Under the pieces are notes generated by a model. That model had not been told where the DNA came from and did not search any database. It worked only from the letters and a program-made list of their open reading frames with translations. Positions 1 to 32,000 of a DNA stretch of 32,000 bases are shown one piece after another. Position 1 is the first letter of the stretch. Each line of letters starts with the position of its first letter. Source of the DNA: Candidatus Saccharimonadota bacterium (lineage in GTDB: Archaea > Nanohalarchaeota > Nanosalinia > Nanosalinales > Nanosalinaceae); the NCBI RefSeq assembly GCF_047555085.1, contig NZ_CP180230.1, positions 510,001 to 542,000 on the forward strand, in the 5' to 3' direction. A program made the position numbers and the translations under genes.

Positions 1-469
1 TTACTTTGGACATGACCTGTTCGCCATTGAAGAACATCCTGGAGGTACCCGTATTATTTTCATGAGTGATGGTGTACATGTTCCAGCTATCAACGTTATC
101 TGCAGTATAGCTTCCTATCTTGTAGTATCCATCCTTCGTGTTCTCAAGCACGTATCCTGACCACCCGCTTTCATCGCCATCAGGATGGATTATGAATCCG
201 CTTGCTGATCTGTCTGACCATCCTGCTCCGGTAGCGTTCCATGTGCTCTGAGCTGAATGCATCCATACATTCACAGTGAATGAAGGGCTTGTCCTGTAAT
301 CATGTCTTATCCTGCCATCCACACCGTCAAAACTGTGGGAATTTTCTCCCAGAAGGCCTTTAGCTCCCTGTGAAACACCGCCTAATAAAGTTCCATGATT
401 ATCTCTCCCTGAATGATCATAGGCCTCTCCCGAAGTCCCGGTAAGCGGCCAGTATCCTGTCAAAGTCAC
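1..469 (-). CDS. LamG/concanavalin-A-like (Laminin_G_3 type) domain protein, 3' end outside window
   Basis: Not in the ORF track because it runs off the window edge. The reverse frame is open from 469 to 1 and translates VTLTGYWPLTGTSGEAYDHSGRDNHGTLLGGVSQGAKGLLGENSHSFDGVDGRI..., the same N-terminal pattern as the LamG paralogs at 28680-30741. The GTG at 469-467 overlaps the upstream stop (GTGA); TTG at 463 is an alternative start. Confidence 0.6.
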   Translation of the reverse strand, partial: MTLTGYWPLTGTSGEAYDHSGRDNHGTLLGGVSQGAKGLLGENSHSFDGVDGRIRHDYRTSPSFTVNVWMHSAQSTWNATGAGWSDRSASGFIIHPDGDESGWSGYVLENTKDGYYKIGSYTADNVDSWNMYTITHENNTGTSRMFFNGEQVMSKV

Positions 470-1242
470 AGTGTATCATCTGGCGAAATTTCTGAAGGTT
501 TTTCCAGCTGATACAGCGCTTTTATCTCAGGAGTGCTTAAAGGCCTGTCGTAAATCCTTAATTCATCCATGCTTCCTATTATCGGCTGGTAGTTTGTCGG
601 AGGTGTTCTCTCACCGATATAGGTTTTCTCTGCACCTGCAGTGAAATCAAGAATCCATTCGCCTTCTTTAACTCCATCAACGAACACTTTGAAGCTGTTT
701 CCCTGTTTCCTAACGACGTAATGATGCCATGAACCATCGAAAGGTATCGTGAAGCTTGATTTCTGATAGATATCTGCAACGCTACTATGAAGATCCAGTT
801 TAGGATCAGATGGTTCATACTGGACAGCAAAGTATGTGGCCTGATCGCTGCCAGAAGCTGACTCCGAGTACATCGTTGCATGTCCATCCGGCCCTTTATC
901 GGTGTGCGCCGCCCAGAAACTCAGAGTGGCATTCTCCATCGAAGGAATTCCTATAACCTCTCCAAGTTCCAGGGCGTCATCGCTGCTGTCAAAAGCCAGA
1001 GCAGTTCCATACTTGCCGGACACCCAGTCCCCATCAGTAGTCCCATCGTTACTCATCACTTCATCTGTTACTGTTGAACCCGAACCCGAGTCCATAGGAT
1101 AGTACGCGACAAGGCCTTCAGTCAGGGAACCGTGAAAATACCCTTGCTGTAAACTCCCGCCACGAGAAATATTGTCAGCTACAGTTCCTGCTGAATCCTC
1201 CGGACTTCTGAAATCATCACCGTTCCAGTTTAACTTCGGCAT
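466..1242 (-). CDS. LamG/concanavalin-A-like domain protein
   Basis: 258 aa ORF. Motifs LVAYYPMDSGSGSTVTD...GKYGTALAFD...LSFWA...WHHYVV...FKVFVDG...DELRIYDRPLSTPEIKALY are typical of Laminin_G_3 jelly-roll domains. No N-terminal signal peptide is visible. Confidence 0.8.
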   Translation of the reverse strand: MPKLNWNGDDFRSPEDSAGTVADNISRGGSLQQGYFHGSLTEGLVAYYPMDSGSGSTVTDEVMSNDGTTDGDWVSGKYGTALAFDSSDDALELGEVIGIPSMENATLSFWAAHTDKGPDGHATMYSESASGSDQATYFAVQYEPSDPKLDLHSSVADIYQKSSFTIPFDGSWHHYVVRKQGNSFKVFVDGVKEGEWILDFTAGAEKTYIGERTPPTNYQPIIGSMDELRIYDRPLSTPEIKALYQLEKPSEISPDDTL

Positions 1243-1327
1243 CTAAAACAAGTATAGGCCTCGGACAGTTTTTAATTTTCCCGCAGAACAGGGAAATTTT
1301 TTAACGAAAGACCCAGAAAACAACTGT

Positions 1328-1675
1328 ATGAGCACATTTCTCGCAGAACTGGTGATGACTTCCCTGACAGTGGTAGCGCCAGGCCTATACTTCCTGCTAT
1401 TTGTAGAGCCGGCAGAAGGCCTGAAAGGGTACAGATACAGATTTCTGGAGGAAAATGGTGCACTGGAATCAATCAACAACGCTGCCACAGTCGGAGTAAT
1501 CGGCTACATGATTTTCATCCTGTCAGTCCCTGCATTGAATGCTTTCTTCGGCACAGTATTCTCTCTGACGGTAACACAAGCTGTGAACTCTATGGGGACA
1601 GTGCTTCAGGTATTTACGCTGATTATACTTACTTTACTGAACACTACGCTGGCATATCTGGGCCTCAGAAAATAA
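1328..1675 (+). CDS. small integral membrane protein (about 3 TM helices), unknown function
   Basis: 115 aa ORF with three long hydrophobic segments. An ATG start lies downstream of A/T-rich boxes in a divergent spacer. The stop abuts the stop of the convergent gene with 0 nt between them. Confidence 0.55.
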   Translation: MSTFLAELVMTSLTVVAPGLYFLLFVEPAEGLKGYRYRFLEENGALESINNAATVGVIGYMIFILSVPALNAFFGTVFSLTVTQAVNSMGTVLQVFTLIILTLLNTTLAYLGLRK

Positions 1676-2332
1676 TCATTCGCTGTAAAGCGGATCGTTG
1701 AATATCTGTCCCAGAATCTTCGCTCCTGTATCTATCCCGAGATCTTCATCTATCTCCAGGATTTTCTCCTCTCTTTTCTTCCCGAGTTCTACAGCCTCAA
1801 CAATATTTTCTTCCTCAGGCCTTGGAACATAGCTTACAAGCTCCAGATACTTCAGATCTTTCTTCCTGATCACGCCTTCCGAGACAAGTTCCTCTGCCTT
1901 CTCACGTGTAGGCCTCTCGATATGGCCTTCAACAACATTGCTGGCGAAATACTCCACATCGTCTTCAGGATAGCCGAGGAATTCTCCTACACCCTCATCT
2001 GAGAATCCGTAGAAACGTCCTTCAGTACTTTCCAGTTCTTCAAATCTTTCGCCATCACTTGCGATAAAGAATCCTCCTTTGAAAAGCCTAGAATCCCTAC
2101 GCAGAATCTTATCTAAAAGGCCTCTTTCACCTTCTCCGCCCGTGTAGATATACTCGAGATCGAACTCTCTGCAGAAATCTTCCAGGATGTTCCTGTCCTT
2201 CATATCAGGGTTCATTATCAGCACTCCAGGCCTCTCCCCGATCACGAGGAGGTAAAGAGCCAGTTTCTCGTCCTGGACGACGGCATCATTCAGGCGGTGC
2301 TGGAAGTAGTCCTGCACAAGTTCTGGTTCCAT
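1676..2332 (-). CDS. acidic hypothetical protein
   Basis: 218 aa ORF whose acidic composition is consistent with neighbouring genes. No motif was recognised with confidence. Confidence 0.6.
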   Translation of the reverse strand: MEPELVQDYFQHRLNDAVVQDEKLALYLLVIGERPGVLIMNPDMKDRNILEDFCREFDLEYIYTGGEGERGLLDKILRRDSRLFKGGFFIASDGERFEELESTEGRFYGFSDEGVGEFLGYPEDDVEYFASNVVEGHIERPTREKAEELVSEGVIRKKDLKYLELVSYVPRPEEENIVEAVELGKKREEKILEIDEDLGIDTGAKILGQIFNDPLYSE

Positions 2333-2377
2333 AGCTTCAGTTTAACTTAAAAGGGTTAAAAATTGTTCTGTATCTTT

Positions 2378-3007
2378 ATGGGCCTGAAACTTCTTGTTAC
2401 AAGCGATTTTCACGCCGACGAACAGCTTAAAGACGCAGCTATAGAGGAGGCGAACAGCGGAGACTACGATATTTTTCTGAATCTGGGTGACTTCATGACA
2501 GAGGAGTACGCCGAGGAACTTTTCGAACCTATAGAAATCCCGGCGCTTGGATGTACCGGTAACAGGGATATGCATTTCAGCAGCGAGTTCATGGACGGTC
2601 CGGTGCCGGTGTACAACTTTCTGGAAGCTGATATCGACGACGAGTATCTTCTGATCCTTATCGGAGGCGACTTCCCAGAGGATATCAAGCAGAAAGTCGA
2701 CGACCTGCTTCAGGACAGAGACGGATCAAAAGTTATAATCGGATCACATTATCCACCGAAGAAGCTGGGAGACAGAGTTCACTCCGGCGAAAGAGTAGGA
2801 TTTGACCAGTACCGTGAACTCCTTATCAAGCACAAGCCAGCTCTCTGGGCCTCAGGCCATATCCATGAAGACTTTGGACGTAACTCACTTTTCGACACAG
2901 AGTTCATCAACGCAGCAGGAGAGGAAACAGGAAAGGCCTACTCGGTAACTATAGGAGATGAAGGAGGAGTAGAAGATATAGAGGAGATACAGCTCGTCGA
3001 AAAGTAG
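2378..3007 (+). CDS. metallophosphoesterase (calcineurin-like phosphoesterase)
   Basis: Ordered motifs SDFHAD (DxH), LGDF (GD), GNRD (GNH/D-type), GSHYPP and SGHIHEDFG (GHxH). ATG at 2378 is preferred over the track start (TTG) at 2363. Confidence 0.75.
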   Translation: MGLKLLVTSDFHADEQLKDAAIEEANSGDYDIFLNLGDFMTEEYAEELFEPIEIPALGCTGNRDMHFSSEFMDGPVPVYNFLEADIDDEYLLILIGGDFPEDIKQKVDDLLQDRDGSKVIIGSHYPPKKLGDRVHSGERVGFDQYRELLIKHKPALWASGHIHEDFGRNSLFDTEFINAAGEETGKAYSVTIGDEGGVEDIEEIQLVEK

Positions 3008-3016
3008 GGAAATTTT

Positions 3017-3796
3017 CTAGAAATCGACGACAAGATTGTCGTAGGCCTCTTCAAGAGCATCATCTACGTATTGGAGCTCCTGAAGTACAGGCCTTCCGAA
3101 CTCCTCGTCTTCATAAACAGCTGCTTCCTGTGAATCAAAATATCCCTGCTGTATATCATCTCTTCTCCTTAACTCGTGAAGTCTTCGATTCTTCAGCTGC
3201 TGAACTCTTGACTGAAGGCCTTCAAGCTCGCCAACTAGATCTACAGCGTCGTCAAGATCTACAGGCAAAGGATTCTCCTCGTTTAGTTCGTATAATGTAT
3301 CTTTTACTTCTTTGATGTCGTGCATGTAGTTTCTCAGGCTGTCTCTTTCCACTTTCGCATCCTGGACTATGTGCTCCCGCAGTTTCGCAGGATACTTGGA
3401 AAGCTTCTCGAACTGGCCTTTGACAACTTCATTAAACTGTGCGCCGTTGTCAAGATGCTTGATAAACTGCAGTGCGCTTCCATCATCTATGTCGGGTACA
3501 TTGGCAAGTTCGTCGAATAGATCAGCTGCTGGGAGCGAGAGATCGTATTCGGAGGCAAAAATACTGATTCTGTCCTTCGAGTTCTCTCTATTGAAGAACT
3601 CCTCGCTGTATATATCTATGACTTTGTTTCCGGCTTTTGAGGATAACATCTGGCGCCCTCCACCGTTTTGAACAGGTTGAGACAGAACTTTTTCACGGAA
3701 ATCCTGTAAAGAATCTATGTCATCCTCCAGATCCCTTATAGCTTCTTCAACAGTCTCAAAGGCCTTTTCAGTGTATTCCTGTGCCGGATTGCTCAT
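3017..3796 (-). CDS. acidic coiled-coil hypothetical protein
   Basis: The track ORF extends to 3895, but that extension overlaps the upstream gene and is basic and Ser-rich. The internal start MSNPAQEYTEKAFE at 3796 fits the gene spacing. Confidence 0.6.
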   Translation of the reverse strand: MSNPAQEYTEKAFETVEEAIRDLEDDIDSLQDFREKVLSQPVQNGGGRQMLSSKAGNKVIDIYSEEFFNRENSKDRISIFASEYDLSLPAADLFDELANVPDIDDGSALQFIKHLDNGAQFNEVVKGQFEKLSKYPAKLREHIVQDAKVERDSLRNYMHDIKEVKDTLYELNEENPLPVDLDDAVDLVGELEGLQSRVQQLKNRRLHELRRRDDIQQGYFDSQEAAVYEDEEFGRPVLQELQYVDDALEEAYDNLVVDF

Positions 3797-3851
3797 GGAA
3801 TGGGAAGGCTTCAGAAAAATTATAACTGTTACTTGGACTCGACAAAATTTT

Positions 3852-4283
3852 CTAGTAAGTTGTTTGGCCGAAGAACTGCTTCTCCTTCCAGACAAGATCT
3901 GTCTGTGTGTCGCTGGTGCGTGTGCCCCGATGATTTACAGTGAATTCCTTCCAGGCCTCCACATCTTCTACACCACAGGCGATCACAATCGTGAACTCGA
4001 GGCCTGATTCATCCAGCACGTCAGAAGTTTTTTCCACATCTTCCTCGGAAAAATTCTCCACAATATCAAGGCCTATAGATCCTCCAACAGTTATGACAGG
4101 CCTTTCATCGTTTCTTTTCACTTCGACAGTTTTCTCCTTCCTCGAGATACCGTCTTTCCCTATGTTAACTCGCTCGCTGAGAAACGTGTAGAGAGACTGT
4201 TCAAAGTTTTCTCCGCTCTCAGGCGGCACCCATGATTTCACATCTCCAACGACATCACGGAAAAGCCTCTGGCCGTCATCCAT
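3852..4283 (-). CDS. hypothetical protein
   Basis: 143 aa acidic ORF in an apparent operon with 4308-4808 and 3017-3796. A D...ExK-like pattern (GLDIVE...VEK) is too weak to call a nuclease. Confidence 0.5.
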   Translation of the reverse strand: MDDGQRLFRDVVGDVKSWVPPESGENFEQSLYTFLSERVNIGKDGISRKEKTVEVKRNDERPVITVGGSIGLDIVENFSEEDVEKTSDVLDESGLEFTIVIACGVEDVEAWKEFTVNHRGTRTSDTQTDLVWKEKQFFGQTTY

Positions 4284-4307
4284 AGATAGTTTTTCTCTTC
4301 AACTTAT

Positions 4308-4808
4308 TTACTTCTTGATCCCGTCGTGGATCCAGTCCATCTGCCACCAGTCATCCATCACCCATTCCTGTTCTTCCTCCTTCGACTCCGGTATCCCCAT
4401 AGGATCGATGAAAACAGGACTGCCATCTGAGATGAAAACATTGCCTATAAGATCGCCATGCGGCTCTAATTCAGGCCTCTGATGGAGCTCGGACACAACT
4501 TCCAGGGCCTCGTTAAATGCCGCTTCCGCCTCCTCAAAGGCGTATCCATCCATAGTAGCGTACTCAAGATTGGCATCTAGATCAAGCCTTTCCATACCGA
4601 CTGCTGCAAGGCCTGTTTCGTCCTCTACAGCAAAGTAAGGTTCCGGGAAGTAATCCGGCAGTACCTCGTAATTATTTCTCAAGGCCTCAAGCTCCTCGCT
4701 GAAATCCGTGTTACGTCTGGAAGTGAACTCTGTTCTCTCATCCCTTCTCTTCAGAAAATAATCCTCGGGTACTTCCTCGGTGTAGAAGACGATATTCTGG
4801 AAGGGCAT
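4308..4808 (-). CDS. small protein with kinase-like catalytic-loop motif (paralog of 9366-9947)
   Basis: 166 aa. It shares MERLD ... HGDLIGNVFISDGSPVFIDPMGIPE with MERFD ... HGDLTNNILYDGETFKFFDPVGEPY of ORF 9366-9947. This resembles the HGDLxxxN / DxG motifs of RIO/Bud32/Kdo-type kinases, but the spacing is atypical. Confidence 0.5.
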   Translation of the reverse strand: MPFQNIVFYTEEVPEDYFLKRRDERTEFTSRRNTDFSEELEALRNNYEVLPDYFPEPYFAVEDETGLAAVGMERLDLDANLEYATMDGYAFEEAEAAFNEALEVVSELHQRPELEPHGDLIGNVFISDGSPVFIDPMGIPESKEEEQEWVMDDWWQMDWIHDGIKK

Positions 4809-4961
4809 GCAAAGAGAAACAACACCAACAACTAAATATGTTATTGCCAGGTAACAAATTTTTGATATTCGTGGTTTTTTGGGAAGTACGTTATTAATGA
4901 GGACTGCTAATCTTGGTTCAATAGTTCTTCAAATATGGGTTGTATTTACAGGTGATAAGAT

Positions 4962-5279
4962 TTGGATAAGGTGCTCACGCTTATTGTAGCTGCTTCTGTA
5001 CTTATGATTGCAGCTTTAACACTGATATTCTCCACAAATGATGCCCTGGGTAGTTTCGGCGACACAGCAGATGCCGATTCCCGTATATGCCCTATCCTTG
5101 AGTCAGATTTCCAGGATGAGAAAGATGATGGGTCAACAGCTGCTGCAAGGAATATACTTGGAGAGGCCGCCCGTAATGACTGTAGCTGGGTGGATGACGC
5201 AGAGATTGAGATGCCTGATGGAGAAGTTATAGACACTTCTCCCAGTGGATGTCCATCACAGTGGGTAGCAGTCTGTTAA
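4962..5279 (+). CDS. small signal-anchored or secreted Cys-containing protein
   Basis: 105 aa. A TTG start is preceded by AGGTGAT (SD-like, 4950-4956). It has an N-terminal hydrophobic helix VLTLIVAASVLMIAALTLIF followed by an acidic domain with 4 Cys, and lies directly upstream of the secreted GDPD gene. Confidence 0.5.
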   Translation: MDKVLTLIVAASVLMIAALTLIFSTNDALGSFGDTADADSRICPILESDFQDEKDDGSTAAARNILGEAARNDCSWVDDAEIEMPDGEVIDTSPSGCPSQWVAVC

Positions 5280-5322
5280 CAGATAGCCCTACTTATTTTA
5301 ACAGGTCAAAGTAATTCAGCTT

Positions 5323-7455
5323 ATGAGAAGGAAATATGCCAATTTAATGATTTTATTGAGCCTAACTCTTCTTTTCAGTTTTTCTGGAAGCGCTTTACTT
5401 GATTACATAGACAGAGGAGATGTTGAAGAAAGCCTGACTATATCTACGCCCGAAGGACAGGTGCTACATCATGAGGCCCGGATTGCGGAGACGCCTTTCA
5501 CATCAGACCTTGTTCAGAACTGGGAGAATATCTCTCTAGAGGCCAACAGGAAGATATCATCTACAGAATTATGGGATAATGCTTCAAACTCCACAATTGT
5601 GCTCTCAAATGAGGCAGTAATTGATGTATCTGATATCTCTCAGGGAACCTATGCAGTTTTTCTCTGGGGGTGTGACAGAAGCGATGGACCTGAATCATGC
5701 AGATGGCTAAAACCACGACTTTTTACTGTACCTACACCCGGTTCGATGGATAATACGAATACTAACTTTGAAGGAAACACAGATGATACCGGAGAATTTG
5801 AGGAGTCCGCTTCAGATGAATCAGCATGCAGAAACCCAAAAATCAGTATAAGAAAGCCTATAGTAATCAAAGAGTACGAGAGCACAAGCTTCAGAGCACC
5901 TGTAAATGACTGCAGTGCGAAAATAGATTCCTACAGCTGGAAATTTACCAAGAACGGGGATAGCGTCGCTGAGGCCTCAAGTAGCTCTACATCTCAGTCC
6001 TTTGAGGCAGGAAACTACACTGCATCAGTTGAGATGGAGGCATCTAGTGGTGCCAGTGATACAGCAGAAGCAAGTTTCTACGTTTCACAGAATATTCCTG
6101 GCGATCTGATTCTTTCAGGGCATAGAGGAGGGAAGCACGCACCAGAGAATACTTTGATGACGTTCCAGAGGACAAGAAAGATAGGTATTAACTCCGTGGA
6201 GTTCGATGTCAGGAGAGCCCGTGATGGTTACGCCGTTATACATGATAAAACAACAGATAGAACCGCTGAAAGAAGCGTGAAGGTTTCCGAGACAGATCTT
6301 GATGCTTTGAAACAGATCAATGTCGGAGAGGACTATCATAAAGGAGGAAATGAATGGGACGTATCCGAGGAACGAGCTAGAGAGGCCAGAATACCGGGAC
6401 TGGGAGAAACTCTTGACTACTTTCAGGGAACCGATATGATTCTGCGTATTGAACTGAAAGGAGATGTCAAGAAAAGCAAGGAGATGGGACATGAAATATA
6501 TGAGATGGTGGAGGAGAGAGGAATGGTAGATCAGGCAATTTTCATGTCTTTCTCAGGCACATGTATAGGAACCACAGATTCAATCATGGATGATCATCTT
6601 TCGCTAACCGGACGACTGTGCGACTGGGAGGCTCTTGAAGGCATAGAAGAGGCCTCTAACGGAGAAGCTGAGACTGCCATACTGTGGCAGAAGCGGAAGG
6701 ATCCGCGTAAAGACGTGATGAATGTCCGTAACCTTCAACTTGATTTTGTTCTTGAGGAAGCAGAGGAAGAGAACTTTGACATAATTGTTGCAAGAGATGA
6801 TGTAAATGGAATAGAGCACACAACGATGACGCGCAAGGAGTTTGTGCAGGAGGCCAGAAATAAAGGACTTGACTTTGCTTTCATGGGGTTTCGAGGATCT
6901 GATGAGGAGGCAGTATCATGCGGTGCAGAATGGCTTTCAACAAACCACCCCGCTAATCTTATCGAGAAAGTTCAGGATTTTGATGAATCAACATACTACG
7001 CCAATGAGGACTGCGCTGTAGATAACCCTACAGACCTTACAACCATACCTGCAACTCTTGGAAGCGGAGCAGGAGGTGCCAGCAACTTCCTCTCAGAATC
7101 TTTAGGCGGTGGACTAGATTATCTCACAGATGAAGGCCCCTCCGGATTTACCGAGTGGGGAGGAGAATTCGTCGACAATCCCTCCCTAGGCAAGCTAGGA
7201 GGAGGTCTTGCAGGTGTTGGCGATTACGGTGCAGGGATGGTCACTGGAACAGTAGACACGGCCGTAGAAGGCGGCACAGGATTCATGGACTGGGGAATGA
7301 CTATGAGCACAGAGACTATATCCGGCTACAAAAGGCTTCGTAAAGATCCGTCAGGAACTATATCTGATACCTATGACAGCACTAAAAACGAAGTTGAGGA
7401 AGTCGGAGAAGATATACAGGAAGGCTACTGTAACAATATAGGCCTGGGCTGCTAA
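5323..7455 (+). CDS. secreted multidomain protein: signal peptide, PKD-like domain, glycerophosphodiester phosphodiesterase (GDPD) domain, Gly-rich C-terminus
   Basis: N-terminus MRRKYANLMILLSLTLLFSFSGSALL. PKD-like segment YSWKFTKNGDS...GNYTASVEMEASSG. GDPD signature GHRGGKHAPENTLMTFQRTRKIGINSVEFDVRRARDGYAVIHDKTTDRT. The tail is rich in GGxG repeats. Confidence 0.8.
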   Translation: MRRKYANLMILLSLTLLFSFSGSALLDYIDRGDVEESLTISTPEGQVLHHEARIAETPFTSDLVQNWENISLEANRKISSTELWDNASNSTIVLSNEAVIDVSDISQGTYAVFLWGCDRSDGPESCRWLKPRLFTVPTPGSMDNTNTNFEGNTDDTGEFEESASDESACRNPKISIRKPIVIKEYESTSFRAPVNDCSAKIDSYSWKFTKNGDSVAEASSSSTSQSFEAGNYTASVEMEASSGASDTAEASFYVSQNIPGDLILSGHRGGKHAPENTLMTFQRTRKIGINSVEFDVRRARDGYAVIHDKTTDRTAERSVKVSETDLDALKQINVGEDYHKGGNEWDVSEERAREARIPGLGETLDYFQGTDMILRIELKGDVKKSKEMGHEIYEMVEERGMVDQAIFMSFSGTCIGTTDSIMDDHLSLTGRLCDWEALEGIEEASNGEAETAILWQKRKDPRKDVMNVRNLQLDFVLEEAEEENFDIIVARDDVNGIEHTTMTRKEFVQEARNKGLDFAFMGFRGSDEEAVSCGAEWLSTNHPANLIEKVQDFDESTYYANEDCAVDNPTDLTTIPATLGSGAGGASNFLSESLGGGLDYLTDEGPSGFTEWGGEFVDNPSLGKLGGGLAGVGDYGAGMVTGTVDTAVEGGTGFMDWGMTMSTETISGYKRLRKDPSGTISDTYDSTKNEVEEVGEDIQEGYCNNIGLGC

Positions 7456-7506
7456 ACAGCATTAGTTGCAGGCCTATAATAAATATTTTCTACATAAAGA
7501 GAGTTC

Positions 7507-7962
7507 ATGGATTATGTAAGAGCCTGGCAGGAACCGGATTATCCGCACGGGGACTGGATCAGCCAGGATGAGTGGATGGCTTCAGGCGTAGATGAATTAT
7601 TTGATTACGTGGAGGCCTCTGAAGAAGCAGATATTGACGGCGTCTATGAAGGATTTTTCGCATTATACAGCGAGAACGATATGGGCTCTGAAAGAATCAT
7701 CCCTCTTGAATACAGCAGCGGAACTTTCTCTACAGTTTCCGGAGTATTTGACTCGAATCCGGGAGTAACACAGAGATATACTTCATGGAACGCAGATTAC
7801 AGTTTTGAAGGCCTTATGGATGATGTTGATGCCATGGACGGTAAAATAGTGGAGCTGGAGGAAGATCAAGCAGAGATATTTGCCGAAAACTTTTCTTCCC
7901 GTGGAGAAGCTGTTGAAGCATACGAAGCCGTTATGGCTGCCGTCACAGGATTCTTCTCCTGA
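7507..7962 (+). CDS. acidic hypothetical protein
   Basis: 151 aa ORF with an ATG start preceded by the A/T-rich box ATAATAAATATTTT. No family was recognised. Confidence 0.6.
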   Translation: MDYVRAWQEPDYPHGDWISQDEWMASGVDELFDYVEASEEADIDGVYEGFFALYSENDMGSERIIPLEYSSGTFSTVSGVFDSNPGVTQRYTSWNADYSFEGLMDDVDAMDGKIVELEEDQAEIFAENFSSRGEAVEAYEAVMAAVTGFFS

Positions 7963-8008
7963 TGCATTTACATAGCTCATAAATTATTTGCTCTCAATTT
8001 CTCCATTA

Positions 8009-8749
8009 ATGTCCAGAAACTTCCTTTCAGAGGATGAAATGTACGACGCTGTAAGTGAAGGCCTCACAGAGGAACAGGAGCTGACAGACTACGAATACAG
8101 CATCATGGGAAGAGTCTCTACAGGCCTCGCAGTACTGGAAGGAAACTTCAGTCACGACGTCCTACAGGACGTCTACAGGACAGGAGGGATGTACGGCGTC
8201 CTCATCGAGAGAGTGGACGATGTTGTGGACAGTGATCATGGCTCAGAGACCGTTGACGATATCCAGGACTTTCTCGGAAGAGAAGTGGACGTACTCCGGA
8301 CAGGCGAAAGGCCTGAAAGTTACAGTCCTGTGGAAGAGGCCTCTTTCATCGCCGCGGAGGAAGTAAATAACTTGCTTGAAGGAGAAGCGCAGGAAGAGTT
8401 CGCTGACAGGATGCAGGTTCTCGCTGACGTAGTTATCGAAGAGGAAAGTAAAGACGAGTGTTATGAGGAACATCTTGAATCCGCAGATGTCATGTTCGGC
8501 AACGCTGCGTATCTACTTGATGCCTCCACCGAATACACGCCGGATGAAGGCCTTTGGAGGAAGACAGGAAGACTCCTGCAGATAACAGATGATAGAGTAG
8601 ACAGAGACAGGGACAGGACCGACAGACAGATGCATGAAAGACAGCAGAGGCTTCTGGAAGAAATCACAGGTGAACACGGCAGACGCATCGGCTGGCCTGT
8701 AAAGGCCTCCGAGAAACTGATACGTGAAGTCGGGAAAAGATCCGTCTAG
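8009..8749 (+). CDS. hypothetical protein with two Asp-rich motifs (possible isoprenoid-synthase fold)
   Basis: ERVDDVVDSD and LLQITDDRVDRDRD are reminiscent of the two Asp-rich motifs of phytoene/squalene synthase-like enzymes. The start is uncertain (TTG 7988, ATG 8009 or ATG 8039). Confidence 0.5.
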   Translation: MSRNFLSEDEMYDAVSEGLTEEQELTDYEYSIMGRVSTGLAVLEGNFSHDVLQDVYRTGGMYGVLIERVDDVVDSDHGSETVDDIQDFLGREVDVLRTGERPESYSPVEEASFIAAEEVNNLLEGEAQEEFADRMQVLADVVIEEESKDECYEEHLESADVMFGNAAYLLDASTEYTPDEGLWRKTGRLLQITDDRVDRDRDRTDRQMHERQQRLLEEITGEHGRRIGWPVKASEKLIREVGKRSV

Positions 8750-8787
8750 AAAAAACTATTTTAACTTTTCAGTACCTTCTGGTAGTC

Positions 8788-9369
8788 ATGCCAGCCTGGG
8801 AGACTATTCTTCACGACGAATCTATAGACATAAATCACGAGCTTGAAAGAGAAGGTTTTGCACCGGGAGTAACTGTAGAGGCTCCTCCCGGCTTCGGAAG
8901 AAGTGAATACGAGGAAATGGTAGAACAGCTCTGGAGCGACGGCGATATAGAGGCCATGACGGTGCTCGACCGGTCACTGGATTTTATGGACGAGGCCTCA
9001 GCAGCCACCAAGGAAAGTCTTCAGGCAATCTATGATACAACAGCTTCAGGGGATTTCGATGGAGAGGAATACGCACTCGGCGTCTTCGGAACAGGTCTAG
9101 GCCTCGCAGGGATCGGCATGTCTGTAGCAGCTTTACCCGTGATAAAGGCCGGTAAAGCAGCATCAAAAAATATACAGAATCCTCTTTACACGTCCTCCGA
9201 CGTTCTATACGATGAAGAAAGGGATATAGGAGAACAGGAGGTCGCAAGAGTTTTCTACACTGAAGACAGCGACGGCCGTTACCTGAAATTTACAGGTCCT
9301 CTGGAAAGAGGCCCGGATTCAGATGTAGTTCAGGAAGGTATCGAGTATCTTGAAGATTTCAGCGTCTAG
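8788..9369 (+). CDS. hypothetical protein with one central hydrophobic helix
   Basis: 193 aa acidic ORF with the Gly-rich hydrophobic segment GVFGTGLGLAGIGMSVAALPVI. Its stop shares the CTAG at 9366-9369 with the convergent gene. Confidence 0.55.
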   Translation: MPAWETILHDESIDINHELEREGFAPGVTVEAPPGFGRSEYEEMVEQLWSDGDIEAMTVLDRSLDFMDEASAATKESLQAIYDTTASGDFDGEEYALGVFGTGLGLAGIGMSVAALPVIKAGKAASKNIQNPLYTSSDVLYDEERDIGEQEVARVFYTEDSDGRYLKFTGPLERGPDSDVVQEGIEYLEDFSV

Positions 9370-9947
9370 AGAAAATCCTGGAAAGGAGCTTTCGCAGTTT
9401 TCTCCAGTCTTTCAGGAGTGCTTCTGTCCCACTCTCTCATATCTCTGTAGGCCTCTTGATCGTAAGGCTCCCCGACAGGATCGAAGAACTTGAACGTCTC
9501 ACCGTCGTAAAGTATATTGTTCGTCAAGTCCCCGTGCACCGCACCTTCCCTATGGATTTTATCGACTGTTTCACGGATCTCATCGACCAGTCTGAGGCCT
9601 TCCATTATCTCACCTCTCTCCGTCAGATCCAGGAGATAATCCTTCAGTAACTCTCCGTCAAAACGCTCCATGTAGAAACCAGCCATCCTTTTCTCCCCAT
9701 CCACATCCCTGTATACAGGCATCAGCGGCTCGACAACGTGTTCCGGACAGGCCTCGTAAAGCTTCTCCAGTTGATTGAACTCTCTTTCGATCTCATCGTA
9801 TCTTTCTCCGGCTCTGATGACGTTCCTGTTCCTCTCCTCGCCGAAGCTGAAGCTTCCATCATGCTTGAAAAACTCCTCCGCCATATCAAGCCAGTCAAAG
9901 GCCTCAGGATCCAGATCCATTATCTCCATGTAATCGTTTTCAGTCAA
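9366..9947 (-). CDS. small protein-kinase-like fold protein (RIO/Bud32-like motifs)
   Basis: 193 aa. GFYMERFDGELLKDYL (hinge-like) and AVHGDLTNNILYDGETFKFFDPVG (catalytic loop plus metal-binding Asp). The TTG start at 9947 is preceded by GAGGTGG at a 7 nt spacing. Confidence 0.55.
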   Translation of the reverse strand: MTENDYMEIMDLDPEAFDWLDMAEEFFKHDGSFSFGEERNRNVIRAGERYDEIEREFNQLEKLYEACPEHVVEPLMPVYRDVDGEKRMAGFYMERFDGELLKDYLLDLTERGEIMEGLRLVDEIRETVDKIHREGAVHGDLTNNILYDGETFKFFDPVGEPYDQEAYRDMREWDRSTPERLEKTAKAPFQDFL

Positions 9948-9961
9948 ATTTTTCCACCTCG

Positions 9962-10441
9962 TTATACAAACTCCAGATCGTTGTTATCATCTCTCTGCAG
10001 AGGCCTTTCAGGAAACACCACGCCTCTCCGTACATCTATATCGACATCCTCTTTCTCTGCAACGTACTCTATTATCTGTACCGCCTGTCCCTGACAGAGA
10101 TTATGAATCTCCCCGGAAACAGTCACAGCCTCCTCGTCCAGGCCTCTGACAACGTCTATGAACTCATCCGCGTTATCGTACTTCAGCTTGGCCTCTCCCT
10201 GAACTGTCTCAAACCAGTGATCAACTTCCTCAGATAGGCCTCCAAGATAATCTCTGGAGTACTCCGTCCCTGTCTCCTCCATCACCGCTATATCTGCATC
10301 TGACTCGAGGTCCTTCTCGAACTCTCCGAAAAATTCGTGGTTGTGCCGGAAGTAATCCTCAGGCCTCAGGCCTAGCTCCTGGTACTCATCGCTCTCAAAA
10401 GCGTATCCTGGGTGTACAGCCAGGTAAAGAGAGGAGTCCAT
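9962..10441 (-). CDS. acidic hypothetical protein
   Basis: 159 aa ORF lying 14 nt upstream of, and on the same strand as, the kinase-like gene 9366-9947, so it is probably co-transcribed. Confidence 0.6.
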   Translation of the reverse strand: MDSSLYLAVHPGYAFESDEYQELGLRPEDYFRHNHEFFGEFEKDLESDADIAVMEETGTEYSRDYLGGLSEEVDHWFETVQGEAKLKYDNADEFIDVVRGLDEEAVTVSGEIHNLCQGQAVQIIEYVAEKEDVDIDVRRGVVFPERPLQRDDNNDLEFV

Positions 10442-10528
10442 TAAACAATAAATACACAGATCAAATTTTTATAATTTATCAGTAACAACAAACTTTATGG
10501 TGTGTTTTCTGGGAATTGAGGCGGTGCT

Positions 10529-11089
10529 ATGGATCGGACTCTGAAAGACATACTGATGGAGCATGGTCCTTCTGGAAACGTCGAATCGGGAAGAAACTGC
10601 AGCGTTTACAGGCTTGAAGACTCGTATGTCAAGCTCGCCGACGACGTGACTGTTGACACAGTAGAGATGTATATGGACGCCCTTGATGCGACAGGGATAG
10701 CCTATCCGGATACCGAGGTATGGCAACAGGACATACCGTACTACGGCCTCGGCGAAACAACAGTAGTCCACCAGGACGCAGCTGAACCCGCCCTCGAAGA
10801 ATTAATCGCAGAACCAGAAAGATATATCAACAGGATACGTGAGATAGGCCTCAGAGCAGCGTCAAACGATATAAAAATTGATCTAGGCCTTGACAATCTC
10901 GCTTTTATAGAAGGGGAACTCGGCATAGTTGATTTCAACGATCAGGAAGCACTCTGGCTCGATGAAGATCTGGCTCTACACCTGATGGGATCACATCTCC
11001 TGAACAGCGTCAACAAGATGGAACGCGAACAAGGCCTCTACAGCCCTGAACTATATGAACTTGCACATAACTGGAAAAAATCCGTATAA
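10529..11089 (+). CDS. small protein-kinase-like fold protein (divergent)
   Basis: 186 aa. SNDIKIDLGLDNLAFIEGELGIVDFND resembles a D-L-x-x-x-N catalytic loop followed by a DF(N) metal-binding motif. It is divergently oriented to the 9366-10441 pair. Confidence 0.5.
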   Translation: MDRTLKDILMEHGPSGNVESGRNCSVYRLEDSYVKLADDVTVDTVEMYMDALDATGIAYPDTEVWQQDIPYYGLGETTVVHQDAAEPALEELIAEPERYINRIREIGLRAASNDIKIDLGLDNLAFIEGELGIVDFNDQEALWLDEDLALHLMGSHLLNSVNKMEREQGLYSPELYELAHNWKKSV

Positions 11090-11233
11090 CCAACACAACA
11101 ATTAAGAGAACGGATGAGGCCTCATCAATCGCTGACGGCCCGCTTATACTGGAAAGAATTCCTCTAGAAGTCGCATTCGTCTTCAAAGCCGGTACACAGT
11201 AAGACATCAAGATAGAAAAAAGAAAAAAGAGGC

Positions 11234-11890
11234 CTAGAATCCCAGCTTCTCTTTGACCAGGATTACGGTGGTCCTGTCGCCGCTTTCTGCATGGTAGAGG
11301 AATTCTTTCGCAACAGCGCTTTCCACACCGTACTCTTCCTGTGCTCGCTCGTTCTCGAACTCGTATGCGTACTCCCAGAGCCTGTCACGGGCCTCTTCAA
11401 TATCCTTGACAATCTTGTTGACTCCTGTCACGATGATGACGTTTCCGGCTGCGAAAGGATATGCCCCGATCCGACTTCCGGAAAGATCAGCCGCGACAAG
11501 AGAGCCGTCTTCACGCGCAACTCCGTTAACGCTTCCAAGGAAGTAATCCGCTGTCGTGGCTTTTCTTCTCTCCTCGTTTCTTTTCTCATCGTCGTCGATC
11601 GACCAGATCTTGCCTGGCAGACTCTCCCAATCGTGATCGCCCTCGTTCAGGTACTCCATGAATCCAATCTCTTCAAGAGTCGTGGAGTGACCGTTCATGA
11701 CAGAGGCCTCTTCCGGAATTTTTCCCTTGATCTCCTCCAGAGCTTCATCACTAGAATCAACTACTTTTACATCGAATCCGTTGGCTTCGAGGTTTTCTAC
11801 CGCTTCCTCGATCTCGTCCTCGGAAGCCTCTGAATCAAATTTTTCGTGGTCTACATCGACATCTTCCATGAAATCCTCCTTAGTATACAT
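11234..11890 (-). CDS. LUD domain (DUF162, lactate-utilisation LutC-like) protein
   Basis: 218 aa. The pattern ...ASVMNGHSTTLEEIG...ADYFLGSVNGVAREDGSLVAADLSGSRIGAY...NVIIVTGVNKIV...RTTVILV is typical of LUD-domain proteins. Confidence 0.7.
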   Translation of the reverse strand: MYTKEDFMEDVDVDHEKFDSEASEDEIEEAVENLEANGFDVKVVDSSDEALEEIKGKIPEEASVMNGHSTTLEEIGFMEYLNEGDHDWESLPGKIWSIDDDEKRNEERRKATTADYFLGSVNGVAREDGSLVAADLSGSRIGAYPFAAGNVIIVTGVNKIVKDIEEARDRLWEYAYEFENERAQEEYGVESAVAKEFLYHAESGDRTTVILVKEKLGF

Positions 11891-11996
11891 ATCGAAGAGA
11901 AACTCGAGAAAAGTTAAATGCGGAGAAGTAACAGATCAGTTACCGGACCAGTCAGCGCCATAAACTGATATAAATTTTTGTCACGCACCAGTACTT

Positions 11997-12800
11997 ATGA
12001 GCTCGGGCCCGGATGTGATGCAGTACGATTCAATTCAGGATCTTGAGGAAACTATAGAGCACGTCTACCACAAGGCAAATCGCCTGAACAAGGAAATGGA
12101 AATTTTTGTAGAACAGGCCCAAAGTTTTCTGGACTACAGCCATGATCTTGACATGCTGAAAGCCTCTGCAGAATACGTCGAGAGAAATTTGCCCGATGAG
12201 GCCTCTCCACGCTTCGTTCAGGAATATGCCAGAAAAGAGCTTGAGAATCCTGAGAGAGCTGAAAACTGGGATAGAATTCAGGAAGCACAGGATCTTACAG
12301 AAGGCCTTGTACAGCAGTTCACGGAGGCGTATGAAGGCCTTTGGAATGAGTTCGGATACAGCGATGAGAAGCTTCACGAAAAAATTGAGGGCCGTTTCCC
12401 TGTCCAGACTTTTCTGCGTGAATGGGAGGATAATCCTCACAGACTTTTCGAAAGTCAGGAAAGATACAGTAATGATAACAGATTAATTGATGAGGAAGTT
12501 TCCGGGCCTACTATGGCTCGTTACTTTGATATAGGCCGTGAAGAGCTTACTTCGAAGCAGAGAGACGATATGTTGCGTGGAGAAGAACTTGAAAGAGAAC
12601 TGAGTGACGATCACGGCCGGAGTTTTGAAGATGAAGACGAACACGGCTTCTGGAGAAATCACTTTATCAAGCAACATGACCGGGATAATCCAAGAAGCAA
12701 CTCAAGATGGGTCAACGCAGAACTCATGTTCCTGGAAAATACCATGGAAGGAACACCAGCACCGTTCAACAAAGACACAAGGGCCTCGGCTGAAAGATAG
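11997..12800 (+). CDS. acidic hypothetical protein
   Basis: 267 aa ORF with an ATG start downstream of GATATAAATTTTT. No family was recognised. Confidence 0.6.
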   Translation: MSSGPDVMQYDSIQDLEETIEHVYHKANRLNKEMEIFVEQAQSFLDYSHDLDMLKASAEYVERNLPDEASPRFVQEYARKELENPERAENWDRIQEAQDLTEGLVQQFTEAYEGLWNEFGYSDEKLHEKIEGRFPVQTFLREWEDNPHRLFESQERYSNDNRLIDEEVSGPTMARYFDIGREELTSKQRDDMLRGEELERELSDDHGRSFEDEDEHGFWRNHFIKQHDRDNPRSNSRWVNAELMFLENTMEGTPAPFNKDTRASAER

Positions 12801-12838
12801 AACATTCGAGAGATAAGACAGATTCAAGGCCTCCAATT

Positions 12839-13423
12839 TTATCTTGCAGGATTTCCTTCCTCTTCAAGAAGCTCCATTCCTTCCTGGAAGGATACATCGT
12901 CGTAGGCCTGTTCTATAGATTCTATGAAGTTTACAGTAGCTTCCTCTTCCTGCATAAGTTCCTCATACTGGTTTTCTACTTCCTGTGCATAATCAGTTTC
13001 CTGTACATGTTCGTGCACCTGTCTGGTGGCATCAAGGCCTTCCCAGATATTTTCCTGGATATCTTCGGCGAAGACAGGATAGTTTCCATCTCTGGATTCA
13101 GAAAGCTCGGATTCAACGTTTTCCACTGCGGTCCTGTGTTCGTACCACGTGGTCATCTGGCTGAAACGGGCCTCATTGTACTCATGGATAACATCCTCCA
13201 CCTGAGAGACATCCATACCCTGTCTGTCGGCCTCTATAAGCTCTCCAGCCGCTTCCAGAACATCCAGTGTATGATCAAAGAAATTTACTGCAGTGAAAGA
13301 GATAACATCTTTGCCGAATTCAGTTGGCACTTCACGTGATTCAGCAGAGGCCTCAGCCCTCCATTCTATAACATCATCTACGAAAGACTCGATTTCATCG
13401 ACATATCCGTCTATCGTCGACAT
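12839..13423 (-). CDS. acidic hypothetical protein
   Basis: The ORF track starts at GTG 13429, but ATG at 13423 (MSTIDGYVDE) is more likely. It is helical and acidic. Confidence 0.6.
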   Translation of the reverse strand: MSTIDGYVDEIESFVDDVIEWRAEASAESREVPTEFGKDVISFTAVNFFDHTLDVLEAAGELIEADRQGMDVSQVEDVIHEYNEARFSQMTTWYEHRTAVENVESELSESRDGNYPVFAEDIQENIWEGLDATRQVHEHVQETDYAQEVENQYEELMQEEEATVNFIESIEQAYDDVSFQEGMELLEEEGNPAR

Positions 13424-13543
13424 ATCCACCAGATAGTGATAAAAAATTAAAAATAGTTTCCAGAGAATCAGATCAAAAGGGGAAAATCCGGACTCAGCGA
13501 TTTATAATTTTTCTAGCGAAAACAGGGCTTAAGGAGGAAAGTA

Positions 13544-14221
13544 ATGATCAAGATTATAGGAACTAACCACGAGGAGTTCAGAAGGAAAGATTTCGATATA
13601 GAGAACCGACACAGACTAGAGCATTTCGACAAGATTTTTACAGAAGGCTTCTCACAGGAAGGATTTCAGGAACTTATAGAGTTCACCCTTCTCGGGCTTC
13701 CGGCAGACCCTGAGCTGCATGCCGACGTACGTGAAACTATGCAGAGAGGCCCCGAGCCAGTAAAATTTGATACTGTAGACGAAGAAGTTATCTATCTGGA
13801 TGATGAAGTCAGTGAAGAAGTACTTGAGGGAATGGAAAGAGGCTCAAGTGAAGAGCCAGGAGACGGCGATGCGTATCCGCTGGAGTTTCTGGGGGAAATA
13901 ATTGCAGACGGCCAGGAAAGTAGAGAGGACTACATCGATTTCATGCGAAAAATCAGGGACATGGACTTCGAGGAAGACGGCGGATACTCCTCCTATGCTG
14001 CTTTAAGCCGAGAAGGATTCGACGCGTTAATGAGAGATTTTGGAGCTATCATGGAACATGACGTCGATCCCAGGAAAATCGATGAAGACATGGATATCGA
14101 AGAGGCCTTTCACAGAGGCCTGGAAAGATACGATATAACTCTGGAAGACTATGTTGGTGTACAGGCAGAGGCCCGGGAAGACTTCAGGATCAGAGAGATC
14201 AGGAATGGTACGAACAGATAG
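13544..14221 (+). CDS. TraB/GumN/ChaN-like protein, N-terminal part (apparently interrupted by a -1 frameshift)
   Basis: A strong SD (AAGGAGG) lies 6 nt before the ATG. The N-terminus IKIIGTNHEE ... IFTEG resembles the GTxH ... E motifs of the TraB/GumN superfamily. The frame ends in a tandem TAG TAG. Confidence 0.6.
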   Translation: MIKIIGTNHEEFRRKDFDIENRHRLEHFDKIFTEGFSQEGFQELIEFTLLGLPADPELHADVRETMQRGPEPVKFDTVDEEVIYLDDEVSEEVLEGMERGSSEEPGDGDAYPLEFLGEIIADGQESREDYIDFMRKIRDMDFEEDGGYSSYAALSREGFDALMRDFGAIMEHDVDPRKIDEDMDIEEAFHRGLERYDITLEDYVGVQAEAREDFRIREIRNGTNR

Positions 14222-14358
14222 TAGGCCAGATTGATGAAGACGACAACGTCCTTGTCGTGACAGGGATTCAGCACGCACTTGATGCCGATGGAACGCTTGC
14301 AGGCCTGCTCTCACAAGAATACGATGTCAATGTAGCTCCGTATCACAACGACTGGTAA
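14203..14358 (+). CDS. 3' continuation of the TraB/GumN-like gene in the -1 frame
   Basis: The -1 frame is open from 14086 to 14358 and reads ...EWYEQIVGQIDEDDNVLVVTGIQHALDADGTLAGLLSQEYDVNVAPYHNDW. This is acidic like real proteins here and resembles the C-terminal VVxGxxH motif of the family. A T6 run follows its stop. Confidence 0.5.
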   Translation, partial: EWYEQIVGQIDEDDNVLVVTGIQHALDADGTLAGLLSQEYDVNVAPYHNDW

Positions 14359-14432
14359 TTTTTTCACTTCTGGACAGGGAAAAAGACTTGAGTTAAGTAC
14401 TTATAGATTCTCAGCGTACTGGAACAGTTGCT

Positions 14433-15038
14433 ATGAGAAAACTTGCAATACTAATGACGCTCGTACTGGCAATGAGTACCGCAGCCCTTGCAAACCCGAT
14501 TTTCGAGGCTCGAGGAGCTGAAGCCAGCAACGCACTTTACCAGGAGAGATCCAGTGCTGCATGTCCGGATGAGGTATCGGAAGACGTATGCATCAAGCCG
14601 ATCAGACTTGAACTAGTCGTCCAGACATGGGTAGACCCTGACAGCGATGGAGATGGAATCCTTACTCTGGAAAGTACAGAGACACTATCCTCGAACAGAG
14701 GACAGGTAACTGCAGCAGTAACTTCTCCAGAAAAGAAGCCGAAGTTCAAGGCCGGAGCAGAACTCTCCAAGATCAGTTCCATGCACGTCGGAGATCTTGA
14801 CGGCGACGGATACGGAGATATAGCTCTCAGCATCAGACAGGAAGAACTGAACAACAAGAACAGCTACAGAGTTACAGCGACATCCCTTGAAGACTGGAGA
14901 CTACCTGCCAGAGTCGAGCCGATGAACAAGGCAGAACTCATCGAGGCAATGGCCTCTGAATCAGGCCTGTCTAAAGCCGACGCCAAGAGATGCCTGGAAG
15001 ACGTAACAGGAGAGATAATACTTGGAGAAGACCGCTGA
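14433..15038 (+). CDS. secreted protein with DxDGDG (FG-GAP/VCBS-like) motifs and a C-terminal HU/IHF-like N-terminal-helix fragment
   Basis: Signal peptide MRKLAILMTLVLAMSTAALA, then DPDSDGDGILT and GDLDGDGYGDIAL. The last 38 aa, MNKAELIEAMASESGLSKADAKRCLEDVTGEI, closely follow the HU N-terminus pattern MNKxELIxxxAxxxGLSKxDAxxxxxxxxxxI. Confidence 0.65.
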   Translation: MRKLAILMTLVLAMSTAALANPIFEARGAEASNALYQERSSAACPDEVSEDVCIKPIRLELVVQTWVDPDSDGDGILTLESTETLSSNRGQVTAAVTSPEKKPKFKAGAELSKISSMHVGDLDGDGYGDIALSIRQEELNNKNSYRVTATSLEDWRLPARVEPMNKAELIEAMASESGLSKADAKRCLEDVTGEIILGEDR

Positions 15039-15055
15039 GGCCTCCCTTTTACTTT

Positions 15056-15532
15056 TTATTTTTCCTTGCTGATCTCCTCTAATTCTTCCAGTAAGTCCTT
15101 AATACTCATCTGGTTTCTGTTATCTTTTCCAAGACTCTCGCTCATCTTTCTGGCGTTATTAAGTCGTTTTTCAGCTTCTCTGACGTTTATATTTGCCCTG
15201 TTGATTTTTGACTCATCAGAACATTCCTCGATGAGTCTCTTGATCCTGGATTCCAGCTGATTTGCCATACTCTCTACATCTTCAGGCACATCTCCAAACA
15301 TGGAAAGTATCTGAACCTGTGTAGCAAGCTCCCAGTACTCCAGAGAAGCCACAACAGCTTCGTCACATGCGTCAGCATCCTCCATCATGTTCTCCTGGCG
15401 GACTTCCTTCCTGTTAACATCTTTTTCCTCTTTCTGGGCAACACCAAGATCCTCAAGTAGTGTATATTCTAACTCTTCACGCATCTCATCCAGAAGCTGC
15501 TGAAGCTTCTCAGTAAAATCATCATTAGGCAT
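15056..15532 (-). CDS. acidic coiled-coil hypothetical protein
   Basis: 158 aa ORF with an ATG start and a helical, charged composition. Confidence 0.6.
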   Translation of the reverse strand: MPNDDFTEKLQQLLDEMREELEYTLLEDLGVAQKEEKDVNRKEVRQENMMEDADACDEAVVASLEYWELATQVQILSMFGDVPEDVESMANQLESRIKRLIEECSDESKINRANINVREAEKRLNNARKMSESLGKDNRNQMSIKDLLEELEEISKEK

Positions 15533-15644
15533 AAGAAATCTTGATCATTGTTACAATAAAAAACTAAGTCAGGCCTCTACACGTCTCAAGACTGCATTGC
15601 AGCAGTTTTTATATCCCTCTAGACAGAAAACAAGATTACAGGAA

Positions 15645-17075
15645 ATGAACTCGGATAAGAAAGATTTTGATCCCGACGAACTGATATCTCAAACAATCAG
15701 ATTTCTGGAACGGAAAAAGAAGGAATACGTCGAAACAGTGATAGAGGAGACTGAAGAGGCCCCTCACACCAATCCCAATTATGCGGACATAGATGTCTAT
15801 ATCGGCTCAAATAGCTATTATAATACGATCCGAGAGGCCGTCCACGATATGGATCTTGGAGTGGAATCGTACGATGATCTCAGTTACTCGAATTTTCTGG
15901 CGGTAATGATGAGACATTATCTCATGCAGAGACTTGGAGATACGGATATCAGGCTCTGGACAGAGCAAGATCAGGCCTACTATCCTATGCCTCATCTTAT
16001 CAAGAAACTGGATGAGCAAGGAGTTGACTGGATGGATACAGATGATGACTGGGCTATTGGACGCGGAGGAAAGACCGGTGTCTGGATGTACTTTTTCCCG
16101 GAGGAAGAAGTGGATAGTCTAGTCAGGAAAATCAAGTTAGATATCGCAGAAAGAGGGAGCTGTCCGCAGGAATTCAGAGAGGCCTTGAGCGAGTTCCCGA
16201 AAGTATTGAACAATCACTCTATGCATGGACGTAGAGACTGGAATTCTTTCCATGCAACGCTTAACCACGAGTTCACGCATAACTATCTGCATCGTAACTC
16301 AACTGCGAAAAAACTTGGTATGGAGTTCATCGACAGCCTGGATGAAGCGACCTGCCAGTTCATCAGCAAGTACATCCGTATGAAGCAAAAAACTAACAGG
16401 GAATCAGCTCTGAACTTCCACAGTTCTCCCGATTCATACGGTGCTTACGGCAATCCCGAGGAGGTACATTACTTCGTCGAGATAATAAGAGAAAACGTAC
16501 GGTACGCCCGGGAAAACGAGGCCCGTCTCAACGTCATCGATCACGTCAGGCAGAATACTTTGAGATTCTTCCAGGACGGAGGAGAAAAGGAAGACTTCCT
16601 GAAACAGCTTACACCGCAGAACTTCCAGATCCCTATCCACAGACTTGAAAGAGCGGACGAGGGAATCAGCCACAAACTGGAGAGGATGAAAGAAGACCTC
16701 CAGTACATACAGAGAAATATCCGGGACGAACCTGAAAACGTGAAACAGGAATTCGAGGAGATAAAACAGGATTTCAGCCAGATAAAAAGCCCTCAACAGA
16801 TCAAAAAAGAAGTGATGGAACAGGCCTACCACAAAATGATCGAAGAACAGAAAGACTACGTCTTCCTCGGATCATTCATCGAAAAAGAACTGAAAAAAGA
16901 AATAGAAGAGTTCCTGGACTCCCAGCAACACATAAAACAGATGGAAAACATTCTGAACAAGAACAGAAGGATAGAAGACCAGATGAAGCGGCTTGAAGAC
17001 CTGAACAATCAGATACAGGCCTCTGAAGAAGAGTTCAAAAGCATACTTCAAGATCTGGAAAGACGGACAAGTTAA
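15645..17075 (+). CDS. putative zinc metallopeptidase-like protein (HExxH) with long C-terminal coiled coil
   Basis: HATLNHEFTHNYLH contains HEFTH, with Glu residues 15-22 aa downstream (gluzincin-like spacing). The C-terminal 150 aa are K/E/Q-rich heptad-like. ATG 15645 is preferred over TTG 15597. Confidence 0.55.
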   Translation: MNSDKKDFDPDELISQTIRFLERKKKEYVETVIEETEEAPHTNPNYADIDVYIGSNSYYNTIREAVHDMDLGVESYDDLSYSNFLAVMMRHYLMQRLGDTDIRLWTEQDQAYYPMPHLIKKLDEQGVDWMDTDDDWAIGRGGKTGVWMYFFPEEEVDSLVRKIKLDIAERGSCPQEFREALSEFPKVLNNHSMHGRRDWNSFHATLNHEFTHNYLHRNSTAKKLGMEFIDSLDEATCQFISKYIRMKQKTNRESALNFHSSPDSYGAYGNPEEVHYFVEIIRENVRYARENEARLNVIDHVRQNTLRFFQDGGEKEDFLKQLTPQNFQIPIHRLERADEGISHKLERMKEDLQYIQRNIRDEPENVKQEFEEIKQDFSQIKSPQQIKKEVMEQAYHKMIEEQKDYVFLGSFIEKELKKEIEEFLDSQQHIKQMENILNKNRRIEDQMKRLEDLNNQIQASEEEFKSILQDLERRTS

Positions 17076-17076
17076 A

Positions 17077-17421
17077 ATGGAACTGCGTTACATAATCATC
17101 AAAGTAAACGAGATGGACAGAGCGAAAAATTTCTACAGCGAATTGACAGGTAAAACGCCGGAGATGGACGGCAACAGGATGGCAAAATACAGATTCAACG
17201 GGATAAAAATAGGCCTCTACAATCCCGAAGCCGACGGAGAAAAATCTGAAGTACAGCGTGGAGACTCTGTAATACCTGCTTTCGGAGTAGAAAATTTCGA
17301 GGAAGCACTGGAAAAAGTCAGAGGCCTCACAGAAATCCGGGACGAAAAAGAAATAGATGGACACAGATGGTTCACTTTCAGAGATTCTGAAGGAAATCTC
17401 CTGGAGATACATGAACGCTGA
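17077..17421 (+). CDS. VOC family (glyoxalase/bleomycin-resistance/dioxygenase fold) protein
   Basis: 114 aa. The beginning LRYIIIKVNEMDRAKNFYSELTG and the end WFTFRDSEGNLLEIHE are classic VOC-module patterns. The start lies 1 nt after the upstream stop. Confidence 0.8.
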   Translation: MELRYIIIKVNEMDRAKNFYSELTGKTPEMDGNRMAKYRFNGIKIGLYNPEADGEKSEVQRGDSVIPAFGVENFEEALEKVRGLTEIRDEKEIDGHRWFTFRDSEGNLLEIHER

Positions 17422-17457
17422 TCAGGATTAAATACATGGAGATACAAAACAGGCCTC

Positions 17458-18507
17458 ATGAAACTTTACAGCAAACTTGAAGGCCTCGAACTTCGTATTG
17501 AAAGTTTTGAGACAGAGACACGTGAGAAAAAAGTCTCGGAAAACTTCACAAGAAAAACCACTGTAGTCAAGTTCTCCGGCAACAGAAAGACGGGGAAAGG
17601 AGAAGACGTCATCTACGAACCGGAAAAACACTTCTATCCAGGCCTGGAACTTGAAGGAACATATACTTTCCACGAGTTCTCGCAAAAATTAGAGGAAGAA
17701 AAACTTTTCCCGGAAGACGTCGAATACGATAAAACCGATGAGAACTACAGGCGATGGGCAATCGAAAGCGCAGCACTCGACCTGGCGCTGAAACAGAACA
17801 ACCAAACACTGGCTGAAGCGCTTGGAGAAAGCTACAGGCCTCTAAGATTCGTCGTATCACTGAGTATGGACACTCCAAGTATCGAAAAATTACAGGACTT
17901 GATCGAACTCAACTCCAGTATAGAGTTCAAGTTAGATGCCTCAGAGGCCTGGGACGAAACTTTTGTCGAAAAACTTGTCGAGATGGACAGAGTAAAAGTA
18001 GTCGATCTCAAAGGCCACTACAAGAAAGAAAACGTCGGCATGAATCCAGATCCGGAAATCTATCGATTAATCGCGGAGAAGATGGACGCCCTGATCGAAG
18101 ATCCAAAACTCACAGACGAGACAGAAAAAGTACTGGAAAACTTCAAAGAACGCATCACATGGGACTACCCAATCACAGGCCTCAAATCAGTCAAAAAACT
18201 TCCATTCAGGCCTGACTATCTAAATATAAAGCCGTCAAGATTCGGCACAGTCAAATCCCTACTGGACACTATCGAATACTGCCAGGAAAACAACATACAG
18301 ATGTACGGCGGAGGCCAGTTCGAACTCGACATCGGAAGACAACACATCCACGCCGTCGCCTCAATCTTCTACCCCAAAGGCCCCAACGACGTAGCACCAA
18401 GAACATACAATCAAGAAAAAATACCGGAAAATCCTCCTAAAAGTCCACTGAGGCCTGAAAAAGACTTGGAAGGCCTGGAATGGAGATATAGAGATAACTC
18501 ATTTTGA
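17458..18507 (+). CDS. enolase-superfamily (mandelate racemase/muconate lactonising enzyme-like) protein
   Basis: AIESAALDLALKQNNQTLAEALG (capping domain), FKLDASEAW, LIEDP, WDYP, NIKPSRFGTV and GGQFELDIGRQHIHAVAS follow the order of the metal-ligand and barrel motifs of the superfamily. Confidence 0.6.
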   Translation: MKLYSKLEGLELRIESFETETREKKVSENFTRKTTVVKFSGNRKTGKGEDVIYEPEKHFYPGLELEGTYTFHEFSQKLEEEKLFPEDVEYDKTDENYRRWAIESAALDLALKQNNQTLAEALGESYRPLRFVVSLSMDTPSIEKLQDLIELNSSIEFKLDASEAWDETFVEKLVEMDRVKVVDLKGHYKKENVGMNPDPEIYRLIAEKMDALIEDPKLTDETEKVLENFKERITWDYPITGLKSVKKLPFRPDYLNIKPSRFGTVKSLLDTIEYCQENNIQMYGGGQFELDIGRQHIHAVASIFYPKGPNDVAPRTYNQEKIPENPPKSPLRPEKDLEGLEWRYRDNSF

Positions 18508-18526
18508 TGAAGCCTAGATAAATATT

Positions 18527-19081
18527 TTATTGAGAATTTCTCCATTGCACAAATCTCATTACGATTATAAAAAACCCAAACAGGCCGAAAAGCATACTAA
18601 CATTCCACATTACTATTGTAGGGTTGTTAGATAAAGCTACTGAGACTGTCATAGATTCCTCAGAAACACGTTCTAGTTTAACGTTAAACTGCTCTAATGA
18701 AACAGATTTCCCATTAGAAATATCGGCATGTACTTGTTCAGAAGTTCCGCTTTTCTTTATCACTAAATTACTCTCAACAGAGTAATCATGATCAATTAAT
18801 CCGTCCTCACCGATATCTTTGTCATTTTTCGAACAAACTAACTCCCTAGAAACATCAAAGAGACCTAGGGGAATTTCTTTACAATGTAATACTTCTTCAC
18901 CATTTGCACTAGTATCTAATTTATACTCTCCGCCATCTGTTACTATTTCTCCCTTCACTCCTACGAAGTTAAACACAGTAGCAACTAGAATAAAACCAAT
19001 AATAGCACCTTGAATGTATTTCATCCTATTAGGATCTTCAATAAATTCTGTGAAATCACTAAGCAACTCGATTACTGACAT
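18527..19081 (-). CDS. membrane protein (N- and C-terminal TM helices, extracytoplasmic middle), unknown function
   Basis: 184 aa with hydrophobic segments AIIGFILVATVFNFV and VSMLFGLFGFFIIVM. It lies in a low-GC, AGGCCT-free patch. Confidence 0.55.
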   Translation of the reverse strand: MSVIELLSDFTEFIEDPNRMKYIQGAIIGFILVATVFNFVGVKGEIVTDGGEYKLDTSANGEEVLHCKEIPLGLFDVSRELVCSKNDKDIGEDGLIDHDYSVESNLVIKKSGTSEQVHADISNGKSVSLEQFNVKLERVSEESMTVSVALSNNPTIVMWNVSMLFGLFGFFIIVMRFVQWRNSQ

Positions 19082-19156
19082 AATAAGTACATAGCATCTC
19101 CAACCGATTAGATTAAAGAAATGCTGGAAGTGGTAGATTGAGGCTCTACCAAGCCT

Positions 19157-19390
19157 TTATCTTTGTACTAATTCTTCAACAAATTCTGCTGCTCTAGTGC
19201 CGCCTTTTGTCATCATTAAAACCCCGATGATAAAGACGATTACCGTTAGTGACGGTCCCATAACTTCTGGACCTAGGCTACCAACGATATTAAGCCCTAG
19301 AAGCATCTCTGCCATAGGCTCTAGAGTAAGCAGAGTAAGAACTCCTCCCACTACTGTTGAATAGTGTTTGTCTACTGGCAAATTTTTCAC
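19157..19390 (-). CDS. small two-TM membrane protein
   Basis: 77 aa in the track (GTG 19390). A TTG at 19381 sits 8 nt after AAGGAGG and is the more likely start. It contains two hydrophobic helices. Confidence 0.5.
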   Translation of the reverse strand: MKNLPVDKHYSTVVGGVLTLLTLEPMAEMLLGLNIVGSLGPEVMGPSLTVIVFIIGVLMMTKGGTRAAEFVEELVQR

Positions 19391-19406
19391 CTCCTTAAAA
19401 ATTTAG

Positions 19407-19427
19407 GAAGGGAGATTTACTCCCTTT
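19407..19427 (-). terminator. stem-loop immediately after the nrdJ stop, followed by a U-run
   Basis: AAGGGAG (19408-19414) and CTCCCTT (19420-19426) form a 7 bp stem with a 5 nt loop. On the minus-strand RNA it is followed by CCUAAAUUUUU. Confidence 0.4.
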
Positions 19428-22370
19428 TCAGCACTTTGACCATCCACAGTCTGGGCATTTCTTGCAGCCTTCCTGTAGGACGAGCATGCCGCCGCAGTCT
19501 GGGCATTCTGGATTGCCTCCGTCTTCGACGATTGCTGATGCGTCGGCCTGGTCTGCTTCCTGTTCTACTTCTGTCTTGGCCTGTGTTGTTCCTGTGTCTT
19601 CAGCTGGTTCGTCGTACTGGTCGACTGTTTGCTGGCTTCCCTGTCCGCCTTTGAGATGCCTTTTCATGGCTTCTGCGATGGCGTCTGGGATTGAGTGGAT
19701 CTGTTGTCCCTGATCCCATGCAATCTGTGGGGAGCGGATGTCGTCAAGCTGATTGACGAGTTCTTCTGCGTCTGCACCGCTTCTCAAGGCCAGTGATGAG
19801 ACTCTTCCAAGGGCCTCTGTGAAGGACTGTGTGTATCCTCCACTTTTTCCGACTCTGGCGAATACTTCGAAAGGCCCGTTGTTCTCTGCGTCGTTGATTG
19901 TGACGAAGAGATCTCCGTAGGCTGTCTCAATTTCCTGTGTTGTGCCGTTGACGACGTTAGGCCTCTCCTCGACTCCGTTGGACTTGCTCATCTTTGTGGA
20001 GTTGTCCGGTGTCGTGGAGTCTGCTTCTACGCCTTCCTGTGTGACTTCCTTGGAGAGATCTTCTGTCTCTTCCTGGACTTCCATGTCTGTGTCGCCGACG
20101 ACTTCCTTGAACTCGTTGGAGCTCAACAGGCTTTCTGCCCCGCCGAACTCTTCGATGACTTCGGAAAGCATGTCGACTTTGTCCATGTCTGTCAAGGTGT
20201 TCTCCTTGTTGGTCTGCATGACCTGTGTCTCTCTTGTACCGTCTCTGTACACTGTCATGCCTTTGACGCCTTTATCGTAGGCCCTCATATAGGCCTCTCT
20301 GACGTCTTCCTTTGTAGCCGAGTTAGGGAAGTTGCATGTCTTGGAGATTCCCGAGTGATTGTGGTACTGGAAAGCTGCCTGGATGTCGACGTGTTCCTTG
20401 GCGCTTACCTGATTGGCTGTGGCAAACATCTCCTTGACATCTGCCGGAAGAACCTCGTCAGGGATGCTTTCTACTCCTTCCCATTCGTTGTTCTCCATCT
20501 TCTCCTGCGCAGCTGCCTTGACTTCCTCGATGTCAACGTCGTTGGCTTCAAGAGCTTTGATGAAGTAGTCGTCGAACTCGACGAGCATGTCTTCTCCCTG
20601 GATGTCCTTTGCAACGTTCTTGAAGTAGGCCAGGCTGAAGATTGGCTCGCATCCTCCGGATGTGTTTCCGATCATGGAAGTCGTTCCTGTCGGTGCGATC
20701 GTTACAGTGTTGTGATTTCTCATCTTTAGGCCGTCTTCAAAGTCTTCTGCGTCCAGGCCTCCTGTGTACTGCTCGAACCAGTCTTCGTGTTCTGTTGGAT
20801 TTGCCCACTTGGATTTCTCCCATTCAGGGAACTCTCCACGTACATCGGCAAGCCTGTTAGATTCCTCGATGCTGAAGCGTGTGATAACTCTCTGGATCTC
20901 TTTCGCTGCTGCAACTGATTCATCTGATCCGTAGCGGATTCCGAGCTGGATCAGCATCTGAGCGAATCCCATAAGGCCCAGTCCGACTTTTCTGAGGTCT
21001 GTAACTGTTTCCTCGATCTCCTCCAGTGGGAAGTCACTCATTGTGACGACGTTGTCAAGGAATCTGAGGCCTGTCTTCGCTACATCCTCGAACTCTTCCA
21101 TGTCAAGTGCGTCGTGGATGTACTCCTGCATAGCTGCCTCAAGATCGCCTTCATCCTCGAAGTCGTAACGATCCTGATTCTCCTGTTTCCATTCAGGGAA
21201 GGAAAGAGCTGTGCCGTCTCCCTGATCCTCTACAAGCAAGGAAAGATTGATGTGGCCAAGATTACAGGCCTCGTAGTTCTCGAGAGGCTGCTCTCCACAC
21301 GGATTCGTGGCCTCGATGCTGTGTTCAGGATGCTTCTCTACGTCGAATGAGTGCATCTCGTTGGTCTCATCGTACATGAACAGGCCTGGCTCTCCGTTTC
21401 TCCAGGCTCCGTCGATCAAAGTTTCCCAGATGAAACGTGCTGGAAGAGTCATCTCTTCGCCAGGTTCAAGCTCGATATCGAACTCGTCGATCTCATCTCC
21501 GAACGTGTGTGAGTGATCTCTCCAGAAGTTATCGTCTCTTCCCTGATCGGATCCTGAGGCCTCAGGATACCAGTCCTCATCGCTGTTGTAGAACTGTGCG
21601 GTCATCTCAGAGACTTCGAAAGGCTCGTCGGTTCGAGGATTGATCAACGTGTACTCCTCATCGTTCTTGACGGCTTCCATGAAGTCACTTGTCAGGCCTA
21701 CAGAGATGTTGAAGTTGGAAAGATTTCCTTCCTTTCTCTTGGCTGTGATGAAACGTAGAACGTCAGGATGGTCGATACGCATGATGCCCATCTGGGCTCC
21801 TCTACGTTTTCCTCCCTGCTTGATCGTTCCACACATGGTGTCGAACACCTGCTGGAAGCTCATAGGCCCGGAGGAAACTCCTCCAGTAGAACTTACGATA
21901 TCTCCCTTAGGCCTCATAAGATGGAAAGGATATCCCATTCCTCCTCCACTCTGGAAGATCTTTGCAGCGTCGTGAACAGTAGAAAAGATCGAGTCCATAT
22001 CGTCTTCAGGATGGACAACGAAACATGCTGAAAGCTGCTGAAGATCTGCTCCAGCATTCATAAGTGTTGGAGAGTTAGGCATGAACTTCTGATGTGTCAT
22101 CAGGTCGTAGAACTCTTTCCATGAGTCCTCAAAGTCTACATCGTCGTACTCCTTGTCTGGCTGTGCAACGTTCTTAGCGACACGTTCGAACATCTCCTCA
22201 GGAGTCTCTGTGACGTTTCCGTCCTTGTCTTTGAGAAGATATCGGGCTGGAAGAATCCTGTCATAGGCGTTCTCTGTCAGCCTTTCCTCGACTGTATCGC
22301 CTGTTGTGCGTTTTACCGGTAGTTTGAAATCTGCTTTCTGCTTGATGTCGTTTTTCATCTTGTGGATCAC
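19428..22370 (-). CDS. nrdJ: adenosylcobalamin-dependent ribonucleotide reductase, class II
   Basis: 980 aa. Active-site region [22 protein letters not shown], with [13 protein letters not shown] and GMTVYRDG. The C-terminal zinc ribbon is CPDCGG...CKKCPDCG. The start is GTG 22370 or ATG 22358. Confidence 0.95.
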
Positions 22371-22407
22371 ATTCTTTGTTGTTTTGCTTTTGGAACAAAT
22401 ACTAGCA

Positions 22408-22854
22408 TTATTTTTCAGCTTCTTTCAGCTGCTCAACTTCTTTCTGGAAAGATTCAACGTCCTCAAATTTTTCGTAGACTGATGCAAAACGGATATAGGC
22501 CACCTGATTCCTTTTCTTCAGGGCCTCCATAACAAGATCGCCGATATGCTCTGCAGAGACTTCTTTCTCTCCTCTAATTTTTTCTTTGACTTCCTCGATC
22601 ATTTCCTCGATCTCGTCTTCCTCGACTTTGGTGTTTTTCGTGGCGTTTTCTATACCGCTCCTGACTTTCTCCTCGTCGAATTTTTCGTCTTCGCCGTCTC
22701 TCTTAGTCACAGTTATATCGAAGCTTTCTGCAGTCTCGTAAGTTGTGAAACGGCGGCCACAGTCCTTGCATTCTCTTCTTCTGCGGATTTTCTCACAGCT
22801 ATCTCTCGTGTCGATAACCTTAGATTTTCCGTTGCCGCAGTAGATACACTTCAT
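22408..22854 (-). CDS. nrdR: NrdR transcriptional repressor (zinc ribbon + ATP-cone)
   Basis: [19 protein letters not shown]...[17 protein letters not shown] is followed by an ATP-cone-like region ([16 protein letters not shown]...). It lies 37 nt upstream of nrdJ on the same strand. Confidence 0.9.
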
Positions 22855-22898
22855 GGGATATAGTTACCTCTAGTTCTTTTTCAGCTAAACTGCACTAA

Positions 22899-22946
22899 GT
22901 TACATATATAGGGAGAACCTCGGTCCCCTCCCCCTACATATCGTGC
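22899..22946 (-). promoter_or_regulatory. candidate NrdR-box pair / TATA region upstream of nrdR
   Basis: CCCCTACATATCGTGC (22931-22946) matches 11 of 16 positions of the bacterial NrdR-box consensus acaCwAtATaTwGtgt. GTTACATATATAGGGA (22899-22914) matches mainly in one half. The centres are 32 bp apart. The ATATATA may simply be the TATA box. Confidence 0.3.
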
Positions 22947-23078
22947 TTCGCATCCACCAATTAGACACCCTTCCCTTAAATACTCTGCCATGTTAACACC
23001 GTTCGAACAGCGTGAATGTTCACCGAGCCATAACAACGAATCGATGGTGTTTTAACTGTTTTCTGCATATCCACAACT

Positions 23079-23933
23079 ATGGCAAATGGGCCTCACTCCG
23101 CAGACGTCGCACAGCGATATATTTTACAGGCTATGCGTGCTACAGGCCTCGCTGAAAAAGTTACAGAGCTGATGGAGAGGCCTCACACTCACAACGGCAT
23201 GGAGGAATGGAGTATAGGCGAAGTTTTCGAAGATGAAGTTCTCAGAGGATTTGATCCGCAGGATTTTCAGGATGAGGCGCTTGAGATGCCGGATTACGGT
23301 TTCAGGGCGCTTGATCAGATATACGGGAGTATAGATACTACGAGTGATGGGAACAAGAGGCTTGAAGGCCTCCGGGCGCTTGATATAGGATGGGATTTTC
23401 CTGTAGAAGGTCGTACTGAGCGTGACTGGAAGCAAAATTACAGGGAGGCAGGCCTGACGGATAATGTGGACGGAGAACTCCAGGTGAGTCGTGAAGGACA
23501 GGTGTTTTTGAACACTGATCCACGGGATTACGAGCTTGATGGCGTAGGAGTTGAGGATGTAGGGGAAGTCTACCGGGATCTGACGACGAAAAAACTTGAT
23601 GAAGATGTGTCCGGTAGAAAGCTTGAAGCTCTTTTCATGTACGGGGCCGGTATGACTCACAGAGAAGTCAGTGATGCGACAGGCCTGACATACGGGACGA
23701 CGAAAAACTTTGCATACGCCATGAAGGATGATCACGATCTCCTTACCGATAACTACCGTTTGACGCCTGAAGGATTCGAGTTCGCGAACATGGTACTCGA
23801 CCAACTGGATCTCCTGGAAGAAGCTACAGAGGCCCGTGTACAGGAAGAATACGGCGCTTGGAGTGATGTAGATCCTTCAGACTTCGGCGGCAACGAGTAT
23901 ATGGCTCAGGCCCTGAAGGACAGTGCCACGTGA
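23079..23933 (+). CDS. hypothetical protein with C-terminal winged-HTH-like segment
   Basis: 284 aa. GMTHREVSDATGLTYGTTKNFAYAMKDDHDLLTDNYRLTPEGFEF looks like an HTH plus wing. The N-terminal two-thirds are unrecognised. Confidence 0.55.
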   Translation: MANGPHSADVAQRYILQAMRATGLAEKVTELMERPHTHNGMEEWSIGEVFEDEVLRGFDPQDFQDEALEMPDYGFRALDQIYGSIDTTSDGNKRLEGLRALDIGWDFPVEGRTERDWKQNYREAGLTDNVDGELQVSREGQVFLNTDPRDYELDGVGVEDVGEVYRDLTTKKLDEDVSGRKLEALFMYGAGMTHREVSDATGLTYGTTKNFAYAMKDDHDLLTDNYRLTPEGFEFANMVLDQLDLLEEATEARVQEEYGAWSDVDPSDFGGNEYMAQALKDSAT

Positions 23934-23979
23934 TTTTTGAAACTTCCATACAAAATACTGCTTGAAGGATTCAGATACT

Positions 23980-25773
23980 ATGACAGAGAAAATCGTTCCT
24001 GACACATCCATAATCATCGACGGAAAACTTTCAGATCTTATAGAGACCGGAGAAGTAGATGCAGAAATTATAATCCCGGAATTTGTCGTTGATGAGCTTG
24101 AGAATCAGGCAAACCGTGGACAGGAAACAGGGTACAAAGGATTCGAAGAGATAAAGAAAATTAGAGAACTATGCGAGGAAAAAGGCCTGGAGCTAAACTT
24201 TACAGGCCGCAGGCCTACAGAGGAAGAGATAAATCTGGCGAACAACGGCCGTATCGATGCATTGATCCGTGACGTCGCCGAGGAAAAATCAGCTACACTT
24301 TATACAGGAGATATCGTACAGGCCCGTGTAGCAGACGCAAAGGGAATCAAACACAGACTTTTCGAAAAAGAACGTGTCACAGAGTTCTCGCTGGAAGAGT
24401 ACTTCGATGAAAAAACTATGAGTGTGCATCTGAAACAGGGAGCAGTACCAAAGGCGAAGAGAGGCCTCCCAGGACAGTTCAGGCTTGAGGAGATAAGAGA
24501 CGAGCCGCTTTCAAAAGAAGATATCGAAAAGATAATTTCAGAGACTATCGAGAAGGCGGAGATCTCGGATGAAGGCCTTATAGAGATGCAGAAGGAAGGT
24601 GCTACAGTGCTTCAGATCGGAAGATACAGGATTGCGATGACCAGGCCTCCTTTCTCCGAGGCTGCGGAGATCACGGCTGTAAGGCCTGTCGCAAAAGTTT
24701 CACTGGACGATTACGAGATGAGTGAGAAGCTTCTCACAAGATTGAGGACAGAGGCCGAGGGAATCCTTGTTGCCGGAGCACCAGGACACGGAAAATCTAC
24801 TTTTGCTCAGGCTCTGGCAGAGTACTACGAGGAGAACAATCAGGTCGTCAAGACTATGGAGAAGCCGCGTGATCTCGATGTAGGCCCTGACATAACACAG
24901 TACTCGGCTCTAGAGGATTCCATGGAGAACACTGGCGACTTCCTTCTACTGGCGAGGCCCGATTACACGATCTTCGATGAGGTCAGGAAGACTTCTGATT
25001 TCGAGGTTTTCTCGGATATGAGGATGGCCGGTGTGGGGATGATCGGTATAGTTCATGCCTCTGAGGCAGTCGATGCCGTGCAGCGTTTGATCGGGCGCGT
25101 AGAGCTGGGAATGATCCCACAGGTCTGTGACACAGTCATCCATATCCGTGACGCAGAGATCTCGAAGGTGTACAAGTTACAGCTGAAAGTTAAAGTTCCT
25201 GAGGGAATGACTGAGGAGGATCTGGCGAGGCCTGTTATACAGATTCAGAACTTTGAGACTGAAGAGGCCGAATATGAGATTTATACTTACGGAGAGGAGA
25301 CAGTTGTCGTTCCTACTTCGGGAGAGACAGAGGAGTCTGGTGCGGAAAGACTTGCGCGTAAGCAGCTTGAGCACCAGTTGAGACAGTACGTGGACAATCC
25401 GGAGATAGAGTTCATTTCAGACGATCATATCAAGTTGTTCGTGGATGAAGACGACATCTCCCATATTATAGGGAAGGGCGGTGAAAATATTGACCGTATC
25501 GAGGAAGAACTTGGTATCGATATAACTGTAGAGCCGAGAGGAGAGATCACAAAACAGAGTGTAGACTACAGTATAGAGGAACGTGGAAAATCTGTTGTCA
25601 TCGAAATCGGAGCAGAATACGCAGGAAAGGAAGTTGATGTCCAGAGAAACGGAGAATTCCTTTTCGCTGCCACAGTCGGGAAGAAAGGTGAAGTCTCACT
25701 GACAAAGGAGTCAGATCTTGCAGACCAGGTGCTCAACGCACATGCCAGAGGCCAGCTACAGGTCAAGTCCTGA
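23980..25773 (+). CDS. PIN domain + PilT-like ATPase + KH domain protein (archaeal COG1855 type)
   Basis: The N-terminus IVPDTSIIIDGKLSDL is PIN-like, the Walker A motif is GAPGHGKST and the C-terminal KH motif is IIGKGGENIDRIEEELGIDI. ATG 23980 is preferred to TTG 23962. Confidence 0.85.
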   Translation: MTEKIVPDTSIIIDGKLSDLIETGEVDAEIIIPEFVVDELENQANRGQETGYKGFEEIKKIRELCEEKGLELNFTGRRPTEEEINLANNGRIDALIRDVAEEKSATLYTGDIVQARVADAKGIKHRLFEKERVTEFSLEEYFDEKTMSVHLKQGAVPKAKRGLPGQFRLEEIRDEPLSKEDIEKIISETIEKAEISDEGLIEMQKEGATVLQIGRYRIAMTRPPFSEAAEITAVRPVAKVSLDDYEMSEKLLTRLRTEAEGILVAGAPGHGKSTFAQALAEYYEENNQVVKTMEKPRDLDVGPDITQYSALEDSMENTGDFLLLARPDYTIFDEVRKTSDFEVFSDMRMAGVGMIGIVHASEAVDAVQRLIGRVELGMIPQVCDTVIHIRDAEISKVYKLQLKVKVPEGMTEEDLARPVIQIQNFETEEAEYEIYTYGEETVVVPTSGETEESGAERLARKQLEHQLRQYVDNPEIEFISDDHIKLFVDEDDISHIIGKGGENIDRIEEELGIDITVEPRGEITKQSVDYSIEERGKSVVIEIGAEYAGKEVDVQRNGEFLFAATVGKKGEVSLTKESDLADQVLNAHARGQLQVKS

Positions 25774-25846
25774 AGTTGACTAATTTCAAAGGCCTCTACA
25801 TTTTTCCCACATTATCTTTTAATCCAAGCAACTCGTTTTCTAGACT

Positions 25847-26812
25847 GTGAAACAGGTACAGATCAACATCCCTGACGAGAACACAGAACAGGTACGTGAA
25901 GTACTTGGGAAATACAGCTCTGACATACTTTCTATGGATGGAGAGAGCGATGAGGAAAAGATAACTGTTCTCACAGCGACCGTAGAATCAGAGGATGTTG
26001 ATGAACTCTCGAAAGAGCTTAAATCGATCAAAGAGCTTGATTCCGGAGAATTGAAGATAAGACTGATCGATCAACAGGCCCTCATAGAGAAAGGGCAGAA
26101 AACGCGTGGCTCATCCACCAAGCTCTCTCAGGAGGAAGTATACAGCAAGGCCCAGGAATCATCAACATTTAACAGGCCTCAATGGATGCTTATGGGACTT
26201 TCATCGGCCATAGCAGCGTATGGGCTTATGCTGAACAATATAGCCGTAGTTATTGGGGCGATGATGCTGGCACCTGTACTTTCACCTATCGTTTCAAGCT
26301 CTATCGCCCTGACAGTCGGCGATGGAAAACTGCTGAAAGAAGGTCTTTTCACAGGTATAGGAGGAGGCCTACTGGCCATACTGATTTCCGGGATCTCTGT
26401 AATCCCTTTCAATCCTACAGTCAACTCCACAATGAATTTAATTGTATCAGCAGGCCTTGAAAATCTGTTGCTGTCTCTTTTCGTAGGTTCAGCAGCAGCT
26501 CTCGCATTCGTCACAGGCTACAGGGATCAGATAGCAGGAGTGGCTGTCGCTGTTGCACTTGTTCCACCGCTTGCAGCTGCAGGAATAGGCCTCAGAGTAC
26601 AGAACTTGTTTTTCACATATAATGCAGTTTCACTTGCACTGATCAACTTGCTTGCAGTACTTGTCTCCGGCTCTGTCTCACTGAAGCTTCTTGGGTTCAA
26701 GCCATCTACATACTACAAGAAAAAGACTGCTGAAAGATTGAGATACGTTCTTCCTGTTGCTGTAGTAGTTATGCTGGCTGTGGCAACGATTTTGCTTATG
26801 AATCCTTACTAG
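25847..26812 (+). CDS. DUF389 family membrane protein
   Basis: 321 aa with a GTG start. A soluble N-terminal domain is followed by about 5-6 TM helices. This architecture and the AVVIGAMMLAPVLSPI / VALVPPLAAAGIGL segments are typical of DUF389 (TIGR00341-like). Confidence 0.7.
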   Translation: MKQVQINIPDENTEQVREVLGKYSSDILSMDGESDEEKITVLTATVESEDVDELSKELKSIKELDSGELKIRLIDQQALIEKGQKTRGSSTKLSQEEVYSKAQESSTFNRPQWMLMGLSSAIAAYGLMLNNIAVVIGAMMLAPVLSPIVSSSIALTVGDGKLLKEGLFTGIGGGLLAILISGISVIPFNPTVNSTMNLIVSAGLENLLLSLFVGSAAALAFVTGYRDQIAGVAVAVALVPPLAAAGIGLRVQNLFFTYNAVSLALINLLAVLVSGSVSLKLLGFKPSTYYKKKTAERLRYVLPVAVVVMLAVATILLMNPY

Positions 26813-26863
26813 AAAGTAAAGATCAGCGGCAGAAATTAAATGAAAAATGAAAGGAGGAAGCCT

Positions 26864-28036
26864 TTAACGCCTCTTCTCCTGTTTCTTGTCCTTTTTCTTC
26901 CCGATGACGGTGTTAAGTTCATCGAGGACTTCATCCATGACTTCAAGCATGTCCCATCCGTCTGCCTGGACATTTGTGATGCCGTACTCTGAATAGAGCT
27001 TGGCATTGAACTCGTAACGGTGTTTCTTGCCGTCTTTCTCCGCTTTCTTGATATGGATCGTCAGTTCTTCAGGACTCTCAAGCTTTCTTCCAAGTGAGCC
27101 ACGGAGCTGTGTCCTTACTTTTTCATGTAAAGCTGCTTTTTCCTCAGGAACTTCTAGGCCTACAAGCTGGACAAGTACTGTGTTAGAGGCCTTGAGGCTT
27201 TCAAGGTGATCGATAAGATCTTTCGCAGTGACAATCGATTCAGGGTACTTACCATCGACGAATACAATCTCTCCTGAATCCTGATCTGTCATCATGCCGG
27301 CAGCTTTGTCGGCTTTCATGTGTTCCTCGCTTGTCGTCACTGTACGCTGCATCAATTCCTCTACAGGGATATCCGACATCTTGTCTTTCTCGTCTCCACC
27401 GGCGATATTGATCTCTTTCGTCCCGTGTCTTCCTCCTGAAGTTCCTCCAGAGTCAGGACTTTCCATAGGAATCATCGCCTTCAGAAGATCTGTACTGCGG
27501 ATGATACCTGTAAGATTCCCGTTCTTATCCACTACAGGAAGACGGGAGATATTATTGTCCAGCATCGTGTGACGTGTCTTTTCCAGAGAATCCTCCTCAA
27601 AGGCCTTTATAACATCCTGTGAAGCGAGATTTCCTGTTGAAACACTGGAGAATTCTTCAGTATCGCTTGCAATTTCAAGGAATTCTTTGTCACCGACTAC
27701 TCCCTGCACTTTTCCTCCTTTAACTCTTACAAGCAATTTTCGTCCAGAGTTAATCCTTAGATCAGCTAGATCAATCAGCGAATCATTTTCATCGTATTCT
27801 GGAGGCTGATGAAGCACCTTGCTTATCTTGGTCTTCTTTGGATTGAACTGGAGATGTCTGATAAGCTCTCTATATCCTATAGCTCCCTGGAATTCTTCAT
27901 CCTTGACAACGGGAACTGCACGGATCTCTTCTTCCTCCATCAAAGCTTTGATCTGTGCAAGATTTTTCTCAGCGGATACTGTTAGAGGATTTTCATTTTC
28001 GACGTCAGAGGCCTGAATGTTAGCTGCATTTTCCAT
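26864..28036 (-). CDS. 4xCBS (two Bateman modules) protein with C-terminal HPF/RaiA (S30AE)-like domain
   Basis: There are four CBS-like repeats (e.g. IRAVPVVKDEEFQGAIGYRELIRHL; ISRLPVVDKNGNLTGIIRSTDLLKAM). The last about 106 aa (26867-27184), VLVQLVGLEVPEEKAALHEKVRTQLRGSLGR...ELTIHIKKAEKDGKKHRYEFNAKLYSEYGITNVQADGWDMLEVMDEVLDELNTVIGKKKDK, follow the beta-alpha-beta-beta-beta-alpha pattern of hibernation-promoting factors. Confidence 0.75.
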   Translation of the reverse strand: MENAANIQASDVENENPLTVSAEKNLAQIKALMEEEEIRAVPVVKDEEFQGAIGYRELIRHLQFNPKKTKISKVLHQPPEYDENDSLIDLADLRINSGRKLLVRVKGGKVQGVVGDKEFLEIASDTEEFSSVSTGNLASQDVIKAFEEDSLEKTRHTMLDNNISRLPVVDKNGNLTGIIRSTDLLKAMIPMESPDSGGTSGGRHGTKEINIAGGDEKDKMSDIPVEELMQRTVTTSEEHMKADKAAGMMTDQDSGEIVFVDGKYPESIVTAKDLIDHLESLKASNTVLVQLVGLEVPEEKAALHEKVRTQLRGSLGRKLESPEELTIHIKKAEKDGKKHRYEFNAKLYSEYGITNVQADGWDMLEVMDEVLDELNTVIGKKKDKKQEKRR

Positions 28037-28051
28037 TTTTTTGTTACACCT

Positions 28052-28552
28052 CTAATCTACAAGGAACTTGTTCTGATCTTCATCCATATCGATGAATTTT
28101 GTAGCTGACTCTCTGATCTCCTTGGCAGATGAGCGTCCGAAGCTCATGACTTCGACACGGCATCCCATCGCCTTCAGGTGATCAACAAGAACTGCGAAGT
28201 CTCCGTCTCCTGTAACAAGGACGACTGTATCAAGCTTCTTTGCCTGCTGGATCATGTCTACTGACATTCCCAGATCCCAGTCTCCTTTCTTGTCACCGCT
28301 GTAGAACTCTTTCAACTCCTTGATCTTGACCTCGTAACCGATTTTACGCAGGGCCTCGAAAAAGTTTTCCTCATCAGGAGTATCTGCCTTGATAACGTAT
28401 GCAGATGCTCTTACAAGCTGCCTGTTCATCACAGCCTTGTCAAGAAGCTTCTTGAAATCAACTTTTGCATTATAGAGATTTTTAGCACTGTAGTACATGT
28501 TTTGGACGTCCACAAAGACGCCTACTCTTTGATCGTCGTGAATTTCAGTCAT
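28052..28552 (-). CDS. NYN domain (LabA/DUF88-like) putative RNase
   Basis: VGVFVDVQNMYYSAKNLY ... DTVVLVTGDGDFAVLVDHLKAMGCRVEVMSF is the NYN/LabA signature. It lies 15 nt upstream of the CBS gene on the same strand. Confidence 0.8.
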   Translation of the reverse strand: MTEIHDDQRVGVFVDVQNMYYSAKNLYNAKVDFKKLLDKAVMNRQLVRASAYVIKADTPDEENFFEALRKIGYEVKIKELKEFYSGDKKGDWDLGMSVDMIQQAKKLDTVVLVTGDGDFAVLVDHLKAMGCRVEVMSFGRSSAKEIRESATKFIDMDEDQNKFLVD

Positions 28553-28679
28553 TTTTCAAATCACTCTCAATAAAAGACCCTTGAAAAAAGGCCTATACCG
28601 AATTTTTAAGTCGAAAATTTTCCAATTTTCAAGGATAAAAACGACGGCGAGGCTTAAAAGTTAACCGATTCCTGAAAAA

Positions 28680-29345
28680 TCAGGAACCCTTCACAGAACT
28701 GACATGAAGGCCTTTACTTCCGACACCGTACAGATAACTGACTTCGCTTTCTGTCAGAGGCCTGTCATAAATCCGCAGTTCATCGATAAATCCATTGAAT
28801 CTTTCGTCATCAGAATACACTCCGCCGTCACGTCCTGTACTTCCGACAATAAAATCATCTCCAGGCGTGGTCCAGGAAGAACTCTGCATTGAGGCCTTGA
28901 GCTCTCCGTCTATATACAGTTTGACTTCTCCCGAAGATTTCCTCGTGACAACGGCGTGGTACCACTGATTCTCCGAGGCCCCGGCTTTTGATTCAAGATT
29001 CGTCCTGTCAAATCGGAAGACAAGATCATTCCCGCCGTCAATATAGTTTTTATCGAAGAGAAATCCCCATCCTGCCGTAGTATCAAATCCAAGAAGCCTG
29101 TCGTTATTATCAAGGCCTGTCCTGTTGTACCAGAAAGATATACTGAATTCTTCAGAATCAGAGAACTGGAAGTTAGGCCCGAGATTGACATAGTCAGTGA
29201 AGCTATCAAATCTGAAACAGTTCCCATTCAGAATCCCGGAACTATTTCTGGAGGTCACACTCAAGTCAGAACTACTGTAGTCGTTGCCGGAAAGATCCAG
29301 CAAATCTCCTTCAGACTGTTCAAAATTGTAGTATGCTCTGAGCAA
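28680..29345 (-). CDS. LamG/concanavalin-A-like domain protein
   Basis: 221 aa with a TTG start 7 nt after the upstream stop. Motifs: LRAYYNFEQSEGDLLDLSGND...FRFD...FSISFWY...WYHAVV...VKLYIDG...IDELRIYDRPLTESEVSYLY. Confidence 0.75.
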   Translation of the reverse strand: MLRAYYNFEQSEGDLLDLSGNDYSSSDLSVTSRNSSGILNGNCFRFDSFTDYVNLGPNFQFSDSEEFSISFWYNRTGLDNNDRLLGFDTTAGWGFLFDKNYIDGGNDLVFRFDRTNLESKAGASENQWYHAVVTRKSSGEVKLYIDGELKASMQSSSWTTPGDDFIVGSTGRDGGVYSDDERFNGFIDELRIYDRPLTESEVSYLYGVGSKGLHVSSVKGS

Positions 29346-29352
29346 AAAACTG

Positions 29353-30741
29353 TCACCTCGAATTTACTGTAAACTTCCTCAAGTCACGGCCTCTAGTCCC
29401 CCAACGATACAGCTCGAAGACTTCTGAAGGAGACAAGGCCTTGTCATAAATCCTGACATCATCAATGTCTCCATCCATGTATTCATCTCCACTTCGGTCT
29501 CCTATACTTGTTTTAGAGAACTGTTTCGTGTTTGGAGTATTGCCGTTTCCTCCGGAGGCTGCCCTACTGCCGTTCATATAAATACTCATTTGATAATCCG
29601 ACGGACGGCAAACAAAGGCAAGATGATACCATTCTGAATTAATGACAGTTTCAGGAGATGTAATATGAGAATTCTGGCCCGAATTAGAGTACCAGAACTC
29701 AGGTTTCTCGTTTTCATTTACACGTGTGTCCCACCAGGCATTAGCTCCATTTCCCGCCCATACAGTTTTCCTGGCTCCTGTACTTGAAGTATTCACCCAC
29801 GCAGAGACAGTTATCCCTGTAGAAGTGAAATCCTCCGAAAGACTGTTACCAGAATTAACGCTAACGAAGTCACCCTGAGATGAATTAAATCTCTTGGACT
29901 GACCTCTCACCCCGTTTGAATAACCAGTAGACGTCTGATCACTCGAAGAATAAGAACCCCACGAATCATCCACGTTCCCATCAAAGGCCCATCTCGAGAC
30001 TGCAGAAGGACTATTATCATTATTAAGAGGTCTCACATAGTCTCCATTGCCCCACTCGTAAAGCGTCTGGATTTCAGATTGAGAAAGAGACCGGTTGTAT
30101 ACCCTCATAGGGCCGCTTGTAAAATCTGTATATGTCTCTGACTTTCCATCCCCCTTGTTCCTTGCACCCATGAAGTATGCACAGTTCTCTGAATCATGAT
30201 CTGTCTGGAAGTTAGGCATTCCATCGAAGGCCTCAGAGGCCTTTTGTACACCATCTACAAAAAGCCTGATCTGTGATCCATCGCAAGTTACCGTTATATT
30301 GTACCATTTATCAGGATCTACAGATTCTCCTGTTGAAATATGATATCTCTGAGTTGAAGAACTACCTTCACCTCTATACGCTCTCAAGTATATACCGCCT
30401 TCAGCCCAAGTGCCATCATCTACACCTACAGAAATCGAATTATCATTACCGGCATTTGAACCATCATAATCCGTCACACCTTCCATTGTATTGGCCGTGG
30501 TATTTGGCTTGATCCATCTAGAGATGCTAAAACTACCTCCTGCAGAAATTAAATCATTCATAGATCCTATATTGACATATCCGCTATTCCCCTCGAAGCT
30601 TATTGCCTCAAGGCCTCCTTTACCAGCTACGCCCTGTGTAAGGCCTCCGTTCAGATTCCCGTGATTTCCGTTGCCAGAAAGATCATAGGCCTTTGATCCG
30701 GATTTTTCGTGTAGAGGCCACCAGCCAATCAATCCAGTCAT
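29353..30741 (-). CDS. tandem LamG-domain protein (two LamG modules)
   Basis: 462 aa. The first module runs LIGWWPLHEKSGSKAYDLSGNGNHGNL ... MRVYNRSLSQSEIQTLY and the second SRWAFDGNVDDSWG ... IDDVRIYDKALSPSEVFELY. It is Ser/Asn/Gly-rich and has no signal peptide. Confidence 0.8.
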   Translation of the reverse strand: MTGLIGWWPLHEKSGSKAYDLSGNGNHGNLNGGLTQGVAGKGGLEAISFEGNSGYVNIGSMNDLISAGGSFSISRWIKPNTTANTMEGVTDYDGSNAGNDNSISVGVDDGTWAEGGIYLRAYRGEGSSSTQRYHISTGESVDPDKWYNITVTCDGSQIRLFVDGVQKASEAFDGMPNFQTDHDSENCAYFMGARNKGDGKSETYTDFTSGPMRVYNRSLSQSEIQTLYEWGNGDYVRPLNNDNSPSAVSRWAFDGNVDDSWGSYSSSDQTSTGYSNGVRGQSKRFNSSQGDFVSVNSGNSLSEDFTSTGITVSAWVNTSSTGARKTVWAGNGANAWWDTRVNENEKPEFWYSNSGQNSHITSPETVINSEWYHLAFVCRPSDYQMSIYMNGSRAASGGNGNTPNTKQFSKTSIGDRSGDEYMDGDIDDVRIYDKALSPSEVFELYRWGTRGRDLRKFTVNSR

Positions 30742-30876
30742 CTCTACTTAATCTTTGTAGAGGCCTGTGTTAAATCTGTTTGCAGAGAAACGGGAAATTT
30801 TAGGAGAAAAATTGATGCAGTGTCCGAAAATCTCAATGAGATTTTCTTAAGCAAGCAAATGAGAAAATTTGCGGCC

Positions 30877-30893
30877 GAAGCAGTATCTGCTTC
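30877..30893 (-). terminator. hairpin downstream of tRNA-Gly
   Basis: GAAGCAG-TAT-CTGCTTC is a perfect 7 bp stem. On the minus strand it follows the T-rich stretch directly after the tRNA 3' end. Confidence 0.35.
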
Positions 30894-30919
30894 TCTGAGC
30901 ATCAAAAGAAATTTTTTGA

Positions 30920-30991
30920 TGCGGTGTCCGGGATTTGAACCCGGGTCGCGTGCATGGCAAGCACGAGTCGTAGCCACTGGACCAACACCGC
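30920..30991 (-). tRNA. tRNA-Gly (anticodon GCC), no encoded CCA
   Basis: Folded manually from the reverse complement GCGGTGTTGGTCCAGTGGCTACGACTCGTGCTTGCCATGCACGCGACCCGGGTTCAAATCCCGGACACCGCA. It has a 7 bp acceptor stem, a 5 bp anticodon stem with loop TTGCCAT, a 5 bp T stem with loop TTCAAAT, and discriminator A. Confidence 0.95.
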
Positions 30992-31024
30992 TTTCCTGTG
31001 TAAAGTAAGAAGTGGTGTTACTGT

Positions 31025-31033
31025 TTTAAATTA
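31025..31033 (-). promoter_or_regulatory. TATA-like box for tRNA-Gly
   Basis: TTTAAATTA lies 34-42 nt upstream of the tRNA 5' end. The same 9-mer recurs at 31073-31081. Confidence 0.4.
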
Positions 31034-31072
31034 AATGTGGAGGCCTGTAACATGTCAAGAAAATGCCGCTGA

Positions 31073-31081
31073 TTTAAATTA
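31073..31081 (+). promoter_or_regulatory. TATA-like box for the zinc-finger gene
   Basis: TTTAAATTA lies 22-30 nt upstream of ATG 31103, which fits a leaderless or short-leader archaeal transcript. Confidence 0.4.
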
Positions 31082-31102
31082 GATACGGGGTAAAAACTTT
31101 CC

Positions 31103-31342
31103 ATGCCTGAGACAAAGATGTCGAAATGTGTTTTCTGCGGGGAATCCGCAACAAAGAAAAACTCCGCCGGACAGCCGGTCTGTAACGAACACAAGGACGA
31201 CGATCCGAAGGAAGTTGCCTGTCCGGAATGCGGGATGCCGATGAAGATCAAGGAAGGCCGCTACGGATTCTTCTGGGGATGCGAAGGATACCCTCAGTGC
31301 GAGGAAACTTTCCAGGTAGAGGCCCTGATCGACGACGAATAA
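31103..31342 (+). CDS. stand-alone topoisomerase-type C4 zinc-finger protein
   Basis: 79 aa. CVFCGES...CNEH plus CPECGMPMKIKEGRYGFFWGCEGYPQCEETF matches the zf-C4_Topoisom pattern. Confidence 0.75.
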   Translation: MPETKMSKCVFCGESATKKNSAGQPVCNEHKDDDPKEVACPECGMPMKIKEGRYGFFWGCEGYPQCEETFQVEALIDDE

Positions 31343-31382
31343 AAAACAAAAACTTTTATTGTTACCTGTAGATAGTTACAGC

Positions 31383-32000
31383 ATGAGTGGTGCTGATTTC
31401 TTCGATACCAGGATGGAAACAGTAGATGACGTGGTTGAGAAGATGGATCAGTTCGAAAAATTTCTTGATGAGAGAGGCCTTGAAAGTTTCAGGCCTTTCC
31501 TGAGAGCATACAGAAAAATTACTCTGAAAGTGATTCAGGCCTCGGAAAAAGACGTCTTCGATAATCCGGGGAAGCTTGAGGAGCTTGATATCCGTTTCGC
31601 AGAGCCTTACTTTGAGGCAATGGAGAAATATTTTCTTGAAGGAGAGAAAAAACAGCCGTGGAAAGAATACCTGAATTACGTTGAGAGAGATGATTCAAGG
31701 CCTGTGCTGGAGCTTTTGCTTGGTATAAATGCACATATCAACGCTGATCTGGGCCAGGCGATGAAAGAAACTGATTACAGCGAGAGACAGGACTTCGAGG
31801 AGATAAACAGGATTCTTCTGGAGGCATTGATCCCTGTAATGGCCGATACAGCTGTACAGAGGAAAGATTTCGAGACACTGGGATTCCTGGGCGTACAGCC
31901 TGTAGCATTCCTGGGCCTGAAAAAAGTAGTTCAATGGAGAGAACAGGCCTGGAAGAACAGAAATAAGGACATCACGGTACTGAGAAAAGAAACAGAGAGG
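31383..32000 (+). CDS. DUF5995-like protein, C-terminus outside window
   Basis: Not in the ORF track because there is no stop within the window. The frame is open from ATG 31383 to 32000 (206 codons). FLRAYRKITLKV ... FAEPYFEAM ... QPWKEY ... LLLGINAHINADLGQAM resembles the DUF5995 motif set, as recalled from memory. Confidence 0.55.
   Translation, partial: MSGADFFDTRMETVDDVVEKMDQFEKFLDERGLESFRPFLRAYRKITLKVIQASEKDVFDNPGKLEELDIRFAEPYFEAMEKYFLEGEKKQPWKEYLNYVERDDSRPVLELLLGINAHINADLGQAMKETDYSERQDFEEINRILLEALIPVMADTAVQRKDFETLGFLGVQPVAFLGLKKVVQWREQAWKNRNKDITVLRKETER

What the first reader, a model, noticed from the sequence alone, without database searches (positions are those of the whole stretch)
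1..32000. AGGCCT is a hyper-abundant palindrome (about 20-fold over expectation) in coding and non-coding DNA
Seen in sequence. Scanning every line by eye gave about 128 AGGCCT copies (possibly off by a few), or roughly one per 250 bp. Any hexamer is expected about 8 times in 32 kb (32000/4096), or about 6 at this base composition. Copies occur in all three codon phases of genes on both strands (read as Arg-Pro, x-Ala-Ser/Leu/Phe, x-Gly-Leu). They also occur in almost every intergenic spacer: 1256, 7470, 11230, 12827, 15571, 17451, 25790, 28588, 30761, 31041. There is a tandem pair at 10361/10368. One-mismatch neighbours noticed in the same pass are much rarer: GGGCCT about 12, TGGCCT about 8, CGGCCT about 4, and AGGCCA/C/G together about 45. 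Established knowledge. AGGCCT is the StuI-type restriction palindrome. Restriction sites are normally depleted, not enriched. Hyper-abundant palindromes are known from cyanobacterial HIP1 (GCGATCGC), and short over-represented words from DNA-uptake sequences. Very-short-patch repair coupled to a cytosine methyltransferase can inflate its target word. Inference. A genome-wide DNA-level process acts on this hexamer strongly enough to override codon choice (frequent AGG Arg and GGC-CTN). It could be a methylation-linked repair bias, a recognition or uptake signal, or a chromosome-organisation site. I do not know of a description of such an element for this kind of organism.
Basis: partly seen in the sequence, partly recalled or inferred. 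Interest (0 to 1): 0.8.

Follow-up and report, generated by a model that had tools for sequence, protein, structure and literature searches.

The report
Hyper-abundant AGGCCT palindrome in nanohaloarchaea
One six-letter palindrome, AGGCCT, fills about 2.4% of this tiny salt-loving symbiotic archaeon's DNA, and is written almost everywhere the proteins allow. This matches the still-unexplained "highly iterated palindromes" of cyanobacteria, and closely related species either have it or lack it.

Summary
AGGCCT occurs 128 times in 32 kb, against about 7 expected. Placement is Poisson-like, density is equal in coding and non-coding DNA, and all three codon phases are used.

It is not a codon or amino-acid by-product. 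Synonymous-codon shuffles give 22±4 against 115 observed in genes. 73% of all synonymous opportunities are used, and 24 of 27 Arg-Pro pairs are AGG-CCT.

The window comes from the DPANN archaeon Candidatus Nanosalina sp. VS9-1. Across 35 nanohaloarchaeal genomes the trait is bimodal:
- 11 genomes are rich (O/E 10.6-26), including cultured Ca. Nanohalovita haloferacivicina.
- One is intermediate (O/E 6.1).
- 23 are ordinary (O/E 0.2-3.7), including the window's nearest relatives.

Rich genomes share sites far more than control hexamers do (49% against 11-15%). Only outer-position variants are also raised. C-to-T products are not selectively depleted, which argues against Vsr-type repair.

The closest known kind is the cyanobacterial HIP family, which includes CAGGCCTG in Synechococcus PCC 6312. 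My best guess is a switchable directional force linked to methylation, possibly an orphan N4-cytosine methyltransferase. That step is inferred: no methyltransferase gene or methylome could be examined. I found no description of this in archaea.

The parts
1..32000 (.). Field of 128 dispersed AGGCCT copies, about 4.0 per kb and 2.4% of all bases. Placement is Poisson-like.
   Evidence: variance/mean 1.05 in 1-kb bins, KS test against exponential p=0.59, spacing mod 3 flat.
19428..22370 (-). Class II ribonucleotide reductase gene carrying 9 AGGCCT copies. Used as the marker for relatives and for site-by-site comparison. The annotated protein starts 4 codons inside this ORF.
   Evidence: Pfam. 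(codon alignment of 23 genomes). (100% identity to WP_414837235.1 of Ca. Nanosalina sp. VS9-1).
10361..10373 (.). Closest pair of copies, AGGCCTnAGGCCT, inside the ORF at 9962-10441(-).
   Evidence: minimum spacing 7.
1256..1261 (.). Intergenic copy in a divergent spacer.
7470..7475 (.). Intergenic copy.
11117..11122 (.). Intergenic copy in a convergent spacer. A second copy at 11230 straddles the end of the next ORF.
12827..12832 (.). Intergenic copy in a convergent spacer.
14301..14306 (.). Copy in a 211-bp stretch with no called gene.
15571..15576 (.). Intergenic copy in a divergent spacer.
17451..17456 (.). Intergenic copy, 1 bp upstream of the start of ORF 17458-18507.
25790..25795 (.). 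Intergenic copy.
28589..28594 (.). Intergenic copy.
30761..30766 (.). Intergenic copy between ORF 29353-30741 and tRNA-Gly.
31041..31046 (.). Intergenic copy between tRNA-Gly and ORF 31103-31342.
18477..19958 (.). Longest AGGCCT-free stretch (gap of 1488 bp). It is within the Poisson expectation, so it is not evidence of a foreign island.
   Evidence: probability of a maximum gap this long is about 0.27.

Best explanation
AGGCCT is an archaeal counterpart of the cyanobacterial highly iterated palindromes (HIPs).

Shown:
- In Ca. Nanosalina sp. VS9-1 and in about a third of sampled nanohaloarchaeal species, a directional force acts on the DNA word itself.
- The word fills 53-81% of all positions where it can be written synonymously, against about 10% in other species. 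That is an odds ratio of about 19, or an effective strength of about 3.
- The force raises the frequency of the peptides that can host the word by 44%.
- It populates non-coding DNA at the same density as coding DNA.
- It keeps sites aligned between rich genomes 3-4 times better than control hexamers.
- It is on or off between species whose conserved proteins are only 8-13% apart.

Inferred:
- The switch is gain or loss of one sequence-specific factor.
- That factor is most likely an orphan AGGCCT-specific methyltransferase of the N4-cytosine class.
- Methylated sites are then favoured by one of two routes. Either methylation biases mismatch or recombinational repair towards the strand that carries the site (a ratchet of the kind Elhai proposed for HIPs). 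Or methylated sites promote integration of DNA from the same species, as recent HIP1 work suggests.
- The partial advantage of AGGCCC/GGGCCT suggests a reader that holds the inner GGCC tightly and the outer A:T pair loosely.
For: - The enrichment is real and not codon-driven.
- Opportunity saturation and the amino-acid-level effect are seen across 31 genomes.
- Coding and non-coding densities are equal and placement is Poisson-like.
- The distribution is bimodal and phylogenetically patchy, with rich and poor genomes interleaved. The window shares 15 of 19 aligned sites with rich L001 but 1 of 19 with its closest relative L014.
- HIP-type conservation test: AGGCCT 0.489 against 0.112 and 0.151 for controls. 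Constituent codons are 2-3 times more conserved inside the word than outside.
- Only words holding the half-site AGGCC are raised. AGGCCC/GGGCCT is 4.1-fold higher in rich than in poor genomes, inner variants are 0.78-1.06-fold (transitions 0.82-0.86, no lower than transversions), and other NGGCCN words are unchanged. Elhai reported the same outer-position bias for HIP1.
- In cyanobacteria each alternate HIP comes with a matching methyltransferase. An AGGCCT-core HIP, CAGGCCTG, exists in Synechococcus PCC 6312.
- REBASE predicts exactly one orphan Type II methyltransferase of the m4C class, no restriction enzyme and no Vsr, for the rich genome M3_22. The AGGCCT methyltransferase characterised in Alcanivorax writes AgGCcT, detected by PacBio; its base class is not stated in the passages read. 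A Moorella N4/N6-family enzyme that REBASE predicted to be AGGCCT-specific actually writes m4C at GGGCCC.
Against: - No methyltransferase, nuclease or other candidate gene was seen. None lies in the window or in 93 ORFs of the rich loci, and whole genomes could not be searched.
- For the cultured rich strain BNXNv, the genome paper reports only a Type III system and no methylome.
- The M3_22 lead is one genome, and its methyltransferase has no assigned site.
- Elhai's ratchet is itself hypothetical. It needs methyl-directed mismatch repair, which is not known in nanohaloarchaea. In Alcanivorax the methylated base is the outer C, not the C of the central GC that his model uses.
- Sequence data alone cannot separate selection from biased conversion.
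Confidence: 0.45

Rival explanations
1. DNA uptake or exchange signal maintained by molecular drive. A surface or translocation protein prefers DNA carrying AGGCCT, so alleles from the same species that carry the word are imported and recombined more often. Copies then accumulate in the way USS and DUS do in Pasteurellaceae and Neisseria.
For: The pattern is the one expected of drive: copies sit wherever constraint allows, in all frames and in spacers. One-off variants with partial activity are raised. There is no specific neighbour depletion. The trait is specific to lineages and can be lost. Recent HIP1 work points to methylation-dependent transformation.
Against: Known uptake sequences are 9-12 bp, non-palindromic and present at about 1 per kb (my knowledge). 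A 6-bp word gives little discrimination, since the hosts' GC-rich DNA will also carry it. No competence or DNA exchange has been described for nanohaloarchaea. No receptor candidate is specific to rich genomes in the loci held.
Confidence: 0.2
2. Binding site of an abundant dimeric DNA-binding protein (nucleoid, condensation or segregation). Selection favours a high site density across the chromosome.
For: The word is a palindrome, which fits a dimeric reader. Sites are conserved between rich genomes above control hexamers, and Xu et al. took the same result as evidence of selection and nucleoid function for HIP1. The graded tolerance at the outer position looks like a binding-energy profile.
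Against: Placement is purely Poisson-like, with no spacing or phasing at the scales visible in 32 kb. About 4000 independent sites would each need a detectable fitness effect. The trait is lost repeatedly without visible replacement by another word. No rich-specific gene lies in the loci held.
Confidence: 0.12
3. Very-short-patch-type repair. A 5-methylcytosine methyltransferase is paired with a T:G mismatch nuclease or glycosylase (Vsr, or Mig.Mth as found next to the GGCC methyltransferase of Methanothermobacter plasmid pFV1, from my knowledge). The pair restores C and so inflates the target word.
For: This is a known way for a methylated word to gain copies. An HhH-GPD glycosylase gene lies in the RNR neighbourhood of the rich strain BNXNv.
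Against: The C-to-T products AGGTCT/AGACCT (rich/poor ratio 0.82) and AGGCTT/AAGCCT (0.86) are no more depleted than transversion neighbours (0.78-1.06). Sites in rich genomes correspond mostly to GGA-CTx and GCA-Txx in poor ones, which are A/C differences that T:G repair cannot drive. T:G repair acts on one base pair of six and gives small enrichments, not 18-fold (inference). REBASE lists no Vsr in M3_22. The same glycosylase gene is present in poor L155 and absent from the window.
Confidence: 0.04
4. RNA-level function. Because the word is a palindrome, AGGCCU appears in every transcript whatever the gene's strand, and could be a site for an RNA-binding or RNA-modifying factor, or for RNA-RNA pairing.
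For: A palindrome guarantees presence in the mRNA of genes on both strands. All codon phases are used.
Against: Density is as high or higher in spacers, including divergent and convergent ones. There is no positional trend along genes. No such role was found for HIP1.
Confidence: 0.04
5. By-product of amino-acid and codon usage or of base composition.
For: AGG, CCT, GCC and GGC are fairly common codons here.
Against: The synonymous shuffle gives 22±4 and the codon-order shuffle 9±3, against 115 observed. Intergenic density is equal to coding density. Relatives with the same proteins and similar GC content have about 1x. These codons are common because of the word: they are 2-3 times more conserved inside it than outside.
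Confidence: 0.01

Closest known systems
Cyanobacterial highly iterated palindromes: HIP1 (GCGATCGC) and the alternate HIPs (GGCGCC in Calothrix PCC 7103, rCCGGy, GCsGC, GGGATCCC, TCGATCGA, CAGGCCTG in Synechococcus PCC 6312)
   Same: - It is a short GC-rich palindrome at 15-fold or more over expectation.
- It occurs in all reading frames and in spacers.
- It is conserved between related genomes above control palindromes, with constituent codons more conserved inside the word.
- One-base deviants are biased to the outer positions.
- It is lost and gained sporadically among relatives.
- One cyanobacterial HIP even shares the AGGCCT core.
   Different: - A different domain of life: a DPANN archaeon with a genome of about 1 Mb that lives as a symbiont. 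Symbiotic cyanobacteria tend to lose HIP1.
- The unit is the bare hexamer with no octamer extension: CAGGCCTG accounts for only 8 of 128 copies.
- Density of about 4 per kb is above the 0.5-2.5 per kb typical of HIPs.
- The cognate methyltransferase has not been demonstrated.
- Long-range periodicity cannot be tested on 32 kb.
DNA uptake sequences (USS of Pasteurellaceae, DUS of Neisseriaceae)
   Same: A lineage-specific word that accumulates in coding and non-coding DNA by a directional process, with one-off variants also raised.
   Different: USS and DUS are 9-12 bp, non-palindromic and present at about 1 per kb, and they are tied to a known competence receptor (my knowledge). Here the word is a 6-bp palindrome and no competence system is known.
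StuI-type (AGGCCT) restriction-modification systems, for example the active system of Alcanivorax borkumensis SK2
   Same: The same recognition word. A known enzyme class that reads and methylates it (AgGCcT, detected by PacBio).
   Different: A restriction target is normally avoided or neutral. Alcanivorax has 1674 sites in its genome, roughly 0.5 per kb if the genome is about 3.1 Mb (genome size from my knowledge). Here the word is at 4 per kb. REBASE predicts no restriction enzyme for the rich genome M3_22.
Dcm/Vsr very-short-patch repair bias in E. coli
   Same: A methylation-linked repair process that raises the frequency of its own target word.
   Different: Its signature, selective loss of the T-containing neighbours together with a modest gain, is absent here.

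Membership tests
Highly iterated palindromes (HIP class, as defined by Elhai 2015 and Xu et al. 2018) | Short GC-rich palindromic word, grossly over-represented (about 15-fold or more), and the top outlier among words of its length | tested here: met
   O/E 19.4 in the window and 18.4 pooled over 170 kb from nine rich genomes. It is the top hexamer in every rich locus.
Highly iterated palindromes (HIP class, as defined by Elhai 2015 and Xu et al. 2018) | Present in all reading frames and in non-coding DNA, and not explained by codon or peptide usage | tested here: met
   Phases 24/40/51. Density 3.9/kb coding against 4.6/kb intergenic. Shuffles give 22 and 9 against 115 observed.
Highly iterated palindromes (HIP class, as defined by Elhai 2015 and Xu et al. 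2018) | Sites conserved between related genomes above control palindromes, and constituent codons more conserved inside the word | tested here: met
   0.489 against 0.112 (control palindromes) and 0.151 (all 4-GC hexamers) at 69% nucleotide identity. Codons are conserved 0.49-0.74 inside against 0.22-0.45 outside.
Highly iterated palindromes (HIP class, as defined by Elhai 2015 and Xu et al. 2018) | One-base deviants biased to the first and last positions | tested here: met
   Outer variants are 1.45-4.1-fold higher in rich than in poor genomes. Inner variants are 0.78-1.06-fold.
Highly iterated palindromes (HIP class, as defined by Elhai 2015 and Xu et al. 2018) | A methyltransferase specific for the word or its core is encoded in genomes that carry it | not testable with these tools
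   None lies in the window or the loci held. The only lead is from the literature: one orphan m4C-class Type II methyltransferase in rich M3_22.
Highly iterated palindromes (HIP class, as defined by Elhai 2015 and Xu et al. 2018) | Quasi-periodic spacing at 10-90 kb | not testable with these tools
   Only 32 kb is available. At this scale placement is Poisson-like.
HIP1 proper | Sequence GCGATCGC in cyanobacteria | tested here: not met
   The word is different, and the organism is a nanohaloarchaeon.
DNA uptake sequences (USS/DUS) | Non-palindromic core of 9-12 bp with conserved flanks | tested here: not met
   It is a 6-bp palindrome and the flanks are near-random.
DNA uptake sequences (USS/DUS) | A competence machinery with a sequence-specific receptor | not testable with these tools
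No gene family specific to rich genomes lies in the loci held.
Vsr/Dcm-type very-short-patch repair bias | Selective depletion of the T:G-derived neighbours of the methylated word | tested here: not met
   AGGTCT/AGACCT ratio 0.82 and AGGCTT/AAGCCT 0.86, against transversion neighbours at 0.78-1.06.
Vsr/Dcm-type very-short-patch repair bias | A Vsr or mismatch glycosylase gene paired with an m5C methyltransferase | not testable with these tools
   REBASE lists V=0 and m5C=0 for rich M3_22. The HhH-GPD gene near RNR is found in both a rich genome (L154) and a poor one (L155).
Target of an active Type II restriction-modification system (StuI type) | The site is avoided or neutral in the host genome, and a restriction gene accompanies the methyltransferase | tested here: not met
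   The word is enriched 18-fold. No restriction or modification gene lies in the window or loci. REBASE gives IIR=0 for M3_22.
Dispersed repeat element (REP or MITE) | Conserved sequence extending beyond the core, with copies related by descent | tested here: not met
   There is no conservation beyond the 6 bp. The most common 10-mer occurs only 4 times.
Oriented chromosomal signals (Chi, KOPS) | A non-palindromic word with strand skew | tested here: not met
   The word is its own reverse complement, so it cannot encode orientation (sequence).

The most novel reading that the evidence does not exclude
Nanohaloarchaea carry a true archaeal HIP system. A single mobile or easily lost factor, probably an orphan AGGCCT N4-cytosine methyltransferase, turns on a genome-wide ratchet or a signal for exchanging DNA within the species. 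This rewrites about 2.4% of a 1-Mb symbiont genome, alters protein sequences, and flips on and off between sister species. It would give the 30-year-old HIP problem an independent second system with a culturable member (Ca. Nanohalovita haloferacivicina with Haloferax), and natural on/off pairs for finding the causal gene.
Probability: 0.35. Interest if true: 0.85.

Novelty: new variant of a known kind. Interest (0 to 1): 0.7.

Why it matters
Hyper-abundant palindromes have been known in cyanobacteria for three decades, and there is still no agreed mechanism for them.

- An independent instance in a different domain of life shows the phenomenon is not a cyanobacterial peculiarity. This one has a different word, apart from one cyanobacterium that shares the AGGCCT core.
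- Here the trait is bimodal among close relatives: 11 rich genomes and 23 ordinary ones, interleaved on the tree. The genomes are only about 1 Mb. A presence/absence association across genomes should therefore pinpoint the causal gene, which has not been possible in cyanobacteria.
- At least one rich strain is in co-culture, so methylation and DNA-exchange tests are feasible.
- Practically, the word distorts codon usage and k-mer signatures. This will affect binning, detection of horizontal transfer and virus-host matching for these DPANN archaea. It also makes StuI a diagnostic enzyme for them.

Tried and rejected
- Max-order Markov null: rejected as circular, because the sub-words are dominated by the word itself.
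- Longer motif or repeat element: the flanks are near-random.
- Codon or amino-acid by-product: refuted.
- Vsr-type signature: absent.
- Remnants of decayed sites in poor genomes inside the rich clade: in RNR all 13 of their sites coincide with rich-genome positions. Over 19 consensus sites, though, they look like outgroups (12% against 7% identical). So 'one gain plus several losses' and 'several gains' remain equally parsimonious.
- Search for a methyltransferase, nuclease or Vsr: none by Pfam on all 38 window ORFs, by motif regex on all loci, or by PADLOC and Pfam on 93 ORFs of rich loci.
- Gene families specific to rich genomes in the syntenic locus: none.
- Recovering the window's contig and strain variants: four exact look-ups with window ORFs plus one with the database protein P0001 failed, the window ORFs at least partly because of wrong start codons. 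The single metagenome scan gave one 1.9-kb relative. So no polymorphism test was possible.
No hit was related to nanohaloarchaea.
- Literature: no paper links AGGCCT to nanohaloarchaea, and none mentions strain VS9. The supplement of the BNXNv/SVXNc genome paper lists genes only for the poor strain SVXNc.

Full report
**Observation.** AGGCCT occurs exactly 128 times in the 32,000-base window.
- Dinucleotide-preserving shuffles give a mean of 7.7 and a maximum of 14.
- Base composition (46.2% G+C) predicts 6.6, so O/E is 19.4.
- AGGCCT is the most frequent hexamer of all. The next palindromic hexamer has 25 copies.
- The flanks carry almost no information, and the most common 10-mer occurs four times. 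The unit is therefore the bare hexamer, not a longer repeat.
- Placement along the window is Poisson-like: variance/mean is 1.05 in 1-kb bins, spacing fits an exponential (KS p = 0.59), there is no three-base periodicity, and the longest gap (1488 bp) is unremarkable.
- The word makes up 2.4% of all bases.

**Not a coding by-product.** I called 38 genes covering 93% of the window.
- 115 copies lie in genes (3.9/kb), 11 lie in spacers (4.6/kb) and 2 straddle gene ends. Codon phases are 24/40/51.
- Shuffling synonymous codons within each gene, which keeps protein sequence and codon usage, gives 22.0±4.1 copies (max 37). Shuffling codon order gives 8.9±3.0. The observed number is 115.
- Of the 157 places where the proteins allow the word to be written synonymously, 115 (73%) carry it, against 16 expected from codon usage. 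24 of 27 Arg-Pro dipeptides are AGG-CCT.
Order 4 predicts 120 only because most AGGCC and GGCCT copies are inside the word. Orders 1-3 give 7, 23 and 61.
- 'Almost every intergenic spacer' is an overstatement: 11 of 26 spacers of at least 20 bp have a copy, against 6.6 expected from the overall density.

**Source.** The genes are archaeal.
- The class II ribonucleotide reductase at 19428-22370(-) is 100% identical to WP_414837235.1 of Candidatus Nanosalina sp. VS9-1. This is a nanohaloarchaeon (DPANN) with a contig of 1,046,238 bp.
- The window holds no DNA methyltransferase, restriction enzyme or Vsr.

**Distribution among relatives.** I fetched the RNR neighbourhood (4-24 kb each) from 34 other nanohaloarchaeal genomes and counted the word. 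The result is bimodal.
- Eleven genomes, including the window, have O/E 10.6-26. These include the complete genomes SG9 and M3_22 and the cultured Ca. Nanohalovita haloferacivicina BNXNv (60 copies in 22.9 kb).
- One genome is intermediate (L021, O/E 6.1).
- Twenty-three lie at 0.2-3.7. These include cultured Ca. Nanohalobium constans (0.2), Ca. Nanohalococcus occultus (1.2) and Ca. Nanosalina J07AB43 (2.6).
- No poor genome has a different inflated palindrome.
- On RNR and 16-gene trees the rich genomes fall within one large clade but are interleaved with poor ones, and all outgroups are poor.
- The window's nearest relatives by RNR are L014 (92% amino-acid identity, poor), L155 (88%, poor), L156 (87%, poor) and L157 (87%, rich).
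- The window shares 15 of 19 aligned sites with rich L001 but only 1 of 19 with L014.
- One ancestral gain with about four losses, and about four independent gains, are equally parsimonious. Poor genomes inside the clade keep AGGCCT only at positions shared with rich genomes in RNR (13 of 13). Over 19 consensus sites, however, they look like outgroups (12% against 7% identical). I therefore leave the direction of change open.

**Strength and reach of the force.**
- Across genomes, 53-81% of synonymous opportunities are used in rich genomes and 1-26% (pooled 10%) in the others. The odds ratio is about 19, so ln is about 3.
- The peptides that can host the word are 44% more frequent in rich genomes (15.7 against 10.9 per 1000 codons). 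The force therefore also changes amino acids at weakly constrained positions (with examples).
- I repeated the test Xu et al. used for HIP1. Between rich genomes, 48.9% of AGGCCT copies are perfectly aligned, against 11.2% for control palindromes and 15.1% for all hexamers with four G/C, at 69% overall nucleotide identity.
- From rich to poor genomes the figure is 4.5%, below the controls. The sites therefore sit at otherwise fast-evolving positions.
- The codons AGG, CCT, GCC and GGC are 2-3 times more conserved inside the word than outside.

**What the neighbours say.** I pooled 170 kb of rich DNA and 332 kb of poor DNA.
- AGGCCT has O/E 18.4 in rich genomes and 1.37 in poor ones.
- All inner one-base variants are about the same in rich and poor genomes (ratio 0.78-1.06). 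The C-to-T products (0.82, 0.86) are no lower than the transversions.
- Outer variants are raised: AGGCCC/GGGCCT 4.1-fold, and AGGCCG and AGGCCA about 1.5-fold.
- Other NGGCCN words, including GGGCCC, are equally depleted in both groups.
- In a reversible model where only the word is favoured, neighbours should keep their baseline frequency. That holds for the inner variants, so the raised outer variants imply partial activity (inference).
- This is the outer-position bias Elhai described for HIP1.
- It argues against very-short-patch repair. That mechanism would deplete the T-containing neighbours specifically, and it cannot drive the A/C third-position differences that separate rich from poor orthologous sites.

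**Comparison with known systems.**
- *Cyanobacterial HIPs.* This family is the closest match. It comprises HIP1 and the alternate HIPs such as GGCGCC in Calothrix (O/E about 15 or more). Each comes with a matching methyltransferase, is typically present at 0.5-2.5 per kb, and is sporadically lost, notably in symbionts. Xu et al. and a 2026 preprint report CAGGCCTG, which contains AGGCCT, as the HIP of Synechocystis-unrelated Synechococcus PCC 6312. Five HIP-class features were tested here and met. The methyltransferase and the long-range periodicity could not be tested.
- *What differs.* The domain of life, the bare hexamer, the higher density, and occurrence in an obligate symbiont.
- *Uptake sequences.* They share the logic of accumulation but not the anatomy.
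- *StuI-type restriction-modification.* These systems share the word. In Alcanivorax an active system methylates AgGCcT, detected by PacBio. A Moorella N4/N6-family enzyme that REBASE predicted to be AGGCCT-specific turned out to write m4C at GGGCCC.

**Mechanism.** The shown steps are those above. The inferred steps are as follows.
- A single sequence-specific factor switches the force on.
- My best candidate is an orphan AGGCCT methyltransferase. REBASE predicts exactly one Type II methyltransferase for the rich genome M3_22. It is of the m4C class, with no restriction enzyme and no Vsr.
- The poor strain SVXNc instead methylates GDGCHC and avoids that word.
- How methylation would favour the word is unknown. 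Elhai's repair ratchet and methylation-dependent DNA integration are the two published ideas.
- I could not reach whole genomes, so no gene has been tied to the trait. For the cultured rich strain only a Type III system is reported, and no methylome.
- I put 0.45 on the methylation-linked explanation, 0.2 on an uptake or exchange signal without a methylation requirement, 0.12 on a structural binding site, and small values on the rest.

**Novelty and verdict.** I found no paper that links AGGCCT, or any iterated palindrome, to nanohaloarchaea or other archaea. The library covers open-access papers only. I rate the finding as a new variant of a known kind. It is a real, strong and unexplained feature. 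Its main value is that it offers natural on/off species pairs in 1-Mb genomes, and a culturable member, for solving the HIP problem.

Noticed in passing
L019, L021, L022, L023 (RNR genes of 1285-1356 codons); protein hits P0043, P0046, P0052, P0054, P0065-P0067: Several nanohaloarchaeal RNR genes carry an intein with a LAGLIDADG homing endonuclease (PF14528, PF14890). The window's RNR does not.
   Followed up: no
L012 (JBLGBK010000010.1): This contig is deposited as a 'Colwellia polaris' MAG, but it encodes a nanohaloarchaeal RNR (84% identity to the window) in nanohaloarchaeal synteny. It is probably mis-binned or mislabelled.
   Followed up: no
L014 and L029 (same MAG, 04_S200.metabat_sspec.014_sub): Two different RNR-bearing contigs sit in one bin, with coverage 72.9 and 4.9. 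The bin mixes two nanohaloarchaeal populations.
   Followed up: no
L152 (Ca. Nanohalococcus occultus), compared with L153 and L154: GDGCHC, the word this strain methylates, is absent from its 22.9-kb locus. The same-sized loci of Nanohalobium and Nanohalovita each hold 16 copies. This fits the published restriction-modification system and contrasts with the enrichment of AGGCCT elsewhere.
   Followed up: partly
All nanohaloarchaeal loci (pooled): GGGCCC is very rare in both rich and poor genomes (O/E 0.16 and 0.09). GGCC as a whole is under-represented in poor genomes (0.71).
   Followed up: no
Pooled rich against poor loci: CG-containing words such as ACCGCG, CCGCGC and ATCGCG are 3-6 times rarer in rich than in poor genomes. 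This may be only compositional or phylogenetic and was not examined.
   Followed up: no
L032 (IMGVR_UViG_3300029432_000018, 1-3639): This viral contig has 36% G+C and 13 dispersed AGGCCT copies in 3.6 kb, several in an AAGGCCTT context. It has no similarity to the nanohaloarchaeal loci. It was selected by the search pattern, so the enrichment is partly ascertainment bias.
   Followed up: partly
window 466-1242(-), 28680-29345(-), 29353-30741(-): Three proteins with concanavalin-A-like lectin domains (Laminin_G_3). They are likely surface proteins of the kind nanohaloarchaea use for host contact.
   Followed up: no
window 14433-15038(+); L154 16562-17158(-): This ORF's last 32 residues match the start of the bacterial HU/IHF DNA-binding domain (PF00216, E = 4e-6). 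An ORF in Nanohalovita (L154) also has a faint PF00216 hit. The function is unknown.
   Followed up: no
L154 2965-3522(+) and L155 3009-3563(+): An HhH-GPD DNA glycosylase gene sits between the AP_endonuc_2 and NYN genes in one rich and one poor genome, but not in the window. It does not track the AGGCCT trait.
   Followed up: partly

Follow-up and report, generated by a model that had tools for sequence, protein, structure and literature searches.

A predicted HibA/AHA-family hibernation factor encoded behind a conserved LabA-type NYN gene in Nanohaloarchaea

A two-gene unit on the minus strand

The stretch of DNA analyzed here, hereafter the window, covers 32,000 nucleotides of a nanohaloarchaeal genome (contig NZ_CP180230.1) and contains two closely spaced genes on the minus strand. 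The first of the pair (28052..28552) is a 166-aa open reading frame coding for a LabA-like, COG1432-type NYN protein, predicted to be a metal-dependent ribonuclease. The second (26864..28036, stop codon at 26864-26866) codes for a protein of 390 aa that we assign below to the HibA/AHA family. The 15-nt spacer read from the sequence between them occupies 28037..28051 on the same strand, and the coordinates, strand and gap initially proposed for the two genes were all reproduced from the open reading frames. A Shine-Dalgarno-like GAGGTG (28047-28052) shares the final base of the NYN stop codon, and 10 nt separate its end from the ATG of HibA. The spacer is presumably too short to accommodate a separate archaeal promoter, and in Nanohaloarchaea NYN and HibA are likely co-transcribed as a two-gene unit in which hibA is the second cistron.

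Candidate regulatory sequences lie on both sides of the pair on the minus strand. The region located 5' of NYN (28553..28614) is a candidate promoter or operator and includes the Shine-Dalgarno-like sequence GAGAGTGA (28561-28568) as well as the element TCGACTTAAAAATTCGG (28598-28614), a possible promoter or operator element. Across nanohaloarchaeal loci, a GAGGT-like motif is found 8-12 nt ahead of the NYN ATG in most cases, and 12 of 38 loci have the pattern TCGA[TC]-N4-10-[AT]TCG[AG] in the 90 nt that precede NYN, for which the background rate is 0.012 per 90 nt. Past the HibA stop codon, the T-rich tract TTTCATTTTTCATTTAATTTC (26830..26863) is a weak candidate for an archaeal oligo-T terminator; a run of at least five T residues is present no more than 60 nt from this stop codon in 17 of 39 loci. 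Scans with sigma-70 promoter and intrinsic terminator models, which are not applicable to archaea, returned nothing above shuffled expectation.

The upstream protein matches the Pfam NYN domain (PF01936) over its entire length (model positions 1-145 of 145, E 4.5e-38, 131.4 bits for a threshold of 24.2) and retrieves VPA0982 (PDB 2QIP) with an E-value of 4e-29, in agreement with the NYN/LabA-like call made from the sequence alone. Residues D15, N18, D91, D93, D116 and D118 are invariant among 29 orthologues. The acidic metal-binding site of the PIN-like fold has been described by a four-acidic-residue model (PMC5499597). The protein keeps all the predicted catalytic aspartates and is a candidate ribonuclease, in a group for which the 2017 survey of the PIN superfamily reported that nuclease activity had been demonstrated for no LabA-type NYN.COG1432 protein (PMC5499597). 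Identity to nanohaloarchaeal orthologues ranges from 77 to 96%, and the best 120 of the 3710 matches in the homologue search are all nanohaloarchaeal.

A CBS tetrad fused to an HPF/RaiA-like domain

The N-terminal part of the 390-aa protein (residues 1-283, 27188..28036, minus strand) is a CBS tetrad, recognized through Pfam, Foldseek and conserved motifs. Three stretches match Pfam CBS significantly (E 1.8e-30), the AF2 model of the whole protein (pLDDT 83.8) displays four beta-alpha-beta-beta-alpha units, and Foldseek alignments of this full-length model with four-CBS proteins extend over 277-320 columns, including those with AMPK-gamma, MJ1225, SriA/SriD and Dri (E 1e-13 to 1e-17). The four CBS repeats first recognized from the sequence alone are confirmed. 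Two motifs are conserved among orthologues, G177-x3-S181-x-D183 in CBS3 and T270-x-K272-D273 in CBS4; the former, a G-h-h-x-S-x-D signature, and the T-x-K-D of the latter could together form a putative ribose-type adenylate site.

CBS3 is interrupted by a glycine-rich loop (residues ~189-222, 27371..27472, minus strand) delineated by low pLDDT, conserved glycines and the family alignment. This insertion of ~30 residues is disordered in the AF2 model, in which residues 191-220 have a pLDDT below 50, while G197, G198, G201, G213, G214, E216 and K217 show little or no variation among orthologues. It aligns with the GEK-motif loop of the wider family, exceeds the family consensus by ~14 residues and falls at the position of residues 190-207 of Pyrococcus abyssi HibA. 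It corresponds to the "PTC loop" of HibA and to "loop 3" of AHA.

The C-terminal domain (residues 285-390, 26867..27184, minus strand) is HPF/RaiA-like according to fold and profile searches, and ends with a Lys/Arg-rich tail (K380-R390, 26867-26899). As Foldseek results for the full-length model were dominated by the CBS tetrad and silent on the C-terminus, this domain was modelled separately, with a pLDDT of 90. The top 37 matches of the isolated domain in the PDB are all HPF, RaiA, YfiA, pY, RafH or MPY factors; the best E-value is 8.7e-7, leading matches extend to 1e-3, and TM values among these 37 are mostly 0.6-0.73. HPF/RaiA proteins also account for 10 of the 12 matches of a profile of the domain against PDB sequences, and Ribosomal_S30AE (PF02482) matches 24 of 26 orthologous C-terminal domains (best E 8.3e-9). 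The proposal that the final ~106 aa resemble HPF/RaiA is therefore borne out by fold, by profile and by the orthologues. The window protein itself scores 19.6 bits against PF02482 over its full length and 22.7 bits as an isolated domain, below the gathering score of 23.7 that orthologues do exceed; for TIGR00741 its 19.2 bits fall short of the cut-off of 40.9. Such sub-threshold scores place the domain outside the bacterial family sensu stricto, in agreement with the separate archaeal clade described for these proteins (PMC12934967); it is a homologue of the HPF fold class rather than a member of the bacterial family. They also fit with the precomputed Pfam record of the window protein (P0001), which lists CBS alone.

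Fusions of CBS and HPF domains were published in 2025-2026 as HibA/AHA and occur in 42-47% of archaea (PMC13324472, PMC12934967). HibA was described in P. abyssi (PAB0961) and Thermococcus (Madru et al., Nat Commun 2026; PDB 9SR9-9SRF, 9T7H; PMC13324472), and AHA in Haloferax volcanii (HVO_2384; Souza et al., bioRxiv 2026; PMC12934967); a Ca. Nanohalobium protein was among the homologue-search queries of the AHA survey (PMC12934967). The best sequence match of our whole protein in the PDB by phmmer is P. abyssi HibA (9SR9_H, E 2.7e-19). In this comparison the CBS region alone is significant, the alignment of the C-terminus (domain 3) being non-significant, and the corresponding part of P. abyssi HibA is missing from the PDB sequences matched by the C-terminal profile. 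The Foldseek PDB set ends on 2026-04-08, and the HibA entries (9SR9 and related) and 9L96 are not among its matches. The link to the HibA C-terminus comes instead from the fold and from hhalign, which aligned the nanohaloarchaeal family from end to end, over 380 columns, with 67 distant members of the family (E 3.8e-72, probability 100%). Among this wider set are P0214, a relative of P. abyssi HibA (41% identity), and P0232, a relative of 9L96_a (45%). Homologues are named [quoted passage not shown] by JGI.

We consider it probable, at roughly 85%, that the 390-aa protein is the nanohaloarchaeal orthologue of HibA/AHA, encoded as the second cistron behind a conserved LabA-type NYN gene. The proteins of P. 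abyssi, T. barophilus and Hfx. volcanii are known to bind 70S ribosomes, at the decoding site of the 30S subunit and the tRNA/PTC sites of the 50S subunit, to inhibit translation and to preserve ribosomes in stationary phase (PMC13324472, PMC12934967), and by homology the window protein would likewise be a ribosome-silencing hibernation factor. The view of the sequence-only reading that an archaeal CBS-HPF fusion is not a standard annotation has been superseded by these publications: the HPF-CBS identification is already known, and the NYN-HibA operon is what we did not find described in the papers searched.

By homology with the complexes solved for P. abyssi and Haloferax volcanii, the HPF/RaiA-like domain would bind the 30S subunit at the decoding center and the mRNA/tRNA channel, with its basic tail extending toward the mRNA exit channel. 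[quoted passage not shown] Together, both modules would hold idle 70S ribosomes, block translation and shield the active sites from nucleases. Adenine nucleotides may bind at the CBS3/CBS4 interface, as expected from HibA of P. abyssi, for which dissociation constants of ~12 uM for AMP, ~65 uM for ADP and ~113 uM for ATP were reported (PMC13324472). The idea of the CBS domain as a sensor controlling the HPF-like domain falls short in that the tetrad of the solved homologues is a second ribosome-binding module and not merely a sensor. In the hands of the authors, neither AMP nor ATP clearly affected the binding of P. abyssi HibA to ribosomes (PMC13324472), and gating of the CBS-HPF protein by energy charge is unproven.

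Conservation of the pair and competing interpretations

NYN lies directly upstream of HibA and on the same strand in all 37 testable nanohaloarchaeal loci; in five of them NYN is overlapped by a longer antisense ORF and its presence was established by tblastn. The median distance between the two genes is 5 nt, and 31 of the 34 orthologous loci fall between -4 and 16 nt. The wider neighborhood is fairly syntenic across the class and comprises genes for an AP endonuclease (family 2), an SBF transporter, NYN, HibA, a 119-aa ORF, DUF389 and the PINA ATPase. The window retains the pair though both flanking genes depart from the class consensus, and one divergent locus (L047) retains it with HibA identity down to 40-42% and NYN still at 78%. 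Outside Nanohaloarchaea, NYN is absent beside HibA in 16 loci or contigs of other lineages, where the neighbors are different and unrelated; this sample includes a metagenome scan for haloarchaeal-type HibA that provided five usable loci from ~2 lineages. HibA thus clearly works without a NYN neighbor. A joint action with the RNase, as suggested at the outset, gains from strict conservation of the pair in Nanohaloarchaea and loses from its absence in every other HibA lineage sampled, which is also how the proposed conservation of the gene pair in relatives turned out.

How should this adjacency be interpreted? The two might be housekeeping genes, co-transcribed or just adjacent, that were inherited side by side in a syntenic region of small compact genomes, with no shared function and no consequence for the identity of HibA, and we give this explanation slightly less than an even chance. 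It draws on the often conserved order of the flanking genes, on the unrelated NYN-less surroundings of HibA in the 16 contigs from other lineages, and on the hibernation-factor papers searched, in which no NYN or LabA partner is mentioned; a full-text literature search likewise found nothing linking LabA-like NYN proteins to hibernation factors. What it accommodates less readily is that NYN-HibA is the sole pair of the block that is never interrupted (37/37 loci, the window and L047), with consistently tight spacing, while all the other junctions have undergone insertions or losses, in the window as well. We infer from this pattern a possible functional link between NYN and HibA. The NYN nuclease would then participate with HibA in a common program of ribosome or RNA turnover, for instance by clearing mRNA or tRNA, or by breaking down ribosomes left unprotected, with HibA keeping a reserve safe. 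The nucleotides would thereby be salvaged in a DPANN symbiont that is not known to make its own. More specifically, and only as a tentative suggestion, hibA of Nanohaloarchaea may have been captured into a translationally coupled NYN operon acting as a ribosome-fate module, in which NYN would degrade or process ribosome-associated RNA, whether mRNA, tRNA or unprotected rRNA, and HibA would pick the ribosomes to be spared.

Two other interpretations appear very improbable. The 390-aa protein could be a generic CBS regulator without any action on the ribosome, such as a transcription factor resembling the CBS-tetrad protein HhpR or a metabolic sensor, its likeness to HPF being superficial. CBS tetrads are indeed found in many functional contexts, the window protein is below threshold on PF02482 and TIGR00741, and the NCBIfam HhpR model matches its CBS region (E 1.4e-9), albeit far below the cut-off of that model. 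Against this stand the exclusive retrieval of hibernation factors among the top 37 fold matches of the isolated domain, the PF02482 scores attained by orthologues and the end-to-end profile homology with HibA/AHA, CBS3 loop included; besides, HhpR-type proteins lack an HPF domain. Equally improbable is a defense or toxin-antitoxin-like module in which NYN would be the effector or toxin and the CBS-HPF protein its sensor or antidote. The LabA-like NYN nuclease model of PADLOC matches the NYN domain (E 1.4e-14) and the NCBIfam model of the CBS anti-phage protein DS11 weakly matches the CBS region (45.9 bits for a cut-off of 260), but neither match goes beyond the domain level, and PADLOC returned nothing for HibA. 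In addition, every nanohaloarchaeal locus recovered has the pair at a conserved place in the chromosome and not in a variable island, and NYN is well conserved across the class, unlike fast-evolving defense genes. With the PADLOC match confined to the NYN domain, we rejected the defense-system interpretation.

The assignment to HibA/AHA provides the correct annotation for a gene whose Pfam record mentions CBS only, and would have been a discovery in its own right only before 2025. The interest of the locus now resides in its strict and tight NYN-hibA unit, in which NYN is far more conserved than HibA, as a testable candidate for a nuclease-protector relationship. Canonical RNase R, which degrades unprotected bacterial ribosomes, is mostly absent from Archaea according to the authors of the HibA study (PMC13324472). 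LabA-type NYN proteins form a large family without an assigned biochemical function (PMC5499597). If real, the ribosome-fate module would give a first role to a LabA-type NYN protein and a first dedicated nuclease partner to an archaeal hibernation factor. Nanohaloarchaea are host-dependent, some of them being cultivable, and the preservation of ribosomes during host-free periods is plausibly important for them.

Relation to known hibernation factors and NYN proteins

With bacterial HPF/RaiA (YfiA, pY; PF02482, TIGR00741), the C-terminal domain shares the fold seen in E. coli HPF, T. thermophilus YfiA and chloroplast pY, together with a weak but specific sequence similarity, and the HPF-like domain of archaeal homologues occupies the 30S site of its bacterial counterparts (PMC13324472, PMC12934967). 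Whereas bacterial HPF/RaiA stands alone or with a dimerization domain, the domain found here is fused to a CBS tetrad, and the archaeal clade differs further by two insertions and a longer terminal helix (PMC12934967).

The tetrad itself is structurally close to the stand-alone CBS-tetrad factors (Foldseek E 3e-16 for SriA, 1e-14 for SriD and 2.5e-14 for Dri). These factors, SriA-D of M. acetivorans (PMC13454478), ARC-P/ARC-A of Methanolobus (bioRxiv 2026.01.19.700304) and Dri of Pyrobaculum (PDB 9E6Q), have no HPF domain, operate as two separate paired proteins or in the form of a double tetrad, and rarely co-occur with HibA, which the literature derives from a SriA-like ancestor (PMC13454478). 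Membership in the ARC-P/ARC-A or Sri groups is ruled out for the window protein by its HPF domain; no second CBS-tetrad gene is present among the ORFs listed for positions 24000-31000.

LabA-like NYN proteins (NYN.COG1432), such as VPA0982 of V. parahaemolyticus (PDB 2QIP) and LabA of Synechococcus, have in common with the nanohaloarchaeal protein a full-length NYN domain and conserved acidic residues; the latter stands apart by its unusual conservation and its fixed position upstream of hibA. Finally, HibA of P. abyssi has a matching architecture and a similar length (392 aa, against 390 aa here). Identity to sampled HibA/AHA relatives outside Nanohaloarchaea is ~20-30%, and two traits distinguish the nanohaloarchaeal branch within the family: a CBS3 loop carrying the class-invariant signature SGGTSG...GG-D/E-EK, and a gene that sits, unlike those of the other lineages sampled, in second position behind NYN.

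The NYN-hibA pair within and outside Nanohaloarchaea

The NYN gene (166 aa; 28052-28552, minus strand) and hibA (390 aa; 26864-28036, minus strand) are separated by a 15-nt spacer in the window, both ORFs and the gap being exactly as the sequence-only reading had them. Its domain calls for the two proteins also proved sound. The protein encoded upstream consists of a full-length NYN domain (Pfam PF01936, E 4.5e-38), whose closest structure is the LabA-like 2QIP/VPA0982 (PDB, E 4e-29). In the downstream protein, where that reading placed four CBS repeats, Pfam CBS matches strongly (E 1.8e-30). Its full-length model (pLDDT 83.8) contains four CBS units, with residues 191-220 forming a disordered insertion, and the fold neighbours of the model are the CBS tetrads SriA, SriD, Dri, AMPK-gamma and MJ1225. 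An SD-like GAGGTG overlaps the NYN stop codon.

Thirty-eight nanohaloarchaeal loci were recovered, 37 of which include the upstream flank; in each of the 37, NYN immediately precedes hibA on the same strand. The median distance from the NYN stop to the HibA start is 5 nt, and 31 of the 34 measurable loci fall between -4 and 16 nt; the three larger gaps are probably an artefact of the ATG-only start rule, since GTG codons occur close to the NYN stop there. NYN and hibA form a class-wide, never-interrupted and tightly spaced two-gene unit. Identity across these loci reaches 77-96% for NYN versus 49-65% for HibA, and at the divergent locus L047, where HibA identity is 40-42%, NYN is still directly upstream and 78% identical, a pattern indicating that NYN is more strongly constrained than HibA. 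All predicted catalytic aspartates of NYN are invariant, pointing to an intact predicted nuclease active site. In five loci (L005, L008, L009, L013 and L015), NYN is overlapped by a longer antisense ORF, probably a non-coding shadow ORF, by which a longest-ORF gene call replaced NYN; simple callers may therefore miss the gene.

The conservation of the gene pair thus holds in Nanohaloarchaea (37/37), but not at the sampled loci of other lineages. NYN is absent beside hibA at eight distant HibA loci, which include Thermoplasmata-type, other DPANN and unassigned lineages and where the neighbours are unrelated, and absent within 4 kb of hibA at five haloarchaeal-type loci. It is also absent upstream of hibA at three sister-lineage loci (HibA identity about 34-38%), which keep DUF389 downstream and have a divergent gene without Pfam match in NYN's place; the DUF389 gene adjoins hibA even in L048 and L050, two sister-lineage loci that lack the NYN neighbour. 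At the contig edge of L048 (4376-4429, plus strand), an 18-residue match to the NYN N-terminus (78% identity, E 3e-4) is found about 2.2 kb downstream of hibA, beyond DUF389, and NYN may be nearby there without being operonic.

Gene order and possible function of the pair

Co-transcription of NYN and hibA is inferred from a spacer that leaves no room for an archaeal promoter, and the two proteins may also act together in the turnover of ribosomes or RNA. A functional link between the two proteins nevertheless remains tentative, and we estimate its probability at roughly 0.3-0.4. Their adjacency could simply be gene order retained in compact genomes. The surrounding block (AP endonuclease family 2, SBF transporter, NYN, HibA, 119-aa ORF, DUF389, PINA ATPase) shows partial synteny across the class, and the adjacency is therefore in part inherited; however, all the other junctions of the block show insertions or losses, and the window pair is intact although both its flanks depart from the consensus: two LamG-domain genes stand upstream, and the 119-aa ORF is absent. 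A defence or toxin-antitoxin role is unlikely, as PADLOC gave a domain-level NYN match only, and is further disfavoured by the conserved chromosomal position and very high sequence conservation.

LabA-type NYN.COG1432 proteins are without demonstrated biochemical function according to a survey of the PIN superfamily (PMC5499597). Term searches of papers on HibA, AHA and related hibernation factors found no mention of NYN or LabA, and a full-text search combining NYN, archaea, ribosome and hibernation returned nothing relevant. The NYN-hibA operon is a lineage-specific feature for which we found no description in the literature searched; it merits modest follow-up, and more so if the NYN nuclease is a functional partner of HibA.

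In 12 of 38 loci, the 90 nt preceding the NYN start contain a palindrome-like element, TCGA[TC]-N4-10-[AT]TCG[AG], against a background of 0.012 per 90 nt; these counts are non-independent since the loci are related. The element lies at 28598-28614 (minus strand) in the window and at -35 to -45 from the NYN ATG in L002, L003, L005, L007-L010, L013, L016, L020 and L033. It could be a BRE/TATA promoter or operator of the unit. TTTTCT often follows it.

The two adjacent Laminin_G_3/concanavalin-A-like lectin-domain genes just upstream of NYN (28680-29345, minus strand, 221 aa, E 8e-27; 29353-30741, minus strand, 462 aa, E 1e-45) stand where most other nanohaloarchaeal loci have an AP-endonuclease-family gene, often with an SBF-transporter gene after it. 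As no orthologue was found in the 38 loci, they look like a strain-specific insertion, possibly encoding surface or host-interaction proteins. On the other side, the DUF389/TIGR00341 membrane protein gene (25847-26812, plus strand) is convergent with hibA. The PIN-AAA ATPase-KH protein (603 aa; 23962-25773, plus strand; NCBIfam PRK13764, E 5e-242) matches the PINA Holliday-junction branch-migration ATPase model at E 2e-139, below the model cut-off; most nanohaloarchaeal loci conserve its gene close to hibA, on the opposite strand, at 61-83% identity. A tRNA-Gly (GCC) at 30920-30991 (minus strand) is the window's sole detected RNA gene, and the short ORFs overlapping it at 30744-31008 are probably spurious. 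Locus L037 (JBLGBK010000010.1, 'MAG: Colwellia polaris') carries nanohaloarchaeal HibA, DUF389 and PINA with 54-79% identity to the window proteins, and is almost certainly a mis-binned archaeal contig within a bacterial MAG.

HibA, its HPF-like domain and its published relatives

[quoted passage not shown] The window protein itself has weak, sub-threshold matches to Ribosomal_S30AE (PF02482, residues 301-385, E 0.0016, 19.6 bits for a threshold of 23.7) and TIGR00741 yfiA/HPF (E 0.0012); the by-eye call of an HPF/RaiA-like C-terminus therefore rested on a real, if faint, signal, which profile and fold searches upheld. Four lines of evidence bear out the HPF-like identity. Individually, 24 of 26 orthologous C-terminal domains match PF02482 (best E 8.3e-9), and their profile retrieved 12 PDB sequences (E up to 10), 10 of them bacterial HPF/RaiA/protein Y (best 2YWQ, E 1.1e-3). 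The isolated domain was modelled at pLDDT 90, and the best 37 Foldseek matches of that model in the PDB are all hibernation factors (best E 8.7e-7, TM mostly 0.6-0.73), among them chloroplast pY, E. coli HPF and YfiA, T. thermophilus protein Y, mycobacterial RafH/MPY and long HPFs of Firmicutes. Conservation of the basic residues K300, R317, K318, K331 and R340 in this domain is particular to the nanohaloarchaeal proteins.

The whole window protein best matches 9SR9 chain H in the PDB (E 2.7e-19), which is Pyrococcus abyssi HibA with bound ATP (Madru et al., data-availability statement, PMC13324472). Its close homologues are all nanohaloarchaeal, some already carrying the name 'CBS domain-containing protein/ribosome-associated translation inhibitor RaiA', and a representative-level search found hundreds of 350-420-aa proteins that share 21-42% identity with it along their entire length. 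Compared profile to profile with 67 of these distant proteins, the nanohaloarchaeal alignment matches over 380 columns (probability 100%, E 3.8e-72), CBS3 loop and HPF domain included; the hits of the representative-level search include P0214 (41% identity to P. abyssi HibA) and P0232 (45% identity to ribosome-complex chain 9L96_a). On each computationally testable feature, the window protein therefore belongs to the HibA/AHA family. HibA occurs in 47% of archaeal genomes (PMC13324472), or 42% of archaeal species by a third paper's count. An independent study of Haloferax volcanii described the family under the name AHA and included a Candidatus Nanohalobium protein in the queries of its survey (PMC12934967). 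The window protein adds an uncharacterised member to a family published in 2025-2026, whose surveys include nanohaloarchaeal members. The sequence-only reading was correct in inferring a CBS-HPF fusion, in effect recognising HibA/AHA independently from raw sequence, while its view that such a fusion is not a standard annotation in archaea is superseded by these publications.

By homology, on which the whole mechanism is based, the HPF domain would occupy the mRNA/tRNA channel of the 30S subunit and touch the decoding nucleotides. [quoted passage not shown] The CBS domains, proposed as a ligand sensor, would also be ribosome binders in their own right. P. abyssi HibA has its highest affinity for AMP, followed by ADP and then ATP, but nucleotides do not clearly change its ribosome binding (PMC13324472), which leaves energy-charge gating only plausible. 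In H. volcanii AHA, two AMP molecules lie between CBS3 and CBS4 (PMC12934967).

P. abyssi HibA (392 aa) comprises a four-CBS module (residues 1-269), with its PTC loop at residues 190-207 within CBS3, and an HPF/RaiA-like C-terminal domain (residues 270-392) (PMC13324472). Compared with the HibA/AHA family consensus, the nanohaloarchaeal CBS3 loop is about 14 residues longer and bears an invariant Gly-rich signature.
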